A DNA stretch of 64,000 bases, from IMG/VR virus record IMGVR_UViG_3300025087_000034. One strand, written 5' to 3'. This stretch comes from a virus. Taxonomy: Duplodnaviria > Caudoviricetes. Under the pieces are notes generated by a model. That model was not told where the DNA came from and searched no databases. It saw only the letters and a list, made by a program, of their open reading frames with translations. Below, piece by piece: positions 1 through 64,000 of this stretch; within the stretch, counting starts at the first letter, position 1, and each line of letters starts with the position of its first letter. The position numbers and the translations under genes were made by a program.

Positions 1-259
1 CAAGAATAACCTTGGAAGCTCTCCACTTCTCAGGTTCTTTTTCCGGGTCTAGCACCATTTCTGCGTCGGTAGGAATGGTAACTTTTCTGAGCCAGGGCCC
101 ATAGTCCAGAAAAGCTAGAATGTCTTCCCTGGCAAAGTAAATTCCCCCTGGGCAACAAGAACCTTCCTTCTTGAAAGGAACAGGGTCCTCATTTAGACCT
201 GTTTTGAATTGTAACCCGTGGTGACATTCGTTTGAGTTGAGAATCTTATAAAAGTCCAC
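1..259 (-). CDS. 5' part of a paralog of the ankyrin-repeat gene (N-terminal domain), truncated by the window edge
   Basis: Manual translation from GTG at 259 (AAGGA RBS upstream): MDFYKILNSNECHHGLQFKTGLNEDPVPFKKEGSCCPGGIYFAREDILAFLDYGPWLRKVTIPTDAEMVLDPEKEPEKWRASKVIL. This is nearly identical to the N-terminus of 534..1526. It is absent from the ORF track. Confidence 0.85.
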   Translation of the reverse strand, partial: MDFYKILNSNECHHGLQFKTGLNEDPVPFKKEGSCCPGGIYFAREDILAFLDYGPWLRKVTIPTDAEMVLDPEKEPEKWRASKVIL

Positions 260-804
260 GCTTGTTTTCCTTTGTTGGTTCGATAAAATTTGCCTTTATA
301 GTGTTATTATCTCTTCAATTAGGGTATTCTTACCATAGGGAGGGGGCGCACAAAATATTCACCTATTTTTACCCCTTTTAGAAGTTTTTTTCGCACGCTA
401 AAAAACTTACCCCCAAAACATAAATAACCTATCTTAATTTATTAATGTTTCCTCATTTAAATCTTTTTCATTTTAATAGTGGTATTTTTTGTGAAATTTA
501 CGATTAGTATAAGTTTAAGAACAGGAAAGGTCTATGGAGAATAACATGAATTTCTACAAGATTCTCAACTCAGACGAATGTCACAACGGCTTACAATTCA
601 AAACAGGTCTAAACGTAGACCCTGCTCCTTTCCAGAAGGAAGGTTCTTGTGTACGAGGAGGAATTTACTTTGCTAGAGAAGACATTCTAGCTTTTCTGGA
701 CTATGGGCCCTGGCTCAGAAAAGTTACCATTCCTACCGACGCAGAAATGGTGCTAGACCCGGAAAAAGAACCTGAGAAGTGGAGAGCTTCCAAGGTTATT
801 CTTG
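1..804. repeat. Inverted duplication (1-259 vs 546-804) with a perfect 127-bp core
   Basis: 1-127 is the exact reverse complement of 678-804; 128-259 matches 546-677 with scattered substitutions. Confidence 0.95.
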
Positions 805-1526
805 GGAAAAGAGAAAAGATTACCGTCGAGGTAGTGGAAAGATTGATTCAGGAGGGGGCTAACGTACACGCTAACAAAAACTATGCTCTTCAATGGGCTA
901 GTAGGAAGGGGCACACTAAAGTAGTAAAACTTCTTCTTGAGCACGGAGCTGACGTACACGCTCAGGAAGACGAGGCTCTTAAACTGGCTAGTGAGTACGG
1001 ACACACTGAAATAGCAAAACTTCTTCTTGGGCACGGAGCTGACGTACACGCTTGTGAAGATGGGGCTCTTTGGTGGGCGAGTATAAAGGGGCACCTTGCA
1101 ATAGTAAAGCTTCTTCTTGAGCACGGAGTTGACGTACACGCTCACGAAGACGAGGCTCTCAAGTGGGCTAGTATGAGGAGACACCTTGAGGTGGTAAAAC
1201 TTCTTTTTGAGCACGAAGCTGACGTACACGCTCAAAGAGACTATGCTCTTAGGTGGGCTAGTATGAACGGGCATCTTGAAATAGTAGAACTTCTTCTTGA
1301 GCACGGAGCTGACGTACACGCTTGTGAAGATGAGGCTCTTAAGTCGGCTAGTGTGAGGGGGTACGTTGAAATAGTAAAACTTCTTCTTGAGCACGGAGCT
1401 GACGTGCACGTTTACGAAGACTATGCTCTTAGGTGGGCTAGTAAAAATGGGCATCTTGAGGTGGCAAAACTTCTACTAGAACACGGAGCTGACGTACATG
1501 TGGACAAAGACGTGGATATCCTGTAG
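534..1526 (+). CDS. Ankyrin-repeat protein with a conserved N-terminal domain
   Basis: Seven complete plus one partial 30-aa repeat of the type GADVHAxEDxALxWASxxGHLEIVKLLLEH; triple stop TAG TAG TAA. Confidence 0.93.
   Translation: MENNMNFYKILNSDECHNGLQFKTGLNVDPAPFQKEGSCVRGGIYFAREDILAFLDYGPWLRKVTIPTDAEMVLDPEKEPEKWRASKVILGKREKITVEVVERLIQEGANVHANKNYALQWASRKGHTKVVKLLLEHGADVHAQEDEALKLASEYGHTEIAKLLLGHGADVHACEDGALWWASIKGHLAIVKLLLEHGVDVHAHEDEALKWASMRRHLEVVKLLFEHEADVHAQRDYALRWASMNGHLEIVELLLEHGADVHACEDEALKSASVRGYVEIVKLLLEHGADVHVYEDYALRWASKNGHLEVAKLLLEHGADVHVDKDVDIL
851..1505 (+). repeat. 90-bp tandem coding repeats (ankyrin units)
   Basis: GCACGGAG(C/T)TGACGTACACG recurs at 941, 1031 and 1121, and the period of 90 continues. 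Confidence 0.9.
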
Positions 1527-1683
1527 TAGTAAAGATGCTGAAAGAAAGGGTTAACAAAACCTAAACCTAACCTTTAAGTAGGGGAAGAGGAGAATAGTGC
1601 CTTTTAGACATTCTTACTTTCGTTGAAATGTTTCACCTTTGTAGCACTAAACTCTTACTCTTTCATCTACTTATTTTTCATCT

Positions 1684-1711
1684 AAAAGGGCCCTTAGGGG
1701 CCCTTTTTTTA
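1684..1711 (+). terminator. Intrinsic terminator, possibly bidirectional
   Basis: AAAAGGGCCC-TTAG-GGGCCCTTTT followed by further T residues, downstream of the ankyrin gene. Confidence 0.8.
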
Positions 1712-1956
1712 TGGTTTGGTGTCGGCCCGACAAACCTTCCGTTTTCTTATCATTATAACTGTTCATCGGAGAAGTTTGTGAAATAGGCACTAAAGTAAAA
1801 TATTTGCAGATTTTTCACGTCTTAAATTTTTTTTCGCGCACTGAAAAAGACTCCAAATTAATAATACTTTCTTATATATTAATACAATTACCTATCTCTC
1901 TATTTCATAATAAACTATATTAAGATTCTTCCATAATCTTCCTTCTTGCCTCAATA

Positions 1957-2106
1957 ATATTGTATTCTTTTTATATTTCCCCCCTTTTAAGAATATTGTA
2001 TTCTTTTCAAAGCTTTCTTCCTCGTTTTCTCCCCTCTCCCTAACAATATTGTATTCTTTTCAGACATGATATTGTATTCTTTTCAAACATGGTATTGTAT
2101 TCTTTT
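1957..2106. repeat. Five dispersed 15-bp direct repeats (iteron-like)
   Basis: ATATTGTATTCTTTT at 1957, 1993, 2046 and 2069, and (G for the first A) at 2092. The last three are spaced 23 bp apart. Confidence 0.9.
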
Positions 2107-2202
2107 ATGTCCGTGGTGTACACCCTTTTGTTAAGAAATCCAGCAAAATTAATTTATTTTTTATTGAATAGGAGAATAAACTAATAAATTCAAACACATA
2201 AT

Positions 2203-2256
2203 TGTATGTACAATACTGTATGTACAATACTGTATGTACAATACTGTATGTACAAT
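2203..2256. repeat. 14-bp tandem repeat, ~3.9 copies
   Basis: TGTATGTACAATAC units at 2203, 2217, 2231 and 2245; each contains the palindrome TGTACA. Confidence 0.95.
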
Positions 2257-2257
2257 G

Positions 2258-2286
2258 TTGACATTGTACGTGCTTTCTTTTATATA
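2258..2286 (+). promoter_or_regulatory. sigma70-type promoter for the RHH gene
   Basis: TTGACA-N17-TATATA directly abutting the tandem repeat; AAGGAG RBS downstream. Confidence 0.6.
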
Positions 2287-2328
2287 TATAGTGTACCGTC
2301 TAGGGTATTTTAATAAGGAGAATAGATC

Positions 2329-2490
2329 ATGCAGAAAAAAGAAGGTAAAAGAATGAATTTTAGATTGTCGAATGAGACTATTACTATATTGAAAGGGTGT
2401 GCTGAAAAGAAGGGGGTAAGTATGACAGAGGTATTGGAAGAATTTGTATTAGTATATGGTACAAAGTGTTTAATAGAAGAAGATAAATAG
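2329..2490 (+). CDS. Ribbon-helix-helix (CopG/Arc-like) DNA-binding protein, 53 aa
   Basis: Manual translation MQKKEGKRMNFRLSNETITILKGCAEKKGVSMTEVLEEFVLVYGTKCLIEEDK shows an alternating beta strand (MNFRL), helix A, a G-x-S turn and helix B. It is below the ORF-track cutoff. Confidence 0.8.
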   Translation: MQKKEGKRMNFRLSNETITILKGCAEKKGVSMTEVLEEFVLVYGTKCLIEEDK

Positions 2491-2625
2491 TTATTTTTGT
2501 TAGTGTTTTGTAAGAAGAAAGTATATTATTATATTGTTTTGTTTGTTGTTTGTTAAAGAAAGAGTATACCTTAGCAAATAATTTTTGGGTTTTGTTTTTA
2601 TTTAGCGCCGAGAAAAAATTGGGTG

Positions 2626-2985
2626 CTACAAGAAAGGTAGGATTTCACTGAGGATTTTGTCTTCTTTCTCCTCTCTTTGTGCCTTTAGGTCTATCGATTT
2701 CTTTTCCAGAAAGGTTGCTATTGCCTCGACAAGGCCTTGATTTTCCTTATCGTTTAGTTCAATATCGGTTGTGAACCCCATCACACCATATTGAAGACTA
2801 GGTCTACCAAGACGACCGGGGGCTGGGTAATACACGACGAGGGATTTACGTCTCGCTGTGCACATGGCTGCCTTTGTGTTTGTCAGTACATAGCCCACAT
2901 CCATACTATCTTGGTTGTTTTCCCAGATCGTTCCATCATCGTTGGAAATACTGTTAAGAAGCATTTGGATCTTGGGGCGTATCAT
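2626..2985 (-). CDS. Hypothetical protein
   Basis: 119-aa ORF, AGGAAAAAC leader, in the strand of the arm. Confidence 0.6.
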   Translation of the reverse strand: MIRPKIQMLLNSISNDDGTIWENNQDSMDVGYVLTNTKAAMCTARRKSLVVYYPAPGRLGRPSLQYGVMGFTTDIELNDKENQGLVEAIATFLEKKSIDLKAQREEKEDKILSEILPFL

Positions 2986-3118
2986 GTTGTTTTTCCTTTT
3001 CTTTTTCAGTTCGCCAAGAAATTTTAGGGTTATAAAAAAGATGGGTTCTTTAGTTGTTTTAGGGTGTAGAAGGTGGGTTCTAAGGTGTATTTTGTATCCT
3101 TTGGATTTTTTAACAAGT

Positions 3119-3370
3119 TCAGTATTTATTTCGCCAAGAAATTTTCAGATTTTTTTGAGTGCCATAATAGAGCCAGAGCTCAGCTAAGGCTGTTTTGTAT
3201 CCATTTCCGTAGGAGGTATCTAAGTGAATATAAGCACGCCTCATTAATTGGATATTGTTCATATATAAAGAGTTATACAAGGCATCGTTGAATCCTGTTG
3301 AGAAGTCATTATCTAAACGTTCTTCCCTTGTCAAAGGGAAAAGTTTAGATTTTTTTCTCTTTGATTTCAT
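3119..3370 (-). CDS. Small hypothetical protein, paralog of 3625..3837
   Basis: Probable start MKSKRKK at 3370; shares DF..G(F/Y)NDAL and YG.GYK.AL motifs with 3625..3837. Confidence 0.65.
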   Translation of the reverse strand: MKSKRKKSKLFPLTREERLDNDFSTGFNDALYNSLYMNNIQLMRRAYIHLDTSYGNGYKTALAELWLYYGTQKNLKISWRNKY

Positions 3371-3428
3371 GAGGTTACCTTTTTTTAGTGCCGCGAAAAA
3401 ATCTGGGGTTTCATAGAGGGTTCGTTCT

Positions 3429-3608
3429 TTAGTCGTCTTGAACTGACAGAGGGTTGGACCAGTGGTTAGGATACCAAGCGGCATGGGCATCGAAGGATTT
3501 TACCGGGCATATTCTGCATAAGTGAGCTATACCGATGGCTTCGTTGGCTACTTCGTAATAATATTTAATGTGAAAGAACCCTTCTTGTGCTATCTTGTTT
3601 AAGTCCAT
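3429..3608 (-). CDS. Hypothetical 59-aa protein
   Basis: Manual translation MDLNKIAQEGFFHIKYYYEVANEAIGIAHLCRICPVKSFDAHAAWYPNHWSNPLSVQDD fills the gap between the two paralogs. Confidence 0.45.
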   Translation of the reverse strand: MDLNKIAQEGFFHIKYYYEVANEAIGIAHLCRICPVKSFDAHAAWYPNHWSNPLSVQDD

Positions 3609-3624
3609 GTTTTTGTTTCTTTTT

Positions 3625-3837
3625 CTAGAGTGAGAGCAACCCTATGTCGATTAGGGCTTTTTTGTATCCTTGTCCATAGATGGATTTGTGGTGTATGTGG
3701 TATATGCGTTTGAGATTTTCTTCTTTTAGATTGCAATAATCTTCTAAAGCATCATTATATCCTGCTTTGAAGTCATCCAATATATATTCTTCTTCTGCGA
3801 GTTTATATGGTTGTGGTTTCTTTTTATTAGATTTCAT
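3625..3837 (-). CDS. Small hypothetical protein, paralog of 3119..3370
   Basis: MKSNKKK start; DFKAGYNDAL and YGQGYKKAL motifs. Confidence 0.65.
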   Translation of the reverse strand: MKSNKKKPQPYKLAEEEYILDDFKAGYNDALEDYCNLKEENLKRIYHIHHKSIYGQGYKKALIDIGLLSL

Positions 3838-3878
3838 GGGGTTATCTTTTCTTTTGGCCTGCTAGGAAATTTTTCATA

Positions 3879-4382
3879 CTAGAAAGTACACACGAAATAT
3901 TTGTCTGGTAGTACTTCTAGTAGGGGTTTTACATCTTTCCATTCAAGTTCCCCTGCACCACAACCTGGTCGAGGAAGAAAGATCTTACAATCAATATTGT
4001 TAAACATTTCCTATAGTTGGGTTATACTTTGTTGTATGATAGCCGGACTAGCCTGTACGGCCCATCCAGGTATTTTGTTCCCAGGAGCAAACTTTCCTTT
4101 CATATGTTTTACTATTGTTTTAGAGTCATATGAGAAGACAGGTTTTACTGGGAAAGATACTAGAATGTATGAATCAAAAAGACCTAGAATGTTTACTACA
4201 TTCCCGTTCTTTTGAATCATATTTTCTAATAGTTTGGGTAGGTTAGGGAATTTTTTCGCCGCCGAAAAAGCAATCCCTCTACCCATAACACATTCTCCTT
4301 TTCCCTTTAAAAAATCATTAGTAGTAATACAAAGGATATTTCCTTTAGCTAATTCCCATAAATCTCCTCTAAGTTCCTTCAT
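3879..4382 (-). pseudogene. Macro-domain (ADP-ribose processing) gene interrupted by one in-frame TAG: pseudogene or read-through
   Basis: GGAGGTG RBS then MKELRGDLW..ITTN..VMGRGIA..FP. TAG at 4013-4011 (codon 124) is followed in frame by EMFNNIDCKIFLPRPGCGAGELEWKDVKPLL..., the typical C-terminal PxxGCGxGxLxW Macro motif, ending at TAG 3881-3879. Confidence 0.75.
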
Positions 4383-5199
4383 ATTACACCTCCAAGAATT
4401 CAGCAAGAAAATAATTAAAAATAAATAAACAAATTTAGTTTACATTTTTAGATATTTGTATTATATATGTAAATATGATTGGAGTATTGCCCCTCGCCCT
4501 CCTTTATAAATCTAGGGGCCGTTCACGAGAAACCTTTATGTCTTTTATGTTAAAAGAATAAATATATAACACATATAAGAAATAGGGTGTAAGTGATAGT
4601 TTTTTATGGGTTTTTTCGAAGAAAAAGAATCCATACATGAACCTATTTATGTATCTTACCTTGATCGGTAAAAATAGGGGTAAGCATATCGCCATAACGT
4701 AATGTCGTGAGTTTGTACACGCTAAAAGAATAGACATACTAATATATAATATTGAATCTATATTAATTCTAGGTTGATTTCTTTGTATATTTTCAAGTCT
4801 GTCATGAGAGTAAAGATGAAATCATACAAGTCTTGGTATACGTATAAAGAACTAGACTAGACCGAACTAGGGGGGATATTTTATATTGGGATAAGTTGTG
4901 TTAGCTTCCTATTGGTGATTTCACTTTTAGGTTTACTGCTATAGGTGTATTTATATAGTATTTATTTGTTTGTGGTAAACTTTTGTAGTGGAAAAACTTT
5001 ATGTAGGGGGCTATTTGTGTATCTATAGTAGAATTTCTAGGGTTTTATAGAAGGTCCGTTCTGTAGTCGTTTTAGGATGGTATGGGTTAGGGGTTTGGAT
5101 TTTTTCTTTTGCTGTGAAAATTCGGGGGTGGGTATTATAGTTGGTTTTTTACACGGTAGTAGGTTTCTATGGAGGGAGGGGAGAGAGCGAGGTAGAAAA

Positions 5200-5271
5200 T
5201 GGGCTCGCCGGGACTCGAACCCGGAATTCATCGGTTAAAAGCCGAGTGCGATGCCATTTCGCCACGAGCCC
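5200..5271 (-). tRNA. trnK: tRNA-Lys(UUU)
   Basis: Cloverleaf GGGCTCG/CGAGCCC, D-arm GCGA/TCGC, loop CTTTTAA, T-loop TTCGAGT; CCA is not encoded. Confidence 0.93.
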
Positions 5272-5275
5272 TTGA

Positions 5276-5347
5276 TGACCCTGCCGGGAATTGAACCCGG
5301 GTCTCTGGCGTGAAAGGCCGGTATCCTGGCCGCTGGACGACAGGGCC
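5276..5347 (-). tRNA. trnE: tRNA-Glu(UUC)
   Basis: Cloverleaf GGCCCTG/CAGGGTC, loop CTTTCAC, T-arm CCGGG-TTCAATT-CCCGG. Confidence 0.93.
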
Positions 5348-5405
5348 GTATAAGCCTTTTATACTCATGCTTAGGAGGTATTCTATGACGTGGCGAGGTG
5401 TTGGT

Positions 5406-5888
5406 CTAGAAGGGGTTGTTGTCGATGGAAGGGGAGGCTACTTCCTTCTGAGGTAACTGTTCCATTAGGGCCTGGAGTCGGGGGTCTTGGAGAAGGGCCT
5501 TCACCTGTTCGAGGTCGGTGAGGGCTGTTGGAGCTGCGGCTCCAGCAGGAGTTTCTTGCTGGCTCTTTAGACTGAGAGCACCGAAGCTCATGTGCTCCAC
5601 ACGTACTTCCCAGAAGTTCTTGTAGGTTCCGTCGTCTTCGTTCTTCTGGGAGAACGTTTTGATCCTACCGCGCACGAGCACTTCTTTGCCCTTTTTGCAG
5701 TGTTCGTTGGTTGCTCGGGCTCGAGGACCCCAGGTGATGCAGTTGATGACATCGGGATCCTTCTGTCCGGGCTCGTTCACCATAAGCCGGAACAGAGTCC
5801 TGTCGTCGGTTCCGTCTTCCTTGGACCCCTTGAAGAACATGGGGTCTGCGGCCAGCCTCCCACACACGATCGCGGTTGCCTCGTACAT
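5406..5888 (-). CDS. ssb: Single-stranded DNA-binding protein
   Basis: GRLAADP, CITWG..A, KGKEVLVRGRIKT OB-fold motifs and a C-terminal IDNNPF tail. Confidence 0.9.
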   Translation of the reverse strand: MYEATAIVCGRLAADPMFFKGSKEDGTDDRTLFRLMVNEPGQKDPDVINCITWGPRARATNEHCKKGKEVLVRGRIKTFSQKNEDDGTYKNFWEVRVEHMSFGALSLKSQQETPAGAAAPTALTDLEQVKALLQDPRLQALMEQLPQKEVASPSIDNNPF

Positions 5889-5963
5889 TTCTTTTTTCCT
5901 TTCTTGTGGGCCTTCCAGGCCCGTTTGTGCCGAATTTCTTTTGTTGTTTTTCGGCGTTGTTGT

Positions 5964-6347
5964 TCACGATTGTTCCGCAGAAAACTTTGCGGAATTGGGG
6001 TATTCTTCTTCTTCTTCTTTTGGTGGGGGTTGGCTTAGGAGTCCAGTTTCCCACTCTGTATTATTGTTTTTCTTTTCTTTGAGTTTGGGGTCTTGTGGGT
6101 CTGCTAGCCAGTTCCACAAGTGTTGGTTATTTTCCTTTTCTTTTGTAGGTTGTGGTTTCTGGTTTATTTCGTTGGGTTCTGGTCCTGTGGTGTCTGTTTG
6201 TGTTCTTGTGTCTGGTCCGTGTAGTTTTTCGGCTTCCTCCATAGCGTGTTGGTGTCGCCTATCTTCGTGGAACGCTACGAAGGCTGAAGCTATGCAGACC
6301 CCGATTACTAGCAAGGAAGCTGCTATTAGGATGGTTGGTATATCCAT
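5964..6347 (-). CDS. Hypothetical protein with an N-terminal transmembrane segment
   Basis: Hydrophobic N-terminus ILIAASLLVIGVCIASAFVAF; AGGAGG RBS. Confidence 0.65.
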   Translation of the reverse strand: MDIPTILIAASLLVIGVCIASAFVAFHEDRRHQHAMEEAEKLHGPDTRTQTDTTGPEPNEINQKPQPTKEKENNQHLWNWLADPQDPKLKEKKNNNTEWETGLLSQPPPKEEEEEYPNSAKFSAEQS

Positions 6348-6380
6348 ATTGTTCCTCCTTGCTGGTTTGGCAAAAAAGGG

Positions 6381-6554
6381 TTATATTTCTGTGTAGCGCT
6401 CGTAAAATTCTTTCCTTGGTAGACTTTCTGGGTAGATGAAGCCGTTGGGGCCCTGTCCTACTTCTACTTCGAAGTAGACCCTGTCTTGGGTTTCGTCGAA
6501 GACCAGGACGATTTCATCTGTGTAACGAATGTTACGATACTGTAGGGTCCTCAT
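6381..6554 (-). CDS. Hypothetical 57-aa protein
   Basis: Manual translation MRTLQYRNIRYTDEIVLVFDETQDRVYFEVEVGQGPNGFIYPESLPRKEFYERYTEI. Confidence 0.5.
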   Translation of the reverse strand: MRTLQYRNIRYTDEIVLVFDETQDRVYFEVEVGQGPNGFIYPESLPRKEFYERYTEI

Positions 6555-6762
6555 TTTTGGTTTCTTTCTTCGCAGATGGGGTTCCTATCTTAACGTTGAA
6601 GCCGTTCGACATCAAGTGAATCTTGACATCCTGTCCTTCGTCTTTGAGTTGACGATACAAGGACTTGGCCTCGTCGAAGGATTGGAAAATCTTTTCGACT
6701 TTCCAGTTCTTTTTTTGGTCAGTTTGTTTTGCTTGTGCTTTGTTTCTTTTGTTTTTTGGCAT
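6532..6762 (-). CDS. Hypothetical basic protein
   Basis: 76-aa ORF in the arm strand. Confidence 0.55.
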   Translation of the reverse strand: MPKNKRNKAQAKQTDQKKNWKVEKIFQSFDEAKSLYRQLKDEGQDVKIHLMSNGFNVKIGTPSAKKETKNEDPTVS

Positions 6763-6821
6763 CTATAGGTTTTTTCCTTGATTTTTTAGGGTTTTTGAGA
6801 AAATTCTCTTTATCTTTTTTG

Positions 6822-6895
6822 TGGGCCCGCCTGGGTTCGAACCAGGGACCTACCGGTTATGAGCCGGCGGCTCTGACCATCTGAGCTACAGGCCC
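6822..6895 (-). tRNA. tRNA with CAU anticodon, probably Ile2 (lysidine type)
   Basis: Cloverleaf GGGCCTG/CGGGCCC, GCCGG-CTCATAA-CCGGT anticodon arm. It lacks initiator features, and the GGCTCATAACC context resembles bacterial tRNA-Ile2. Confidence 0.88.
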
Positions 6896-7009
6896 AGGTG
6901 CTTGGATTTTTCCTTGTTTTATCAAGGGAGGCAATGTCCAAGCTACCTCGCTTTCATGTTTGTCTTTTCCTTTTTTTAAGTTTACGTCAAAAGTTCAGCA
7001 GAAAAAAGA

Positions 7010-7201
7010 TTAGTTTGTTTCTTTTGGAAGTGGTTGATATGCTTTTAGAAAGATCTCTTTCTTCATTCTAAAGAATTTTCCCATCAGATAGAAGATAAGC
7101 TTATCTTTTTTGATTGAAAAAAGGATTGGGGAGAATCCTCCTCGGAATTTCTTTCTTTTAGATTCACATGTTCTCATGTAGAATTTCCTCGATTGTTGCA
7201 C
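7010..7201 (-). CDS. Hypothetical protein
   Basis: 63-aa ORF in the arm strand. Confidence 0.4.
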   Translation of the reverse strand: MQQSRKFYMRTCESKRKKFRGGFSPILFSIKKDKLIFYLMGKFFRMKKEIFLKAYQPLPKETN

Positions 7202-7364
7202 GACCCCGCTCTTGTGGGTCGATGTGTACTTTTTTTCCGTTATCTTTGTTGGGGTCTAGTGGTTGGTGATTCTCTATGAGATACCATCCACCTAGGGTTT
7301 CTACCCACCAGGTGTTGTTGTTTTCTTGGTAGTGTAGGGTTCCCCGTGTTTGAAAGGCAAACAT
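7164..7364 (-). CDS. Hypothetical 66-aa protein
   Basis: Probable start MFAFQTRG at 7364, overlapping the stop of the upstream gene. Confidence 0.45.
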   Translation of the reverse strand: MFAFQTRGTLHYQENNNTWWVETLGGWYLIENHQPLDPNKDNGKKVHIDPQERGRATIEEILHENM

Positions 7365-7759
7365 TAGTAGTTTTGGTTCACAATGAAGAGAAAAAAGGGG
7401 AGTTCTTTTACTCTTCCCATGGTGAAGAGGCTGAGTTTTACTTCTCCCATCAAGATTCGAACAGTTTGGGCGATTCGAGGGAGCATTTCCTTCTTGTATG
7501 GGACTAAGAAGGCGACCGCTAAGGTAACTACCCCCTCTTTGAGACAGTGGTGGTTGACGATGATGGCAACTTCTCCCGTATTTACGGTAGTTATGGTTTT
7601 GCATCTCTTGGAGGGTTCCCACTTTGTGGGAGGAGGCGTGCTATGGGTGTGGGTTTTATGGTTGCATCCTGCTGCAGCGCTTATTACTAGCATCATGATT
7701 ACAGCAAGAACACCCGCAAGGCAAGCACAGGCTGCTTGTACCATCTTTTTATCTGGCAT
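7364..7759 (-). CDS. Hypothetical membrane/lipoprotein-like protein
   Basis: Long hydrophobic N-terminus ending AAAGC (lipobox-like). Confidence 0.55.
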   Translation of the reverse strand: MPDKKMVQAACACLAGVLAVIMMLVISAAAGCNHKTHTHSTPPPTKWEPSKRCKTITTVNTGEVAIIVNHHCLKEGVVTLAVAFLVPYKKEMLPRIAQTVRILMGEVKLSLFTMGRVKELPFFLFIVNQNY

Positions 7760-8022
7760 GTTTGTATCCTTTTTTTGGTTTCTTTTGACTCTTCATAAAT
7801 TCCTCAAAAAATTTCAGCTATGAATGGGTAAATCCGTTCTTATATTTGGGCGCTTATGTTTCTGTTTCTTTTCTTTTCTTTAGCGTAGGATTCATTTACT
7901 AATTCACGAATTTAGCAGAAAGATGGTAAGGTAGGATTTAGCAGTGGTAATGTAGTTAGCGAAGGGTTTCAGAGTGGGGGTGGCAGGGGGAGGAATCTCC
8001 CCCTGAAAAGTAGTATAGAAAT

Positions 8023-8057
8023 GCAGGAGTTAGGACACTTTGTGGCCTAACTCCTGC
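8023..8057 (-). terminator. Hairpin downstream of 8122..9285, probable terminator
   Basis: Perfect 12-bp stem GCAGGAGTTAGG/CCTAACTCCTGC; weak U-tract. Confidence 0.45.
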
Positions 8058-8121
8058 TACATTGGATTTTCTGGGGCTAGGGAGGCCCGAAGGGCCTCCC
8101 TAGTTTGTTTTGTTTGAGGTT

Positions 8122-9285
8122 TTATTCTTTGACCTTGGAGAGCCAAGGTCGTTTGCGTTCGGGGTGGGGGGTCCCTTGGACCCATCGAGGGAAGTACTTG
8201 CGGCGGGGCTGTGGGTGGAGGAGTTCGTGTTTTTCCTTTTCGGTGATAGGCCTCGGCATCCAAGGTCTGGTTGCTCGGCTTGGGGTGGAAAGACCTCGAA
8301 GGGGCTCCTCACCTCGAATTATCTTGTTAGCAAGTTTCATCAGCTTGCTTTTGTGGATAGGAGCTAGGATGGCTCCGACCCATGCTGTTTTATTTCCCAG
8401 CGCCTCCATTTTGCGGCATTGGGTGTTGTTGATATCGATAGCCTCGATTAGGCGAGTACGCGCTTTTTTGACTTGCTCGATGGACGAGCAAGACAATAGG
8501 TAGCTGTGAAGCCAGCGGTATCTGAGCTCCCGACTTCGGGTGAGGCTTTCTAGCCACCCGAAGAGGGGCTTGTTGGAGTCGTGAGCTTGTTCGGCTGCCC
8601 GTCGAGCTTTTTCCTCGCTGATGTAGCAATCACCCTCGGCTTCTAGCCGAGTCCTGGTTTGGTCGAGGACAACGTCCTCGCTTTCCACCACTGGGTGGAA
8701 AGAAATGTCGATGTCTTCGTCCGCGAAGGCACCGGACTTAATCCAGGCTGACCGAGTCAGTCCAGGTCGGTCGGTTTCGACTTCTTTCATTTTAGCATTG
8801 ACTGTTAGCGCACAATCAAATGCGTCTGCTCGGTCTGCACCGAGCGAAAGAAGTTCGATGAAGGTTACTCGGTGAATGGAAATTGGGTCCAATTCATAGG
8901 GTCCAATCTCGTCTCCAAACAGATTGGTGAGTTCTTCATTCACCATATCAAGTTCTTTGATGGGGGTTTCATGGAGATCGACAATCTCCATGTTGTAAGC
9001 GAGGTCTTGATCGGCCTCGCTAAACTGCATTTCGGCTTGGGAATAAAGCCGTTTTCTGCGAACGAACCCCCGGGGGGTTGTTTCCGATTCCATTCCGAAG
9101 GTGACTCCTTCTTCGAGGAGATCACCTGCCGGGATGGATACTCCCCAGCTGGTTTGGAGAGTTTTCCAAAGCTCGTCAAAGTTTGTCATGGGGAATCTCC
9201 TTGCGAGTTCCGCAGAAAAGGGTTTTTCTGCAGCCCCCCGAAACGAAGAATCCGTTCGGGGGAGGTTTTTATTTTCGGCTTCCAT
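8122..9285 (-). CDS. Unknown 387-aa protein, paralog of 13570..14652
   Basis: Shared blocks G.EIGPYE, LFGWL..RYRWL.SYLLSC, ARTRLIEAIDINN, AWVGAIL.P, RPWMP. Confidence 0.8.
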   Translation of the reverse strand: MEAENKNLPRTDSSFRGAAEKPFSAELARRFPMTNFDELWKTLQTSWGVSIPAGDLLEEGVTFGMESETTPRGFVRRKRLYSQAEMQFSEADQDLAYNMEIVDLHETPIKELDMVNEELTNLFGDEIGPYELDPISIHRVTFIELLSLGADRADAFDCALTVNAKMKEVETDRPGLTRSAWIKSGAFADEDIDISFHPVVESEDVVLDQTRTRLEAEGDCYISEEKARRAAEQAHDSNKPLFGWLESLTRSRELRYRWLHSYLLSCSSIEQVKKARTRLIEAIDINNTQCRKMEALGNKTAWVGAILAPIHKSKLMKLANKIIRGEEPLRGLSTPSRATRPWMPRPITEKEKHELLHPQPRRKYFPRWVQGTPHPERKRPWLSKVKE

Positions 9286-9361
9286 TTGTCTTTTAGCCGA
9301 AAATAAAAGCTGACACCGGACTTCCGACAGCAGGGTTACGTTGCATCGTCTAAACTCGCGA

Positions 9362-9389
9362 TTGACACAATATGTTAGTTAGTTAGTAT
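9362..9389 (+). promoter_or_regulatory. sigma70-type promoter facing the candidate ncRNA
   Basis: TTGACA-N16-TAGTAT. Confidence 0.55.
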
Positions 9390-9395
9390 AGTAGA

Positions 9396-9697
9396 TAATA
9401 GTATCTTCTACCTTAGGCCGGTGAATGGGAGACACCAAGCGAGTTGCGAGGGCAACGTTTTGACTGAGTTGGCAAGACCTTGCAGGCTTTGGTGCAAGGG
9501 AAGTGCCAACGAAGGAGAGACGTCACCCGAGTAGATTTCTTAGCTTGGTGTTGACCCCCCACGAATAGAAGTGAAGGCGCAGACTTTGCTTTGCAAAGTA
9601 TGTGACTGAACGGTGAGTGGGGCTTTTTTCACCGGAGTCCCTGGGGAGGGAATGCCCCAGGGACCTACCCGAGGCGCCTTGCGCCGAGGGTTTTTTT
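9396..9697 (+). ncRNA. Candidate structured ncRNA (~300 nt), unknown family
   Basis: Eight mutually nested helices plus a 10-bp hairpin and a GC hairpin with T7; no ORF (see findings). Confidence 0.7.
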
Positions 9698-10151
9698 CTT
9701 GCGTTAGCTTGACCGTAGGGTAGCTGGTTTCCAGCTAGTCCGAAGGACCGAGCGGAGCGAGCCCGGAGGGGAAGCGGCCAGATGCTTCATCTGGCAACGC
9801 CCAAATCTTCAATTATTTTTTCAACTTATACATCTCATTTTGGACATTATAAAAATATATATACACCACCATTAGTAAGTAAGAACAATACAAATGTATT
9901 AATAGTATCTTGTTTTTTTATTTCTCAATATATGTGTTTACTTGTGTAGGCTGAAGTTGAGAAGTAGCGAAGCGAGCAACGCGAGCGGAGCAGTTAGGCT
10001 GGCACGGGAGTTGCATAAGCAACTCACGTGTCAGCCGGAATAATATTGCACGACACGTGACGGCCCGTAAGGGCCGGCACGGGGCGTGCTACATTTTTGA
10101 AGTAAAAGAGTTAGGTTTCCTTCTTCTCCCCTCTTTTATCTGTTTCTTGTT

Positions 10152-10424
10152 TTAGCAGTCCAGGTCTACCATGACGGGGTGGCCGTATTGATGGGCAGGT
10201 GCCAACACAACCAGGTAGTAGCCACATCCCGGCTCGACAGCACTCTGGCTTACCCCACGCACGTCACAAGGAGTGGCCCTGATCGCTACTTTTACAGCGT
10301 CAGATGTTGACCAGTGTGCATCATAGTAGCTATGCATGTCGATCGCTACATTGTATGCCCACTTTCCGCTACCCTTTTTGAATAGGTTGCCTTCCACGAT
10401 ACTATCGTTGGTGCAATATCCCAT
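10152..10424 (-). CDS. Hypothetical protein
   Basis: 90-aa ORF with AAGGAAAAG leader. Confidence 0.6.
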   Translation of the reverse strand: MGYCTNDSIVEGNLFKKGSGKWAYNVAIDMHSYYDAHWSTSDAVKVAIRATPCDVRGVSQSAVEPGCGYYLVVLAPAHQYGHPVMVDLDC

Positions 10425-10448
10425 TGTTCTTTTCCTTTGTAGGAAGAA

Positions 10449-10479
10449 AAAATCCCACCCGAAGGGAGGCTGGGATTTT
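10449..10479. terminator. Bidirectional terminator-like hairpin
   Basis: AAAATCCCA-CCCGAAGGG-AGGC-TGGGATTTT; a sister element lies at 11454-11487. Confidence 0.65.
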
Positions 10480-10509
10480 GAAACGCTCTGTGTTTTAGTA
10501 GGACCTTTA

Positions 10510-10890
10510 TCATTTCAATGAGGGTAGTTCTACTATCCCATATTTGATAAATAGGGCGTTCAGTGCTTCTTTATGGGTCCTACCAGGGTAAGTTCCTGTG
10601 GTATTGTCCCATTTGCTGATGTAGGTGCGTGGTGAGGTGCAGTGGTCGTCTAGCCAATTATGGATTGTTGCGGCGATGACTTTTGCTGTATAGTAAGCTT
10701 TTTCGGTAGCGTCCCAATCACGATTGAAATCTTTCATGAATAGGGAGCTTCCAACCTTGCCTCTGTAGCCGGCTCGTTGTATTAGTAGCCTAACATACTT
10801 AGCGTTTTCCGGGATTAGGTCTCTCCTATCTCCTCGTAAACATTGATATATCTTTGGCGGTGCTTTTGAAAAGCAGGCTTTGTTTAGCAT
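10510..10890 (-). CDS. Hypothetical protein
   Basis: 126-aa ORF with AGGAAA leader. Confidence 0.6.
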   Translation of the reverse strand: MLNKACFSKAPPKIYQCLRGDRRDLIPENAKYVRLLIQRAGYRGKVGSSLFMKDFNRDWDATEKAYYTAKVIAATIHNWLDDHCTSPRTYISKWDNTTGTYPGRTHKEALNALFIKYGIVELPSLK

Positions 10891-10944
10891 TGTATTTCCT
10901 GAGGGCAGGGGTTATAGGGGGCTGGCAAGCTCTCTGAAGAATCT

Positions 10945-11124
10945 CTACTTGTACACCTCCACGGTCTCGTCGTTCTCGTGGAATACGAGGACCCCGCCCT
11001 TGGTTTTGAGATTGACCCAACCAACCTCGAGCTTGTCGAGGGTTGCGTCACCTTCGTACACTTGTCCGGTGATGTTGCAGGCTACCGTTCCGGGAACAGT
11101 AACCAGGTTCTTTTCTGTTCGCAT
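10945..11124 (-). CDS. Hypothetical 59-aa protein
   Basis: TAGGAG RBS; MRTEKNLVTVPGTVACNITGQVYEGDATLDKLEVGWVNLKTKGGVLVFHENDETVEVYK. Confidence 0.6.
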   Translation of the reverse strand: MRTEKNLVTVPGTVACNITGQVYEGDATLDKLEVGWVNLKTKGGVLVFHENDETVEVYK

Positions 11125-11133
11125 TTTGTTCTC

Positions 11134-11376
11134 CTATGGGTTTCTCACCAAGGTGAAAAACGGGTTGTGGGTAAGCCCCTTACCCCAAGCAAGGGCTTTC
11201 ACCCTTGCCTCGTTGTTCATTTCCACGCAAAGGTCGTGAACGACCTTTGTGAGTTCTGAACTAAATCCCCGCCTTGCTCGGGGGTCCAGAACGTTGGACA
11301 AGCAGCGCTCAAGGCGGTGCTTTTTTTGAAGGAGATGCTCGATTTTCATGTTGGCCTCCTTGCCCATATTGGGCAA
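11134..11376 (-). CDS. Hypothetical protein (start probably MKIEH after AGGAGG)
   Basis: ORF with a strong RBS. Confidence 0.6.
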   Translation of the reverse strand: MPNMGKEANMKIEHLLQKKHRLERCLSNVLDPRARRGFSSELTKVVHDLCVEMNNEARVKALAWGKGLTHNPFFTLVRNP

Positions 11377-11453
11377 AATGTTCAGAAATTCAGCAGAAAA
11401 GATTTAGTACCCGATGAGGTTGGAGGGCACTATTCTTTTCTGCTGATCATGGA

Positions 11454-11487
11454 AAAACCCAGCACGCCCGAAGGGCGGCTGGGTTTT
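11454..11487. terminator. Bidirectional terminator-like hairpin
   Basis: AAAACCCAGC-ACGCCCGAAGGGCG-GCTGGGTTTT. Confidence 0.65.
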
Positions 11488-11492
11488 AGGTA

Positions 11493-11660
11493 CTAGAGGT
11501 ATCCGGAGGCGTAGTAATCTGCCTCCATCGCTTCCAAGTCTTCCTGGTGGCCATCTGCCACCAAGAAAAAATCACAAGCTAGGGCGTACGCCCTAGTGTA
11601 TGATAATCTCCAGCGAGCACGGGGGCGGGGCCCTCTCCATCGGAGGTTCTTTTTCATCAT
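11493..11660 (-). CDS. Hypothetical 55-aa protein
   Basis: Manual translation MMKKNLRWRGPRPRARWRLSYTRAYALACDFFLVADGHQEDLEAMEADYYASGYL; it is preceded by the shared leader motif. Confidence 0.4.
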   Translation of the reverse strand: MMKKNLRWRGPRPRARWRLSYTRAYALACDFFLVADGHQEDLEAMEADYYASGYL

Positions 11661-11795
11661 CTTTTTTCTCTTTTTCTGCCCAATTTGGGCAGCAAGTTCG
11701 AAAATTCAGCAGAAAAAGGAATCTCCAGGGGTAGAAAGAGACAGGGGTTATAGGGGGCTGGCAAGCCCCCTAAGAAGGGGGTCCATCAGAACATG

Positions 11796-12278
11796 TTAGA
11801 GACCAACCTTGTCCATGCGAACCACCTCAATGCCCAGGCGCTCCGCAATGAGCAGGCCCTGGCCAGTGCCCCCCAGCCCCCATTGGTTGGGCTTGGGCCA
11901 GGCGTACACGAGAGAACTCCCCTCGATGATGAGGAAGTTCCGAGCGTGAAGCGCCCTAGCCCCACTACTCAGGCGGTCAGCCGCCGGGTGCAGCCGAACC
12001 GACTCCCTCGCGGCCTTGTGCTCAGGACCAAGCACAAGAACCTGGGCACCCAGCTTCTGAGCCTGGCCCACCCAGGGGGCCTCGTACGAGGCCCAGGGCA
12101 AGCACAGGGTAACCTGGCCACCGACCCTCAGGGCGCCAGCAGCGAAGGCCTGGTCGGCTCCTGTGCAGGCCCCTGTCCTCAAGGTCCATCCCAGCTCAGC
12201 TAACACCTCCCCGACTGCAGAGCAAGCGGTCAGTTCTGTAAGGGATAACCGTCGACTGCCAATACCTGCGTATTCCAT
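11796..12278 (-). CDS. SLOG-superfamily (DprA/Smf-like) protein
   Basis: YAGIGSR, LRTGACTGADQAF, LHARN, GGTGQG motifs; GAGGAGGTG RBS. Confidence 0.8.
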   Translation of the reverse strand: MEYAGIGSRRLSLTELTACSAVGEVLAELGWTLRTGACTGADQAFAAGALRVGGQVTLCLPWASYEAPWVGQAQKLGAQVLVLGPEHKAARESVRLHPAADRLSSGARALHARNFLIIEGSSLVYAWPKPNQWGLGGTGQGLLIAERLGIEVVRMDKVGL

Positions 12279-12357
12279 GGGGGCACCTCCTCACAAATTC
12301 AGCAGAAAAATAAAAAGGTAGGTATATAAAGAAAGGTAGATATTGGAGACAGAGGTG

Positions 12358-12801
12358 AGCGAAGGCGCGAGGAGTTGCGTAAGCAACTCTCGTGCCGCAG
12401 CGAAAGGGGTTGCAAGCCCCCTGACAGGCCGCTTTGGGCCTGGCGGGGGGCTTGCTCCGGCTGTCTTCTATATATAATAATGCAGATTACCTTAAGCGCG
12501 GAGGTAAGAGAGTTGCGTGAGCAACTATCTTACCGTAGCGAAATGAGCTTTGAGGGAGCGAAGGCGCGAGGAGTTGCGTAAGCAACTCTCGTGTCGCAGC
12601 GGAAGGGGTTGCAAGCCCCGTGACTGACCGACCGAAGGGAGGGCAGGCGGGGGGCTTGCTCGGGGCGAAGCGAGCGCAGCGAGCGGAGCGGGGAGCGGAG
12701 GCGCGAGGAGTTGCGTAAGCAACTCTCGTGCCGCAGCGAAAGGGGTTGCAAGCCCCCTGACAGGCCGCTTTGGGCCTGGCGGGGGGCTTGCTCCGGCTGT
12801 C
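12358..12801. repeat. Triplicated GC-rich hairpin cassette
   Basis: Exact 102-bp direct repeat at 12364-12465 and 12700-12801, a variant copy at 12557-12661, and a partial hairpin at 12502-12534. Confidence 0.92.
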
Positions 12802-13326
12802 CATTCTTTAATGAATACCCTACGATTTCGAGGCTGCCTAAAATTTAGCGCGGGCTAAAAAGAATTTAACACCTGAGCTTAAAATACTATCATATTATTC
12901 CATATACCAGAATAAGGATATTTCTTCAGACTATAAATACATGTTTGGGGATGAAAAAAGACATACCCACCAGTACAGGTCAGAATTGACTTTTATTTTG
13001 TTGGTCTATATTTATTGATTGGGTAGGATTGTTTAAACGTATTTTTGTTAGCCCGCCGAATAAAAACCTGGGTATTTAACAAAATTGTCGTCCCGTATAT
13101 ACGTCAACATAAACGTGTGTTGGTGTATAATGTCCTTACCTATCTTCCCCACTTATAACAATCCATAATGAATTGTACTTATTTTTGTGGCTCTATCTTT
13201 GGGTTTGGGGGTTATGTACAATCGTACCTTGTAAGAGAAAACCCAGGGATTCTAGGGATTTACAGTCCAGTGTGTCCGACTAGGTATGAGAGGGGCAGGG
13301 GTGGGGGCGTCCAGCCCCCTCCCTGT

Positions 13327-13524
13327 TTAGGTGTGGTAATAGTGTCCGTTTAGACACTCCAAAGTTTCCCTGTCTGGGGAATGTTCCAACCATTCCCCAC
13401 AAACAGGGCACTTCGCCGTGAAACCCACACCCAACCAAGGATCTACCCCTAACCAAGGATGTCCAAACTTGTACTCCTCGCACATGCGAGTCCAATTCTC
13501 AAACGAAATCAATTTCTTTTCCAT
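13327..13524 (-). CDS. Small Zn-ribbon-like protein
   Basis: CPVCG..ECLNGH motif; GGAGG RBS. Confidence 0.55.
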   Translation of the reverse strand: MEKKLISFENWTRMCEEYKFGHPWLGVDPWLGVGFTAKCPVCGEWLEHSPDRETLECLNGHYYHT

Positions 13525-13569
13525 GTTTCTTTTCCTCCCTAGCCCCCCCCGTGGGGGGGGCTGTTTGGG

Positions 13570-14652
13570 TTAGGGTAGCCAAGGACGTTTGTTCCTATCC
13601 GGCTTTACCAGACAAGGAACCAAAGACCGTTCCCTAAGAAGCTCATTAGTAAGTTTCATTAGGGATCTTTTCTGGCTTGGATTGAGTATTGCCGCAACCC
13701 AAGCCTCAGAGTTTTTCTTTTCTACCTTTCGTATCATCTTATTGTTTCGGTCAATGCTTTCGATAAGCCGTGACCTAGCAATCTTGACTTCCCTTTTTGT
13801 TTGGCATGACAAAAAATACCTGTAAAGCCAAACATACCTTTGTGAACGAAAGTTCACAACTTGGTCAAGATATCCAAATAGCTTTTTCTCACTATCTGGA
13901 GAATTGAGAAAAGCCTCAATTTGGGTTTGTTCTTCTATGTGTCCTTCCCGTTCCCTTTCCATTGGGGAAAGGGTAAAGTCCACCATTTCATCCTTACCCA
14001 AAATAATGGGCTCGAAACCTACTTTAGTAGGCTCAGAAGGTTCCGAACCATGCCATTCCTGTTTCAATCTTGCTTGTTTGCGGGAAAAGAAACGGAAATA
14101 CGAACGATGAAAGTGTCTACCTGCCCTAAGACTAGCGTCGCTTCCTATCTTAGAGTTAGCTTCATTTCGAGCCTTCCTGTAAAAGGATAACCAATACCAA
14201 TGTCCCCTTTCCTCCCTTGCTCTAACAAGGGCTTGGAAGTATAGGGCCCAATCAAGGGCCTGGTCAATCGAGGCCCCTAGGTCAATCATGGTGCGGTACT
14301 CTCCAGTATGATAGTCTACCTCGATTGTTTCGTATGGTCCAATGTCTGAACCATATATTCCCCATATGTCTGAAACATATGGATCCAAAGCCTTGGGATT
14401 GTCTTTTTCTGACAACCCTTCTAACTCATGGCTTTGGGTATTAAATACCCTGGTTGTTCTTTCATCTTCTATGTTGCACTCATGTCCTGAGTCCAACATT
14501 TCCCCCAAGTTTGTTTCCTTATTCCAATTAGAAGAACCATAGCAGGGTTCCTCCACTGTTTGTTCCCTTGTTTTTACAAGGGAAAGAAGAACGGAAGCAA
14601 TGAAGCCTTGCTTCCAGTATTCCTTTTTTCTCTTTCCTACGTATCCGTACAT
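13570..14652 (-). CDS. Unknown 360-aa protein, paralog of 8122..9285
   Basis: GSDIGPYE, LFGYL..RYVWLYRYFLSC, ARSRLIESIDRNN, AWVAAILNP, RPWLP. Confidence 0.8.
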   Translation of the reverse strand: MYGYVGKRKKEYWKQGFIASVLLSLVKTREQTVEEPCYGSSNWNKETNLGEMLDSGHECNIEDERTTRVFNTQSHELEGLSEKDNPKALDPYVSDIWGIYGSDIGPYETIEVDYHTGEYRTMIDLGASIDQALDWALYFQALVRAREERGHWYWLSFYRKARNEANSKIGSDASLRAGRHFHRSYFRFFSRKQARLKQEWHGSEPSEPTKVGFEPIILGKDEMVDFTLSPMEREREGHIEEQTQIEAFLNSPDSEKKLFGYLDQVVNFRSQRYVWLYRYFLSCQTKREVKIARSRLIESIDRNNKMIRKVEKKNSEAWVAAILNPSQKRSLMKLTNELLRERSLVPCLVKPDRNKRPWLP

Positions 14653-14722
14653 TTTCCATTCTCCTTTCCTGGTTAGAATTTCATCATAGCGCCAAATTTT
14701 TCTTGGGCGCTATAAAAAAACA

Positions 14723-14932
14723 CTAACCCAAACCCTTACGGAAATCCTCCGGAGAAACAACCTCCGGATAAAGAACCGTAAATGAAATCCTAGAGCAGGA
14801 TTTCATTACGAATCCCCTTTTGACAGGTCTCAAAAGAAGGTTCAATTCCTTTGCTTCGTCAAACCTCCCTAAGGGTCCGACATATGATGCCCCCCTATTG
14901 TCAATCAATTGCAAGAAGTATTCGTGTTTCAT
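14723..14932 (-). CDS. Hypothetical protein
   Basis: 69-aa ORF with AAGGA RBS. Confidence 0.5.
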   Translation of the reverse strand: MKHEYFLQLIDNRGASYVGPLGRFDEAKELNLLLRPVKRGFVMKSCSRISFTVLYPEVVSPEDFRKGLG

Positions 14933-14951
14933 GTTGTTGTCCTTTCCTCTG

Positions 14952-15323
14952 TTATCCGAAGTATTCTTTCAAGTGGCCGTTTTCGGCCATTGAAATGATT
15001 CTTCCATCCGTTCCGATAATGAAATGGTCTGTAAGGGTAAGGCCGTATTGAGTAAGAATAATGCTAACACGCCTTGTTGCTTTTATGTCTTGTGTTGACG
15101 GTTTAGCTTTCCCCTTGGGATGATTATGAATAAGAATAATGTATTGCGCTTGTAATTCCTTGGCTCTAGCAAGAATCTTTCCACAATCAAACCAGACCGT
15201 TTTAGTGGTACCCTCTGCTAGTTTTTCTAGCTTGACCTTCCCATTCCCAATGTATCCTACAAGAGCTATTTCTTTGCTCTCTTTGTGTAAAGCGTACCCT
15301 TTGATTTTCTCTAACAATTCCAT
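14952..15323 (-). CDS. radC: RadC-like JAB domain protein
   Basis: HNHP.G...PS.QD...T and DHFIIG JAB metal-binding motifs. Confidence 0.88.
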   Translation of the reverse strand: MELLEKIKGYALHKESKEIALVGYIGNGKVKLEKLAEGTTKTVWFDCGKILARAKELQAQYIILIHNHPKGKAKPSTQDIKATRRVSIILTQYGLTLTDHFIIGTDGRIISMAENGHLKEYFG

Positions 15324-15606
15324 TGGTTTCTCCCTTGTTAGGTGCTTATTCGCTTGCCCAATTTAGAATCAGACAAGCTGGTAAGAATCTAACTCCCTAG
15401 TATTGGCCTCAGTATAATCGTCCGGTCTGCTAGGGTCTCGACCTTGGTTTGCTTTTAGCCTTACAGGGTCTTTGTCGGGCCTTTTCCCGTGATATCCCTT
15501 TGGTTAGAAGGGACAGGGTATTTCGGTTGGTAAGTACCTCCTTTGTTATGATAGCGTGGTGAACCTAGCCGCTATCGAAACCATCAACCAACCACCCCGT
15601 TGTATA

Positions 15607-15623
15607 TGCACCATACATGCCAA
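15607..15623 (-). promoter_or_regulatory. sigma54 -24/-12 promoter
   Basis: Minus strand TTGGCATGTATGGTGCA = GG-N10-GC (consensus YTGGCACGRNNNTTGCW). Confidence 0.65.
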
Positions 15624-15637
15624 AGGGCGAAACCTAC

Positions 15638-15797
15638 TAACTAATTGAAATTGTTAGGCTCCGTTTTTACCGAGATTGACAAAGTATGACAAGAATGTCA
15701 TAGCGTTTTAGGAAAGTGAACGATTACAACATGTTAGTTACTCTCAGAAAACTGAGGCGAGTATCAAATTTCTGATAGCTACCATAACCAATTGAAA
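15638..15797. promoter_or_regulatory. IHF-like sites (15638-15650, 15785-15797) and palindromic UAS (15685-15702)
   Basis: TTTCAATTAGTTA and TTTCAATTGGTTA (one mismatch each to WATCAANNNNTTR); perfect palindrome TATGACA-AGAA-TGTCATA. Confidence 0.55.
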
Positions 15798-16174
15798 TTA
15801 TTTGTCTTTTGTTTTTCAGCTCCCCCTACCCCTATACCGATACTTTTACAGTATAGCCACCCCTCGGGCCGGGGGGCCTAATTACACCCTCTGAACCTAA
15901 AAACCCAATCATCCCCATCTTCATATAAATTCATATAAATTTATATATTTATTAAAATATCTAAATTTGGATAAGGGTTCGACCCCCAAGTATGGGGGGC
16001 AAACCCTACCCCCCACCAAGGGGGGGGGCCAACCCTACTATTTATCAAAAAAAACAAAATTTCTTCTTTACTTTTTTAATATTTCTTCCTATAATAAAAT
16101 ATAGATAAAAATCCGAACATGTTAAAAACAATTTGGGGGTTATAAAAAAATAATTTAATTTTATGCAATAAAAC

Positions 16175-16203
16175 TTTACATTTTTAATTTCTAGACCTAT
16201 AAT
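16175..16203 (+). promoter_or_regulatory. sigma70 promoter at the start of the rightward arm
   Basis: TTTACA-N17-TATAAT with an AT-rich upstream region. Confidence 0.75.
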
Positions 16204-16209
16204 ATAAAC

Positions 16210-16545
16210 AGGTAATGCCAATGGCATTATTTAACATACTATCTAGTCGTTTCAAGACTTACCCTAGTAGAGGGCGGTTAAAAACACCCAAAAAGTTTTT
16301 ATACACCGATAGTCTACAGAGCGTGTTCACTGTTATCGAGGAACCGGCATAATCAGGATAAACTTGCCTTGGGAAGGCAAATGAATACTCCGAAGCCCTG
16401 AGTGGGGTCCGTTGTAGGATTAAATGTGGAGCCCGGGTAACTCACAGTTAAAAAGCGTGGCAGGGGTGTGCAGCCCCTGTTCATTAGGAAAAAGATAAGA
16501 AAATATCTTTGGCCCTCCTTTGAAGGCCTCAAGTTTTTTTCCTTT
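16210..16545 (+). ncRNA. Candidate structured RNA or long 5' leader
   Basis: ORF-free, multiple hairpins, ends in a T-run; the first CDS begins only at 16735. Confidence 0.45.
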
Positions 16546-16734
16546 CTTTTTCTTTATGGTCCCCACTATAAAGGGGTTCCCTTTTCCTTATTTTGGGAAG
16601 GGGGGATTTAGGGGGGATGGGTTCTTGGTTCTTTCGTTTTTTGTTTGACAGTACTTGGGGATGTCTTTTAATCCCTTAGCTTTCGACTTTTCAACAATGT
16701 TTAACTCCTTTAACTATCAGAAAAAGATTTCTAG

Positions 16735-17322
16735 GTGACAATTATGAAGATTAAACTAACAATACCTCAAATTCTATGTCGAAATGTTACCCATCCAAGA
16801 ACTGATGCAGATGAAATATACCTTGCCTACTATATAAGTCTTGCTCGTGTATCTGAGGATAAGACTGAAGTAAGAAAGCACCTAGTAAAAAAGATTTCAT
16901 CAATTAAGAACGGAGTAAAGAAGGGTAATAGATGGTCTCCAGATAGTTTAGAAACAATAGTAGAAACTGGGGATGCAGACAGCCTATTCGTAACTTTTGG
17001 GCTTTATGAAGCAGATGATAAAAAGATATATAAGAAATTGAAGGAAAAATCAGACATACTAGTGGAGCCAGAAAGCTACGATTGGTCTGGACTAGAAATT
17101 CCAGTAGACTTCACTAATTGGATGTCGTGGGTGAAGGCTATCTGGAAAGCTGTAACAGTTTCATATACATACCTAGTTCAAGATGACTTGATAGGTAAGT
17201 ACTCTATAGCAGTACCCAGAATTAAGGGGGAAGATAGGGCATGGTTGGGTAATAGAGAATTAAAGTTTAGTAGCTTTGGTGGAGACTATAGAGTTAGTTT
17301 ACTTATGGAAGAAGTAAAATAG
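16735..17322 (+). CDS. Hypothetical protein
   Basis: 195-aa ORF. Confidence 0.7.
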   Translation: MTIMKIKLTIPQILCRNVTHPRTDADEIYLAYYISLARVSEDKTEVRKHLVKKISSIKNGVKKGNRWSPDSLETIVETGDADSLFVTFGLYEADDKKIYKKLKEKSDILVEPESYDWSGLEIPVDFTNWMSWVKAIWKAVTVSYTYLVQDDLIGKYSIAVPRIKGEDRAWLGNRELKFSSFGGDYRVSLLMEEVK

Positions 17323-17394
17323 TATATTAGGGCAGGAATACTGCCGACCAGATTGGTCCAATAGACAGATAGACAGACAGAAGGAGATAGAAAG

Positions 17395-17769
17395 ATGTAT
17401 ATAAAGATACTTGTTGATCAAAATGTAAATGGTAGTGTTTTTGAGTACACTCCAGATGAGGGTAATAAGTGGGTTAGTATGGATAACAGGCCGGTTACTA
17501 TAATCAAAGAATGTAGTGACGTAAGCTATTATACACAACCAAAGAAAGCAAATCAGGGGGTAGACCTAGATTTTGGAGGAGCAGCCTTAGATAGACAAGA
17601 AGTTCTTTCTTTAGGAGATATAAGGAAATATGCTAATGTGCTTTTTATTGATTACTACACGAAAGACGGAGAGCACAAAACCATAGTTGGTTATGGAATT
17701 GACTTATATATAATGAATGACGAAGGTAAAACTATAGACTCAGAAAAGTGTTATAGGAAACTAGGTTAG
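17395..17769 (+). CDS. Hypothetical protein
   Basis: 124-aa ORF with AAGGAG RBS. Confidence 0.7.
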   Translation: MYIKILVDQNVNGSVFEYTPDEGNKWVSMDNRPVTIIKECSDVSYYTQPKKANQGVDLDFGGAALDRQEVLSLGDIRKYANVLFIDYYTKDGEHKTIVGYGIDLYIMNDEGKTIDSEKCYRKLG

Positions 17770-17867
17770 TATAAAACAAAGACCAATCTGGACAAGTCTG
17801 TTGTAAATAAAAACAATCTATCCCCGCTTTAAAATTTTAGGGCGGGCTAAAAAAGAATGGATGATAA

Positions 17868-18029
17868 ATGTTAAATTATTCTAACGACCTAGAACCCATA
17901 AAAACAGAATGTCCTAATTGTGAGGAAAAACTACATTTTTTTAACTATTTTGAAGAAGAAACCTTAGAAGAAACTAATTATGACATAATAATTACTTGTC
18001 CTCATTGTGGTTATACTTGGTTTAATTAA
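17868..18029 (+). CDS. Small Zn-ribbon protein, 53 aa
   Basis: Manual translation with CPNC and CPHCG; its stop overlaps the next ATG (TAATG). Confidence 0.6.
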   Translation: MLNYSNDLEPIKTECPNCEEKLHFFNYFEEETLEETNYDIIITCPHCGYTWFN

Positions 18030-18403
18030 TGAGATGTTTAAGCATTAAACAACCTTGGTTAGAATTGATATTAAATGGGGAAAAGACCATAGAAGTAAGG
18101 ACATGGAAAACCAACTACAGAGGTGAAATATTCCTTCACGCAGGGAAGAGTGTCGATTTTGATGCCTTGGAATATTTTAATTATACCGATGATTGGTTAC
18201 CTACGGGTAAATTACTTGCTACGGCCACCATCCTTGACTGTATAAAATTTGATGAAACTTCTTGGTGCACACTAAAAGAAGAACACTTAAATTACAATAA
18301 CCTAGACAAAATAAAATATGGTTGGATATTAATAAACATAAAGAAAATAACTCCAACACCATATAAAGGTATGTTAGGATTATTTGATGTTAAAACTGAA
18401 TAA
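18029..18403 (+). CDS. ASCH-domain protein
   Basis: LSIKQPW.ELI..G.KTIEVRTW.T.YRG...HAG motif. Confidence 0.9.
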   Translation: MRCLSIKQPWLELILNGEKTIEVRTWKTNYRGEIFLHAGKSVDFDALEYFNYTDDWLPTGKLLATATILDCIKFDETSWCTLKEEHLNYNNLDKIKYGWILINIKKITPTPYKGMLGLFDVKTE

Positions 18404-18574
18404 TTGGATACAACCGTTCTAAATGTAGCCATCCATAAACCGCCTATATAAAAAGCGGTTTTGTCATATATGCTTGTTTTTCTTACAGTTATACCTATAA
18501 ATTTTTCCTGGAGGACTAAAAAATGTTTGATCACAACATTGTATCAAGAAACAGAACTTAAGGAGCCTACTCGA

Positions 18575-18970
18575 ATGAAAGAAATATTCGGTCTTCATCT
18601 CATTATAGATGCATATGTAGAAAAAGAAGAAGTTCTAACAAAAGAACACATACTATCTACATTTGATGAACTCATTAGTCTCTTAAAAATGGAAAAGTTA
18701 GGTGAGCCAATGGTACGTGAAGTACCTGTTGATTCAGACCTATTAAATACTGATGAGGATGAGGGTGGTATTTCTATAATAGTTCCTATAACTACAAGTC
18801 ATTTAGCTATATATGTATGGCCCCTAAGAAAGGCATTAATGATGGATATATTCTCTTGTAAGAACTTTCTAGCTACAGAAGCATATGGTTTCTTACACGA
18901 TAAATTTGGTTTCACGGAAGTAAAAATAAATGTTATAAATAGAATAGACCCGGTAGTATATTATCAATAA
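18575..18970 (+). CDS. speD: S-adenosylmethionine decarboxylase-like proenzyme
   Basis: FGLHLIID, ITTSHLAIYVW (autocleavage Ser), DIFSCK; start set after AAGGAG. Confidence 0.8.
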   Translation: MKEIFGLHLIIDAYVEKEEVLTKEHILSTFDELISLLKMEKLGEPMVREVPVDSDLLNTDEDEGGISIIVPITTSHLAIYVWPLRKALMMDIFSCKNFLATEAYGFLHDKFGFTEVKINVINRIDPVVYYQ

Positions 18971-19026
18971 CTATTGCTTGAATAGGCCCTCTTTATCTGT
19001 TCGTCTAATTATTTTCTACACAAAAG

Positions 19027-19055
19027 TTGACAATCTAATAATTTTTTCCTATATA
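19027..19055 (+). promoter_or_regulatory. Possible sigma70 promoter
   Basis: TTGACA-N17-TATATA in an intergenic gap. Confidence 0.4.
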
Positions 19056-19200
19056 TAATAGTGATTGAGTATTTTTTAGTAATATATTAAATCGTTTTAT
19101 GTATAAACGGGTGGATTTGTTTTTTTGAAAATCACCACACCTTTTGCGAAAACCAGAAATTTTTTCAGCGCGCCAAAAAAATTGGCCCCAAGGATATAAA

Positions 19201-19608
19201 ATGGATGATAACAAAATAAATGAAATAATGGGATGGTTATTAAAAAGCCATATGAATACCCCTCTTGGTAGGGTATGTATGAGGATGCTTGAGTTGGGTA
19301 AATCTAGGCAGATATCTTCAAAAGTAGTTGAAGTAGTATTGTCTGAATTACTACCTGTAATAGAACAAGAGGAAAGAAAAGAACAAGAAAAGGTTGTTAT
19401 TGCAGTGGTCGAAAAAGTTAGTGATCTACCTGACGAAAAGACTGTTGTTGATGCAGATATAAAAGAAGAGGTAGCGGTGGAGGTAGAGGAAGACGTAAGT
19501 GCAAAGGAAGACTACATACTATTTGAGGGTAGTTCTCCTGCGATATATAGCGACAGTTATCTACCTACTAATCCTTGGATAAAAGATAAAAGAAAGGGGA
19601 ATAAGTAA
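19201..19608 (+). CDS. Hypothetical acidic protein
   Basis: ORF, AAGGA RBS before ATG 19201. Confidence 0.65.
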   Translation: MDDNKINEIMGWLLKSHMNTPLGRVCMRMLELGKSRQISSKVVEVVLSELLPVIEQEERKEQEKVVIAVVEKVSDLPDEKTVVDADIKEEVAVEVEEDVSAKEDYILFEGSSPAIYSDSYLPTNPWIKDKRKGNK

Positions 19609-19738
19609 ACAAGGTCTTTGGACATAAGTAGATTATAATAGCTCTTAATAAAATTTCCTTGTCATTCTTCTTAGGTTTTTCTATTATTAATATATAGGGA
19701 GACCTAAGCTATTTTTAAATTTCTAAAAGGAGTATGCT

Positions 19739-20449
19739 ATGGTATTAAAGACTTTGGTTCTGGTAGCTTCCTTAGTTTTAATTGCTACCCCCACCAAGGC
19801 CTCTGGTAGTCAGGATGGTACAATGATAGAAGGTATTATGACTATGAGGGGTAATTTTAAACATGTAGACTTAAAGTTAGTAGAAGGATTAGTTAAAGAA
19901 GTAAGTGAAGTAGTTTCTAAGGAAGAGTATATATGGATAGAACCAGAGACTATACTCGGTCTGGCCCTTAATGAATCTGATTTAAGATGGTGGTTGGTAT
20001 CAGGAGATAAATATTTTAAGGATTGTGGAATATGTCAAAATCATGTGCCTTCTTTTAGAAATTCTTTTGGTGCGCGAAAAAAACTTTGTATAGATTTGAC
20101 ACGATCTACAAAGTTAAGTTTTGAGTACGCTGCTAGAGAGTTGACAGATATATATAGTAAGTGGTGTAAGGATAGATATAAAGCTCCAATTATTAGAGAG
20201 GGGGAGTTTATACATAATTTTTTAGGCCGGCTAGAAAAATACCACTTAAATAAATTAAGATGTACTTTAAATATCTATAATCAAGGACCTAAATACTTTA
20301 GTAGAATAAAAGACCCAAAATGGTATTATAGAAATAATTATTGGATAAGGTCTTATTGTTTTACTATGGGGATACGCTTAGGTAAAAAACCAAAAGTAGA
20401 TTGTAGAAGGGCAACAAGTATTAGATGGGTAAATTCAATGTATAAATAA
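19739..20449 (+). CDS. Secreted lytic transglycosylase (SLT)-like protein
   Basis: Signal-peptide-like N-terminus; LALNES (catalytic Glu), GICQ and YNQG match SLT motifs I-III. Confidence 0.65.
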   Translation: MVLKTLVLVASLVLIATPTKASGSQDGTMIEGIMTMRGNFKHVDLKLVEGLVKEVSEVVSKEEYIWIEPETILGLALNESDLRWWLVSGDKYFKDCGICQNHVPSFRNSFGARKKLCIDLTRSTKLSFEYAARELTDIYSKWCKDRYKAPIIREGEFIHNFLGRLEKYHLNKLRCTLNIYNQGPKYFSRIKDPKWYYRNNYWIRSYCFTMGIRLGKKPKVDCRRATSIRWVNSMYK

Positions 20450-20459
20450 GGAGAAAGCA

Positions 20460-20654
20460 ATGGTAGACATTCTATACTATTTCTTTACTTTTTTAGGTGT
20501 TATGTTGTTAGGGGTCTGTGGAGTAGCTTCTGTTTCCTATTTGGTGGGTGTTTATAGGGATAGAAAAAGAAAGAAGCTGGTAAAGAACTTTTATAGAACA
20601 ATCGGTTTCAATCACTGTTATAGGGATATTAAGAAAGGTCCTAAAAACGGATAA
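20460..20654 (+). CDS. Small membrane protein
   Basis: One TM segment and a basic C-terminus; AAGGAG RBS. Confidence 0.6.
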   Translation: MVDILYYFFTFLGVMLLGVCGVASVSYLVGVYRDRKRKKLVKNFYRTIGFNHCYRDIKKGPKNG

Positions 20655-20665
20655 GAGGTTTCACC

Positions 20666-20881
20666 ATGAGTGTTTTAGAAGTTGCTGTTTTAAGTTATGA
20701 TGACTACATTAATATGTATGTTGTTGAGTATCGTTTACTAATTAGGTCTGGAGTTGCTCGTAGGACCAAGGCTTTCTACAGAAACGGAGAACTCAGTAGA
20801 GACTCAGATAATAAGGTTTTGCTCCAAAGAGTTAAGGAAGCAGTAAAGGTCTATAATAGGAAAAATAACATAGATACGTAA
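20666..20881 (+). CDS. Hypothetical protein
   Basis: 71-aa ORF, GAGG RBS. Confidence 0.55.
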   Translation: MSVLEVAVLSYDDYINMYVVEYRLLIRSGVARRTKAFYRNGELSRDSDNKVLLQRVKEAVKVYNRKNNIDT

Positions 20882-20940
20882 TTGGAACGTCTAGTAGGCT
20901 AGAAATTTTTTCGCGGGCTAAAAGAGAAAGGACCCAAAAA

Positions 20941-21327
20941 ATGGTTTTTAAACAAGAGTTAATAACGGAACAAGACATATTCAATACTATAAATAATTTA
21001 CCTCCTCCTCCTCCTGAAGTAGAACAAAAAATAATAATAGAAGAAGATAGTAATACCATAGAGGTTGAAGTTCCTCCGGCTTGGTCTTTGTTTAAGTACA
21101 TGTTAAAGCCAGACTTAAAAGGACTTGATCACATAAGGTATGATGAAAGACCATATTATACGATACCTTCTGGCTATGACGTGGATGAAGAATCCTTGGA
21201 AATGTGGGTGTGGTTTTATACATTCCCTGCGGGGGGAGTTGGTAGTGATATATCACAATTCTTTGTTAAACGTGACGTTGGACTTACTGCAGGTCGGGGA
21301 ACAGGCGGTGGAGAAAAAGATGAGTAA
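20941..21327 (+). CDS. Hypothetical protein
   Basis: 128-aa ORF with a poly-Pro stretch. Confidence 0.6.
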   Translation: MVFKQELITEQDIFNTINNLPPPPPEVEQKIIIEEDSNTIEVEVPPAWSLFKYMLKPDLKGLDHIRYDERPYYTIPSGYDVDEESLEMWVWFYTFPAGGVGSDISQFFVKRDVGLTAGRGTGGGEKDE

Positions 21328-21793
21328 ATATATTTATTTAGCTGGTGGTATGGAAAAGTCTATTGATGGTAAGGAGTGGAGAGAGAAGGCTCAAAGGGTG
21401 CTAGAGGGCCTTGGGCATAAAATCTTTAACCCCTATGATGAGGAACCCAGAATTTTCGGGGACCAAGGTCCGGTTTATGACCTAATATATAGGTATGATA
21501 AGGAAAAAGACTATCGTAAATATAATGAGGTAATGTCAGATATAGTGAGGTATGACTTAGGTAAGATAAGAGATGAGATAACTGATATATTGGTTCGGTT
21601 TGATGAGTCAGTTCTCCTAGGGGCAGGAACGTACGCAGAGATTTCCCTCGCCCACTTGCTCGACAAACCCGTCCACTGTTATCTTTATGGTATAGGTATC
21701 AGGAGAGTGCCTGCTTGGGCTATAGGGTGTTTTACTACTATTGGGTATAACCTGGACGAGGCCCTTGACAACCTTGTGAAGTATGATGGATAA
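21320..21793 (+). CDS. Nucleoside 2-deoxyribosyltransferase-like protein
   Basis: IYLAGGM, FNP, YDL, GTYAE, KPV motifs; start MSKY after GGAG. Confidence 0.8.
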   Translation: MSKYIYLAGGMEKSIDGKEWREKAQRVLEGLGHKIFNPYDEEPRIFGDQGPVYDLIYRYDKEKDYRKYNEVMSDIVRYDLGKIRDEITDILVRFDESVLLGAGTYAEISLAHLLDKPVHCYLYGIGIRRVPAWAIGCFTTIGYNLDEALDNLVKYDG

Positions 21794-22001
21794 TAAAGTA
21801 AAAATCCCATCTTCTTTGAAACAGAAGATACATTCAAACCATGTAAGCAATAACTATAAGGCCGGGGTGTTTATCTTTAAGGCTATTGATGATACTAGTG
21901 TTCAAATAGTGCTTGATAGTTTGTTAGAATATTGTTTAGAGAATGACTTAATGGATGAGGTCGGTAAGATGAATATGAAGGAGTTATTTGGGATAGAATA
22001 A
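21783..22001 (+). CDS. Hypothetical protein
   Basis: 72-aa ORF coupled to its neighbours. Confidence 0.55.
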   Translation: MMDNKVKIPSSLKQKIHSNHVSNNYKAGVFIFKAIDDTSVQIVLDSLLEYCLENDLMDEVGKMNMKELFGIE

Positions 22002-22648
22002 TGGAAGAAGTAAAATCAGGTATATATTGTATTTGTAATTTAGTTAATGGAAAACTCTATATTGGACAGGCGGCTGATTTTAAGCTAAGGTGGAGGGGCC
22101 ATATCAGTAGGCTTAATAGGGGGTCTAAGTATTCAAATCCCCACCTTCTAGCTGCTTGGAAGAAGTATGGTCCCGAAGCTTTTGTCTTTGAGATTATAGA
22201 ATATGTTCCTAAAGATAAAGAACTCCTTAAAGAACGGGAACAGTATTGGATGGACTATTTGAATGTGACTGACGATGGGGTGGGGTATAATATATTTCCC
22301 ACGGCGGGGTCACCTTTGGGAGTTAAGCGTACAGAGGAATTCAAGCAGAAAAGGTCTGAGGATATGAAGGGTGAAAACAACCATATGTGGGGCAAACACC
22401 CTGTTCGCTCGGAAGATTCCAAGCAGAAAATATCTGGTGAAAAAAACCCTATGTTTGGTCAGACAGGTGAAAAAAGCCCTAGTTATAAACATGCTAAGCG
22501 CCATGATTATGATGGAAAATCACAGACTCTGTCCTATTGGGCAAAAGAGTATGGTATAAATGAAACTACATTGAATTACAGGATAACTAAATTGGGGATG
22601 TCTATTGAAGAAGCCCTAACAACTCCCGTTAAGCGTAGAAGAAATTAG
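22001..22648 (+). mobile_element. GIY-YIG homing endonuclease with NUMOD3-type motifs
   Basis: SGIYCICNLVNGKLYIG, RWRGH, REQYW, KGENNHMWGK, C-terminal WAKEYG..ALTTP. Confidence 0.88.
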
Positions 22649-22671
22649 TTTTGTTTTTAAAGGAGATTTAA

Positions 22672-23685
22672 ATGAATTTTACAGGAGATATATGCTCGAC
22701 GTTTAGGCCGAAGAAGTTCTCAGAAGTAGTAGGTCAAAAGGCTATAGTAGCGAGTTTAAAGGCAGCCGTTTTAAATAAAAATAGGTCATCCTTGTATCTT
22801 TTACATGGTACCAATGGGATAGGGAAGACAACATTAGCAAGAATATTGGCGGCATGTTTTAATTGTGATAACTTAGGAGAAGATGGAAATCCGTGTGGCA
22901 TTTGCCTAGGGTGTATGGGGGTATATTCGCAGACTAATTTAGATATTGTGGAAATAGACGCTGCAGATGCTAATGGCATAAACGAGGTTAGGGGGATAAA
23001 GACCAACCTCTCGAATCGTTCTTTGTATGGAAGAACAAAGGTAGTAATATTTGACGAAGTACACGGTATGTCTGTTCAAGGACAAAAGGCCCTCTTAAAG
23101 ATGGCGGAGGAAACTCCAGGTAATTCTGTATTGATAATGTGCACTACAGATCCTACAAAGCTGGATAAGGGCCTTATTGACAGAGCAGAGTGTTATGCTC
23201 TTTCGACCCTCTCTCCTACAGAAATATCTTCTTATGTTTCATATATTTGTACTCTTATGGGTATGCCTTTAGATGAGAAAGTAATAGAATTAGTAACTGA
23301 GCAATCCCAGGGTAAACCACGAAGGGCTTTAAAAGGCCTGCAAAAAGCAATAAACATAGGGTTTGATCATATAGATGACATAAAAGAAGTATTAGCTTTA
23401 GATGAAGAAGTTGATAAAGATGTTTTAGATTTGTACCGGTCTATTATCAGTGGGTATTCTAGTTGGGATAAGATTATGAGTACCTATCGTGCTATAGAGA
23501 TGGATTCGGAAATGTTTCGTATAATGCTGGCCGGATTATTTCGTTCTTTGGTCGAACGTTCAAAAAATTTAGATCGTAGAGCTTTGGAGTCTTTAGGAAT
23601 TCTTTTGAAGCCACTTCCGTACCCGAAACCTGAAAATGCATTAGTATATTGTTTGGCTTCTATATTTTCTGAATACAAAAGATAA
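22672..23685 (+). CDS. dnaX: DNA polymerase III gamma/tau-like clamp-loader ATPase
   Basis: RPKKFSEVVGQ, GTNGIGKTT, Zn-site CFNC..CGICLGC, EIDAA, DEVH. Confidence 0.92.
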   Translation: MNFTGDICSTFRPKKFSEVVGQKAIVASLKAAVLNKNRSSLYLLHGTNGIGKTTLARILAACFNCDNLGEDGNPCGICLGCMGVYSQTNLDIVEIDAADANGINEVRGIKTNLSNRSLYGRTKVVIFDEVHGMSVQGQKALLKMAEETPGNSVLIMCTTDPTKLDKGLIDRAECYALSTLSPTEISSYVSYICTLMGMPLDEKVIELVTEQSQGKPRRALKGLQKAINIGFDHIDDIKEVLALDEEVDKDVLDLYRSIISGYSSWDKIMSTYRAIEMDSEMFRIMLAGLFRSLVERSKNLDRRALESLGILLKPLPYPKPENALVYCLASIFSEYKR

Positions 23686-23690
23686 TACCT

Positions 23691-24230
23691 ATGTGTGAAA
23701 AAGACTGTAGTCATAATTGTGATAATAAATATAAGCATATGGGTGTGACTCCTGTTGAGTTGAACTATCGCCAGGAGGGTAGGTGCAAACTAGAATTGTT
23801 TATAGATATTGTTGGTGATGAGAACTTGGTTGACGACTTATATTGTACTGATGGGGAAGAATATGCTAGACTTTGTGATATGTTAAATCCCACATTTGAG
23901 TGTGTAAAATGTGTACGAAATAAGTTTATAAATACTATAGGAGAATTAATGGATAATTTCAAATACTTAAATAAGTGGACTGTTTTAGTTCTTCAAACTT
24001 TTTCTTCCGCCGAAAAAAATTCTGACCATGTTTATGTAGAAATGTCAAAGCCGACATTGCTAGACGTAAAAGATTTTATGAGTAAGACCTTTATATATAC
24101 TTCTGAGACCAGCCCTCTTAGAGAGGTTGAAGGAAAGACTTATTTGTTTGGTAAAGAAGTTATATTTAATAATAAGATAAAAGCCGGAATAATGGTTATA
24201 ATGCCTGGGAATTTTGAGGTAGAGGTCTAA
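23691..24230 (+). CDS. Hypothetical protein
   Basis: 179-aa ORF. Confidence 0.65.
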   Translation: MCEKDCSHNCDNKYKHMGVTPVELNYRQEGRCKLELFIDIVGDENLVDDLYCTDGEEYARLCDMLNPTFECVKCVRNKFINTIGELMDNFKYLNKWTVLVLQTFSSAEKNSDHVYVEMSKPTLLDVKDFMSKTFIYTSETSPLREVEGKTYLFGKEVIFNNKIKAGIMVIMPGNFEVEV

Positions 24231-24233
24231 TCC

Positions 24234-25277
24234 ATGTCAATATGTTTAAGGTATAAAGACCTTCTTGAAGAACTTACCTCTGTGTGCAGTTTATCTGGCT
24301 ATACTTCAGACGTAGGTAAGATAGTTCTTAGGGAGGCAAGTAATCTTGGGTTAAAGTCTGGTGTCGATGTGCTTGGGTCTGTTTCGGTGTTTATTGCTCC
24401 TGCAGTTACACATATTAACAATAGTAAAATAGTTATGCTATCTGCACATATGGACTCGTGCGGTTACTTAGTAGGTGGCTTTGGTGATAATGAAGGGGAG
24501 GTGTTGCTTAAACATATAGGGTATCCTGATGTCAATGGTAAACAATCAGGTAGGGTGTTTTGTAAGGATAGGGTAGTGGACATAGTTATAAAGGACGATG
24601 GTATTGATAATATACCAGATTTAGGGTGGGGTGATTCAGATACTATAGTAGCAATTGTGGATAATAAAGCTCTATCTTATATAAATGTTGGCGACCCTGT
24701 TCAGTTTTATAGTAAGCTAGTTAATAAGCCTGAAAGTAGGTTTGTTGGATCGTTTATGGATAATAAGGCCGGGGTAGTGGCCCTACTTTGTGTTATGGAA
24801 AAACTGTCACAAGTCAAGAATAGAAAAGATAATTTTTGTTTGGTTTTTACAGAGTTAGAAGAAGTTTCTGAGGTCGGGGGGCGAGCCATGGCTGACAAGT
24901 TAAAGCCCCAAGTGCACATATGCGTAGACATATTTTTGCACGATGTAAAAAAAGAAGTTGGTCGTAAAGTGGTCATACCTACAGGCCCCATGTTTAATAA
25001 AAAGTTGGTAAGGTTGGCAATAGAGATAGCTGAAGAAAATAAAATACCATATGAGGTTAAAATAACTAGGGGCTCCGCTATGACGGATGTTGACAATGTA
25101 GTAGGCTCTTGTGGGGGAGTTGCTTGCGTAGAGTTTGATATTCCTGGATACGGACTTCATGGTCCAAAAGAGACAATTTCCAAAAAAGGATTGTTAAATA
25201 CAATAAAATTAGTTAGTAAATTTTGTGAGAAATTACAGCAGGTTAGTAACTTTTTTCCTATAGAAGGAGTAAACTAA
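24234..25277 (+). CDS. M42-family metallopeptidase
   Basis: AHMD, DNKAG, ELEEV, TDVD, LHGPKE metal ligands. Confidence 0.85.
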   Translation: MSICLRYKDLLEELTSVCSLSGYTSDVGKIVLREASNLGLKSGVDVLGSVSVFIAPAVTHINNSKIVMLSAHMDSCGYLVGGFGDNEGEVLLKHIGYPDVNGKQSGRVFCKDRVVDIVIKDDGIDNIPDLGWGDSDTIVAIVDNKALSYINVGDPVQFYSKLVNKPESRFVGSFMDNKAGVVALLCVMEKLSQVKNRKDNFCLVFTELEEVSEVGGRAMADKLKPQVHICVDIFLHDVKKEVGRKVVIPTGPMFNKKLVRLAIEIAEENKIPYEVKITRGSAMTDVDNVVGSCGGVACVEFDIPGYGLHGPKETISKKGLLNTIKLVSKFCEKLQQVSNFFPIEGVN

Positions 25278-25753
25278 TGGTTTGTACAAATTGTGGTAAA
25301 AAGGATAGACATGATATAGAAAGGACACCAGCCGATAATATACCAGGGACAGACTCGGCTTTGGGTCTCAAAAGTGATGTGGAGGCTGATTTTATTCGGC
25401 GGCTAAAAAAAGTGGATGAAAAATTTCCAGACCCCATGAAACTATCATATAAAGAATATATAAAAGAAAGAGAACAATATGTGAGAGAAAAAAAGTCAAT
25501 AGCAGAGGAGATGGTTAGTGAACGAAGTGAAGATTTCAAACGTATCCAAATTCATGACCTTGTAATGATCTTTAATTATGAGGAGTTTTCACCTTATATA
25601 ACACCTCACCAAGCTATTGTTGCGTTATGGGAGTTTTCTCATAGTAAGTCATTTAATAAGATATTTGACGAGTTTGAAGGTTTAAGAGAACAGGTTGATT
25701 TAAGATATAAAGAACTAAAAGATAAAAATATTACATTGTTATGGAAAATATAG
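25277..25753 (+). CDS. Hypothetical protein
   Basis: 158-aa ORF beginning CTNC. Confidence 0.65.
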   Translation: MVCTNCGKKDRHDIERTPADNIPGTDSALGLKSDVEADFIRRLKKVDEKFPDPMKLSYKEYIKEREQYVREKKSIAEEMVSERSEDFKRIQIHDLVMIFNYEEFSPYITPHQAIVALWEFSHSKSFNKIFDEFEGLREQVDLRYKELKDKNITLLWKI

Positions 25754-25789
25754 TTAACAAAATATGAAAAGTATTTTATATATAAATAT

Positions 25790-26539
25790 ATGCCTACCTT
25801 GACTTTAGAAGATCTGCAAATAAGTGGAAGAATTCTTGCCTCAGCTTTAAAATTATCTAAAACCCTTCTTTTTAAGGGTAAAACCACAAAACAAACAGAT
25901 TTAGTGATAGAAGAATTTATACGTGATATGGGGGGAGAACCTTCCTTTTTGGGGTTGGGGGGTTTTCCTAATTCTATTTGTGCTTCATTCAATGAAGTAA
26001 TAGCTCATGGACTTCCCTCCGATAGAAGACCAGAGGAAGGGGATTTGATAAAGATAGATATAGGAGTGGCCTATAACAGTAATCACACCGATGCAGCCAG
26101 AACTTTTTCAATCGGTGATAAAAAAGAAAATACCAAGATAATACAAGCAGTTGATAAGGCTCTTGATGATGGTATAAATAAAGCAATACTAGGAAATAAG
26201 GTAGGGGATATTTCCTATGCTATACAGAGGGTTCTTTTGGTAGCCGGGTATAAATCACCTTTGGAGATAGGCGGGCACGGTATAGGACTTAGTCCCCATC
26301 TTGGACCTTTTATCCCAAATTCTGGTCCTCCTGGTATAGGTTCAGAATTATCCTTAGGTATGTGTATTGCTATAGAACCTCTGGCAATAAAAAGAAGTAA
26401 TAAGATAAAAACAGGAAAAGACGGGTTCTCCCTTTATTCCCCAACTACTAAATTAACTGGACATGCAGAAGATACGGTAGTCATCATGGAAGTGCCCTTA
26501 ATACTTACTAGAACTACCCTAGAGGGGGGAGTTGCTTAG
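25790..26539 (+). CDS. map: Methionine aminopeptidase type I
   Basis: NEVIAHG, KIDIG, HTDAART, GHGIG..PH, AIEP, HAEDT: all metal ligands present. Confidence 0.93.
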   Translation: MPTLTLEDLQISGRILASALKLSKTLLFKGKTTKQTDLVIEEFIRDMGGEPSFLGLGGFPNSICASFNEVIAHGLPSDRRPEEGDLIKIDIGVAYNSNHTDAARTFSIGDKKENTKIIQAVDKALDDGINKAILGNKVGDISYAIQRVLLVAGYKSPLEIGGHGIGLSPHLGPFIPNSGPPGIGSELSLGMCIAIEPLAIKRSNKIKTGKDGFSLYSPTTKLTGHAEDTVVIMEVPLILTRTTLEGGVA

Positions 26540-26674
26540 CCCAAAAGGTAGGGGTATAATTAATATGAGGTTATTTTTATTTTAAATAGTTAGGGGGGGG
26601 GTCATTAAAATTTTTTTCGCCGGCCAAAAAAATAGTTCACCTACAAGGTAATTAAACCAAGAGGATTCAAAAAG

Positions 26675-27478
26675 ATGAGAAAATTGTCTCTTGCTTTAGT
26701 TCTGGTTTTAATGACACAAGTATTAACTTCTTGTGTAGCTGTACCTACACCACAAGGTCCTGATGATAGTGACTTGATGCCCTATATTTCAGAAAGAACT
26801 GTTCAGGTCAAAATATATAGAAGATTATACGACGGTGATAAGATATTTAAAGAGACTACCCCTCATGGATGGGGAACGGGGACCGTTCTTTGGTCTAAGG
26901 ACCTATATTCTTACGTCTTAACGGCTCAGCATGTTGTTGCTACAGATGGAGATTTTGCTATTATATACGATGAACAGACTAAAGATTTTAAGATCCTAAG
27001 GGCTGAGTATTTTATTACCCTAGAGAGACGGAATCTAAGAAACGAGGTTGTAGATATTGCTGTCCACGTAGAAATTGTAAAAACTAATAGTAAACTCGAT
27101 TTAGCACTTTTGAAGGTACCTTACCACTTTGGTATAGATAACACTAACGTAGCTTTGGGTGTGAAATTAGGTGAAAAAATACATTGTGTAGGATATCCTT
27201 CACAGAGATATATAAAAGGGGCCCACATTTCTTATGCTTTTGGGCATATTATGAGTATAAACCTGGGACAAAAGAGTCACCCTGGAGTCATTCGTATAGG
27301 AATGGGGCTTTACAACGGGTCCAGCGGTGGAGGAATTTTTAACGAGAGAGGGGAGCTGGTTGCTGTTACTCAGTTTATGGCCGGTTGGCCCACAGATTCC
27401 GGGTTCTTGCCATTGCAAAATTCTTTCTACGGTGTGGGCCCACAGGCTATAAGACATTTCCTTTATACTCAAAAATAA
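26675..27478 (+). CDS. Trypsin-like (S1) serine protease with a lipoprotein-type N-terminus
   Basis: LTAQH, DLALL, GSSGGG catalytic triad; LTSC lipobox-like. Confidence 0.88.
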   Translation: MRKLSLALVLVLMTQVLTSCVAVPTPQGPDDSDLMPYISERTVQVKIYRRLYDGDKIFKETTPHGWGTGTVLWSKDLYSYVLTAQHVVATDGDFAIIYDEQTKDFKILRAEYFITLERRNLRNEVVDIAVHVEIVKTNSKLDLALLKVPYHFGIDNTNVALGVKLGEKIHCVGYPSQRYIKGAHISYAFGHIMSINLGQKSHPGVIRIGMGLYNGSSGGGIFNERGELVAVTQFMAGWPTDSGFLPLQNSFYGVGPQAIRHFLYTQK

Positions 27479-27522
27479 GAAATTTTTAGCGCGCTAAAAA
27501 GAAGAAACTGTAACCATATCTT

Positions 27523-28215
27523 ATGAGTAAGAAATTAACACTAGATTTTGTTAAAGAAGAATTTAAAAGAAGAGGTTATACTTTATTATCTAAAAAATAT
27601 ACTGGTGCATTTCAAAAACTAAAATTTAAATGTAGTAAAGGACATATAAGATACATTACATGGAGTCATTTTAAATATAATAGAAAATGTATAGAGTGTG
27701 TATTGGAGGATAGGTCTTTAAATATAGACTATGTTTGGCAATGTTTTGAAGATAGGGGTTATACACTTAAATCGGATAGTATAAGTGACTCAAAACAAAA
27801 ACTAGATTATATTTGTAAAAAAGGACACAGTGGTGCTATCAGGTGGAATGACTTTCAACAGGGTCATGGGTGTCTCTTATGTGCTGACTCTTCTATATCT
27901 AGTATGTCTCAACGGTGGTTGGACTCTCTAGGTATTGATAACATTATTGGGAAGACTAGAGAAGTTCCCTTTGTAATAAAAGGTAGAAAGATACTTGTTG
28001 ATGGTTTTGACTCTTCAACAAATACTATATATGAATTTCTTGGTGATTATTGGCATGGAAATCCTGAAAGATTTCCAAGTGGAAAAACGAATAAAACCGT
28101 ACATAAAACATTTGGGTTTTTATATAAGTTTACTATGGAAAGATTGAATGATATTCGGAAGGAAGGATTTAATCTTGTGTATATTTGGGAAGGGGATTAT
28201 AGTCATTTTACATAA
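27523..28215 (+). mobile_element. Putative homing endonuclease: two Zn-finger repeats plus a PD-(D/E)xK-type nuclease
   Basis: GYTLLS..Y..KC.KGH..W..F..C..C repeats; VDGFD..TNTIYEFLGDYWHGNP..YIWE C-terminus. Confidence 0.75.
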
Positions 28216-28229
28216 CTGGAGGATTTAGG

Positions 28230-29165
28230 ATGGAAAATTCAACTAAAATCCCCGAGCGGTGCTTGGGGAGTATCAATTCAGGTATATACTGTATATGTAA
28301 TTTAGTTAACGGGAAGATGTATATTGGCAGTGCTTGCAATCTAAACAAGCGTTGGAAAGATCATAGAAGTTCATTAGTTAGAAGAAAGCACCATAGTCAC
28401 TATTTACAGGCTGCTTGGGATAAATATGGTGAAGAAAACTTTTATTTTGAAGTCCTAGAATTTGTAAATGATAAAAATAATCTTATTTCTAGAGAGCAGT
28501 TTTGGTTAGACTACGTATACACGTCTGATAGATGTATCGGATATAACATTAGTCCTATTGCTGGTAATTGTTTGGGTATTAAGCGCTCAGAAAAATTTAG
28601 ACGGAAACTATCTGAGGCTTTTAAAGGTGAGAAAAACCCTAATTATGGTAAGCCTATGTTGGAAGAGCAAAAGAAAAAGTTGTTTGATGTTAATAAAGGT
28701 AAGGTAGTGTCAGAGAAAACCAGACATAGGTTGTCTGAGGCCAGAAAAGGTAAAAAACATCCTAACTATGGTAAGCATCTTTCAGAGGAGACCAAACAGA
28801 GGATATCTGAGGCTAATAAAGGTGAAAGCCATCCTAATTATGGTAAACATTTTTCAGAGGAAACCAAGCAGAGAATATCCAGGGCCCTCAGAGGTAAGGT
28901 AGTGTCAGAGGAAACCAGACAGAGATTATCTGAGGCCCTTAAAGGTGAAAACCATCCTAATTATGGTAAACATCTTTCGGAGGAAGTGAGAAAAAAAATG
29001 TCTGAAGCACAAAGTCCAAAACGTTGGGAGTTTCTTGGAAAATCCCAGACATTAAGAGAGTGGGCTACAGAATACGGGTTTGATACAGACATAATTAATA
29101 ATAGGGTTAATACTCACGGGTGGAGTCTTGCACGCGCTCTTACTACCCCGATATATAAAAGGTAG
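28230..29165 (+). mobile_element. GIY-YIG homing endonuclease with multiple NUMOD3 repeats
   Basis: SGIYCICNLVNGKMYIG; repeated HPNYGKH.SEETK..ISEA.KG. Confidence 0.9.
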
Positions 29166-29317
29166 CTTTATATAATCTTTTTTTATTTTTTCTTTACATT
29201 TCTGAAAAAGTGTATTATATCTTAGTATATAGAGGAAGGGGTTTCCTCTTGGCACCAAATCTCCCATAAGCGTGTCAAAATCAACTTATTTTTATCTTTC
29301 AAGGAGTTTAGGAACTA

Positions 29318-29542
29318 ATGGATGAATTAAAAACAGTATGTGATTTACATTCAACCGTACGATGGTTTAATGGAAAAACGGGAATTGGTTTCTTGGTTGG
29401 GCCTGAGGGCCAAGATATCTTTTGTCACTTTTCCTTTATTGTGATGGAAGGGTTTAAGACCTTGGCCAAAAACCAGGAAGTGGTGTATGACTTGGTCGAG
29501 ACGCCCCGTGGGTTACAGGCACATAACATCCGCCCGATCTAG
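29318..29542 (+). CDS. csp: Cold-shock domain protein
   Basis: VRWFN..GIGF, DIFCHFS.I...GFKTL...Q.V.Y. Confidence 0.92.
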   Translation: MDELKTVCDLHSTVRWFNGKTGIGFLVGPEGQDIFCHFSFIVMEGFKTLAKNQEVVYDLVETPRGLQAHNIRPI

Positions 29543-29956
29543 ATGAGTCTCGTGTTTTTAGAAGAAAACAAGAAAGCAGTATTAAGTTCGGTTGAAGACC
29601 TACTTAAGGGTCTAAATCTTTATTTTGAGGACAAAGAAGGTTTTTTATTGGCTATACAGAAGATTAACAATCTTGTGGAAGATTATTATAAATATGATCG
29701 ACAGCAAGAGAAGCTAGAGTCCAAAACTATAATATCAGACAGTGGTGAAACTATAAAAGATTTAAGAAGCTATATATCTGAGCTTAAGTTCAAATTGTCT
29801 ATATTTAGGAAGATTCATTCTTTGTCCAAAACTAACAATCTGTTTGTTGAAAATAAAGTTATCAGTGAAGAAGCTGTAATAACCTCTATATATTCTTATG
29901 AAGAGACTATTAGTGCTTTAGAACAGAGACTGAACAAAATATTAACTAATTACTAG
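29543..29956 (+). CDS. Hypothetical coiled-coil protein
   Basis: 137-aa ORF. Confidence 0.6.
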   Translation: MSLVFLEENKKAVLSSVEDLLKGLNLYFEDKEGFLLAIQKINNLVEDYYKYDRQQEKLESKTIISDSGETIKDLRSYISELKFKLSIFRKIHSLSKTNNLFVENKVISEEAVITSIYSYEETISALEQRLNKILTNY

Positions 29957-30010
29957 TAGCCGCAGGCACGGTGCTTGCGGTAGGTGATCACTAAACATTA
30001 GGAGGAAAAA

Positions 30011-30187
30011 ATGGCTGCATCATTTCACATTGTGAAGAACGGCGTAGTCACGGCTATTACCTCCGCTGGTGTGCAAACCAACCTGGCTCATGGAAATCCG
30101 TCTGGCGAGGGTCCCGGAGTAGGGAAGTTTTCAACGAAAGTTCGCACTAGCGGTCCGGTAAGTGACGTTCACGGCAAGTCTCACTAA
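30011..30187 (+). CDS. Unannotated 58-aa Gly/Ser-rich protein
   Basis: AGGAGG RBS; MAASFHIVKNGVVTAITSAGVQTNLAHGNPSGEGPGVGKFSTKVRTSGPVSDVHGKSH. Confidence 0.65.
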   Translation: MAASFHIVKNGVVTAITSAGVQTNLAHGNPSGEGPGVGKFSTKVRTSGPVSDVHGKSH

Positions 30188-30244
30188 AGAAAAGCCCCCA
30201 AGCTGTGACTACGTTATAGTTGTGGGGGCACAAGGAGATCTAAA

Positions 30245-30499
30245 ATGGAAGATACTTTAAATTTTTTCTGTGTTGTTTATGTAGATGATAATGGTGAATT
30301 ATGTATGTGTAATATTGAATTTAAAAAGACTTGTAAACGTAGGTTGATAGGTGATTTAGATTGTAGGGAAAGTTCGGTACGTGTGACACCTATTCAGATA
30401 ACAGATGATAGTCAGATAATTTTTTCTAGCGCGCTAGAAAAAATTAATGATAGTAGAAAATCAATTATTAACCATATTAAAAAGGTGGGCAGAAAATGA
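30245..30499 (+). CDS. Hypothetical Cys-containing protein
   Basis: 84-aa ORF, AAGGAG RBS. Confidence 0.6.
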   Translation: MEDTLNFFCVVYVDDNGELCMCNIEFKKTCKRRLIGDLDCRESSVRVTPIQITDDSQIIFSSALEKINDSRKSIINHIKKVGRK

Positions 30500-31158
30500 T
30501 TTTAGGTTTTTCTGGCAAGGCATTCTCAGGTAAAGATACTTGTGCAGACTATCTTATAGATAAATATAATTTTGTTGGTAAAATAGGTTTTTCATACAAT
30601 TTAAAGAATGCATGTTCCGAAATATTTAATTTAACTAAGGAACAGGTCTATACTCAAGAAGGTAAAACTTCATTATTAAATAAAAAAGTAGTTGTCAATT
30701 TTGATATTTTGTCTTATATTATTAAATGGATGAATAAAACCCACCAAGTATCTATTTATAGTAAAGAATATAAACACTTGGTGGGGAAGACTCTTTTAAC
30801 TTCTAGAGATATTTTACAGTTTGTTGGAACGGATATTATGAGGTACTATATTCCTTCTTATCCTGCCGATGTTACTATAATGGATATAGCACAGATGAGT
30901 AAAAAGGGCAGTATGGCTGTTGTAGATTTAAGATTTCCTAATGAGGTAGAGAGAGTTCGTTCCATTGGTGGCAATATTGTAAGAGTAGAGAGACCAGATG
31001 AGTTACGAGCTTTATATGGTTGTCTAACTAATACTCAGCATGCTTCAGAAGTGGCATTAGATGATATGGAAAATTGGGATTATATCTTAAATAATAATAA
31101 GAATGATCTTAACGATTTCTATAATAAAATAGATGAGATGCTAGATAAGTTGGAGTAA
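30496..31158 (+). CDS. Deoxynucleoside monophosphate kinase (T4 gp1-like)
   Basis: GKAFSGKDT, RDILQFVGTD, DLRFPNE, HASE motifs. Confidence 0.88.
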   Translation: MILGFSGKAFSGKDTCADYLIDKYNFVGKIGFSYNLKNACSEIFNLTKEQVYTQEGKTSLLNKKVVVNFDILSYIIKWMNKTHQVSIYSKEYKHLVGKTLLTSRDILQFVGTDIMRYYIPSYPADVTIMDIAQMSKKGSMAVVDLRFPNEVERVRSIGGNIVRVERPDELRALYGCLTNTQHASEVALDDMENWDYILNNNKNDLNDFYNKIDEMLDKLE

Positions 31159-31162
31159 AAAA

Positions 31163-31381
31163 ATGAGTATAGAAGACCAGATTCCAATAATAAGAAAACC
31201 TATAAGACAATACCCCTTACCACAGAATGTTAAAGAGCTTGACTATCCATGGCCAGAAGAAATCCTTAATAGATATGTAAGAGTTCCTTTGTTTAGAGAT
31301 ACTTATCATGTAGGGTCTGGAGACAGCCCTATTGTTTTAAAACCCAACAAGGGTAAGAGTAAATTACTTTATAAACTTTAG
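31163..31381 (+). CDS. Hypothetical protein
   Basis: 72-aa ORF. Confidence 0.55.
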   Translation: MSIEDQIPIIRKPIRQYPLPQNVKELDYPWPEEILNRYVRVPLFRDTYHVGSGDSPIVLKPNKGKSKLLYKL

Positions 31382-31390
31382 GAGATTTTT

Positions 31391-31672
31391 ATGTCAAACA
31401 GATTTAATGAGATGTACAGAGAGGCTCCAAACGCTAAGGATAGTCCTATTAAATATAGGAATAAAATCCATAGTGAAAGTAGAAAAGACAAGAATTTACC
31501 TTATACGTTCTCAAAGCCTACGAAGGATAAGGCTCGTAGGGTGTATGTTCAGTGTACTAGGTGTGGTCGAGATTTCTTTGTAACCGAGGATACCATTTTA
31601 GCAATTTGTTTGTGTGGTGAGATTTCTAGATTAAAGGATTCAAGGCGTAAAGGGGATTTAGAAGATGTCTAA
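31391..31672 (+). CDS. Hypothetical Zn-ribbon protein
   Basis: CTRCG..CLCG. Confidence 0.6.
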   Translation: MSNRFNEMYREAPNAKDSPIKYRNKIHSESRKDKNLPYTFSKPTKDKARRVYVQCTRCGRDFFVTEDTILAICLCGEISRLKDSRRKGDLEDV

Positions 31673-32150
31673 ATGGCATATCTGGGCTATACATCAGCAT
31701 AAGTACGATGCTATAAACTATTTTATAGAGACAGATGTTCCTGAAATAGAGGAAGCTTTTTTTCCTACTGTTCTTAGGGAAAAGAAAGTAGGGAACAGGG
31801 TTTATAAGAGTCGAAAACCACTATACCATGGATATTTGTTTTTAAAGTATTCTGATGATGATGATAGTTCGGTTTTTTATAAGTTAAGGTCTAATCCTTT
31901 TATAACTACATATGTTGGTGTTTGTTCTGGGGCAGAAGTTGCTGTTATGCAGAAGAAAGAAGAGTGGAACGTTCTTAAGAAAGAAGTAGAGGCTGGCAAT
32001 AGTGTGGAAATAATGTGTGGGCCTTTGGCAGGAAACCGTGGTGTAGTTGAGGCTATAAATGGTAATAGAATAACCATAAAGACCAAGTTATTTGGTCGTG
32101 AGGTTTTGCATATATTATCCGCGGATGATATTGATATTACAGGGAAATAA
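31665..32150 (+). CDS. nusG: NusG-family transcription factor (NGN + KOW)
   Basis: N-terminal W..W, FFP...K...KPLYHGYLF, C-terminal G..VEIMCGPLAG..GVV....KLFGR. Confidence 0.85.
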   Translation: MSKWHIWAIHQHKYDAINYFIETDVPEIEEAFFPTVLREKKVGNRVYKSRKPLYHGYLFLKYSDDDDSSVFYKLRSNPFITTYVGVCSGAEVAVMQKKEEWNVLKKEVEAGNSVEIMCGPLAGNRGVVEAINGNRITIKTKLFGREVLHILSADDIDITGK

Positions 32151-32155
32151 AAATT

Positions 32156-32923
32156 TTGGGCGCACCAAGAAAAAATAAAAAAGGAGAAGTTATAGACTCC
32201 ATTTCTGGTGAAGAAAAATTAGGTAGGGACCTAATAGCAGAATTAGCAGAAAAAGAATGGGCTGTTGCACCAGTTCCTACCGAAGAGGAACTGAAACAAG
32301 AAAAACCAAAAAGTAAAATGACCAGAACTAATGTCAACAGCCGCAAGAATCTAATGCAGTATAGAAAAAACAAACCAAAAGAAGCAAAAGAAAAAATATT
32401 AGAGAATTTACCATTAAAAGAAAAAAGAGAAGTAGTAAATCCATTTGACTATATAAAACTTCCTGATAGTTTTGATAAAGAATATTTTAAAGCTTTCCTA
32501 CCCCAACGAAATGTACTTTTTTCTGCTGAAGAAGAAAAGAATTTTTATAGAATACTAAATGCGTTTTTATTAGACTTTGATATAACTGAATTATCTGCTT
32601 CTGACCTTGAAGACGTAGTTAGTCTTGCTGTAAATAGGGTGCTAGAATCTAGACTTTTGGAAGCTTCTGTGAAAAACCCTACTTTATTGTTAGATATTTC
32701 AAGTACCATAGAGCGCTTTAGAAAACACTCAGAAAAAGTTAAGAGTAATCTTGTATCTAGACGTTCGGACAGAATAGATGTTAAAAATAAACAGTCCTTT
32801 AGTATTGTAGATATTGTGAATGAGTATGATGAGAAGAAGAAAGCAGAGTTTGAAGAACGTGTAAAGAAGATGGAAGATGAAGAAAGGTCTTTTTGGGAAG
32901 AAAGAAAGAATAAGGAATTATAG
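32156..32923 (+). CDS. terS: Putative terminase small subunit
   Basis: Position upstream of terL, basic N-terminus, helical; no diagnostic motif. Confidence 0.45.
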   Translation: MGAPRKNKKGEVIDSISGEEKLGRDLIAELAEKEWAVAPVPTEEELKQEKPKSKMTRTNVNSRKNLMQYRKNKPKEAKEKILENLPLKEKREVVNPFDYIKLPDSFDKEYFKAFLPQRNVLFSAEEEKNFYRILNAFLLDFDITELSASDLEDVVSLAVNRVLESRLLEASVKNPTLLLDISSTIERFRKHSEKVKSNLVSRRSDRIDVKNKQSFSIVDIVNEYDEKKKAEFEERVKKMEDEERSFWEERKNKEL

Positions 32924-32925
32924 CC

Positions 32926-34212
32926 ATGTGCGAAGACTGTACTAAGTGTCAGGTTGGTAGCCATAATAAGGTTAGTGTGGCGGTTAGGTGCATATATACA
33001 GGAAGGGTACCTACGTTGTTTGAGTACAGTGCCCAGCTTAGTGATGAATGGTACCAAGAGAGAAATGGTGATTTAACTCCCAAAGATGTTACCATGGGTA
33101 GTACTCGTGTTGTTTGGTGGAAACATACGGCAAGAGGCGGGGTGGAACATGTTTGGCAGGCAGCCATATATAGCAGGGTTACTAATGGGTGCCCATATTG
33201 TGGTAATCGTAAGGTCGGGTATGGCAATGATTTAAAAACTGTTAATCCTTTATTGGCAGAAGAGTGGCACCCTACAAAGAATGAAGAGGGACCAGAGAGG
33301 GTTCTTCCTGGCTCGCATAAGAAGGTTTGGTGGTCCCACGTAGCTAAAGACGGGTGCCTACATGAGTGGGAGGCTGCTATTTATAGTAGGGTTATCAGTG
33401 GGTGCCCTTATTGTAATTGTAAACTGGCTGGCTACGGCAATGACTTGGCTACCAAACACCCAGGGCTGGTAGAACAGTGGCACAAGACAAAAAATAGTAA
33501 GAAACCAGAAGAGTACTTGCCTAACTCTCATGTCTCGGTTTGGTGGCAACATACCACTATTGATGGCCAGGTACATGAGTGGGAGGCTATTATTGCTAAT
33601 AGGTCGGATAAAAATCAGAAGTGTCCCTATTGTTCTAGCCATCGTGTAGGATATGGCAATGATTTTAAATCTTGTCACCCAGACTTAGCTTTGGAGTGGC
33701 ACCCTATTAAGAACGAGTTTGGACCTGGGCACTATATGCCCCAATCTAATCAAAAGGTCTGGTGGCAACATTTAGCTAAAGACGGGTCTATGCATGAGTG
33801 GTTTGCCACTATTTCAGGTAGAGTGGGTCAAAAAGGCAGGTGTGGAAAGGGGTGCCCTTTTTGTCCAGATGGAAGTATATCTAAAATTTCAGGGCTTTGG
33901 TTAAATGGCTTAGGGGTACCAGATTGTTATAATAAAAACAGGGAAGTTGTTTTAGGTGTTGGGGGCTATACTTTTCGAGTAGATGGTTTTGATCCTTCAA
34001 CAAACACTGTTTACGAGTTTCTTGGAAACTACTGGCACGGTAATCCGTCTATGTTTAGTTCAGATGAACTAAATAAAACAGTGGGTAAGACTTTTGGCCA
34101 GCTTTATCAAGAAACCATGGAAAGAATTAAACTTTTAGAAGACGTAGGATATAAAGTAATTTATATTTGGGAAAAAGACTTTAATAAACTAGTCAAGGAT
34201 AATATGGTTTAA
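32926..34212 (+). mobile_element. Putative homing endonuclease: four DUF4379-like Zn-ribbon repeats plus a PD-(D/E)xK-type nuclease
   Basis: P.L..EWHP.KN..P....S..KVWW.H..HEW...I..R..CPYC x4; VDGFD..YEFLGNYWHGNP. Confidence 0.75.
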
Positions 34213-35912
34213 TGGCTAATTTATTATTACGAAGTGGCAAACTTTATGACAGGGCGATGGAGCTAGTTGAGTTTTATCGTTGCAATCCAGTCGTTGCAGC
34301 ACAAGACCTACTGTTTCAAGATTTCCCAGCTGCACAAAAGATTATGTTAAACCATATGTGGAGCAGAGTTAATGTTATAATAACAGCAGGACGAGGGTGT
34401 GGTAAATCTAGAACGCTTGCTGTTTTGTCAGCTTTATATGCGATGTTATATCCAGGACAAAAAATCCTAATAATTGCACCATCTTACAGACAATCGAAAC
34501 ATGTATTTCAGGAACTAAAACAAATCTATACAGAAAGCCCTGTGTTGAGGGAAGCCTGTGATAAGAAACCTATCGTAAGTTCTGATAGGTGCTATTTAGA
34601 TTTTCGTGGGACTAATAATAGGTCAGGTAGTACTGTTGAGGCCTACCCTCTGGGGGTTGGCGATAAGATTAGAGGATTGCGGGGCCATCTTATTGTAGAA
34701 GACGAAATTGTCCATATACCTGAAGAAATCCATAATACGGTCATTGCCCCTATGGGAGCTACTTTTTCGGACCCCATGGCCAATGTGCGGAGAATGGAGA
34801 AACTTAACCAACAACTGGACTATGGTGTAATAACACAAGAAGAGTTTCAAGAACAAAAAGAAGGCAAGTCCTCAAACAAGATAGTTGGTGTTACTTCTGC
34901 AGATTTTCAGTTCAATTATGTCTATAAAAGGATAAAGGCTTTTGAGGAGCAAATAGCTAAGGGTAGTAAAAAATATTCTACTTTGTATTTTTCTTATGCT
35001 GATATGCCTGAAGGGTTTTTAGACAAGGATAATATTGAAACTGCCAAAGCCACGATGAGTAGTAGTGAGTTTAATAGAGAATACCGAGGCATTTGGGAAT
35101 CAGATAGCGACGGACTTTTTAAGGCATCACTTATAGAGTCCTGTCGATCTCAATCAAAAGAGGTTCAACCGGAGGGATTACCTGGAAGGGAGTATATCAT
35201 GGGGGTTGATCCAGCGAGGTCATCGGCCGCTTTTGCAGTAGTGGTTATTGAAAAGGCCTATCCTACCTCACACGTGGTAGCAGCTTTTCAAGCAACTAAT
35301 AATACTTTCCCCCAAATGGCACAAATAGTATATAATTTTAGTGAGAAGTTTAATGTAGTAATGTTACAGATGGATGCTGGAGCGGGCGGTGGTGGTATGG
35401 CGATTAAGGATATATTGTCCAGTCCCCTATTCTTTAAGGGACATTTACTTCTTGATATTGATGACCCTACCCACAAGAACTTGGTGGGTAGGAGAATAAT
35501 AAGAATGCATGATCCAAAACCGGGTACTGTTGCAGAGATGAATTACGCAGCATTAAATCTCTTAGAACAGGGGAAATTAAGATTTCCAAAACGTCCGGTT
35601 GATGGTGATGAAAAGAAGGAAGTTCTATTTGATGATATTTCTATAATGATAAAGCAGATTATTTCAGTTGTACCTACAGAGACTAGAAGTGGGGGAGTAC
35701 ATTTCGATATACCAGCATCTGGTCAGGGTAATAGAAAGAAGGACTTATACTCTGCTTTTTTGTTAGCTGCTAAGGCACTTTATGATATAATAAATGTTAG
35801 AGAGACATCAGATGTTGCTAATTTAGGTATAATAAGACCAGTAGAAAGTAGATTAATAAGTGGTCCAGTAATAACAAATGTAAGTAATTTTTCTAATCAT
35901 AGGGGTAGGTGA
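34212..35912 (+). CDS. terL: Terminase large subunit
   Basis: Walker A GRGCGKS, IAPSYRQ, Walker B IVEDE, RNase H-like MGVDPA. Confidence 0.92.
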   Translation: MANLLLRSGKLYDRAMELVEFYRCNPVVAAQDLLFQDFPAAQKIMLNHMWSRVNVIITAGRGCGKSRTLAVLSALYAMLYPGQKILIIAPSYRQSKHVFQELKQIYTESPVLREACDKKPIVSSDRCYLDFRGTNNRSGSTVEAYPLGVGDKIRGLRGHLIVEDEIVHIPEEIHNTVIAPMGATFSDPMANVRRMEKLNQQLDYGVITQEEFQEQKEGKSSNKIVGVTSADFQFNYVYKRIKAFEEQIAKGSKKYSTLYFSYADMPEGFLDKDNIETAKATMSSSEFNREYRGIWESDSDGLFKASLIESCRSQSKEVQPEGLPGREYIMGVDPARSSAAFAVVVIEKAYPTSHVVAAFQATNNTFPQMAQIVYNFSEKFNVVMLQMDAGAGGGGMAIKDILSSPLFFKGHLLLDIDDPTHKNLVGRRIIRMHDPKPGTVAEMNYAALNLLEQGKLRFPKRPVDGDEKKEVLFDDISIMIKQIISVVPTETRSGGVHFDIPASGQGNRKKDLYSAFLLAAKALYDIINVRETSDVANLGIIRPVESRLISGPVITNVSNFSNHRGR

Positions 35913-35962
35913 ACTTTTTTGGCGCGCGAAAAAAATTTAAACAATAAGGGTTTAGATATAAG

Positions 35963-37876
35963 ATGCCCGATAATCTAGATTCAAATTTCTTAAATAAATT
36001 AAACTCAAAATACACCAATGTAAAAGTCCATGACGTTGTAGAGAATGGTGATGGGTCTATCTCTATGGTATTAAGTGGTAATAAGGATAATCTATCTTTA
36101 ACTCTTAATAATGTAGGAAGACCTATAGATACTTTGGAAGATGTTGACATAAGTAAATTAAGAAGAGATAGAAAAAGAGGAAGGGAAGCAGCTTCTTCTT
36201 TAGTCACTAGAGATGTCTTAGGTGTAGATTATCTGGACCTATACACTACCCCTGGTATTTTAAGTGCTAGTCCGGCCGCTGTCTATGATCGTTCTACACT
36301 ATATTATAGAACAAAAGATGTTTACGGTTCCTCCATAGATTTACTTACCAATTTTGCTTCACGTGGATTTAAAAACTATATTGATGATATCGATATTCGT
36401 AATTTTTATAATAATTGGGTCATAGATACGGGCGTAGATGCTTTGGTTGAGCAGCTATTCTTTGAGATTTTTAGGTCCGGGTTAGTTAGAACCTATAAGA
36501 ATGTTGGTGCATATAAACCTAAGGTGAATCATGTCTCCACAATACCAGGGGCTGAGGTTCCGAAGGTTAGCGATGATGTTGCTTCCCTGACAAAGGCTAG
36601 GGTGGAAGCAAATGTTGCCAGATGTAAAAAAGACAGTGCAGCTAAGAAGATAAAGTGGTCTAAGGGATACTTACCCATAGATTATACTATATTAAATCCA
36701 TCCCATATAAGTATTGACCAACAGTCTTTGTTTGTTAAGCAAGAGTTAATAAGTATAAAGGGTAAGGCCTTCGAGGGATTAAAGAAGATGTTGGAAATCC
36801 CTCAGTCCTCATTGACTGAACACCAAAAGTTTATAATAAAAAATCTTCCTGCAGAGATAAAGCAGGCTGCCCAAGACGGCAAGGATTTGGAATTAGACCC
36901 TTACAGGGTTGGGGCTATTGACTATAGAAAACAGCCATATGAGGTTTATCCATTTCCCCGTGGTGCTCGTGCGTTTGAGAGCATGGAGTATAAGCAGGCT
37001 CTTAAGGAAGCGGACAGCAGCACACTAGATGGTATAACCAATTATATATTAGTTGTTACTGTAGGTGATAAAGATATCCCTGCTAATCAAACAGTACTAG
37101 AGTCTGTAGCTGATATGTTCAATACTACGTCAAAATCTTTCGACGTATTTTGGAATCACACTTTAAAGGTAGAAAGGCTGCAGCCCTCCGCTATTGGTGA
37201 CATACTTGGTCAGGATAAGTACAAACAGGTAAATGATGATATCACGGGGGCCTTTGGAATTATTCGGGCACTTATAGATGGAGGTGGGTCTCCTACACAA
37301 GCGGCTGCCGATTTAGCTGTTAAGTCTCTTATAGTAGAAATAGAGTATGTTAGGAAACTCGTGACACGATGGCTCTATGCTGAATATAGGGATGTTGCGG
37401 AGGCAATGGGGTTTGAGCGCTACCCTCAGGTTCAGTTTGATAATAACATACTTAAGAATGAGCTATTGTTCATGAACTTAGTACAGGGTATGATTGATAG
37501 AAGAATTATTTCCTATCGTACGGGCCATGACCTTCTTGGTCAGAACCATGAGACTATTTTGTCCGAGTTGGAGGCCGAGAAGCCTTTGGTTCTTGATGGT
37601 ACCTTGGGTGTTATTGGTTCTCCGTATAATGCTAGGGCGGTACCTTTGGCTGATAAGGTTCAGAAAACTCCAGAAGGAATACCTTCAGAGGGGCGCCCCC
37701 GCAATAAGCCAGCTAAGACTCCTGCGCCTGCCACTAACCCTAAAAAAGTTAAGGTGGATAAGGATACGGAGACAAGTGCTGGTATAGAGGTTCCTAATTT
37801 TATAAAAAATTTGAGCGCGGAAGAAAAAGATTTGTTCATAGAATTCATGTTAAAAAAACTAACTAGTAATAAATAG
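35963..37876 (+). CDS. Portal protein
   Basis: Size and position directly after terL, before protease/scaffold/capsid. Confidence 0.72.
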   Translation: MPDNLDSNFLNKLNSKYTNVKVHDVVENGDGSISMVLSGNKDNLSLTLNNVGRPIDTLEDVDISKLRRDRKRGREAASSLVTRDVLGVDYLDLYTTPGILSASPAAVYDRSTLYYRTKDVYGSSIDLLTNFASRGFKNYIDDIDIRNFYNNWVIDTGVDALVEQLFFEIFRSGLVRTYKNVGAYKPKVNHVSTIPGAEVPKVSDDVASLTKARVEANVARCKKDSAAKKIKWSKGYLPIDYTILNPSHISIDQQSLFVKQELISIKGKAFEGLKKMLEIPQSSLTEHQKFIIKNLPAEIKQAAQDGKDLELDPYRVGAIDYRKQPYEVYPFPRGARAFESMEYKQALKEADSSTLDGITNYILVVTVGDKDIPANQTVLESVADMFNTTSKSFDVFWNHTLKVERLQPSAIGDILGQDKYKQVNDDITGAFGIIRALIDGGGSPTQAAADLAVKSLIVEIEYVRKLVTRWLYAEYRDVAEAMGFERYPQVQFDNNILKNELLFMNLVQGMIDRRIISYRTGHDLLGQNHETILSELEAEKPLVLDGTLGVIGSPYNARAVPLADKVQKTPEGIPSEGRPRNKPAKTPAPATNPKKVKVDKDTETSAGIEVPNFIKNLSAEEKDLFIEFMLKKLTSNK

Positions 37877-37890
37877 GGAATATTAAAACC

Positions 37891-39528
37891 ATGCCAGAAA
37901 ATCTAATTCGTTTATATGCAGACTTACAAACAGCAGAACCAACAAAAGAAATGGCTGCTGCTCTTTCTATCCCCTCAATAGATAAAAGACAATTAGATCT
38001 TCAATATTTTACTGCTGTTTTTGTTTCTTCTGGTATGAATTTGAATAATGCTTATTTTCTTCCGTCTGAACTTATAAAGGCTCGTGAAACTATAGCTGAA
38101 AAACCACTAGACAAGGAGCATGTATTAACTGATATAGTTGGTCATTTGTATTCTAGCGCGTTTGCGTATAAAGATGGGTCTGTTTTTGATCCAGTGGCTA
38201 TGTTGGATGTTTTGGGCACTGAAATTGAGAAGATGCCCATGAACATTGTAATGGCTGCTCGTTTGTATAAGGCTGTATTTCCAGAACTAGCTGAGGAAAT
38301 CGCCTCTGGTCAGTGGAAAGTTTCTATGGAGTGCTTCTTTAAGGATTACGATCTTATTGTAAATAATATAATTATTCCTAGAACGGAGGTTGAGAGTGCT
38401 GGTTATTCAAAAGCCATAGGTAAGAGGGTTAAGGTTGTTGAGGGCAATAGAGAAGTAGGGGAACATGTTATTGGTAGGGTTCTAAGGGACATTATTTTCT
38501 GTGGTTGTGGTTTGGTTAAGAATCCCGCTAATCTTGAATCTGTAATTTTAGAGACGGCGGCAGAAAAAGAAACAGGACAAATGAATCCTAACATAATTTT
38601 AGATCTCACAAGGATAGATAGTTATATGAAAAACAAAAAGGAAGATGAACTATTGATTGTCAACAGACTTAAGTCGGATATGCCTTTTATAGAAGCTTCT
38701 TATGGTGGTGTGCATAATCATAAACAGGGGATATTTTTGGATGACACTGCCCTTGGTGGGGGTCATTACCATATGGTATACCCAGAGGATATGCCGAGAG
38801 GATCTAATTTTTATTTTATGGATGATGGGTCACATAGACATACTTTGGATGAGTCTAGTGTAGTTTCTATGGAAGAAGAGCATGCTCATGATGTATATTT
38901 TTCCATGGATAATACCGTGTTGGTATTAAGGACAGATGTTGTTACTCCTCATTCACATGAGGTTGCAGAGGTGCACGATGGTAAGATATATTTAACTCTT
39001 TCTGGAGGCCACAAACATAGAGTAACATTGCCAGATGGTACAAAAGTTTATACATTAACAGTAGAAGAAATGTTGGAAAAATTAAAAAAGGAACAAAAAG
39101 AAAAGTCAGCACAAAATATAATAAAACAAGATGCAGATGGGTTTGAACAATTAACACCCCCTGAGATATGTGTAAGTTTCAAACGCTATGTTTATGCTAT
39201 GGGTGGAGATGATCCTGGAGTTCCGGCTAATGCTGACCCTACTCCAGGTATGGTACCACAGGTAGAATCTCTTCCTATGCCTGCAGTTCCTGGAGCTGAA
39301 ATAACCCAAATGGATAAGATTGTAGCAGAAAATTGGTGTGCATTATTTGATATGCCCTGTCCAGTACCTGGTGGGCTGGCTACACATAGGGACTGTTTTA
39401 GGTGGGAATTACAAGAATCTTTGTCTGGTATAGTAAAAGAACGTATGAAGTTGGGGGCCAGTAAGATAGAACAATATTTTGGTTCCCTAATAGAAATTCT
39501 CAGGGAGGTCAAAAAGGAAAATAAATAA
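37891..39528 (+). CDS. Prohead protease-like protein with a His-rich insertion
   Basis: Position; NLNN..F..EL, DKEH, VSMEC motif; six HxH motifs in the middle. Confidence 0.6.
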   Translation: MPENLIRLYADLQTAEPTKEMAAALSIPSIDKRQLDLQYFTAVFVSSGMNLNNAYFLPSELIKARETIAEKPLDKEHVLTDIVGHLYSSAFAYKDGSVFDPVAMLDVLGTEIEKMPMNIVMAARLYKAVFPELAEEIASGQWKVSMECFFKDYDLIVNNIIIPRTEVESAGYSKAIGKRVKVVEGNREVGEHVIGRVLRDIIFCGCGLVKNPANLESVILETAAEKETGQMNPNIILDLTRIDSYMKNKKEDELLIVNRLKSDMPFIEASYGGVHNHKQGIFLDDTALGGGHYHMVYPEDMPRGSNFYFMDDGSHRHTLDESSVVSMEEEHAHDVYFSMDNTVLVLRTDVVTPHSHEVAEVHDGKIYLTLSGGHKHRVTLPDGTKVYTLTVEEMLEKLKKEQKEKSAQNIIKQDADGFEQLTPPEICVSFKRYVYAMGGDDPGVPANADPTPGMVPQVESLPMPAVPGAEITQMDKIVAENWCALFDMPCPVPGGLATHRDCFRWELQESLSGIVKERMKLGASKIEQYFGSLIEILREVKKENK

Positions 39529-39560
39529 AAGGGGACCTCCCATAGTGGGAGGTATGTATA

Positions 39561-40055
39561 ATGTCAAAAAGGGGTATAGACGGTTGTTTTAAGGGTATTA
39601 AGGAACAGGTAGATAGAGCAAGGAAGCATTTAATGGATTTAAAGGACCATGAAAACGCGGAGAAATGGACGAGGAAGTATATAAATGATTTACCCAACGC
39701 TGCTTTTGCTGTGGTAGAAAAAGGGTACTCAGATGGGGACAATAAGAGTTCTAGACATTTGCCTCATCATAATAGTGGTGTTAAGTCAGCGACAGAAAAC
39801 TCTTCAGTTGATATCTCGCACCTAAGAAATGCGTATGCTCGTGCAAATCAAATAAAGAGTGTTCTGGGAACAGAAAGCGATTCTGTTTTGAGGAAAAAAG
39901 CAGTGGCCCATTTGGAGAAACACAGGGCGGTGCTAAAAAAGGCAGAGTCAAATTTTAATGAATTCGAAAAGTGCTTATGGGAGAAATGTGAACAGGTGTA
40001 TAACAAGAATATCGCCCCTCTTCTTAATGAAGAACTGGAGGAGGAGAATAACTAA
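39561..40055 (+). CDS. Head-module hypothetical protein
   Basis: INDLPNAAFA..RHLPHH..HLRNAYAR motif, of a type I recall from phage head loci. Confidence 0.6.
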   Translation: MSKRGIDGCFKGIKEQVDRARKHLMDLKDHENAEKWTRKYINDLPNAAFAVVEKGYSDGDNKSSRHLPHHNSGVKSATENSSVDISHLRNAYARANQIKSVLGTESDSVLRKKAVAHLEKHRAVLKKAESNFNEFEKCLWEKCEQVYNKNIAPLLNEELEEENN

Positions 40056-40360
40056 TGACGTATGAAGGCGTTCCCAATAAGAAAAGACGTCTATATATGG
40101 ACGAATCTGGGAACTCAGTTCCACTAGATTTAAAGGCAGAATCTTTGGGCCTTGGTTTTTTGCCCGGTTCTGGTATTTTGAATTCTGGTGGATGGCTCAC
40201 TGTTACGGGTACGCAGTTTAAGGTGGATTCTTTCATCTATGCTGCATACGAGGCGGCTGCTGCAGGCACTGTCCCGATGGCTATACAAAGGCTATCGGGT
40301 GCCGCTACTTTCTTTGGTGATGCCAGTACTGGGTTCTTCTATTTTGTTTTAGGTGCTTAG
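40055..40360 (+). CDS. Hypothetical virion protein
   Basis: 101-aa ORF, GGAGG RBS. Confidence 0.6.
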   Translation: MTYEGVPNKKRRLYMDESGNSVPLDLKAESLGLGFLPGSGILNSGGWLTVTGTQFKVDSFIYAAYEAAAAGTVPMAIQRLSGAATFFGDASTGFFYFVLGA

Positions 40361-40389
40361 TCTATATTAGACGTATTTAGGAGGTTAAT

Positions 40390-41094
40390 ATGGCCATTAA
40401 TGAGAAGTTAATGGGAGAACTCAAGGAGATGGTTATAGCCGTTCTTGGTGAATCAGCACTAGCCAGTTTTGAACAGAAACTGGGGGAAGTTACTGAGGAT
40501 GCTAAGAAAGCTATTTCTGATCTTGTAGAAAGGACTTCGGAATTGGAGGCTCTTTTGTCTGAGAAGAAGGTGGAATTAGAAGCCTTAGAGTTGGAGAAGT
40601 CTGGATTGGTAGGGTCCCTTGAGGCAAAGGTTGTTGAACTAGAGGCCGTTAAGGCTGATAGGGATGTTTTGGCTGGTAAAGTTGCTGCGGTGGAGGCTAG
40701 TTTAGAAGAGGTTCGTTTGGATGGTGTGGCTTCTGTTCGTATGGGTGAGTTAGCAGGTCTTGGTATTGTGCGTAAGTCTGAAGAGGCTGCAAAGGTTCAG
40801 TCTGCCAAGGTAAGAGTAATGTCAGACGAAGAGTTTGTTCTGTATCGGGACGAACTGGTTGTATTAAAGTCTGAGTTCTCTGCTCCTGTAAGTACTGAGA
40901 TGGCAAGCCTAGCTAGTGAGTACGGCAATGTCACCCCGCCGGCAGATGTTTCCGATGAAGCTGCCTTATCTGTTCTACCTAACCTTGCTGGTGGTGGACA
41001 GAGTAGAAAGCAGTTTTTAGAGGAAATAGAAAAAGATTTTGGTAACTTCTTAGCTTCTGGGCGTGGCTCTGAGGCTGAAGAAGGTAATAGTTAA
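40390..41094 (+). CDS. Scaffold-like coiled-coil protein
   Basis: Acidic heptad-rich sequence before the decoration and capsid genes. Confidence 0.6.
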   Translation: MAINEKLMGELKEMVIAVLGESALASFEQKLGEVTEDAKKAISDLVERTSELEALLSEKKVELEALELEKSGLVGSLEAKVVELEAVKADRDVLAGKVAAVEASLEEVRLDGVASVRMGELAGLGIVRKSEEAAKVQSAKVRVMSDEEFVLYRDELVVLKSEFSAPVSTEMASLASEYGNVTPPADVSDEAALSVLPNLAGGGQSRKQFLEEIEKDFGNFLASGRGSEAEEGNS

Positions 41095-41110
41095 TAGGAG
41101 GAAATAAACT

Positions 41111-41596
41111 ATGGTGTTACAATTAAGACATCCCGCTGAGGAAGTGCAGTTCCTAAAGTTCACTGCTTCCCCAACGGAGGATCGCCCGATTCCTGCTGGA
41201 CGAGTAGTTCGTCTTGTAGCGGATAGGGCAGTTGATACGATCGCTACTGCATCATCCGATGTAGCCTATGGCTGGTTAATGCAGGGTATAAAGGATGAGT
41301 ATTCCGATTTTCCGGAGGGGTTCCGCCTTCGTGGGGACCTGGGTTCTTCTTGGGCCTTCCCTGGAGATCCGGTAGGCGTTGCTTGTGGACCTGGGGCAGT
41401 GTATGAGACCGACCAGTATGTAGACGAAGCTGCTGATGGTATCGTCTTTGGTACCCTTCTTTATCCTGATAATGAAGGCTCCCTTTCCGATACCAATGCC
41501 GACACTGCTGGGTCTGCAGCCGCTGTCGCGATGAACACTCTTACCGCTGCTCAGTGTGCCGCTGGCGACATGCTGCTTATCAAAGCACTTGTTTAA
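41111..41596 (+). CDS. Head decoration/cement protein
   Basis: Ala/Gly-rich ~160 aa directly upstream of the MCP; YETDQ motif. Confidence 0.6.
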   Translation: MVLQLRHPAEEVQFLKFTASPTEDRPIPAGRVVRLVADRAVDTIATASSDVAYGWLMQGIKDEYSDFPEGFRLRGDLGSSWAFPGDPVGVACGPGAVYETDQYVDEAADGIVFGTLLYPDNEGSLSDTNADTAGSAAAVAMNTLTAAQCAAGDMLLIKALV

Positions 41597-41609
41597 GGAG
41601 GTAATGACA

Positions 41610-42683
41610 ATGAGTATGGACCTAAGTAAGTTAAAAGAGTATGTTAGGGCGGTAGCTACGGCTGACGAATCTTCTAGGGAAGTTTTACTTAAGGAGTTTT
41701 GTGCCGCTATTAGAACCCCCATTCTTCAGGAAATCAAGTATCAGTCTATAGCTCGTGAGCTGTTTGCTGTTGAGGTTCTGGAGCCCGGTGCTCAGGCTGT
41801 GTATCCGGTAGCTGACGATTTTGAGCTTCCTGTGTGGGTACTACCTGGTCTTGGCAAAGTAGCCCATCACTTTGTAGAGGGGACCGGTGAGGACGTGTAT
41901 GTGCCCACCTTCCGTATTGCCACTTCTGCTGAGTGGAAGTTGGACTATGCTGTTCATTCCCGTGTGGATATCTTAGCACGAGCCATGCGTAAGGCTGCTG
42001 CCGGTGTAGCTGAGTATGAGGAAGAGTCTGCTTGGCGTGTTATAGTTCCTGCTGGGACCACCAACTTTGCTGCCACGGGTCTTTTGAAGGCGCGTAATGC
42101 GGCTATTTATGAGGTTCCGGTGGGTACTCAGGGCGCTGGCTATCTTTCTAAGGAGCTTGTAAACCGTATGATTATTGGTATGCAGCGTAATGGGCGTACT
42201 TTGACGGATTTGTGGGTTTCTCCGGAAGACGCTGGTGATATTCGTGAATGGACGGAGACTGATGTTGATCCAGTAACTCGTCGTGAGGTATTCCAGGCTG
42301 GTGGTATGGGCAGTATTTGGAATGTAGCTATGCATGTATTCCCTCAGCTGGGTTCTCCTGGTAAGTTTAATATTAATGATTCGACTTCTTCATATGGTAT
42401 ATTCAAGGATACTGCTGGCTCATATCAGGATTACGTGGTAGACCATGGTAACGTGGTTGATGCCAACGGCCAGGTAACCACTCCTGGTGATACCCAGATT
42501 TGGGGCTTTGATATGACCGCCAACGACTCTTTGGTAATGCCCGTCCGTGAAGAGTTGCAGATTTGGGACGACCCCACCCTGCATCGACGCCAACTCCAAG
42601 GCTTCTATGGATGGGAGTCCTGTGGATGGGGGTGTTTGGATTCTCGTATGTTGAGTGTGGGTGTAATCGATCGTTCTCTCTAA
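41610..42683 (+). CDS. Major capsid protein (HK97 fold)
   Basis: Size, position, AAGGAGGT RBS, downstream terminator. Confidence 0.8.
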   Translation: MSMDLSKLKEYVRAVATADESSREVLLKEFCAAIRTPILQEIKYQSIARELFAVEVLEPGAQAVYPVADDFELPVWVLPGLGKVAHHFVEGTGEDVYVPTFRIATSAEWKLDYAVHSRVDILARAMRKAAAGVAEYEEESAWRVIVPAGTTNFAATGLLKARNAAIYEVPVGTQGAGYLSKELVNRMIIGMQRNGRTLTDLWVSPEDAGDIREWTETDVDPVTRREVFQAGGMGSIWNVAMHVFPQLGSPGKFNINDSTSSYGIFKDTAGSYQDYVVDHGNVVDANGQVTTPGDTQIWGFDMTANDSLVMPVREELQIWDDPTLHRRQLQGFYGWESCGWGCLDSRMLSVGVIDRSL

Positions 42684-42698
42684 TTAATTAGAGTTTCC

Positions 42699-42737
42699 TA
42701 CCAGTTAGGTTTTAGTACCTAACTGGTACAAGTTTTT
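42699..42737 (+). terminator. Intrinsic terminator after the MCP
   Basis: 11-bp stem TACCAGTTAGG/CCTAACTGGTA followed by a T-run. Confidence 0.65.
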
Positions 42738-42794
42738 AATTTCTTTCTTTACATTTTTCTTCTTTTTTCTTATTTTTATTAAGAAGACGGAGAT

Positions 42795-44459
42795 GTGTTT
42801 ATGAGCAATAATAAGGTACAAGAAAATAAAAAGTGTTTAAATGTGGATAGGAAGATAGCCTGGTGTAGAAATAAGCTGGACGAGATTGGTGTCTATATGG
42901 GGGCATTTAGTTATACCCTGGTTTCAGATAGTTATAAAAATAATAAAATTAAATTAGAGACCTTGTGTCCTAATGGCCATAGGTGGTTTGTTAGGTGGAG
43001 TGATTTTAGGGTTGGTAAGCGGTGTCCTTGTGAAACCAACAATATGCCAATAACTAAAGAGGTAGTGATAGAAGTTTTAAAGGTTTATGGTTTCGACCTT
43101 GTTTCCGATACCTATGTAGATAATAAAACACCCATAAAGATAAGGTGTACTCATGGGCATACCACGGAAATGAGTTATAGCCATTTCTATAATAGACCTC
43201 ATTGTAGTGAGTGTTGGAGAAAAACACTACCAACATATAGCAAGATAAAAGAACACTTTGTTGTTATGGGTTATACCTTATTGTCGGATAATTATGTGGG
43301 ATCTAAGAAACTTTTAAGATATAAGTGTAAAGAAGGACATATAAATTATATGTCTTGGAATAACTTTAGTAGAAAGTATAGATGCCCAGACTGTGCTAAT
43401 AATGCTTTATTAACTATACCTTTTTTGAGGGAAGAGTTTGGTAAAAGGGGATATACGTTAAATTCAGATATATATGAGGGCAACAAGAAAAAGTTGGACT
43501 GTACTTGTCCTTTGGGACATAAATGGTCTGTAAGTTGGAATTGTTTTAATCGTCCACAAGAATGTCCGAGGTGTAATAGAATGTCTTCAAAACCAGAACG
43601 TGAGATTAGGGATTTTGTTATTTCTTTATTAAGTGAAGAAGAAGTAATATGTAATGATAGGGAAACTATAGGTCCTTATGAATTGGATATTTTTATTCCC
43701 GCGAAAAAAGTTGCTATAGAATTTTGTGGTCTTTATTACCATTCCGAGGTCTCCGGAGGCAAGACGAACCGATATCACTATGATAAAATGGTAGCTTGCA
43801 ACCAGAAGGGCATAAGGCTTCTAGTAGTGTTCGAAGATGAATACACCAATAGAAAGGAAGTAGTTCTTTCAAGAATACAGAACGCAATAGGTGTTGGACT
43901 AAAACGAGTATACGCACGACAGTGTGAAATACGAGAAATAGATTCAAAAACAGCAAATGCATTTTTGTTAGAATTTCACTTACAAGGTAAAAGTAATTCA
44001 ACTAAAAGGTGGGGTTTATATTATAAGGATTTATTGGTAGCTGTACTTACGGCAGGGTTCCCCGCTCGCGCTCATACGTCGGGCGGGAAACGGGTTCTTG
44101 AAATAAAGCGGTTCGCTTCTAGGGGTGGGTATAGTATTGTAGGCGGAGCGTCAAAGTTGTTTGGCAAAGCTAAGGAGTTTGCTATAGAGCAGGACTTTGA
44201 GGTGATTAAGAGCTATTGCGACAGACGCTATGAGTCACTTCGGCCCGTCTACGAGCAGCTGGGATTGGTAATGCAATCATACACTAAATATACGCCTCAC
44301 TATATTAGTCCTGATTATAAAGTACGGGTCCGCAATCAAGGATTGAGAAAAACTCCGGAAGAAAGACTCACTGGAAAAAGTGAGTGGGAGCTTAGGAGAG
44401 AACAGGGCTACGATCGCATATTTGATTGTGGACATAGAACATATGTTATGGAGCTCTAG
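42795..44459 (+). mobile_element. Hef-like putative homing endonuclease with four Zn-finger repeats
   Basis: Y.L.SD.Y....C..GH...W..F...C..C x4; ELDIFIP..AIEFCGLYYH; YARQC, HLQG, IVGGASKL, SYCDRR. Confidence 0.75.
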
Positions 44460-44467
44460 TTTTTGTT

Positions 44468-45916
44468 GTGGGAAAGCTATCTAAAGAGTATAATTTGGCT
44501 GTTCTCTATCCGGACTTAGCTAAACAATGGCACCTTACTAAGAATAAGGGGGGCCCTGAACAATATTTACCAAAGTCTTGTAAAAAAGCCTGGTGGTTTG
44601 AAGAAAAAGATGGTGTTTTTTATGAATGGAAAGCAAAGATACAAAATAGGGTTAGTAACGGTGCAGGTAATCCATATATTTGTGGTCAATCTGTGGGGTA
44701 TGGAAATGATTTAGCTTCGCTACGTCCAGATTTAGCTAAACAATGGCACCCAACTAAAAACGAAAAGGGCCCAGAGCAGTACACCATAGGTACCCATAAG
44801 AAAGTGTGGTGGCTTGAGGAGATTGAGGGGGTTGTGTACGAGTGGTTGTCTCCCATATACCACAGGGTTAGGGGAGATAACAACCCATATTTGTCTGGTA
44901 GGGCGGTTGGGTATGGGAATGATTTAGCTTCGCTACGTCCAGATTTAGCTAAACAATGGCACCCAACTAAAAACGAAAAGGGCCCGGAGTGTTATGTTCC
45001 AATGTCCAGCAAAAAAGTTTGGTGGTGCGAGGAGGCTGGTGGAGTTTTTTACGAGTGGGAAGCCATTATACATAATAGAGTAAGGCTTGAGCAAGGTAAT
45101 CCTTATTTATCGGGGCATAAGGCTGGTTATGGTAACGATTTGGCTACTTTGATGCCTGATTTAGCTAGACAGTGGCACCCTACTAAAAATAAGAAAGGGC
45201 CAGAGCATTATACCTGTGGCTCACCGAAGAAGGTTTGGTGGGTACAAGAGGTCGGTGGGGTTGTATATGAGTGGCAGATGTCTATTTATAGCAGAGTTAA
45301 GCTTGGTTGTAATAACCCCTATTTGTCTGGTCAATCTGTGGGGTATGGAAATGATTTGGCATCGCTATGTCCCGATTTAGTTAAACAATGGCACCCAACC
45401 AGGAATAAAAAAGGTCCCGAATGTTATACTATAGGGTCTGGTAAAAGGGCCTGGTGGTGTGAGGAGGTTGGTGGGGTTTTTTATGAGTGGCCGGCAACAA
45501 TCTACAGTAGGGTTCACGGGAGTGGTAACCCATATATTTGTGGGGGGCCTATCTCTAAGATTTCACAGCAGTGGCTGGATTTTTTAGGGGTACCCAATAA
45601 TGTAGGTACTACAAGGGAATTTTTAATAAATGTAGGTACTAAGTCTTTTAGGGTTGATGGTTTTAACCCGGAAACCAAAACTGTTTATGAGTTTCTAGGT
45701 ACTATTTGGCACGGCGATCCTAGGGTATGTCAGTCTTTAGACAGAAATCCTTTTAATAAAAGGACCTATGGCCAGCTTTACTATGAAACTCTTGAACGTT
45801 TCGACCTGATAAGGTCCGTGGGATATAGTATAAAATATGTTTGGGAAAGTGATTTTAGGGCGGGAAAAAAGTTCTCAGTAGGTAGTTTTCAAAAGGAGGG
45901 AAAGTATGAGTATTAG
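44468..45916 (+). mobile_element. Putative homing endonuclease: five Zn-less DUF4379-like repeats plus a PD-(D/E)xK-type nuclease
   Basis: GYGNDLA.L.PDLAKQWHPTKN.KGPE x5; VDGFN..VYEFLGTIWHGDP..YVWE. Confidence 0.75.
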
Positions 45917-46370
45917 TGGTTTTGTATTGAATAATACAGGAAGGGCCAAGTTTATATTTAAACGTTCAGTATATTTTGGAGCAAAGATATCCTTGAGCGA
46001 TTTATATAGTCTTTATTCTAAAGATTATGGAGGGGAGTTTGATACAAATTTTCTTGAGTGGTTAGAAAAGAATAAGATGATCCCTGGTTTTGAGATAATT
46101 ATAGGTGATATAGAAATTTCTTCGGCGCCAGAAGAAAAATCCCCAGAAAGGCTTGAAGAAGAAAGAGAACTATTTGTAAAACAAGTTCCCCCAAATAAGC
46201 TAACAGCACGAGATATATCTGAACTCAAAATTAAAGACGACCCAAAAAGAATTATACGAACAATAAATAGTAAGACAAAGTTACGAAGGGCACTTACACT
46301 CTGTAAGGGTCGAGCAGGAAAGGAAACTCTCCTAAAATATATTCATGAAAGGATTTCAGAACTACTATAA
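45906..46370 (+). CDS. Hypothetical protein
   Basis: 154-aa ORF. Confidence 0.65.
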   Translation: MSISGFVLNNTGRAKFIFKRSVYFGAKISLSDLYSLYSKDYGGEFDTNFLEWLEKNKMIPGFEIIIGDIEISSAPEEKSPERLEEERELFVKQVPPNKLTARDISELKIKDDPKRIIRTINSKTKLRRALTLCKGRAGKETLLKYIHERISELL

Positions 46371-46727
46371 ATGTTTCATTATTTTGTTTTCATTCTTATA
46401 TGTTCTATAGTTATAGAAGCTCTTACTGAACTTCTTTCAAAGTCTCTTATATTTGCTCCTTTTGTTGATTGGCTTTTGTCTTTTGAAGGAAGAAGTAAAA
46501 TTTTACATTTCTTTGGAAGAGCTTTTGACTGTGGATACTGCTGCAGCGCTTGGATGAGCATTTTTATTACAGGTTTGGTTTTTATTTTTAGCCCGCTGAA
46601 ATTTTTTGGGTTTGTTTTATTAGATATATTTATGTTTATGATAATTTGTCATAGATTGGCAAATTATATACATAATCTACAAGATAGGGTATATTATAAC
46701 AAGGGTGTTGATAGAAAAAACACCTAG
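46371..46727 (+). CDS. Membrane protein (DUF1360-like, possible holin)
   Basis: Three hydrophobic segments; CGYCCSAW motif. Confidence 0.55.
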   Translation: MFHYFVFILICSIVIEALTELLSKSLIFAPFVDWLLSFEGRSKILHFFGRAFDCGYCCSAWMSIFITGLVFIFSPLKFFGFVLLDIFMFMIICHRLANYIHNLQDRVYYNKGVDRKNT

Positions 46728-46744
46728 ATTTTAGGAGGTTTAGA

Positions 46745-47089
46745 ATGAGTTTAGTACATGATAGAGTTGGCGTACAAGGTCAAAAGGTGCCAGTGGATTC
46801 TGCTACTATGTTGGATATTCCTGAGGAGTGTTATGAGGATTTAGAGAAGCTTCGTTCCTATGCGGACGAGCTTAATAATGCGAGGGTGGAACTTGGAAGA
46901 CTGCATCAGGTACTTGCACACCTGACCAACGTGTGTAACACAGCAGAACATAATGCTGCTGAGGCTAAGAAAAATATAGTAGACCATATGTCTCTACCAG
47001 AAGGTAATTGGGCGGTTGACTTTGATTCTAAAAAGGTTGCTCGTGTAGTTGTAGAAAATCTTAAAACACCAAGGGTGGTAGGTCCATAA
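46745..47089 (+). CDS. Hypothetical coiled-coil protein
   Basis: 114-aa ORF, AGGAGG RBS. Confidence 0.65.
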   Translation: MSLVHDRVGVQGQKVPVDSATMLDIPEECYEDLEKLRSYADELNNARVELGRLHQVLAHLTNVCNTAEHNAAEAKKNIVDHMSLPEGNWAVDFDSKKVARVVVENLKTPRVVGP

Positions 47090-47197
47090 TTTTTTGGCGG
47101 GGTAAAAAAGAATCCAATAATAATAAATAAGAGGACTTTTTAATCGTGCCCTGAATATATAGTGCTAAAAAATATATGATAGGTGGAACAATAAAAA

Positions 47198-48844
47198 ATG
47201 AGATACACAGATAAAGATTTATATAGTACAAAAGAGCGCCTTGAAATAATCCTTGATAATGGAGAGCACTCTTCTGATTGGTCCTCCTTAGCTGGGCCGG
47301 CTATAACTATTGCTTCAGGGTCAGAACATGTTACAGGGACTCGTTCCGTCAGTTTCGCTAAACAAGCGGGCGGAACAAAAGACGTATATATAATACGTCC
47401 TTTAGATATTAAAAATGGTTATAACCTAGACGCTTTCTCTTCTGAAGGTTTGATACTATCCTCAGTTTATATTCCTTCCCTTACTGATGTTTCATCCTAC
47501 AATATTGCACTATTAATGAGTTCCGGTACGGAAAATGGGGTTTTCTATAGTGTTGCTGATACTGATCTTGTTGTCGGTTGGAACAATCTCAAGATGGATT
47601 GTAATAGCTATACATCGGCGAGTGGGGTTGGTCTTGATTGGAATCATGTAAAGTATGTTGCAGTTGGTCTAACTCTCGATGCTGCAGATGATACTCTAGC
47701 TGGTATTCTTGTAGATAGTATACGTGTGCAGGTTCCGTCCGCATCATTTAATTTTGATACAAATGTTGACAATGTTACTGTGACTCTGGACACTGACGCG
47801 GCTAATACAGCTAGAACTACAGCTTCGCAGGTTTTGCCTGTTCAGAATGTAGACCAGGTTGGTGCGGTGGCTCCTGCTGGTAATATCAATACGAACGCAC
47901 CTTTTGGCAAGATAACTGACGGTAGCGATGATCTAAACCTGTTGGCTGCTAATGCTTCCAAGAGTGTCTCTTCTATTGTAGTACCTGTTCAGTCGGTAGA
48001 CAGAACGGGGGCTACTATGCCTGCTGGTGAGAGCCTTGGTAATGCACCCTTTTTCAAGTTGTCGGACAATGTGGATTCGTTGGACCTCATACCCGCTAGT
48101 GGAACTAAAAGTGTGTCTACTGTTACGGTTCCAGTGCAATGCATTGGACTTGACGGTGTTCCTATGGAGACTGTGTCTAATAGTCTCTCTGGGGCCTCTA
48201 TTTACTCTGCTGGACAAGGGGATTTTACTGTAGCGTATACTTCTAGTGCCACTGTTACCTTGGCAGGGCTGCTTTTTACTCCAACGAGTGTGCAATTCAT
48301 AGAAGTAGTACGCTTGGATACAACGGGTAAGCAAACTAAGCTTCGTCCTTATAATTATGCATTTTCTTATGTTGGGGCTACTGGGGTACTTACTGTTACA
48401 GGGGCTAGCTTTGTTGCCACAGATACTTATGACGTATTTTTGTGGGGTCCTCAGAAAACAGTTAATACTAGTGCCAATGCGCAGAATGTTTTGATATTAA
48501 ATCCTGGTCCTTCTACCTATACTTCAGCGACTTTGCTTACAGGCACGGCGGCAACCGGGGATGTATATGCTTACGTGGACGTAGCAGGGCTGCAAAACAT
48601 GAGCCTACAGTATTCTTTTACTGCTGGGACGGTATCTGGTGCCGTTGATCTTACTTTGCAAGATGACGGCACTGCTGCCGCATCATGCACGTATATGCCT
48701 TATACATATGACAGGTTTAGTGTGCATTATGTTACTGCTTCCTCTTTATTGGAATTTGACACTCCGGTCACAGCGAAATATCTACGTGTTAAGGTTTCTG
48801 CTACATCGGGAACTTACGCTGTATATTTCTGTGGAATTTATTAA
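47198..48844 (+). CDS. Virion structural protein (beta-rich)
   Basis: 548 aa, Thr/Ser/Ala/Val-rich, internal PVQ.VD..GA..PAG repeats. Confidence 0.65.
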   Translation: MRYTDKDLYSTKERLEIILDNGEHSSDWSSLAGPAITIASGSEHVTGTRSVSFAKQAGGTKDVYIIRPLDIKNGYNLDAFSSEGLILSSVYIPSLTDVSSYNIALLMSSGTENGVFYSVADTDLVVGWNNLKMDCNSYTSASGVGLDWNHVKYVAVGLTLDAADDTLAGILVDSIRVQVPSASFNFDTNVDNVTVTLDTDAANTARTTASQVLPVQNVDQVGAVAPAGNINTNAPFGKITDGSDDLNLLAANASKSVSSIVVPVQSVDRTGATMPAGESLGNAPFFKLSDNVDSLDLIPASGTKSVSTVTVPVQCIGLDGVPMETVSNSLSGASIYSAGQGDFTVAYTSSATVTLAGLLFTPTSVQFIEVVRLDTTGKQTKLRPYNYAFSYVGATGVLTVTGASFVATDTYDVFLWGPQKTVNTSANAQNVLILNPGPSTYTSATLLTGTAATGDVYAYVDVAGLQNMSLQYSFTAGTVSGAVDLTLQDDGTAAASCTYMPYTYDRFSVHYVTASSLLEFDTPVTAKYLRVKVSATSGTYAVYFCGIY

Positions 48845-48875
48845 TAATATTAAGTAGTTAGCTTATGAGGTTTTT

Positions 48876-49658
48876 ATGAATAATAGTTGTGAGTGTAAGT
48901 CCGGTATTTATACCATTATTAATACTGTGAATGGAAAATCTTATGTAGGAAGCTCCGTGAATATTAAGAGGCGCTGGTATGATCATCGCTCGTCTTTAAA
49001 CAGGGGGGCTCATGAGAATCCCCATCTTCAGAATTCTTGGAATAAGTATGGTGCAGAATCTTTTTATTTTGGTGTTTTAGAGTTTGTAGACAACAAAAGG
49101 ACTTTAATTTCAAGAGAACAGTATTGGATTGATTTGCTAGAGGTAGTTAATTTTGACAAGGGGTACAATATTAGCCCTTCTGCTGGGAGTTGTTTGGGAG
49201 TAAAACATTCAGATGAGACTAGAAAAAGGATCTCTTTGTCGATGGCTGGTTCTTCTAATCCTTTCTATGGTAAGCACCATACGGAGGAAACCAAGAGGGG
49301 GCTTTCTAGCGCGCGCATAGGTAGAAACATAGGTGAGGATAACCATTTTTATGGAAGGCACCATACGGAAGAGACTAAGAAAAAGATGTTGGTGGCTAAG
49401 CAGGCTGTCGAACTTGAGTTTATGGGGGAGGTCAAGGTGTTGGGCGAGTGGGCTAAGTGTACAGGAATAAGTAGACTAACTTTGAGTTCAAGAATATTTC
49501 AGTTAGGGTGGTCTACGGAGAGGGCACTAACAACACCAGTGAATCAGAGTGTAAGCGTAAAAAGAGTTAAGCAGGTGTTTTCTTGTGAGACAAGAAAAAA
49601 GATGTCAGAGTCTGGTAGGAATAGAAAATGTAGGTGTAGTTTGGCGACAAAACTTTAA
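48876..49658 (+). mobile_element. GIY-YIG homing endonuclease with NUMOD3 motifs
   Basis: SGIYTIINTVNGKSYVG; NPFYGKHHTEETK repeats; WSTERALTTP. Confidence 0.88.
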
Positions 49659-49701
49659 ATTTGTGGGTCTAGCTATAAAGGATAACCTATAGGTAAAACT
49701 A

Positions 49702-51018
49702 GTGCAAACACTTCCTAAAATCCAAGGTGAGAAACTTACCAAACGGTTTGATTTACGTTCTTCTACTTCTATTGCTGAAGATGGTGGAACTATAGCTGGA
49801 AGTCTATCTTATAATAGTGTGAAAGGGGCGTATTTTGACGGCATTACTAATTATATTAGTTATTACCCTTCTTCTTATTTGACTAGTAATAAGATAAGCA
49901 TAAGTATTGAATTTACACCATCTTTCGTATGTACAGATGGTGCAACACGATATTTGTTTAGCGCATATACAAATAGTGTAAAATTATTGGTAGCCAAGAA
50001 TGCAGGGTCTGGGATTTCCGTGTATATTGGGGACGGTGTCTCGGTTATTGGTGGTTCTTCTGTAGCTGGTCTTTGGAGAGTAAACGAGAGGAATGTAATA
50101 ACAGCGGCTTGTGTCTCTGGGACGAACAAAGTTTGGTTGAATGGGGTGCTGGCTGGGTCTTCGGGAGTTGCTTGGACGCCTTTAGCAAATTATACCACAG
50201 CGGTTATCGGCGCATATTACTATGGCAGTATGAGTTCTCCCTTTGTTGGGAATATACATTCTATATCTATATACAATACCCTATTGACCGAAACAGAAGC
50301 ATTAGATTTATATGATAATAGTACATTCAACTTTTTTTCAGTCGCCGACGTTTTTTTAGATATGAAAAGTCAAACTTCTAACGGCACAAATCAAATAACC
50401 AAAGACAAAAGCGGACACGGGCGGGATTTCAAACTTGGGGATGGTACAACTGCTTCTACGATGCCTGCCTTTATGAGCCCCGGTTATGACCTAGATGGGA
50501 CTTCGGATTATTTGTTGAATAGTAATGTTACAGGAATATATAACAATACCTACCAAACAATAGTGGTGGCGTTCAGACCTAACTTTGTTTACACGAATAA
50601 CGCTTATTCTTATTTGTACAGTTCTGCTGCTGGGGCATTTCAATACGCAGTTGTCAAAGCAGCTAATGTGGGTAGTAATGCTTTATACGTGATAATGGGA
50701 GGGTACGAGGTGCAGGCAATAGCTTCCTCCATATATTCTCCATATTGGAAGCAACACGGGGTTAATGTTTTGGTTGTTTCAGGAATATCAGGCAACACTG
50801 ATGTATGGCTGAATGGTAATCAAATTTTGACTAAGGGTAACACGGTTTGGGTTCCTACAAATTCTACGAGCATATATCTCGGTCAGGTTTATAGTGGGAC
50901 AGCACGCTTTAATGGTGAGATTTTCCATTTTTCAACTTATGGTAATAAATTCTCACAGAAAATGTCAGATACACAAGTGAGATATTTAACCGGATATCTC
51001 ATGCAAATGTATAGTTAG
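49702..51018 (+). CDS. LamG/concanavalin A-like tandem-domain virion protein
   Basis: FDG..NY, FVGNIHSISIYNTLLT..E, FNGEI motifs. Confidence 0.7.
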   Translation: MQTLPKIQGEKLTKRFDLRSSTSIAEDGGTIAGSLSYNSVKGAYFDGITNYISYYPSSYLTSNKISISIEFTPSFVCTDGATRYLFSAYTNSVKLLVAKNAGSGISVYIGDGVSVIGGSSVAGLWRVNERNVITAACVSGTNKVWLNGVLAGSSGVAWTPLANYTTAVIGAYYYGSMSSPFVGNIHSISIYNTLLTETEALDLYDNSTFNFFSVADVFLDMKSQTSNGTNQITKDKSGHGRDFKLGDGTTASTMPAFMSPGYDLDGTSDYLLNSNVTGIYNNTYQTIVVAFRPNFVYTNNAYSYLYSSAAGAFQYAVVKAANVGSNALYVIMGGYEVQAIASSIYSPYWKQHGVNVLVVSGISGNTDVWLNGNQILTKGNTVWVPTNSTSIYLGQVYSGTARFNGEIFHFSTYGNKFSQKMSDTQVRYLTGYLMQMYS

Positions 51019-51072
51019 ATTTTTTTAACGCGCGGAAAAAATAATCCCAACATGAAGAAAGTATAACACATA

Positions 51073-52974
51073 ATGACCACACTTCCAAGATACGAACATT
51101 GTTGCCTAGACCATAGATATTTTATGTCGTCATTTCATGATTACAGCGGAAATGGAAATCATGGTTCTCCGTCCGGTGTACGTTGGGAGAAAAAACCCAG
51201 TACCCATGTCCGTTATGTGTTAGCAAGTGAAAACAGGATAACGGTCTCAAATAGTCCTTTGTTAGAGTCCATGACAGAGGGAACCATTATAGCCTATAGC
51301 GACGAATTTAAACAGACGACTGAAGCCTACGATATAATTACAAGTAAAGGATTAGCGTCGAATCACCCTCTATTCTCATTTTCAAATGATGCTGTAGGTC
51401 AAATATATCTAACGGATAGTGTTAATACCAGAGGGGCGATAAATCCGTATGCTGGAAAAAAATCCGTCGCAGTATCCTTCAGGAATGAGGAAACTCCTTA
51501 TTCTTATACAGATGGTACAAATAAGGTAGTCTTTGATGGTGAAATTATCTGTGATGGTACAAGCAGCGCTGATTTGGTTATCGGTAATCTGGAGGGGTAC
51601 TCCTTTGCTTGCTCAAACCCTTTAAAAGGTGTACTTTATTATGCTGTTCAGCTAACAGATGATGAAATTGCCCAGGCCCATTCTTGGATTATGGAACAAA
51701 AATCTGTTTCGCGCGCTAAAAAGAATTTTATATACCCCTCCCAACTAAATAAAAGTCCAAATATCTTAGCGGCTTATGAAATGAATAACATTCATGGAAA
51801 AGTAATCGACATAACCGGTCAAGGATATGAAGGAACCATAACAAAATGCAGTGGAGGAACCATCATAGGAGGAATATCGGCGCTAAGATTTAATGGGTCT
51901 GACTCTAAAGTCTTAGTGGACAAAAACGTTGATTTAACTTCAACGGATTTTTCTTTTGAAGCCTTAGTAAAAACTGCAACTGTATCTACAAACATGGTTA
52001 TAGTGTCAAGGCGCACAACTGGGACCTGTTATGTTTACATGCGAATCGATAGTTCCGCGGGTTATTTACGAGCGGTGTTTGTTGGGACAGGCGGATCCGT
52101 AAGTAATGTCTATGGACCGTCAACAAGTGTGGCAAATAATAAGTGGCACCATGTGGTTTTAACGGCTGATAGAGACGGCAATGCAATTTTATATTTGGAC
52201 AGCGTTCCTGGAACACCGGTAAGTATAGCTGCTATAGGTAGTTTGTCTTCTTCTGATTTAGAGATTGGAGCCAGAGAGGCTATTGAGTCTTTTAACGGTT
52301 TGATTTCCGAAGTAGCTGTCTATAATAAATGTCTTTCACAAGCAGAAGTAAGTGTCAGGTATAGGAAATATGCCTCTATCCCTACTTTTCTTGATGATTT
52401 AGAAGACGCTAACGAAAGCGTAACGGTAGAAGGTGGGGCTGTAGGGAATTTTTTAAGTAATACTTGTTGGAGGTTTGGGGATACTATTGGAAGATACAAA
52501 GTGTTAAGGGATGAAACACTAGGAGTAGGTCAGAAAGTTATTGAATGTACAACGGCAGGTTTATTGTATCAAGAAAACAGACAATCTTATGGAACGTGGT
52601 CTTTTGATATATACCATGTGGATTCTTCAAATACTCAACTATTATTTATTGCGGATACAGTAGGAAATAAGTCAGCCTCTGGTCAGGATGGTTATTATTT
52701 TGATATTTCTACTACGGAAGTAGTTTCAGTAGGTGAAAGTGTGGCTGGCACCCCTACAGATAAGGTTACCAATGCTTCTGGTGTAGGGGTTTCAACCTGG
52801 ACTAACTTTAAAATAACCCGGTCATGTATGGGTGTATTTACTCTTTATAGAAATAATGTCTTATTGGGTTCTACTTTTACTGATACTACAGCAACAAATT
52901 CTACATATTTTGTATTGGATTTTGATGCAGGTGATAAGATATCAGACCTACGGCTCTATTCAGGTGTATTTTAA
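51073..52974 (+). CDS. LamG/concanavalin A-like multi-domain virion protein
   Basis: ALRFNGS, KWHHVV, LYLD, FNGLISEVAVYNKCLSQAEV. Confidence 0.8.
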   Translation: MTTLPRYEHCCLDHRYFMSSFHDYSGNGNHGSPSGVRWEKKPSTHVRYVLASENRITVSNSPLLESMTEGTIIAYSDEFKQTTEAYDIITSKGLASNHPLFSFSNDAVGQIYLTDSVNTRGAINPYAGKKSVAVSFRNEETPYSYTDGTNKVVFDGEIICDGTSSADLVIGNLEGYSFACSNPLKGVLYYAVQLTDDEIAQAHSWIMEQKSVSRAKKNFIYPSQLNKSPNILAAYEMNNIHGKVIDITGQGYEGTITKCSGGTIIGGISALRFNGSDSKVLVDKNVDLTSTDFSFEALVKTATVSTNMVIVSRRTTGTCYVYMRIDSSAGYLRAVFVGTGGSVSNVYGPSTSVANNKWHHVVLTADRDGNAILYLDSVPGTPVSIAAIGSLSSSDLEIGAREAIESFNGLISEVAVYNKCLSQAEVSVRYRKYASIPTFLDDLEDANESVTVEGGAVGNFLSNTCWRFGDTIGRYKVLRDETLGVGQKVIECTTAGLLYQENRQSYGTWSFDIYHVDSSNTQLLFIADTVGNKSASGQDGYYFDISTTEVVSVGESVAGTPTDKVTNASGVGVSTWTNFKITRSCMGVFTLYRNNVLLGSTFTDTTATNSTYFVLDFDAGDKISDLRLYSGVF

Positions 52975-53091
52975 ATTCTGTTTAATTATATATTTTGATT
53001 GGATTTTGATGCAGGTGATAAGATATCAGACCTACGGCTCTATTCAGGTGTATTTTAAATTCTGTTTAATTATATATTTTGATTGGATTTT
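52914..53091. repeat. Exact 84-bp tandem duplication
   Basis: 52914-52997 equals 52998-53081, followed by a further 10-bp partial copy. Confidence 0.95.
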
Positions 53092-53253
53092 TTGGCGCGC
53101 CAAGAAAAAATCAGATCCAAGAGATTGGGTATTTTTCAGAGGTTTCTAAATAAAAAGTTTACAATATCCTTAAAATAAATTATATTAATACTAGTGAGTA
53201 TTAAAAACCCTATTTGCATATACTATTGTGCTATAGATACAGGGGTATTTTAT

Positions 53254-53679
53254 ATGGCCGGTAACGATCGTAAGAAAGCAAAGGTTTGGAAAGTAGAGGT
53301 CGAGGGCCAGCCGGTTCTGGTAGTAACCATAGAGCATGGCCTTAAGAAGCCGTCTATGTGCGAGGGGTGCTCCGCTCCATGTTGTAAGGGTAGACTACGG
53401 CCGGTCTTGACCGAAGAGGAGTTTAAAACCAGGAAATTTCCCATCTTATTTTTGGAGGTTCCAGAGTTTATAAAAAAACAAGTGCCGAGAGCCCAAGCTA
53501 TTGCTACACTTGGTAATTTCACTGATACTGGGTGTTCTTATTATGATAAGGATGTGGGGGTGTGTCTTATTTGGCCGAATTGCCCTGATGGGTGTGGGGC
53601 GTATGATTGTCGGGAGGACACACGACCAGAGATTAGTGAGTTTGCTGCTAGGAGGGTTGCACAGTGGCGGGCACAGTAA
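53254..53679 (+). CDS. YkgJ-family Cys-cluster (Fe-S/Zn) protein
   Basis: CEGCSAPCC..GCSY..VCLIW..CPDGCGAYDC. Confidence 0.75.
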   Translation: MAGNDRKKAKVWKVEVEGQPVLVVTIEHGLKKPSMCEGCSAPCCKGRLRPVLTEEEFKTRKFPILFLEVPEFIKKQVPRAQAIATLGNFTDTGCSYYDKDVGVCLIWPNCPDGCGAYDCREDTRPEISEFAARRVAQWRAQ

Positions 53680-55697
53680 CAACGGATTTCGTGTTCTTTA
53701 CTGGAGCTACAGGCGGGAGCATATCCAACTGTGACCAGAGTACTGATTGGATCACAGCACCTACGTTTGACGCCGAAACATTTGTGCAGGGCGCAGGGTC
53801 GTTGTCGGCAAAGGTGTCGGCTACGACATATACAAGTGTGTTTACGTTTTCGGCGCCGGTCGATTTGAGCGACAAGTTATTGGTCGTGTGGATGAATTGT
53901 GCCACGCCGAACAAGTTGGCGGCCAAGGCCGCCGGAGGGCTTCGGCTTAAGATACTAGATGCGAGTGCAAATTGGGCCGAGTGGTATGTCGCGGGCAATG
54001 ACACTTATTTTGGCGGTTGGAAGGCGTTTGTTATTCGAACGAATCAAACCCCCTCTGCCACGAGCGTTACATTGCCAACTTACAGCGCCATTACCAAGGC
54101 AGGGGTTGTTATCACCACTACGTCTTCGGTTGCCAAGACTAATTTCTGGTTTGATGCGATGAGGTATGGGACGTATATGCAGGTTTATGCAGGCACGTCT
54201 GGTTCTCCTGCGACATGGGACGACTTCATTACTTACGAAGCATCAAATGCGGTAGGTATGTTGTCTCGTGAAGAGGGTATCCTTTTTGTCCAGAGTAAAA
54301 TCCTGGTTGGAAGCATGGGGGCAGGCGTTGCAACGTATTTTAAGGACATGTCAGAGATTGTTGTGTTTCGGAATAACGTTTTTGGTACAGGTTTCTATGA
54401 GTTAAAGGGGCAAGGCAACTCTACTGCTGACACCGAAATATATTTTGGAACCAAAGCGGGAATCGCTGGCATATCTGGGGGTGCGATAAAATCGGCAGGG
54501 GCGTCCAAAGCGATTTTAGACATGGATGACCAGTATATCACCAAACTTGGATTATATGGGGTTTCTTTTTACTCCTTAGACAGCACTTATTTACCTACGA
54601 GCTCAAGTTATCGTGAGGTATTGAATTGTTCCTTTGAGTTGTGCAAGGAGGTACAGGTTTCTACCTGTACGGTTACTAGTTGTAACTTTATCTCGTCTTA
54701 TGATGTTGGTGATGCTAGTGGGGCTATTTTAGTTGATAGTACTAGCTTTGGGGTTACTGGTTGCAGTTTTATTGCCTGCCCTAATGGCGTGCATATAAAC
54801 ACACCTGGAACTTATGGGTTTACTGGCATGCTTTTTACTGAGTGTACTGCAGATATTTCAAATGATAGTGGCGGGCTGGTTACTATCAACAAGACTTCCC
54901 CTTCCAACCCTAGCACAGAAAACGACGACCCCTATTATGGTACTAACTTAAAGGCCTTGGCATATGATTATAATGGTGGAGTTGGGTCTGTTTATACAGA
55001 TCAAAGCACTGCCGCACAAAATACCACTATTAATGATATGGCTTTGTTGTCGGATAGCGATGAAGTTGGGGACGCCTATTATTTTGGTCATGCTACGGCC
55101 CCCTTTGCCTCTTTAAATGTAGATATTGGTACGTCAGGGGTGGGTACTTGGACTGTTACGTGGGAATATTGGGACGGTGACTCCTGGGGGGCACTGTCTG
55201 GGGTTTCCGATGGAACCAGCGGGTTTACAGCAGCTACAGGGTGGAGAGCAGTTACATTTACGGAACCGTCGGACTGGGCTAGTACAACAGTTAATAGTGT
55301 GGCTGCTTATTGGGTTAGAGCCCGTATGTCTTCTTTTGCGTCTAAAACAACAGCCCCATTGGGTGATCAGGCAGAGCTGGTAGGGGATACAAAATTTGAG
55401 GGGTCCGTAAATATGCTGGTAACGGTATTAAACGAGGCTGGGTCGCCAATAAGTGGGGCACAGGTAGCAATATATAGGACGACCGATAAGGAAGAGCTTA
55501 TGAATAAAGATACTGATGTCGATGGAAAGGCTATGGAATCTGTGGCGTTTAGTTCTGAATTTAGTGTTGGTATTCGTGTTAGAAAGAGTACATCTGGGTA
55601 TACCAGATATGTTAATGCTAGTTCACCGGGAACGGTTTATTCAAGCGGGTTGTCAGCTACTATTACTATGATAACAGAGTTGGTAGCCCTTAGTTAG
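53664..55697 (+). CDS. Virion structural protein
   Basis: 677 aa, beta-rich; AGGAGG RBS lies inside the end of the YkgJ gene. Confidence 0.7.
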   Translation: MAGTVTTDFVFFTGATGGSISNCDQSTDWITAPTFDAETFVQGAGSLSAKVSATTYTSVFTFSAPVDLSDKLLVVWMNCATPNKLAAKAAGGLRLKILDASANWAEWYVAGNDTYFGGWKAFVIRTNQTPSATSVTLPTYSAITKAGVVITTTSSVAKTNFWFDAMRYGTYMQVYAGTSGSPATWDDFITYEASNAVGMLSREEGILFVQSKILVGSMGAGVATYFKDMSEIVVFRNNVFGTGFYELKGQGNSTADTEIYFGTKAGIAGISGGAIKSAGASKAILDMDDQYITKLGLYGVSFYSLDSTYLPTSSSYREVLNCSFELCKEVQVSTCTVTSCNFISSYDVGDASGAILVDSTSFGVTGCSFIACPNGVHINTPGTYGFTGMLFTECTADISNDSGGLVTINKTSPSNPSTENDDPYYGTNLKALAYDYNGGVGSVYTDQSTAAQNTTINDMALLSDSDEVGDAYYFGHATAPFASLNVDIGTSGVGTWTVTWEYWDGDSWGALSGVSDGTSGFTAATGWRAVTFTEPSDWASTTVNSVAAYWVRARMSSFASKTTAPLGDQAELVGDTKFEGSVNMLVTVLNEAGSPISGAQVAIYRTTDKEELMNKDTDVDGKAMESVAFSSEFSVGIRVRKSTSGYTRYVNASSPGTVYSSGLSATITMITELVALS

Positions 55698-55706
55698 GAG
55701 GAATAA

Positions 55707-58127
55707 ATGTCAGATACTATACTAAGCAATCGTTGGAAAGTGTATTACCTGTCTGAAACCAGACAAAAGAGGATTGAGAGGGATGTCTCAGTAACACCCA
55801 CTGTTACTGATGATATTAAGGACTTATATACAGCCTTGGCTGACTTGTTCGATGAGTTTACGCAGATGGACGACGGGACTGTTATGAAGTATGCAACCCC
55901 TACTGAGTATACCATCGGTAAAATTGATACGGGTGATACAGATCCTTGGTTTGTCGACATGCGCTCCGTAGAGTACATATATGGTGGGGCCTTGGAGACA
56001 AGTGGGTGGAGGCGCATTACTACGTCTAATACCGGAGTTGTAAGGGTAACCAGGGCTGGTACCAATATTGTTTCTGGCGATATAGGGCTGGTTATATCAC
56101 ATGCTGATGGTGATATGGGTACTTTGTTAGATGTAAATGGTTCTCATTTATGGATTAGGCCTAGCTCAAGTGCCTCCGGGGATAATTGGGATAGCACTAG
56201 TGGTAATATTACCTGTAATAGCCATGTAGATACTCAAAGTGTTGCTGCTGAAACGGGTGAGTTGCTATGGTCTAATATTTACTCCATCGGCTCATCCCTT
56301 GATGGAGACTCTCTTACAAGGTTGTATGTATATCAGGAAGGTACAAAATTGACAGCCTATAAGGGGGCACAGAGCTGGTGGTCTGAGGGGCATATAGATA
56401 TATTAGTACAGGTTAAAACCCCAGGGGCGGGTAACTCAGTGCTTATAGACGACGGATATATCATTGTTTTTCCTAGAAGATATTCACAGCAGTATGACAA
56501 CTACATAGTGGACCTGTCTTCAGGCGGTAGAAACCCCATTCCGTTGTCTGTTGGAGCAGATATTAATAATGAGACGGGGTATAGGCAGGTTACATTGGGG
56601 ACATCTTCCGGTACTTGGAGTGTCGGAGATGAGATAGAGGGTAAGGTAACAGCCTCTCGTGGCGTTATTACTAATATTTCAGGTACTAATCCAACAATTA
56701 TGTTGCAGTATTACTTGATTGATGTCCTTACGGATTTTAATGGGTCTGAGGGTATAGAGAATAATACTGGTACAGGAGATTCTTCTTCTTCTGGGGCTAC
56801 TTCATCGGATGGTCCTTCATCCCTTGTTGGTTTGTCTATAGTACACGCAGCAAATAGCTCGTATGATATTGACGAAGACGGTACTAATGAGTATTACTCT
56901 ATAGTTATAGATTGTTCCGATGAATTGTTAGCCGATGTGTACGAATGGACAAAGTATGTGCTCCGTAGGGGCAGTACAGATACATCAAATAATGATGGGC
57001 AAAACGGGGAAGCTTATATAGGCACTACTTATTATATTAACTATACAACGCTAAGCGGTTCCATTGCCGAGGGTAGTATCGTAACCCAGCTAGTGTCGGG
57101 TGCTAAGGGTGTGGTGGTTGCCCATCATACGGGGTCTAAAATATTGGTACTTCGATCTACTAGGGGTACATTCAACAATACTAATAATATAGAAGAGGGT
57201 GCAAATTATGTTACTGGCCCAACTTGCTATAGTATGTCTGCTAATAAGGCCTCACCGTATGGGACCTTTGCGGGAGGTCGTTGGTTTTGTGCTCCTGGTG
57301 TAGTGCTTGCTAATGTCCCTTCTGTTGATTACAATAACTGGCAGACTACTGACGACCAGCGTGTAGCTAAGGCTAGGCCGATAAAGGTAGACGTTTCTGT
57401 AGGAAACACTCGCGTTGGTGATCGTATTGCCGTTTGGAGGTTAGATGTTGCTGGTGGTATAATTCAGAAAGATGTGTATGCCATAGACTCTTTGCAGTCG
57501 TCTTTGGGTGAGTATTCAGTTAGGGTTGACCCTGCTATTTTGGTAGACGAGCCGGGTAAGACTAGTGGGGGAAAGCTTAGAGTAGTGGATGAGTCGGAAG
57601 GTTGGGAGCATCGTTATCGTTACACTGGTTGGTCTGGTGACCTATTTAATCTTTATACATTGTCTGGTGTTGCTGATGCCGGCGGGTCATCTACATCGTT
57701 ATTGGACTCGGCTGGTGATTTTATAACCAATGGTGTGCAGATAGGAGATATAATTTTTAATTCTACAGAAAGCACTTATGCATATGTTACAGTTACGGGT
57801 ACCTCTTCGTTGACCACAACCAATATTGGATCAAACGCCCCTGTAATTGATTGGACTACAGATTCGTATGTGGTGGGTGTTCTTGTCGAAGACTATACAA
57901 CTAGTGACACTGTCTACGTACCATTTATTGACGAGTTAGAAACAGTTGGTACCGATGGTGCCCCAGGGTTGGAGTCTGTTCAGATTGTATATGATGCTGT
58001 TGTTCCTGCCAGATGTCGTGTTCGTAGCGCAGGGGATATTATTCCCTTCGTTGCAGATTTTACCATTGGGTCTAGTGGTGGTACTATTAACGTTATTAGA
58101 AATCTAGATACGGTGCATGGGACGTAA
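55707..58127 (+). CDS. Large virion structural protein
   Basis: 806 aa, Gly/Ser/Thr-rich; AGGAGG RBS. Confidence 0.7.
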   Translation: MSDTILSNRWKVYYLSETRQKRIERDVSVTPTVTDDIKDLYTALADLFDEFTQMDDGTVMKYATPTEYTIGKIDTGDTDPWFVDMRSVEYIYGGALETSGWRRITTSNTGVVRVTRAGTNIVSGDIGLVISHADGDMGTLLDVNGSHLWIRPSSSASGDNWDSTSGNITCNSHVDTQSVAAETGELLWSNIYSIGSSLDGDSLTRLYVYQEGTKLTAYKGAQSWWSEGHIDILVQVKTPGAGNSVLIDDGYIIVFPRRYSQQYDNYIVDLSSGGRNPIPLSVGADINNETGYRQVTLGTSSGTWSVGDEIEGKVTASRGVITNISGTNPTIMLQYYLIDVLTDFNGSEGIENNTGTGDSSSSGATSSDGPSSLVGLSIVHAANSSYDIDEDGTNEYYSIVIDCSDELLADVYEWTKYVLRRGSTDTSNNDGQNGEAYIGTTYYINYTTLSGSIAEGSIVTQLVSGAKGVVVAHHTGSKILVLRSTRGTFNNTNNIEEGANYVTGPTCYSMSANKASPYGTFAGGRWFCAPGVVLANVPSVDYNNWQTTDDQRVAKARPIKVDVSVGNTRVGDRIAVWRLDVAGGIIQKDVYAIDSLQSSLGEYSVRVDPAILVDEPGKTSGGKLRVVDESEGWEHRYRYTGWSGDLFNLYTLSGVADAGGSSTSLLDSAGDFITNGVQIGDIIFNSTESTYAYVTVTGTSSLTTTNIGSNAPVIDWTTDSYVVGVLVEDYTTSDTVYVPFIDELETVGTDGAPGLESVQIVYDAVVPARCRVRSAGDIIPFVADFTIGSSGGTINVIRNLDTVHGT

Positions 58128-58129
58128 TA

Positions 58130-58306
58130 ATGTCTAACATAACTTTAGAAGAGGCCCTTTTGTATGACTTGGATAGACTTAAGTCATTAATAGAGAAAAG
58201 GAAGGTCAGTATTGAGATTTTTGAGGAGGCTATTAAGAAGGAAAGGGAACAGATTGAGAAAGAAAAAATTATGATAATCCTTTTAGAAAATAATAAACGT
58301 AGTTAG
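58130..58306 (+). CDS. Small coiled-coil protein, 58 aa
   Basis: Manual translation MSNITLEEALLYDLDRLKSLIEKRKVSIEIFEEAIKKEREQIEKEKIMIILLENNKRS. Confidence 0.6.
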   Translation: MSNITLEEALLYDLDRLKSLIEKRKVSIEIFEEAIKKEREQIEKEKIMIILLENNKRS

Positions 58307-58318
58307 GGGTGGTCTTAG

Positions 58319-60718
58319 GTGTTTCGTACAGATATATCTGTCGATTGGTATAAAAACCCCCGCATGATTACTATTGCGGCCCCCTCAACTAGTGTTAGTA
58401 TCCAGGACTTGGTTGACACTTTGAGGGAGCTTGAGGATAGCGACTATGCTATGGCGTTCCCCTTTCTGATAAAGGCCAGCGGAAAGGAGAATCTTGGTAG
58501 CGATGTTTTTGTAGGTATAACAGCTGAACTTCAAAATGCGAAGGTTACCTTTGAACCTAGACATGGGGTCGTTGAGTCAGGGACCGTTACAGGAAAGATT
58601 CTTCCTAGTGGTAAGATCCTTACTAGTCTGATACTAGAAGACTACAATGCTCTATTTATTACTTCCGGTGTGAAGCTAGGTGACACGGTAATTAATATGA
58701 CAGATGGCTCTAACGCAACTATACTATCTGTGGATAGTGAGATACAATTGACTACTATGGTATTGGGTGGCGGGGTTGATAATAGGTTTGATTATGAGGA
58801 TTCCTATAAGGTATGGCCGCTTATACAGTGTGAAATCAATGGTGGTAATTTAACTGCTGTGGATGAGTTCGGGGCTAGTATGGGGGCTATTTATCCAACC
58901 GTGGGCACTCAAATAACTCGTACTTCCTCCAGTAGTGGCACTATTGCTCAGTTGGAGATAGATAATATACAGAGGCTTATAGAGACACAGAGGGGCTCCC
59001 ACATTGTTACTGGTGAGATCTATTATTGGGACCCTGTTATAGGTAGTGATAACAACGATGGCATGTCACCGAGTAAGCCAGTGAAGACTTTTGCCAAAGT
59101 GCACGACTTGGTTGAGGATGGGGGACATGATCTGATAATTTGTCAGCCGGGCAAGGAAGTCGGGCAAACAAGGGCGGATGAGCACCTGGTTATAAGTAAG
59201 AGCCATTTGATGATAAGGGGCCCAGGACGGGATTTTGTCATTTATCCTAGTACTACTGGTTTTCCAGCTGTTAAGATTAGTGGTGTTGGAGTGGAGTTTA
59301 GTGGTGTTTTAGTTAGAGTGCCATTAGGAGGCAGTGATACGGGCATATGTATTGAAAACGGGGCACAAACCTTTTTGAGAGACCTATATGTTGAGGATGC
59401 TACTTCTTATGGGGTGGAAATTAGTAACAATGAGAACTCCGTATTTGACAACCTGTTTGTTATTAATTCTACAGGGCACGGTATCTATGTGAAAGAGAAT
59501 GTTGTAAACTTGGATATTAAGGTTTGCTGTTCTAAAGATAGTTCTGTCGGTTCTGGTTTCTATGTTGGTAGTTCTACTTCTGGTGTTAAAATACGCGGAA
59601 AAGGTACGTTTGCTAATACGAATGCACGATATGGAATAGAGATATCCTCAGGAGCTGTACAGACTTTGGTAGACGCAGAGGTTACCATCCAGAACAATGT
59701 TATGGGTGAAATAGCAGATTTTAGTAGTACTACAGCTTATTCTGGCTGGGACCACAGCGTTTCTTTTAACGGCGCTATTTGGATAGATACTTTATATGGG
59801 GAGGCGGGGACTAATTATCCGCGCGGGACCGTGTCCTGCCCAGTTAGCAATATTGACGACGCTCTTCTTATAGCTGCTAACGTTGGTATACGTAGATTTA
59901 ATGTTTCCGGTATTGTAACTCTTACATATTCTTTTTCTAGGTACCAGTTTTATGGTACGTCCTCGATAGAAAATAACATTGTTAATCTAAACGGCCAAAA
60001 TATAGAGGGGTGCTATTTTAATAGAGTATTATTGGCTGGGGCATCTGGTGGTGGTAGTTTTAATGTGCAAGAGTGCTACTTATCCAGTGTTACTAATTTA
60101 GTTGGTGTGGCCGTAGGTTCGAGCTTATTAGGTACGTGTGGTATGGGCCCCCAGGGCACATCTTTTTCATTGGGTGGCAGCTATTCCGTTTCTGAGCCTA
60201 CCATTGTGGACATGGTTGGAACAGGCAGAATGTTGGGGGCAAACTTGGTAGGTAATACACGTATTATAAATCTAGTTAGTGGGTCTGCGGTCTCTTTGGG
60301 CGGGTCTTATGGTACGGTTGAGCTAGATAGTTCATGTACAGGGGGCACCCTTTTATTGTCCGGTGGTCTCTATTTTATTGGTGATAAATTCGGTGTGGCC
60401 ATAGTTGATAATACGATTCAGCAGGCGGTGTGGAACTATGATATTACAACAGGTACCAATGTAAATTCCTCTGCCCATATACTTAGGCGGGCCCTGGGGT
60501 TAATACACGAAAATATGATAATAGACAATACTATGTATGATTCATATAATCAATTAGTATCTTGTCGTATACGTATATTTGCCAATCCTTTCGATACGCT
60601 TGCTGCTACAGACGGTGGTACGCCACCAACGGATCCGGTACCAATAGCCGAGTGGACGCAAGCGTCTGTTTGGGAAGCACAGAACAAGTTAGCAACTTTT
60701 AAACAGGTGAGATCATGA
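58319..60718 (+). CDS. Tailspike-like protein with a right-handed beta-helix (pectin lyase-like) region
   Basis: YYWDP..GSDNNDG....PVKTF motif followed by G(I/V)xI repeats. Confidence 0.7.
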   Translation: MFRTDISVDWYKNPRMITIAAPSTSVSIQDLVDTLRELEDSDYAMAFPFLIKASGKENLGSDVFVGITAELQNAKVTFEPRHGVVESGTVTGKILPSGKILTSLILEDYNALFITSGVKLGDTVINMTDGSNATILSVDSEIQLTTMVLGGGVDNRFDYEDSYKVWPLIQCEINGGNLTAVDEFGASMGAIYPTVGTQITRTSSSSGTIAQLEIDNIQRLIETQRGSHIVTGEIYYWDPVIGSDNNDGMSPSKPVKTFAKVHDLVEDGGHDLIICQPGKEVGQTRADEHLVISKSHLMIRGPGRDFVIYPSTTGFPAVKISGVGVEFSGVLVRVPLGGSDTGICIENGAQTFLRDLYVEDATSYGVEISNNENSVFDNLFVINSTGHGIYVKENVVNLDIKVCCSKDSSVGSGFYVGSSTSGVKIRGKGTFANTNARYGIEISSGAVQTLVDAEVTIQNNVMGEIADFSSTTAYSGWDHSVSFNGAIWIDTLYGEAGTNYPRGTVSCPVSNIDDALLIAANVGIRRFNVSGIVTLTYSFSRYQFYGTSSIENNIVNLNGQNIEGCYFNRVLLAGASGGGSFNVQECYLSSVTNLVGVAVGSSLLGTCGMGPQGTSFSLGGSYSVSEPTIVDMVGTGRMLGANLVGNTRIINLVSGSAVSLGGSYGTVELDSSCTGGTLLLSGGLYFIGDKFGVAIVDNTIQQAVWNYDITTGTNVNSSAHILRRALGLIHENMIIDNTMYDSYNQLVSCRIRIFANPFDTLAATDGGTPPTDPVPIAEWTQASVWEAQNKLATFKQVRS

Positions 60719-60924
60719 GCCTAAGTTTGGTTGTCCATGGATTTTTGGGTGGTGGTGGAGGGGGAACTAATACACTGGGCCCGGCTACCATAATTGAAGG
60801 CCCTGTTATAATAGGTTCCAGTTCTTTTTCTCCGAGGGTCGTTGCATTATATGAGGGGTCCACTGTTGGGGTCCCAAGGATACTAAGGTCTAGAGGGCTT
60901 ATTCCTAAGATCATCAGGGGTTAA
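60715..60924 (+). CDS. Small hypothetical virion protein
   Basis: 69-aa ORF coupled by an ATGA overlap. Confidence 0.5.
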   Translation: MSLSLVVHGFLGGGGGGTNTLGPATIIEGPVIIGSSSFSPRVVALYEGSTVGVPRILRSRGLIPKIIRG

Positions 60925-60945
60925 TTAAAGAGGGGTAACTAAATA

Positions 60946-61866
60946 ATGGCCATTTATCTTACAACAATATATGTAGAAGATATAGCTGGTGTTATACTTC
61001 TTTTTGATAGTGTGCGTATATATAGAAGTACATCTGGTAGTGATATAGATAGGGTGTTATACGATTCCTTTTCTCTAGTTGCAGGGCAGGTAGCCTATGA
61101 GTGGACAGACAACAATGGGGCGAGTAGTTACGTTATTTGGTCTACCTATTTTAACTCGGGTACACTAGCTGAAAGTTCCTATTCTGCACCTATTTTATAT
61201 GGCGAAGATACAGATAGGTATGTTCCTGGGTTTAATTTTATAAGTACTACATATCCTGTAGAGTATTCTTTGACTTCCGATGACATTTATGCTGTGGATA
61301 AGATACGATTTTTTGTGGGTGACCAAAAGACAGTAAAAAGAGACTATGTAAGTTCCAATTGTTCTGATGGATATGTAAATGTCTCTGATGACGGGTATTC
61401 TTATCAGTTAACAGAAAGAGGGTGGCCTCTAAAAGTAATAAAAGACGGCATAGAATATATCTCTAGGACTAACCCTATAGTAAATGACTATTCCTTTCTT
61501 ACTTTTAGTGGTATACAAATTTCTACTGTATCTGGTATTCTGGATGTTTGGTACGAGGGTTTTAGACATTCAGACAGGGAGTTATTTAAAATCTACAATT
61601 CTGCTTCGGCTCCGCCGAGGGTGACTTTAGTTGACTTTACTGATGAGATGAGAATTATTGTCTCCTCTGTAGGGATTTTGAAGTCTGAGGTGTCACGGCT
61701 TATGGGCGAGTCAACTGGAAGTTTTAATTTACAGGGAGAGCTCTCATATAATCCCGAACCACTTATTAGGCAAAAACGTGAACATATCAAGGACTTAGAA
61801 CAACAGTTAGCCGAGATGGTTAGCGACACAAATCAATTTTTATTAACCGGAGTGAGATTAGACTAA
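60946..61866 (+). CDS. Putative head-tail adaptor/neck protein
   Basis: Position; 306 aa. Confidence 0.45.
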   Translation: MAIYLTTIYVEDIAGVILLFDSVRIYRSTSGSDIDRVLYDSFSLVAGQVAYEWTDNNGASSYVIWSTYFNSGTLAESSYSAPILYGEDTDRYVPGFNFISTTYPVEYSLTSDDIYAVDKIRFFVGDQKTVKRDYVSSNCSDGYVNVSDDGYSYQLTERGWPLKVIKDGIEYISRTNPIVNDYSFLTFSGIQISTVSGILDVWYEGFRHSDRELFKIYNSASAPPRVTLVDFTDEMRIIVSSVGILKSEVSRLMGESTGSFNLQGELSYNPEPLIRQKREHIKDLEQQLAEMVSDTNQFLLTGVRLD

Positions 61867-61869
61867 AAT

Positions 61870-62412
61870 ATGATTCCGCGCGGATTAAAAAAAGAAATTA
61901 AAAATCGTTATCATGATGTTATACAAGGTGCAGGAAGAATAGTATACATATATTCTACACCTGATACAACTGACTGCCCAAATTGTTTAAATGATATTAG
62001 CACAGGTATGTCAATAAAAAGATATGATAGTACTTTTACTGTTCCTACAACTATATATGGTCAGGTTATAAATCCTATTTCATTTATTCGTGGTAGGTGC
62101 CCTGTTTGTAAGGACGCAGGAGTAATAAGTCAAGACGTAAGAAAGGGTATTCGTGCTGTAGTAAGGTGGAACCCCGTTGGTGACGAGGGGAGTATAATTC
62201 AACTACCTGTGGGAAGAGAGGGTTCAAATTTAGTATCTTTAAAAACAAGTAAGGATTATTATGATACTATACGTGAGTGTATTTACGCTAGTATAGATGG
62301 GATAAAGTGTGAGCTGGTTAAACCTCCGGTTTATAGGTATCTTCAATATACAGATGCTCTTGTTATAGCATATTTTATATCGGTTGATGAAGGAAAAAGT
62401 ACGAGGGATTAA
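61870..62412 (+). CDS. Putative head-closure/neck protein with CxxC motifs
   Basis: CPNC and CPVC; position in the neck module. Confidence 0.45.
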   Translation: MIPRGLKKEIKNRYHDVIQGAGRIVYIYSTPDTTDCPNCLNDISTGMSIKRYDSTFTVPTTIYGQVINPISFIRGRCPVCKDAGVISQDVRKGIRAVVRWNPVGDEGSIIQLPVGREGSNLVSLKTSKDYYDTIRECIYASIDGIKCELVKPPVYRYLQYTDALVIAYFISVDEGKSTRD

Positions 62413-62415
62413 GAG

Positions 62416-63102
62416 TTGCCTAATAAAGCTAGTAGTGTACAGGATGCTGTTGATACGTTAAGTGAGCAATTAGTAGACAAGTTCTCAATAGAGTTGTTGA
62501 AGATATTGAAGGCTAGATTCGCTTCTCATTTTCTTATTATTTTTTCAGAGTTGTATAATAGTCGTTTTGGGGAATTGGCTTCTAGAATGGATTCTCAAAT
62601 GGACCCAACCTCACCGTCTATTATAAAGGATGAGGTTTTTTCTTATGTAATGTCACAAGTTAAGTCGGCCATAGATGAGGCAAGTATCTCTAACGGGCAG
62701 TTAAGTATGGGGTTTTTATCTTATGAGGATTTTGGTTATCCTACTGGTCCTGGTAAAAAAGAAACAGACCATCTAAAGTTGTTTTATTTTTATATGGAGG
62801 GAGTGCCGGAATCATATGCTTTTATATCTAGGGATTTCTTTTCAAAATATATAGCACCAGAAAATGAAAAGGACCTTGGTAGATTTGGGGAAGGCTACCT
62901 AATGTCGGAAAAGGTGTATAATAAGATAGCTGACGCTAGAAAGGGCGCTACAACACTCCCACAGTTGCCTGCCTTTGAAAGTGTAAAGAGCCCTGCTTCG
63001 GGGTGGCCCCCGACCAGGATTTTTGAAGACATGGGTGAAGCTGTAGAGATAATGGTTGAACAGTATATAAAAGAGGCCGGACAAATAGCCTTTGGAGATT
63101 AG
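62416..63102 (+). CDS. Hypothetical neck/tail protein
   Basis: 228-aa ORF. Confidence 0.55.
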   Translation: MPNKASSVQDAVDTLSEQLVDKFSIELLKILKARFASHFLIIFSELYNSRFGELASRMDSQMDPTSPSIIKDEVFSYVMSQVKSAIDEASISNGQLSMGFLSYEDFGYPTGPGKKETDHLKLFYFYMEGVPESYAFISRDFFSKYIAPENEKDLGRFGEGYLMSEKVYNKIADARKGATTLPQLPAFESVKSPASGWPPTRIFEDMGEAVEIMVEQYIKEAGQIAFGD

Positions 63103-63104
63103 TC

Positions 63105-63866
63105 ATGGGTGTAACTTCATTAAGATTGGAAAAAGTAGCTCTTTTTAACTTCATAAAGAATGAAGTTTTACCTATAAATTTTTCTGAAAAAGTTTATAAC
63201 GATAGTTTGGTTTATGATAATACTATTGGTGGGTACGTTCCTGCTTCTGTTGTTGAACCCCCTGCTATGTCAACTGGCAGGGGGTGGGTATTTTTTGATG
63301 AAGTTGCCACAAGTTCCCCTGTCGTTATTGATTCAACACAAGAACAGTCATCTCGTATTATTGTTGTTGGTCCTTCTTCCTATACTGTAGATTATTTTCG
63401 CGGCGCTATAAAAAATCCAAATATAGCCCCCACGGATATAACATATACATATAATTATGTATCCGTACTAGATAGTTGGCCAGGTACCGATGTACCACCT
63501 CTTCCCGTAGTGTCTATAGATATAAATAAAACACAAAAAAAAGGATTTCAGCTCGGCGGGGGAAAAAAGAATATTCGAGAAGTATATATAGAAATATTTG
63601 CTTCTTCAAATCCAGAAAGAGATGACATAACAGAAACAATACACGATAGCCTATTCGATAAAAATATAGCTGTAAAAGATTTTTCATATGGTTATTATTT
63701 GAAATCCGATGGTACATATAATACAGGATTTGTTCCCACAACAAATGGGTATATGTATATACTTGACATAAATGTAAGAAATATAAACCTTAAGACAGAC
63801 TGGTCTGTAGTAAACAGACATAGGAGTGTAATAACCTGTCAATACGAAACAATTGTTGAAGCTTAA
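63105..63866 (+). CDS. Putative tail terminator/completion protein
   Basis: LPVVSID..FQLGGG...V.IEIFA...ERDDI pattern and position. Confidence 0.5.
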   Translation: MGVTSLRLEKVALFNFIKNEVLPINFSEKVYNDSLVYDNTIGGYVPASVVEPPAMSTGRGWVFFDEVATSSPVVIDSTQEQSSRIIVVGPSSYTVDYFRGAIKNPNIAPTDITYTYNYVSVLDSWPGTDVPPLPVVSIDINKTQKKGFQLGGGKKNIREVYIEIFASSNPERDDITETIHDSLFDKNIAVKDFSYGYYLKSDGTYNTGFVPTTNGYMYILDINVRNINLKTDWSVVNRHRSVITCQYETIVEA

Positions 63867-64000
63867 ATTTTTTATCTAGTTTTTAGTTTACTTTTTTGTA
63901 TATTTGTATTATATATAAATTAACAGGACAGGTGTATCCAGTCCTGGTTTTTGTGTTTGTTTTAGATTGAAAAATTAAATATTCCCTATAGGAAGAATAA

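What the first reader, a model, noticed from the sequence alone, without database searches (positions are those of the whole stretch)
385..63568. Dispersed T-tract / CG core / A-tract palindrome, about 30 copies across the window
Seen in sequence: a motif of the form TTTTT-N0-3-(S)CGCG/GCCG/GCGG(S)-N0-3-AAAAA recurs roughly every 2 kb by eye. Perfect palindromes include TTTTTAGCGCGCTAAAAA (27483-27500) and the 28-bp AATTTTTTCTAGCGCGCTAGAAAAAATT (30418-30445). Other copies lie at 385, 1827, 2601, 3380, 4251, 12841, 13042, 14697, 17835, 19160, 20906, 26611, 32154, 35915, 47090, 51020 and 53088. Many sit within a few bases of a stop codon (27478, 32150, 35912, 47089, 51018, 14723). Others are embedded in coding frames and impose F-x-R/A-x-K-K peptides (20065, 20218, 25390, 37810, 43690, 45853, 51707, 63395). 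Persistence inside unrelated genes argues for selection on the DNA/RNA. Inference: possible roles are an operator or nucleoid-organising site for a dimeric phage protein, a phased bending element, a transcript processing/pausing hairpin, or a hairpin with a self-complementary GCGCGC kissing loop.
Basis: partly seen in the sequence, partly recalled or inferred. Interest (0 to 1): 0.75.

Follow-up and report, generated by a model that had tools for sequence, protein, structure and literature searches.

The report
Gene-boundary DNA motif of jumbo phage
An uncultured groundwater jumbo phage has scattered about 26 copies of a 20-24-base DNA word (a run of T, an 8-9-base G+C core, a run of A) through this window, mostly at gene boundaries; the word is real, far above chance and specific to this lineage, and it is most likely a transcription signal read as double-stranded DNA, though its exact job is unproven.

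Summary
A strict pattern (TTTT, 0-4 nt, 4-8 G/C, 0-4 nt, AAAA) matches 23 times, against 2-3 expected from Markov models. The mirror order (A-run, core, T-run) matches twice, which is chance level. Of 257 G/C runs, 22 have T on the left and A on the right, and none has the reverse.

The element is T4-8, then an 8-9-bp S-rich, CpG-rich core, then A4-7. It is two-fold symmetric only at consensus level.

It is 15 times denser in intergenic DNA than in coding DNA. Ten of 19 rightward-arm copies end 13-58 nt before a start codon. Three of those are buried in the tail of the preceding gene.

Hairpins are weak and the arms do not covary, so the RNA hairpin and kissing-loop readings are not supported.

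The motif is lineage-specific. It is enriched in one relative, including the same terminase/portal junction. It is absent from five other syntenic relatives and from 362 kb of more distant phage DNA.

Best reading (0.35): a phage-specific promoter or initiation signal at the start of transcription units. Rivals are an operator for a symmetric DNA-binding protein, and a hairpin-independent stop or stop-start signal. No RNA data could be found. Another first-stage note of this scan reported the same motif elsewhere in this genome.

The parts
385..405 (.). Motif copy. It lies near the midpoint of the 288-nt spacer between two divergent ankyrin-repeat genes.
1827..1848 (.). Motif copy in the convergent non-coding region downstream of the ankyrin gene.
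2601..2622 (.). Motif copy with an interrupted T-run. It starts 4 nt after the stop of minus-strand gene 2626-2985 and lies upstream of a minus-strand sigma70-like promoter (2556-2528).
3380..3401 (.). Motif copy near the 5' end of minus-strand ORF 3119-3490. An alternative ATG lies about 11 nt downstream on the minus strand.
4251..4269 (.). Motif copy with extended palindromic flanks, inside or upstream of minus-strand ORF 4011-4382.
12841..12861 (.). Motif copy with a short T-run, 37 nt upstream of the start of minus-strand ORF 12487-12804.
13042..13066 (.). Motif copy with interrupted T and A runs.
14697..14720 (.). Motif copy 3 nt after the stop of minus-strand gene 14723-14932 and 45 nt before the start of minus-strand gene 13570-14652.
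17835..17854 (.). Intergenic copy, 13 nt before the ORF start at 17868.
19160..19181 (.). Intergenic copy, 19 nt before the start at 19201 and about 95 nt downstream of a sigma70-like promoter.
20065..20083 (.). Copy inside coding gene 19739-20449.
20218..20239 (.). Copy inside coding gene 19739-20449.
20906..20923 (.). Intergenic copy. It lies 24 nt after the stop of the 71-aa gene 20666-20881 (P0121) and 17 nt before the start at 20941.
23999..24019 (.). Copy inside a coding gene, in a variable linker of 23691-24230. It is not an insertion relative to orthologs.
25390..25411 (.). Copy inside a coding gene, in a variable, indel-rich linker of 25277-25753.
26611..26632 (.). Intergenic copy, 42 nt before the start of the trypsin-like protease gene 26675.
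27483..27500 (.). Perfect 18-bp palindrome, 4 nt after a stop codon and 22 nt before the start at 27523.
30418..30445 (.). Perfect 28-bp palindrome in the last 70 nt of gene 30245-30499, 52 nt before the overlapping next start at 30496.
32154..32175 (.). Copy 3 nt after the stop of the NusG-like gene (31665-32150), at or over the start of gene 32156-32923.
35915..35935 (.). Copy between terminase and portal, 2 nt after the stop and 27 nt before the start. Relative L001 has a copy at the same junction.
37810..37832 (.). Weak copy in the last 70 nt of gene 35963-37876, 58 nt before the start at 37891.
45853..45870 (.). Copy in the last 70 nt of nuclease gene 44468-45916, 35 nt before the overlapping next start at 45906.
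47090..47109 (.). Intergenic copy starting directly after the stop at 47089, 88 nt before the start at 47198.
51020..51041 (.). Intergenic copy, 1 nt after the stop and 31 nt before the start of the tail-fibre-like gene 51073.
51707..51725 (.). Weak copy inside coding gene 51073-52974.
53088..53110 (.). Intergenic copy, about 80 nt upstream of a sigma70-like promoter. The second copy of a 35-nt direct repeat runs into it.
63395..63415 (.). Copy inside coding gene 63105-63866.
43690..43709 (+). Look-alike that I do not count. It encodes the conserved CapR-domain peptide (LDIFIPAKK), which recurs in paralogs of relative L002.

Best explanation
The motif is a lineage-specific cis-acting DNA signal. 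It is 20-24 bp long and two-fold symmetric in its consensus: T4-8, an 8-9-bp core made almost only of G and C and rich in CpG, then A4-7. It is read as double-stranded DNA by a protein, not as a folded RNA, and it marks gene boundaries.

My preferred mechanism is that it is this phage's own promoter or initiation signal, distinct from the sigma70 type, for internal middle or late transcription units. In this reading (inference):
- the easily melted T-run and the rigid GC block position the polymerase;
- RNA synthesis starts in or just after the A-run;
- this gives the short 13-58-nt leaders that are observed.

Shown here: the enrichment, the fixed geometry, the lack of hairpin covariation, the bias towards intergenic DNA and gene starts, and the lineage restriction.

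Inferred: that it acts in transcription initiation, and which polymerase or factor reads it. Other notes of this scan report a miniature RNA polymerase and a sigma-like factor elsewhere in this genome. I did not check those notes.
For: - It is the dominant word of intergenic DNA in the rightward arm, alongside the ribosome-binding site. TTTTTT, ATTTTT, GCGCGC and GCTAAA top the intergenic-versus-coding k-mer ranking.
- Density is 9 copies in 3.26 kb of intergenic DNA against 8 in 44 kb of coding DNA.
- 10 of 19 rightward-arm copies end 13-58 nt before a start codon, where about 6% would be expected for random positions. Two more lie at 83-88 nt.
- Where genes abut or overlap (30496, 37891, 45906), the copy sits inside the last 70 nt of the upstream gene and 35-58 nt before the next start. 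A terminator acting at that spot would truncate the upstream message.
- The same pattern recurs in the second motif-bearing lineage. Copy L060:11689 lies about 40 nt before the abutting next gene, and L060:11491 lies 18 nt before a start.
- Each tightly packed block of late genes is preceded by a copy: 32154, 35915, 45853, 47090, 51020 and 53088. Sigma70-like promoters occur only at a few other spacers, and no T4-type TATAAATA box precedes the late blocks.
- The geometry is fixed. The modal core is 8-9 bp, and half-sites alone are not enriched (12 one-sided copies per side against 15-17 for the control orientations).
- Hairpins are weak and show no covariation.
Against: - A promoter should be directional. 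Here the consensus, including its flanks, shows no significant strand asymmetry among 18 co-oriented copies (best position P=0.009 uncorrected, 0.18 after correction).
- Seven copies start 0-4 nt after a stop codon, even where the spacer is long (47090, 2601, 14697). That fits an end-of-gene signal equally well.
- Spacers carry either a hairpin or the motif, rarely both. This could mean the two are alternative terminators.
- Five to six coding copies lie far from any start.
- Syntenic relatives manage without the element at the same junctions.
- I have no transcript ends and no identified reader protein.
Confidence: 0.35

Rival explanations
1. It is the operator or docking site of a two-fold-symmetric (dimeric) phage DNA-binding protein. 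Such a protein could be a repressor, a roadblock, an activator or a nucleoid-type organiser. It would read the narrow minor grooves of the T and A runs on either side of a rigid GC spacer.
For: - Consensus-level two-fold symmetry with no strand asymmetry.
- Both halves are required, and the spacing is fixed at 8-9 bp.
- The core is degenerate, which fits shape readout rather than base readout.
- The site is gained and lost by lineage, as expected if a new binding protein was acquired.
- One small protein, P0121 (window 20666-20881), is shared in the compared 20-kb block only with the motif-bearing relative. A motif copy sits next to its gene in both genomes.
- The confident model of P0121 has a beta3-alpha topology. 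Its best match is SpoVG (2i9z_A, Z 6.1, rmsd 2.7, 63 residues aligned). SpoVG belongs to a family of site-specific DNA-binding proteins (PMC3688583).
Against: - No cognate protein is identified.
- The SpoVG match is below the level at which fold matches are reliable, and it has no sequence support.
- The co-occurrence of P0121 with the motif rests on two genomes and a 20-kb window.
- Most copies are not next to a recognisable promoter that such a protein could regulate.
Confidence: 0.25
2. It is a hairpin-independent, orientation-independent pause or termination signal. A T-run in the non-template strand gives a weak rU:dA hybrid and is backed by a hard-to-melt GC block, and the signal is mirrored so that it works from both sides. 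It may be fused to an A-run initiator, making a compact stop-start mark.
For: - The order T-run, core, A-run is exclusive: 22 copies against none in the reverse order. This is what 'stop, then start' predicts on either strand.
- Seven copies begin 0-4 nt after a stop codon, three of them in long spacers.
- Spacers contain either a hairpin or the motif.
- Three copies lie just upstream of sigma70-like promoters, in the classic terminator-then-promoter layout: 2601, 12841 and 53088.
- From my own knowledge, not tested here: archaeal RNA polymerase and RNA polymerase III terminate at oligo-T runs set in GC-rich context.
Against: - Three copies sit 54-68 nt before the stop codon of the gene they lie in.
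- A one-directional 47-kb gene array has no obvious need for a mirrored signal or for a fixed core length.
- The phage and its relatives already have ordinary hairpin-plus-T-run terminators.
- Relatives keep the same genes in uninterrupted operons.
Confidence: 0.15
3. It is an RNA element: a U-run/A-run stem with a GC loop that serves as a processing, stabilising, pausing or kissing-loop hairpin in the polycistronic transcripts.
For: - It lies in leaders and spacers of co-transcribed genes.
- A few copies are extended perfect palindromes with reasonable stability: 30418-30445 at -11.5 kcal/mol, 4251-4269 at -11.5 and 53088-53110 at -8.6.
Against: - Most copies fold at only -2 to -5 kcal/mol, or not through the motif at all.
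- Many cores cannot pair with themselves (for example the CGCCGCCG and GGCGGGGT types).
- Core halves are no more complementary than halves permuted between sites (P=0.19).
- Rfam finds nothing but tRNAs in the window.
Confidence: 0.07
4. It has no regulatory function. It would then be a by-product of mutation or repair (GC filler at breaks between T and A runs), simple-sequence turnover, or a tiny selfish element.
For: - Gain and loss between related lineages is rapid.
- Other notes of this scan describe GC-rich filler tracts and fast-evolving CG tracts in other genomes.
Against: - The coding copy at 23999-24019 aligns residue for residue with orthologs, so it is not an insertion.
- Copies share composition and geometry but no longer sequence, and they have no target duplications.
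- The strict T-then-A order, the fixed core length and the strong bias towards gene boundaries point to selection.
Confidence: 0.05

Closest known systems
Phage-specific promoter words scattered before genes, such as the T4 late TATAAATA box, T4 MotA-box middle promoters and the phiKZ non-virion polymerase TATG motif (own knowledge)
   Same: It is a short, phage-lineage-specific word. It is the commonest motif in spacers. It lies a few tens of bases before start codons, sometimes inside the tail of the preceding gene. It coexists with host-type sigma70 promoters used for other genes.
   Different: It is two-fold symmetric and has a degenerate GC core flanked by homopolymer runs. No directional element was found. 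No transcript starts are known. TATAAATA itself does not precede the late blocks here.
Palindromic operators read through A-tract shape, or dispersed ParB/Noc-type sites. Examples are the Listeria MogR site TTTTWWNWWAAAA and the Bacillus Noc site ATTTCCCGGGAAAT (own knowledge, sequences not verified here)
   Same: It has a T-rich left arm, an A-rich right arm, a central spacer of fixed length and many dispersed copies.
   Different: Here the centre is 8-9 bp of G+C of almost any sequence. No HTH, RHH or ParB-type protein was found in the window. The copies track gene boundaries.
Initiator and terminator grammar of the yeast cytoplasmic linear elements pGKL1/2 and of poxviruses
   Same: The pGKL polymerase starts at an A inside a short A-run and slips there. 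In pGKL, weak stem-loops with a U-rich end near stop codons, often inside neighbouring genes, form the 3' ends (PMC6831550, PMC6211774). Another note of this scan reports a pGKL-Orf6-like single-chain polymerase in this phage genome, which I did not check.
   Different: pGKL promoters have a separate upstream ATNTGA box 17-22 nt before the start site, and nothing like it was seen here. The T/GC/A unit as such is not described for those systems. The link to the phage polymerase is untested.
Intrinsic (Rho-independent) terminators, including bidirectional ones
   Same: It is a GC-rich centre with T and A runs, placed just after stop codons.
   Different: The order is inverted: the T-run lies 5' and the A-run 3' of the GC block. 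The true bidirectional-terminator order (A-run, stem, T-run) occurs 0-2 times. The GC core is too short to form a stem-loop, and many cores are not self-complementary.
Mimivirus 'hairpin rule' palindromes at transcript 3' ends (own knowledge)
   Same: They are AT-flanked palindromic signals in the spacers of a large virus genome.
   Different: Those signals need long complementary arms. Here there is no arm covariation and the hairpins are weak.

Membership tests
Intrinsic (Rho-independent) terminator | GC-rich stem-loop (stem of at least 4-5 bp, loop of 3-8 nt) immediately followed by a U-run on the transcribed strand | tested here: not met
   The T-run precedes the GC block. The A-run, core, T-run order is at chance level (2 matches; 0 of 257 GC runs). 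The folds are weak.
RNA or ssDNA hairpin element (processing site, kissing loop, N4-type hairpin promoter) | Base pairing between the arms is maintained by compensatory changes | tested here: not met
   Core halves are no more complementary than halves permuted between sites (47 of 104 against 42.5 +/- 4.5, P=0.19). Median stability is only a few kcal/mol. The T/A arms never vary, so they are uninformative.
Sigma70-type promoter | -35 and -10 hexamers 16-18 bp apart | tested here: not met
   The motif contains no such pair. Good sigma70-like promoters lie elsewhere, at 16175, about 19037, about 29200, about 42750 and about 53220, at no fixed distance from motif copies.
Phage-specific promoter | It lies upstream of genes or operons at a short, restricted distance | tested here: met
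   10 of 19 rightward-arm copies end 13-58 nt before a start, against about 6% expected. Three of them are embedded in the preceding gene.
Phage-specific promoter | Directional (strand-asymmetric) sequence that matches gene orientation | tested here: not met
   There is no significant asymmetry among 18 co-oriented copies. Power is limited by the small sample.
Phage-specific promoter | Primary transcript 5' ends at the element | not testable with these tools
   No RNA run holding this phage was listed. The metatranscriptome contigs laid on the window gave nothing.
Operator of a dimeric DNA-binding protein | Two-fold symmetric site with fixed half-site spacing, both halves required | tested here: met
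   The consensus is symmetric. The modal core is 8-9 bp. One-sided copies are not enriched.
Operator of a dimeric DNA-binding protein | A cognate binding protein encoded by, or available to, the phage | tested here: inconclusive
   Pfam finds no recognisable DNA-binding domain in about 60 window proteins. The only lead is P0121, with a SpoVG-like topology at Z 6.1.
Oligo-T terminators of archaeal or Pol III type | A run of at least 4-5 T in the non-template strand in GC-rich context, with 3' ends in the run | tested here: inconclusive
   The T-run and the GC context are present. The 3' ends cannot be mapped. Three copies lie inside genes 54-68 nt before their stop codon.
Mobile mini-element (MITE/REP-like) or filler insertion | Copies are insertions relative to empty orthologous sites, and share extended sequence or target duplications | tested here: not met
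   The copy at 23999-24019 aligns without a gap to orthologs. Flanks are not conserved between copies. No relative close enough to show empty intergenic sites was available.
Genome-wide tag (uptake-sequence or Chi-like) | Over-representation throughout the genome, including coding DNA, in tolerant positions and preferred frames | tested here: inconclusive
   Coding copies number 8, against 0.9-2.8 expected. All are in one frame and lie in variable linkers. Density is still 15 times higher between genes.

The most novel reading that the evidence does not exclude
The T-run/GC-core/A-run unit is a compact stop-start punctuation mark for the phage's own miniature single-chain RNA polymerase. That polymerase is reported elsewhere in this genome by another note of this scan, and I did not check it. 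In this reading, the T-run backed by the GC block ends the upstream transcript without a hairpin. The A-run then serves as an initiator where the next transcript begins, possibly with slippage. That would be a poxvirus- or killer-plasmid-like transcription grammar operating in a bacteriophage, alongside host-type sigma70 promoters and hairpin terminators.
Probability: 0.12. Interest if true: 0.8.

Novelty: new variant of a known kind. Interest (0 to 1): 0.5.

Why it matters
Huge phages from groundwater are known only from metagenomes, and how they schedule transcription is unknown.

This is a dense, easily recognised DNA word that marks gene boundaries. It is specific to one lineage and coexists with host-type promoters and terminators. 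It therefore gives a concrete, testable handle on that question. It defines candidate transcription units. It also gives a 20-bp probe with which to fish for the reading protein, which could be the polymerase, a sigma-like factor or a small binder such as P0121.

If the word proves to be the signal of the phage's own minimal polymerase, it would supply the first promoter or terminator grammar for that enzyme family.

If it is only an operator or a pause site, it remains an ordinary, though unusually shaped, phage regulatory motif.

Tried and rejected
- RNA evidence: no RNA holder was listed for the window. Contigs of three runs labelled metatranscriptomic from one of the source studies did not lie on window:17000-36990.
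- Cultured relatives: megablast against GenBank phages found nothing. By protein, the nearest are Bacillus phages at about 26% identity. No literature on close relatives exists.
- IMG/VR: the terminase found no relative. An exact scan for the TTTTTTNGCGCGCNAAAAAA form found only single copies in unrelated contigs.
- GTDB genomes: only one distant prophage was found, so there is no host clue. Whole-record scans of L001 and L009 were not possible, and no whole genome is held for the window.
- Upstream GGTAGGT box: not enriched (12 against 9.4 expected).
- T4-type TATAAATA: 14 against 7.8 expected, but none before the late blocks.
- Association with homing-endonuclease cassettes: only two of the copies border window-specific insertions (and the synteny reading), so I rejected it.
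- P0121 as the binding protein: word-based homology search returned only the protein itself. The profile search found a family of about 30 small proteins. The two homolog contigs I could fetch were 0.7-1.4 kb and uninformative. Foldseek against the PDB gave nothing significant. The SpoVG-like match is modest and has no sequence support.
- Alternative genetic codes for the gene-poor left arm: no gain.
- Papers: full-text searches for a T-tract/GC-core/A-tract phage motif found nothing relevant. One preprint on promoter-terminator coupling could not be opened.

Full report
**What the window is.** The window is part of a jumbo phage assembled from groundwater metagenomes.
- Its terminase (34212-35912) is recorded on contigs of up to 258,514 bp, and the DNA is held by groundwater and soil runs of five studies.
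- Genes run leftward in a gene-poor arm (1-16.5 kb, with three tRNAs). They run rightward from 16.7 kb onward.
- The rightward arm encodes a clamp loader, M42 and M24 peptidases, a trypsin-like protease, a dNMP kinase, a NusG-like protein, terminase, portal, the major capsid gene, tail genes and many homing-type nucleases.
- There is no close cultured relative.

- A strict pattern (TTTT, 0-4 nt, 4-8 G/C, 0-4 nt, AAAA) matches 23 times. Markov simulations of order 1, 3 and 5 give 2-3 matches, with a maximum of 8. The mirrored pattern (A-run first) matches twice, as chance predicts.
- Of 257 G/C runs of six or more, 22 have T on the left and A on the right. None has the reverse order, and one-sided copies are no commoner than the controls.
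- Six of the eight GCGCGC hexamers, and 14 of the 33 CGCG in the rightward arm, lie in the motif, although the genome is CpG-poor (observed/expected 0.65-0.75).
- 362 kb of more distant phage DNA of similar base composition holds 0.19 matches per 10 kb, against 3.6 per 10 kb here.
- Corrections: about 26-27 copies rather than 30; uneven spacing; and one listed copy (43690) is a coincidence of a conserved CapR-domain peptide.

**Anatomy.**
- The unit is T4-8, an S-rich core and A4-7. If interrupted runs are counted as part of the arms, the core is 8-9 bp in nearly all copies.
- The consensus is roughly aaaTTTTTTnGCG|CGCnAAAAAAAt. Sequence beyond that is not conserved.
- The symmetry is a property of the consensus, not of the individual copy. 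Many cores cannot pair with themselves. Core halves are no more complementary than halves swapped between sites (P=0.19).
- Predicted RNA hairpins are mostly -2 to -5 kcal/mol on either strand.
- This argues against the hairpin, processing-site and kissing-loop readings. It argues for recognition of the duplex by a protein.
- Eighteen copies that share gene orientation show no significant strand asymmetry.

**Where it sits.**
- In the rightward arm, 9 copies lie in 3.26 kb of spacers and 8 lie in 44 kb of coding DNA.
- The coding copies still exceed the codon-permuted null (0.94 expected) and the synonymous-shuffle null (2.8 expected, P=0.007).
- All coding copies use the frame xxT TTT ... AAA AAx.
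- Two coding copies checked against orthologs lie in variable linkers. One of them aligns without any gap, so these copies arose by substitution and not by insertion.
- The motif's words head the list of k-mers enriched in spacers, together with the ribosome-binding site.
- Ten of 19 rightward-arm copies end 13-58 nt before a start codon, and two more end at 83-88 nt.
- Where genes abut or overlap (30496, 37891, 45906), the copy is buried in the last 70 nt of the upstream gene.
- Seven copies begin 0-4 nt after a stop codon, including copies in long spacers (2601, 14697, 47090).
- Spacers tend to hold either a hairpin or the motif, not both.
- The element therefore marks gene boundaries. Sequence alone does not settle whether it belongs to the gene before it or the gene after it.
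- The phage also has ordinary sigma70-like promoters (for example 16175, about 19037, about 29200, about 42750 and about 53220) and hairpin-plus-T-run terminators (for example after the capsid gene at about 42700). Both are shared with relatives.
- The motif is thus an additional layer of signal.

**Relatives.**
- Seven syntenic relatives with terminase identity of 43-59% were fetched (L001, L002, L007, L008, L009, L032, L033).
- L001/L060, an 87-kb JGI contig, carries 7 matches in 31.6 kb where 0.6 are expected. Its cores are of the CGGCGG/CCGCCG type. One copy lies at the same terminase/portal junction, and two lie 18 and about 40 nt before starts.
- L007, L008 and L033 have no match. L009 and L032 have one chance-level match each. 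L002 has only coding matches, two of which encode the CapR-domain peptide.
- In the relatives whose spacers I read (L002, L007, L008), the same genes form uninterrupted operons with spacers of 2-20 nt.
- The element is therefore lineage-specific and dispensable for the conserved gene order.
- The only window protein in the compared block that is shared solely with L001 is a 71-residue protein (20666-20881, P0121). A motif copy lies next to its gene in both genomes.
- The confident model of P0121 (pLDDT 95.7) has a beta3-alpha fold. Its best match is SpoVG at Z 6.1. SpoVG is a site-specific DNA-binding family (PMC3688583).
- That match is below a safe level and has no sequence support. I keep it only as a lead.

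**Explanation.**
- I rank a phage-specific promoter or initiation signal first (0.35). The reasons are the restricted distance to start codons, the copies embedded in upstream gene tails, the copy ahead of each late gene block, and the lack of any other recurrent signal there (no T4-type box).
- The main weakness is the missing directionality.
- A site for a symmetric DNA-binding protein comes second (0.25). It explains the symmetry, the fixed spacing, the degenerate core and the lineage restriction. It lacks an identified protein and a nearby promoter to act on.
- A hairpin-independent, bidirectional stop or stop-start signal comes third (0.15). It explains the exclusive T-then-A order on both strands and the copies that hug stop codons. 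It fits poorly with the copies inside gene tails.
- RNA hairpin roles (0.07) and a non-functional origin (0.05) are unlikely for the reasons given above.
- Other notes of this scan report a miniature single-chain RNA polymerase and a sigma-like factor far outside this window, and the same motif 34-92 kb beyond the window's end. I could not reach that DNA, so I treat these notes as untested leads.
- They motivate the boldest reading still open. In it, the element is stop-start punctuation for the phage's own polymerase, by analogy with A-run initiators and weak U-ended terminators of the yeast pGKL elements (PMC6831550, PMC6211774).

**Verdict.** The finding is a real, strongly non-random, lineage-specific regulatory DNA word with an architecture I could not match to any described promoter, operator or terminator class. 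Its function is unresolved for lack of transcript data. I rate it of moderate interest and class it as a new variant of a known kind, namely a phage cis-regulatory motif.

Noticed in passing
window 42684-42800 and 30188-30244; L001:20039-20186; L002:19223-19333 and 7193-7293: A hairpin is followed by (G)CACAAG, then a T-run and often a TTTACA-type promoter. This recurs after the major capsid gene and at other spacers, and it is conserved across relatives that lack the T/GC/A motif. It looks like the family's ordinary terminator or processing box.
   Followed up: partly
window 52976-53010 and 53060-53094: A 35-nt direct repeat lies directly after the stop of gene 51073-52974. The second copy runs into motif copy 53088-53110.
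   Followed up: no
window 1-258 and 547-804: There is an inverted duplication (93% complementary) of the 5' parts of two divergent ankyrin-repeat genes. A motif copy lies near the midpoint of the 288-nt spacer between them.
   Followed up: partly
window 20666-20881 (P0121); L001:2278-2499 (P0122): This is a family of about 30 small (63-82 aa) proteins known only from metagenomes. The model is confident and has a beta3-alpha fold, with a modest resemblance to SpoVG. In the compared block it is found only in the two motif-bearing lineages.
   Followed up: partly
window 2626-2985 (minus strand): This 119-aa protein has a weak Pfam hit (E=0.039, below the curated cut-off) to the T4 gp33-type late-transcription coactivator family PF16805.
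   Followed up: no
window 1-16000, plus strand: Terminator-like hairpins are twice as frequent as in shuffled sequence (49 against 20) and lie mostly on the plus strand, although the called genes are on the minus strand. The 8-14 kb stretch is 50% G+C with few ORFs. This suggests non-coding RNA genes or unusual transcription of the left arm.
   Followed up: no
window, whole: GATC is depleted (78 observed against 139 expected from trinucleotides, ratio 0.56). No other 4-bp palindrome is depleted comparably.
   Followed up: no
window 22001-22648, 27523-29165, 32926-34212, 42801-45916; L006:12724-17924: GIY-YIG/NUMOD3, CapR-domain and DUF4379 zinc-finger nuclease genes are inserted relative to relatives L007 and L008. 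They interrupt the conserved replication and virion gene order.
   Followed up: partly
L029 (IMG/VR giant-virus MAG contig, 6 kb): Three T-run/GC/A-run matches lie within 6 kb of a 50%-GC giant-virus contig that the exact-pattern scan picked up. This may be chance.
   Followed up: no

Follow-up and report, generated by a model that had tools for sequence, protein, structure and literature searches.

Huge phages contain large non-coding stretches that are unexplained, and few structured RNAs of phages have a known role. The locus considered here, nucleotides 9362–9697 of a 64,000-nt stretch of phage DNA (hereafter, the window), raises the question of whether one such stretch harbors a gene for a stand-alone structured RNA and, if so, what this RNA might do. 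The initial annotation of the locus pointed to a promoter, a nested set of helices and a terminator that lie divergently from a gene encoding an orphan 387-aa protein. Should the RNA be real and have a protein partner, it would represent a new type of phage ribonucleoprotein and would provide a function for the protein family to which the 387-aa protein (P0001) and its paralog P0003 belong. If the locus is not expressed, it would illustrate that promoter- and terminator-like sequences around palindrome-rich DNA can mimic an RNA gene. With its predicted ends and extremely stable fold, the element is a clean and experimentally tractable candidate.

Genomic setting of the element

The window comes from a large phage and contains a terminase large subunit gene (34212–35912), a portal gene (35963–37876) and many homing endonucleases. 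Groundwater and soil metagenomes of six studies contain the phage, and a 247.6-kb contig carries the 90-aa protein encoded next to the element. The phage terminase is of an ordinary type, ~26% identical to terminases of Bacillus siphophages; it has no close relative in IMG/VR, and its identity to GenBank phages does not exceed 27%.

In the left 17 kb of the window the genes point leftward, and this arm has a low coding density. Three tRNAs were found by ARAGORN in the window, at positions 5200–6895. Within the arm, a GC-richer island extends from 7.9 to 13.5 kb, with a GC content of ~47–57% compared to 35–40% elsewhere. According to a rough gene map, all nine gaps longer than 350 nt lie within positions 1–17000 of the window, and none is present in the 47-kb rightward structural arm.

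The element has a promoter and a terminator but no credible ORF

The TTGACA (9362–9367) and TAGTAT (9384–9389) hexamers upstream of the fold are separated by a 16-nt spacer. Together they form the only σ70-like site with at least 10 of 12 matches, on either strand, within the 3 kb scanned. Sites of this quality occur 29 times in 128 kb (both strands of the window), i.e., about once per 4.4 kb, and finding one by chance 30–60 nt ahead of the fold would thus be an event of ~1–2% probability. σ70-like promoters are also present elsewhere in the phage.

No ORF longer than 37 aa was found within the element using genetic code table 11. Stop-to-stop frames read with TAG as Gln or TGA as Trp gave no Pfam hit, and small ORFs of at least 20 aa gave neither a family hit nor a hydrophobic toxin-like peptide. 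The statements of the initial annotation that a plus-strand promoter is followed by no ORF, and that a 10-bp hairpin and a GC hairpin with a T7 tract lie at the 3′ end, were therefore all borne out: the promoter and both hairpins are present where they had been placed (Table 1), and no credible ORF exists under three genetic codes. A same-strand promoter, the absence of ORFs and a terminator that completes the bracket around the structure are among the attributes of an independent bacterial-type small RNA gene, and all of them are found here. Since the promoter and the terminator bracket the fold exactly and are both on the plus strand, they support the existence of a plus-strand RNA gene. The phage was found in no RNA run; three metatranscriptomes of the same study gave only cross-matching tRNA fragments.

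Table 1. Coordinates of the element, its parts and neighboring features in the window
Feature	Coordinates	Strand	Details
σ70-like promoter TTGACA-N16-TAGTAT	9362–9389	+	10/12 matches; predicted +1 near 9396
AU-rich 5′ leader, predicted unpaired (~22 nt)	9395–9417	+	includes 12-mer TAATAGTATCTT at 9396–9407
Core: 8-bp closing helix CCGGTGAA/TTCACCGG (9418–25/9628–35) around two arms	9418–9635	+	P 0.96
5′ arm: ~125-nt irregular rod with apical loop GGCUUUGG	9427–9556	+	from the ensemble fold
3′ arm: CCCCAC/GTGGGG around ACTTTGC-TTT-GCAAAGT, 66 nt	9557–9622	+	from pair probabilities
10-bp GC-rich hairpin with 8-nt loop AGGGAAUG	9637–9664	+	P 0.99; dG −21.1 kcal/mol
Intrinsic terminator CCC-GA-GGCGC/GCGCC-GA-GGG (sixth GA/GA loop) followed by T7	9668–9697	+	stem 9668–9690; dG −14.4 kcal/mol
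Gene of 387-aa orphan protein P0001, divergent from the element	8122–9285	−	paralog P0003 at 13570–14652
Perfect 14-bp AU-rich inverted repeat	9267–9308	−	dG −15.5 on the mRNA strand
Sibling unit RNA-2	9900–10100	+	same 12-mer; structured block, z −7.7
Gene of 90-aa orphan protein	10152–10424	leftward
Hairpin cassette with four GTTGC-N4-GCAAC copies	12358–12801	+	z −9.8

The predicted fold of the RNA

A comparison with shuffled sequences, which had been suggested together with the initial annotation, revealed that the plus strand of the element folds far better than expected. The minimum free energy of 9395–9700(+) is −143 kcal/mol, compared to a shuffle mean of −100.3 (z −8.83; none of 100 shuffles was as good), and the core alone, 9416–9637(+), has a z-score of −8.45; taken alone, these z-scores are less specific than they appear, since the whole island is structure-rich, with 200-nt windows across 7.9–13.5 kb often reaching z below −4 even inside the coding sequence of the 387-aa protein.

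Ten helices had been proposed, eight in a single nested fold and two as hairpins after it. Every one of the ten is a true complementarity at the positions assigned to it, and eight are well supported, with mean pair probabilities of 0.96–1.00 in the Boltzmann ensemble. The remaining two, the GTTGC-GAGG-GCAAC hairpin (9443–56) and the TGAC/GTCA helix (9461–64/9522–25), have a probability of 0 in the RNA ensemble. They are lost because an alternative pairing, better by 16 kcal/mol, makes 9431–9552 one continuous irregular rod. Under DNA parameters, the GTTGC-GAGG-GCAAC hairpin does form.

Tandem G-A loops distinguish the plus strand

The plus-strand fold contains six symmetric 2×2 GA/GA internal loops. 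Four are located in the rod (9429–30/9553–54, 9448–49/9529–30, 9462–63/9515–16 and 9466–67/9511–12), which has, in addition, one CA/CA loop and one AGA/GAAG loop. The fifth is in the 3′ arm (9573–74/9608–09), along with two G/A 1×1 mismatches, and the last one is in the terminator stem. In 300 dinucleotide-preserving shuffles the mean number of such loops was 0.19 and the maximum was 2. No GA/GA loops were found in the minus-strand fold or, on either strand, in nine further blocks of the arm that are intergenic or structured. Most of the loops are in the favorable pyrimidine-GA-purine context. On the minus strand the loops turn into UC/UC mismatches, which argues that the plus strand, which is also the strand of the promoter and the U7 terminator, is the one that is folded and selected. 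The G-A loops make up a distinctive signature of this strand, and proteins could recognize them as a code.

A sibling unit and recurrent hairpins in the same island

The 12-mer TAATAGTATCTT, located exactly at the predicted transcription start of the element, has one other exact copy in the 64 kb, at positions 9900–9911. There it belongs to a second structured unit, referred to as RNA-2. This unit contains an 18-bp hairpin at 9997–10036 (core GAGTTGC-ATAA-GCAACTC), then a GGCCC-GTAA-GGGCC hairpin and, at its 3′ end, a terminator-like stem with T5 (10076–10098). Read on the minus strand, the 12-mer contains TACTAT, which in a relaxed scan could serve as the −10 element of leftward promoters. 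Complements of the 12-mer, which might be targets in trans, are about as frequent in the window as expected (17 vs 13, with at most two mismatches allowed).

Two alleles of the segment 9929–10085, situated between identical flanks, were found in groundwater run X8. They differ by 16 substitutions and 4 indel events. Within the 9997–10036 hairpin, all eight stem changes in the second allele keep pairing. Double compensatory changes were observed at 10006G>T with 10027C>A (G-C to U-A) and at 10009A>G with 10024T>C (A-U to G-C), while the remaining changes turn A-U into G-U and G-U into G-C and exchange a G/A mismatch for A/G. In each of the two alleles there is a G-U pair whose minus-strand counterpart would be a C/A mismatch, so that wobble pairing is confined to the plus strand. 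These data provide direct evidence, at the population level, of constraint on the plus-strand structure of RNA-2, a neighbor of the same design as the element.

The window contains six copies of the GTTGC-N4-GCAAC hairpin, with 0.02 expected, and all of them are between 9.4 and 12.8 kb: one in the element (9443), one in RNA-2 (10010) and four in a downstream hairpin cassette (12374, 12512, 12573 and 12710). The outer stems of the copies differ yet are paired, and a bulge or mismatch after the seventh pair is conserved. The loops of the related copies are mostly GNRA-like (GUAA, GUGA). A GCUUUG apical loop is common to the cassette and the element.

Three units of the cassette (12358–12421, 12557–12620 and 12694–12757) match the Twister-P5 model with 17.4–22.9 bits, below its gathering score of 37.6, and have the CAAGCCC loop and several stems in common with it. 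A Twister-P5 ribozyme was nevertheless rejected for these sub-threshold matches, in which L4 is UUGCAAGC instead of UCCCAAGC. When the alignment keeps the long hairpin intact, the cleavage-site UAA expected between P1 and P2 is deleted, and the cassette was not filed as a twister.

Other parts of the arm were also found to be structured or variable. The intergenic block 11240–11700 is strongly structured (z of −8 to −10 in 200-nt windows, slightly stronger on the minus strand) and holds a duplicated motif made up of a TGCCCA..TGGGCA hairpin and a leader. Two plus-strand promoter-like sites with 10 of 12 matches, TTAACA-N16-TATCAT at 12866 and TCAACA-N16-TATAAT at 13104, are in an AT-rich gap adjoining the hairpin cassette and oppose the leftward genes. 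In one ENA assembly of the same phage (L001, 7334–7433), ~100 nt replace ~609 nt of the window (11757–12365), and the SLOG/DprA-like gene (11796–12278) is absent. Copies of a motif, AAATTCAGCAGAAAA, at 11702 and 12295 flank the segment missing from this assembly, pointing to either a deletion by recombination between the repeats or an assembly collapse.

Searches for known families and homologs

The element had initially been described as lacking any recognizable signature of a known RNA, and database searches agree with this. A cmscan search of Rfam 15 gave no match to the element at gathering scores; in the whole window only the three tRNAs pass. When the segment 9250–9850 was searched with E-values of up to 10, the best matches scored 12–18 bits (E 0.3–9) and corresponded to terminator hairpins or to the AU-rich repeat. 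ARAGORN finds no tRNA or tmRNA at 9362–9697.

No homolog of the element was revealed by blastn among 50,697 phage records, and no exact 26-mer of the element is present in IMG/VR. An 18-nt hairpin sequence gave three single hits in IMG/VR and 30 in GTDB genomes; these hits are scattered and, being without flanking similarity, are attributed to chance. The same 18 nt occur three times with an 81-nt period in a contig of a Treponema MAG (L010, 4396–4575), where they are probably part of an unrelated tandem or CRISPR-like repeat. A pattern combining the hairpin with GCTTTGG had 57 matches in IMG/VR, all in unrelated coding sequence. A structure-aware loop pattern with 19 fixed bases and free helices had 15 hits in JGI metagenomes, none with complementary arms.

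In the five contigs and eleven sequencing runs where the element was found, it is 100% identical. With all public copies identical, there is no covariation for the element itself. Homologs with covarying pairs, the hallmark of a conserved structured RNA class, were not found for it, and covariation is seen only in RNA-2. Since no second member was found, it would be premature to speak of a class; the element is a singleton without a match to any described RNA family.

Several specific identities were considered and rejected. A retron msr-msd is not compatible with the locus, since no plus-strand gene follows the element and the flanking ORFs have neither an RVT nor any other Pfam hit. An ωRNA of IscB/TnpB or an IS110 bridge RNA, which would call for a RuvC/HNH nuclease or DEDD/serine recombinase gene next to it on the same strand, was rejected because P0001 has no match in family databases and is encoded on the opposite strand. 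Nor is there a match of the element to the Rfam models of HEARO and its relatives. Overall, the genes beside the element encode no recognizable RNA partner such as a reverse transcriptase, transposase or Cas protein. The central bubble of 6S RNA is absent, as are the flanking exons and plus-strand coding expected of a group I intron. The small ORFs are not toxin-like, as they would be in a type I toxin mRNA. Lastly, GGA is present in only one of four hairpin loops (AGGGAAUG), which does not fit a CsrB/RsmZ-type sponge.

The neighboring orphan protein P0001

The gene of P0001 starts 77 bp from the element, in agreement with the initial estimate of about 75 bp between the orphan start and the promoter. 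The orphan status of the protein was confirmed as well, with a family of three members found: P0001, its paralog P0003 (29% identity, E 2e-40) and P0004 (451 aa, E 5e-77), the sole distant P0001 homolog in a set of 1.8 billion cluster representatives. A word-based comparison with 5.8 billion proteins added no further family member. P0001 has no match in Pfam, PHROGs, NCBIfam, PADLOC, a PDB profile search or the ESM Atlas. Its AlphaFold model is all-helical but unreliable (mean pLDDT 44.5), and its C-terminal tail is rich in Arg, Pro and Trp. On the sole contig that carries P0004, the P0004 gene is preceded by an ORF-poor region of ~0.9 kb with only a dubious 57-aa call. This upstream gap matches the arrangement seen for P0001. 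With adjacency as the sole link, P0001 is only a candidate for the RNA partner of the element. The 90-aa protein encoded on the other side is also an orphan.

The P0001 start codon (9283–9285) is within the 14-nt loop of the perfect inverted repeat listed in Table 1, and no obvious Shine-Dalgarno sequence is present. The repeat may be a translational or operator control element.

Interpretation and alternative explanations

We estimate at about one half the probability that 9396–9697 is a stand-alone plus-strand gene of a non-coding structured RNA of ~300 nt, one of at least two sibling units that would be embedded antisense in the leftward arm. Under such a scheme, a host-type RNA polymerase would start transcription from the TTGACA-N16-TAGTAT promoter and would stop at the GC hairpin followed by U7, producing a ~300-nt RNA. 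The 5′ 12-mer common to the element and RNA-2 would make them sibling RNAs. As to function, the anatomy of the RNA tentatively suggests that it could act in trans, binding protein as a stable decoy or scaffold, a possibility that we hold with considerably less confidence than the existence of the gene itself. The regularly spaced purine-purine loops may then be recognition sites; they may also serve to break long helices, so that the RNA avoids being ordinary double-stranded RNA. A broader proposal, which we consider rather speculative, is that the element (RNA-1), RNA-2 and the 12.3–12.8 kb cassette are parts of one new phage RNA system, whose antisense-embedded plus-strand RNAs, with G-A loops along their helices and the GUUGC-N4-GCAAC hairpin in common, would form ribonucleoproteins with the P0001/P0003 family. 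All three known family members are encoded beside long ORF-poor structured gaps, and the system might function as an anti-defense decoy or as a replication or packaging cofactor.

The main alternative to a protein-binding role is antisense action or transcriptional interference against leftward read-through. The element and RNA-2 would collide or pair in cis with leftward transcripts from 10152–10890 and so uncouple or tune the expression of the 387-aa gene, in a mode that can be likened to that of lambda OOP or P22 sar. The arrangement of the locus agrees with this: the element is contained in an 866-nt gap between two leftward genes (10152–10424 and 8122–9285). No leftward terminator-like site was found in the 866-nt gap, which means that leftward read-through would be fully complementary to the element. 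The P0001 start is close, and the 14-bp hairpin around its start codon suggests that P0001 is regulated. However, antisense regulators need neither an ornate 300-nt fold nor six tandem G-A loops, strong self-structure would hinder full-length pairing, and the RNA overlaps neither the coding sequence nor the start of P0001. We regard regulation of this kind as unlikely.

The other alternatives deny a plus-strand RNA altogether, and each explains less of the anatomy than a plus-strand RNA gene does. One is that the structure works in minus-strand mRNA, either as a long 5′UTR or as an intercistronic element for processing or stability, and that the promoter and terminator on the plus strand are coincidental. 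The leftward direction of every neighboring gene and tRNA, the weak leftward promoter-like sites at 9425 and 9955, and the presence of structure on both strands in other intergenic blocks of the arm are in line with this explanation, and the minus strand does fold well, with a z-score of −6.95 vs −8.83 for the plus strand and a raw energy of −117 vs −143 kcal/mol. The plus strand is G-rich, which favors G-U pairing there through composition; the energy gap is thus partly compositional, and the strand call is based on the z-scores and the G-A count. It is this count that drops to zero when the GA/GA loops become UC/UC. The 10/12 promoter and the U7 terminator are plus-specific, as are the wobble pairs of both RNA-2 alleles, and we find a minus-strand function improbable.

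An equally improbable explanation is that the element arose as palindromic repeats (REP- or MITE-like) accumulated in an acquired, GC-richer island, with no function or only a generic one. The confinement of the six GTTGC-N4-GCAAC hairpins to 9.4–12.8 kb and the high GC content of the island could be accounted for in this way, as could the GCGAG and GCTTTG motifs that the element and the cassette have in common and the fact that the cassette region differs in copy number or content between assemblies. Against it, a single 20-nt hairpin match is all that blastn revealed in the way of a paralog of the element, and accretion of repeats predicts neither six strand-specific GA/GA loops nor a single nested fold with a closing helix.

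The least probable explanation is that the element works at the DNA level, for instance in replication initiation, priming or recombination, with the plus strand folding when it is single-stranded. Only 7 of 93 pairs are G-U, which makes most helices plain, almost purely Watson-Crick inverted repeats that would also fold as DNA (z −7.3 with DNA parameters). Tandem G-A mismatches are stable in DNA too, an AT-rich 140-bp stretch (9800–9940) adjoins the element, and SSB, DprA-like and RadC genes are in the same leftward arm. Against it, neither iterons nor repeats resembling DnaA boxes were seen, the tetraloops of the related hairpins are of the GNRA type (GUAA, GUGA) typical of RNA, and the exact bracketing by a promoter and a terminator would be left unexplained.

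Comparison with known systems

A plus-strand RNA gene of this kind can be compared with several known systems. Tandem 5′-GA/5′-GA pairs between Watson-Crick helices are reminiscent of K-turns and C/D-box motifs. A K-turn was rejected, since all six GA/GA loops are symmetric 2×2 loops without the defining 3-nt bulge, and no L7Ae-type protein was found among the neighbors tested.

Lambda OOP, P22 sar and P1 c4 are simple hairpin RNAs of 60–80 nt that overlap their target genes. The element resembles them in having its own promoter, a short transcript, an intrinsic terminator and an orientation opposed to the neighboring gene flow, but it is 300 nt long and ornate, and it overlaps no annotated coding sequence.

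The T4 species 1 and 2 RNAs (rnaC and rnaD) are stable small phage RNAs of the tRNA region, processed from a tRNA precursor. Like them, the element would be a discrete, highly structured, non-coding RNA of a large phage, encoded in a region of low coding density with tRNA genes. Unlike them, it has its own promoter and terminator, runs antisense to the tRNAs and to the genes around it, is longer by a factor of about two, and has no sequence or Rfam relationship to the T4 RNAs.

GOLLD and ROOL are large ornate phage-associated RNAs found near tRNA loci, which have been the subject of cryo-EM work (bioRxiv 10.1101/2024.12.08.627333). The association with a phage, the heavy structure and the proximity to tRNA genes are common to these RNAs and the element. 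In contrast to GOLLD and ROOL, which are 500–800 nt long, widely conserved and covarying, the element is ~300 nt long and a singleton with no model match.

Finally, the element differs from phi29 pRNA (RF00044) in that cmscan gives no match and the phage terminase is of an ordinary type, but the two are alike in overall design: in both, paired 5′ and 3′ ends close a multi-branch domain, which is followed by an extra 3′ hairpin domain. The phi29 pRNA is a protein-binding scaffold and not an antisense RNA.

Follow-up and report, generated by a model that had tools for sequence, protein, structure and literature searches.

A strand-specific family of three-way-junction modules, tandemly amplified in the early arm of an uncultured tailed phage

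A 64,000-nucleotide stretch of viral DNA (IMGVR_UViG_3300025087_000034), which we call the window, carries six copies of a structured module of 110 to 140 nt, four of them in one tandem block. We have high confidence in what these modules are, namely, a lineage-specific and strand-specific family of three-way junctions that has been amplified in tandem locally. Our confidence in their mode of action, as RNA or as folded single-stranded DNA (ssDNA), is low. The best explanation, which we offer tentatively and at somewhat less than even probability, is that the cassettes are copies of a lineage-specific, structured small-RNA module of this size, read from the plus strand, that may act as a multivalent protein-binding RNA. 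An earlier note on this DNA had proposed an origin or primosome element and had named RNA as an alternative; we consider RNA at least as likely.

Genomic context of the modules

The window comes from an uncultured tailed phage with a T4-type large terminase, a clamp loader, three tRNAs, and homing endonucleases. Its closest terminases in GenBank phages are those of Bacillus phages, at 26 to 27% identity, and neither the terminase nor those flanking proteins that were tried had relatives in IMG/VR. The arm from about 4.4 to 16 kb is GC-richer than the rest (0.44 to 0.56 versus about 0.36 elsewhere) and carries small minus-strand genes. The features of this arm that matter here are the following.

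5406-5888, minus strand: SSB gene, left arm
11796-12278, minus strand: DprA/SLOG-like gene, left arm, with the array in the gap on its right
14952-15323, minus strand: RadC gene, left arm
8122-9285 and 13570-14652, minus strand: paralogous orphan genes, each near modules
12295..12310, minus strand: leader motif shared by the minus-strand genes, here immediately preceding the DprA/SLOG-like gene's RBS

The gap that holds the array extends from the DprA-like gene to a small ORF at 13327-13524. The products of the two orphan genes are 29% identical (E = 2e-40), and their family has only 4 matches among 1.84 billion representatives. Neither Pfam nor PHROG gave a credible match for them (a single weak Pfam match fell far below the cut-off), the ESM Atlas yielded nothing for the orphan protein, and its AlphaFold model is unusable (pLDDT 40.7). 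The leader motif at 12295..12310 lies 30 to 35 nt from the base of the first module, c1, and a similar spacing (25 nt) is seen at 7908-7923 beside the most diverged module. At 11670-11718 and 11386-11450, this motif pairs with its own inverted copy, which would sequester the leader in a hairpin.

In the right arm, two GIY-YIG-type homing endonuclease genes (22001-22648 and 28230-29165) lie beside the clamp-loader gene. On the plus strand, the window has six copies of the E. coli-type Chi octamer, GCTGGTGG (21341, 40987, 42297, 45035, 56374, and 57450), and on the minus strand it has none; shuffles averaged 1.24 copies and never had more than 4. All six sites fall in the G-rich, plus-coding right arm, and their excess may be an effect of coding or skew.

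Six copies in one orientation

The fold of a full copy is a three-way junction composed of a closing helix (P0), a hairpin (P1), and a long hairpin (P2); an earlier picture of two independent hairpins is corrected by the closing helix. All six copies are on the plus strand, in a single orientation and within one 5-kb stretch, where they occupy non-coding gaps of an arm whose genes read minus. The block at 12336-12805 comprises three full modules and one P1-only copy. A pattern search and the covariance model added two diverged copies, at 9994-10095 and 7978-8063, that lie beyond the region first described.

12336..12475, plus strand: module c1, with P0 (12340-12352 paired with 12461-12473), P1, a junction, and a long P2; MFE -85.6 (plus) versus -65.0 (minus); 4 G·U pairs
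12357-12461, plus strand: model core of c1; 125.5 bits
12496..12554, plus strand: partial module, P1 only, with an outer stem that is altered yet paired and a GTGA loop
12556..12665, plus strand: module c2, a variant whose P1 has two G·U pairs and whose P2 tip is replaced and longer
12665..12690, plus strand: tandem 9-nt tract, each unit a GCGNAGC word plus GA, with A, C, and G as the loop base
12693..12805, plus strand: module c3, equal to c1 over 12699-12801; 124.1 bits
9956..10100, plus strand: diverged module c0, with a P0 of about 12 bp, a 9-nt tract, P1, and P2; 84.3 bits
7948..8063, plus strand: most diverged module (the 7978 module), with a P0 of 7 to 9 bp and an unrelated 9-bp P1
8076..8114, plus strand: intrinsic-terminator-like hairpin directly after the 7978 module, with a GC-rich stem of 12 to 15 bp and a T-rich tail
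12806..13326, no strand assigned: AT-rich stretch without a long ORF, on the right flank of the array

The repeats had been reported as two exact 102-bp copies on either side of a variant copy. The identical block proved one base longer, at 103 nt (12363-12465 = 12699-12801, the copies being 336 nt apart), and the variant indeed lies between them, at 12556-12665 (104.8 bits; MFE -68.2 on the plus strand versus -46.5 on the minus strand). The partial copy also reported there is real as a P1-only unit (12496-12554), followed by an AGCGAAA junction motif that leads directly into c2. When the 17-nt core of P1 was allowed up to 3 mismatches, it matched the window 10 times, versus 0.17 matches expected. 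A single long ORF spans the array (12487-12804, minus strand), and it is without a Pfam or PHROG match.

To the right of the array, GC content falls to 0.42 over 12700-13299, versus 0.54 to 0.59 over the array itself. The AT-rich stretch there contains two good sigma-70-like promoters on the plus strand (12866-12893 and 13104-13131), and after both comes a GC hairpin at 13290-13330 that is related to the base of P2 (family D3); this may be another small plus-strand transcript.

Two perfectly identical 103-nt blocks so close together in a metagenome assembly, with the block absent from the JGI and IMG/VR collections scanned, could also be read as a collapsed or mis-joined repeat, with fewer true copies than the assembly holds. 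We regard such an artefact as very improbable. The array contains three distinct versions of the module (c1/c3, c2, and the partial copy), whose joints and spacers are unique, and there are diverged copies at two other loci. One of these is matched without a difference by what seems to be a separate assembly of this phage. That assembly, JGI contig L049, is 100% identical over 1998 bases, c0 included, and the only copy that it confirms is the one at 9994-10095.

Fold and covariation

In comparison with shuffles, a single unit had a folding z-score of -6.7 and the 481-nt block one of -10.9, with no shuffle folding equally well; the scores were -6.3 for c0 and -5.3 for the 7978 module. A covariance model, R1, was built from four copies, c0 included, and scanned over the 64-kb window. 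It recovered two copies from outside its training set, the partial copy (31.9 bits, E = 3e-5) and the copy at 7978-8063 (30.1 bits, E = 7.5e-5), and no other copy scored in the rest of the window.

The three helices are conserved in different ways. For P0, the sequences in c1, c0, and the 7978 copy are unrelated, and the helix forms in all three. P1 is a 14-bp stem with a 4-nt loop and has the purine word AGCGRAG on each side; its apical 7 bp and loop are nearly invariant in five copies. In c0, the apical 7 bp are as in the other copies, the loop is ATAA, and the outer stem has changed with its pairing kept (G·U to A-U and G-C to G·U). GNRA tetraloops closed by C-G cap both P1 (GUAA three times and GUGA) and the P2 of c0 (GUAA). 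P2 has about 19 bp and differs in sequence among c1, c0, and the 7978 copy, around a constant box, 5'-GAC-N / N'-GGC-3'. This box contains an A·G mismatch, and the covarying N and N' are A-U, U-A, and G-C. The GAC/GGC mismatch is thus retained both in c0, whose P2 otherwise has another sequence with a GTAA loop, and in the 7978 module, which begins with the motif AGCGAAG.

The partial copy had been described as having a completely different outer stem that still pairs. It does still pair, and 3 of its 7 base pairs differ from those of c1; these are at positions 3 to 5, where two changes are on both sides and the third is on one side (G·T to A-T). In the four-copy alignment, 96% of the cells were paired, versus 35 to 46% after the partners were slid, and four P2 pairs had changed on both sides. 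The evidence from covariation is real but thin because all of the copies are paralogues in one genome, and it rests on these six paralogous copies because the module has neither an Rfam family nor homologues beyond this phage. A further suggestion, that a GGGGTT/GCCCC pairing makes the module switchable, did not hold for the family. The pairing is possible only in c1 to c3, and a conserved switch is not supported since the 5' G-run is missing from both diverged copies, c0 and the 7978 copy.

The plus strand is the folding strand

That the element is built to fold as a single strand was supported by a comparison of the two strands. Over the six copies, there are 24 G·U pairs in the plus-strand folds versus 3 in the minus-strand folds, and with RNA parameters the plus strand is more stable in 6 of 6 copies, by 3 to 22 kcal/mol per unit. 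The preference is clear in c1 to c3 and in c0 with RNA and DNA parameters alike; with DNA parameters, the plus and minus values are -41.8 and -31.9 for c1 and -46.2 and -34.6 in another example. The plus strand is also purine-rich, which alone favors G·U pairs on it, and this tempers the strand argument without removing it. Because the plus strand is the folding strand, the element cannot be a duplex palindrome or cruciform that a symmetric protein reads, and a role on the minus-strand mRNAs is argued against.

Searches for relatives

The module fold matches nothing in the catalogues searched (Rfam, IMG/VR, JGI metagenomes, and GTDB genomes). Rfam 15 gave nothing credible at either gathering or permissive thresholds. 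Its only recurrent weak match, Twister-P5, reached 22.9, 17.6, and 17.4 bits, where the threshold is 37.6, with an alignment that breaks P1, and was rejected. An exact P1-core pattern had 42 matches in IMG/VR, all of them chance matches inside coding sequence of the ELRKQL type, and a longer gapped pattern had 26 in the JGI metagenomes and GTDB genomes, of which only L049, from the same phage, was real. A blastn search with 11500-13600 found no match in GenBank phages.

Several known kinds of element were set aside on their defining features. The hammerhead core is excluded by the absence of CUGANGA, group II domain V by the wrong bulge and the absence of the AGC triad, and an integron attC site by the absence of the GTTRRRY core. 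The differences between copies are not adenine-specific, as they would be in the TR/VR of a DGR, and no RT was seen nearby. The spacing of 137 to 199 nt is irregular for a ToxI-type antitoxin array, and the ORFs tested had no toxin-family match. As a Chi-like signal, AGCGG is too short a word, and it occurs 33 and 25 times on the two strands.

A putative plus-strand small RNA as the best explanation

In the explanation that we prefer, the modules would be encoded opposite to the surrounding early protein genes and would be transcribed from the plus strand. P0 would join the ends of the module, and P1 would display the conserved apical hairpin with its GNRA-type loop. P2, whose long GC-rich hairpin has a single conserved A·G mismatch, could together with the U-rich stretch after it provide a 3' end or terminator. 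The conserved AGCGRAG purine words stand on both sides of P1, and the 9-nt tract multiplies them; a phage or host protein may bind through these repeated words and the invariant P1 tip. Tandem amplification at 12336-12805 would then mean a higher dose or valency of the protein-binding RNA, and the RNA may thereby serve as a decoy or scaffold.

Signs of 3' ends on the plus strand are consistent with this proposal. A U-run follows c0, and c1 and c0 were flagged as terminator-like on the plus strand; c1 and c3 have weak U-tails only. The hairpin after the 7978 module (8076..8114) has a U-run after its stem in the plus-strand reading and none in the minus-strand reading. In addition, a separate plus-strand non-coding unit at 9362-9697, 300 nt from c0, has a sigma-70-like promoter in the top 1% and a U7 terminator; plus-strand small-RNA genes therefore exist in this arm. 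Right after the terminator of this non-coding RNA candidate, at 9698-9800, there is a plus-strand block of three hairpins with the same GAGCGGAGCGAGC word (z = -3.4).

Upstream of the modules themselves, a position weight matrix (PWM) found no sigma-70-like promoter above background. The scores were 1.6 for c1, 8.1 for c0, and 9.3 for the 7978 module, compared with 12.0 for the neighboring non-coding RNA and a background median of 7.2. The tract also speaks against RNA, since its GCGNAGC words equal a published DNA mini-hairpin consensus and the same tract is present in ssDNA viruses. To our knowledge, a tandem GCGNAGC tract has no meaning in RNA.

The T4 species 1 and 2 RNAs are the classical phage-encoded stable small RNAs. 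Like such RNAs, of which the candidate at 9362-9697 is the nearest example, the modules are stand-alone, strongly folded, and non-coding, lie among early genes and tRNA genes, and have G·U-rich helices, GNRA loops, G·A mismatches, and a terminator-like 3' hairpin. Unlike them, the modules are repeated three-way junctions in six copies, four of them tandem, without a recognizable promoter and without an Rfam 15 family.

The 9-nt tract recurs in unrelated viruses

The linker before c3 had been described as a chain of mini-hairpin words, and it is: GCGAAGC begins at 12665, GCGCAGC at 12674, and GCGGAGC at 12683. Tandem Repeats Finder gave a period of 9 and 2.9 copies. The tract forms the 5' junction of c3, and a near-identical tract at 9966-9991 precedes the P1 of c0.

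Outside this phage, an unrelated IMG/VR contig contains the 25-mer of 12665-12689 without a mismatch (L069, 8809-8833), inside a 494-bp gap, and 24 of 24 bases matched in Dulem virus 38, within the loop of an 11-bp hairpin. A tract specified at 19 bases was found in 17 IMG/VR contigs of roughly 13 lineages, versus 0 contigs for a single control pattern of the same composition and period in which the hairpin was disrupted. Most matches are non-coding and lie where only short frames are open.

Contigs L073-L088; PP511596, 43105-43128; PQ006584, 2245-2275: tract loci elsewhere

Neighbors of the tract include packaging genes (portal or small terminase; L073, the L078 group, and L081) and replication genes (primase in L087, a G2P-type rolling-circle Rep in L082, and a CRESS-type Rep in L075/L077), and in PQ006584 the tract lies in a microvirus intergenic region. 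A search of 72,556 plasmids with the 41 nt at 12660-12700 gave chance-level matches only. Folding around the tract at 13 other phage loci revealed no shared structure; the tract is thus shared and the module is not, as the regions around the other tracts are otherwise unstructured. Judged against one control, the recurrence supports a putative DNA-level meaning for the tract.

Folded single-stranded DNA as an alternative

The tract brings in a second explanation, which we think rather unlikely, that the modules are strand-specific ssDNA signals. The unwound plus strand would fold, and its mini-hairpin caps would resist SSB and recruit a primase or an RNA polymerase, after the models of the G4-type oric, RSF1010 ssiA, Frpo, and the N4 hairpin promoters. 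The mini-hairpin consensus GCGNAGC / GCGNNAGC has been linked to the G4 origin, RSF1010 ssiA, and the N4 promoters (PMC13037366). The P1 tip (GCGTAAGC and GCGTGAGC) and the words of the tract fit this consensus, so that the DNA-type mini-hairpins pointed out in the earlier note stand as a match of the loops to it (PMC13037366). The better folding of the plus strand with DNA parameters, the recurrence of the tract with its Rep and primase neighbors and its microvirus intergenic locus, and the missing sigma-70 promoter of an RNA gene all favor ssDNA. So does the setting: all copies are on the template strand, close upstream of minus-strand genes, the neighboring genes encode SSB, DprA/SLOG-like, and RadC proteins, and 500 bp of AT-rich sequence adjoin the array.

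The same explanation meets several difficulties. The host of the modules is a dsDNA tailed phage, with a terminase and a portal-type arm, and we know of no single-stranded entry stage in tailed phages. In other phages, the tract loci are otherwise unstructured and their contexts are mixed (packaging, tail, and replication). The 4 to 5 G·T pairs per module are costlier in DNA than in RNA, and the plus-strand terminator after the 7978 module is left unexplained. Finally, there is no -35/-10 pair in the stems, there are no hairpins of 5 to 7 bp with a 3-nt loop, and neither DnaA boxes nor iterons are enriched.

Compared with the complementary-strand origin of G4, St-1, and alpha3, with RSF1010 ssiA, and with the N4 promoters, the modules have the same GCGNAGC / GCGNNAGC words capping helices (PMC13037366). 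They share with these signals a multi-hairpin, strand-specific build of 100 to 140 nt and the adjoining genes for SSB and ssDNA handling, but they are in a dsDNA phage, the N4 geometry is absent, and there is no shared sequence. The earlier note had mentioned the N4 virion-RNAP promoters, and this comparison failed on geometry. Promoters of that type have a 5- to 7-bp stem and a purine-centred 3-nt loop; the GCGNAGC words form only 2-bp stems locally, with no significant fold, and P1 has 14 bp and a 4-nt loop. The position of N4 promoters on the template strand upstream of early genes is reproduced here, the copies being plus and the flanking genes minus. No giant virion RNAP of the T7 family was seen among the window ORFs scanned.

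In the leading regions of conjugative plasmids, Frpo forms a long hairpin, and -35 and -10 boxes are rebuilt in its stem (PMC11541004). Like Frpo and ssi elements, the modules are folded elements on the template strand, shortly upstream of SSB or anti-defence-type early genes; in contrast to Frpo, their stems do not rebuild a -35 and a -10 box. A promoter of this type was rejected, as the module stems are GC-rich and without a TATAAT-like box. The best site touching a 3' arm, TTGCTC-15-TATAAT at 12452, scored 7.7, about the background median.

Among the features of a replication origin, DnaA boxes are as frequent as chance would predict and do not lie near the array, and no short iterons were reported in 11500-13500. 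The AT-rich flank is present, together with a weak sign change of the GC skew near 13.0-13.3 kb. For the left-arm genes, the plus strand serves as template, and it would be the lagging-strand template if the G>C skew reflects replication. Along the plus strand, the skew is positive over most of the minus-coding left arm (4600-13300), negative from about 13.0-13.3 kb, and positive again from about 16.3 kb, and its sign change coincides with the AT-rich stretch beside the array.

A bolder version, which we judge improbable, combines these points. Three-way DNA junctions on the template strand, capped by GCGNAGC / GCGNNAGC mini-hairpins, would be docking signals on the unwound early arm for a primase or for the phage's unusual single-chain RNA polymerase, and the bare 9-nt tract would be a general, so far undescribed initiation word of tailed phages, microviruses, and G2P-type and CRESS replicons.

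An intergenic repeat family as an alternative

The distribution of the copies suggests a third explanation, which we hold to be unlikely: the modules would be an intergenic repeat family of the REP/BIME, BOX, or PeSL kind, spreading in the non-coding gaps of a variable early arm. Such repeats would act, if at all, in cis, as insulators, as processing or stability hairpins on early transcripts that read through, or as recombination substrates for gene shuffling. Consistent with this, copies are found only in gaps between same-direction early genes of the GC-rich small-gene arm, and their build is modular, with P1 alone in the partial copy and a hairpin like the base of P2 alone at two sites (11755-11771 and 13304-13320, family D3). 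The 11702 site aligns with the c1 site as though P1 had been inserted, similar AGCGAAG / AGCGAAA words flank P1, and the identity of c1 and c3 points to a recent local duplication.

Gene shuffling in this arm is directly visible. Compared with the window at 11698-11816, L049 (1-460) has an extra 284-bp stretch, a cassette with a small minus-strand gene, and this insert is directly flanked on each side by one copy of the 16-nt leader motif (plus-strand AAATTCAGCAGAAAAA). The early arm shuffles genes in the manner of PeSL elements, which are documented in T4-type phages (PMC2839356, PMC4122927), and the break points are the leader motif, not the modules. This placement of the indel edges counts against a repeat family of the PeSL kind, as does the single orientation of the modules, with the better-folding strand opposite to the mRNAs. 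No transposase or RAYT-like gene was found among the neighbors tested, and the 64-kb window has no further copy. Moreover, the P1 tip is conserved between copies that have otherwise diverged, which suggests specific recognition rather than neutral spread.

PeSLs resemble the modules as repeated hairpin-bearing cassettes between small early genes in a hyperplastic region, but they are short, lie on the coding strand, and carry an early promoter (PMC2839356, PMC4122927), whereas the modules are 110 to 140 nt long and lie on the opposite strand. The modules were therefore rejected as PeSL cassettes, which would themselves bound the indel that is here bounded by the leader motif.

REP/BIME elements are palindromes of 20 to 40 nt in alternating orientation with an associated Y1 transposase. 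The modules share with REP/BIME and pneumococcal BOX repeats a modular build of GC-rich imperfect palindromes clustered in intergenic gaps, a varying number of sub-modules, and hairpins with strand-specific mismatches. They differ in that they have one orientation, no RAYT-type gene found, a 5-kb cluster rather than a genome-wide spread, and a three-way junction. A REP/BIME family with RAYT was rejected on the single orientation and on the neighboring ORFs tested, which have no transposase domain.

Discussion

Jumbo phages have many unexplained non-coding islands. The array described here shows cleanly a fold that is multi-copy, strand-specific, and covarying and has no catalogued relative, beside genes for SSB, a DprA-like protein, and RadC. 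The recurrence of the GCGNAGC-GA tract in unrelated viral contigs, as compared with one control pattern, is a lead for a shared DNA signal. If the modules act as DNA, a giant dsDNA phage would join ssDNA phages, N4, and plasmids as a setting of hairpin-directed priming or transcription. If they act as RNA, the reading that we prefer, a tandemly amplified small-RNA module would join the short list of phage-encoded structured RNAs and would suggest a dosage or decoy mechanism early in infection.
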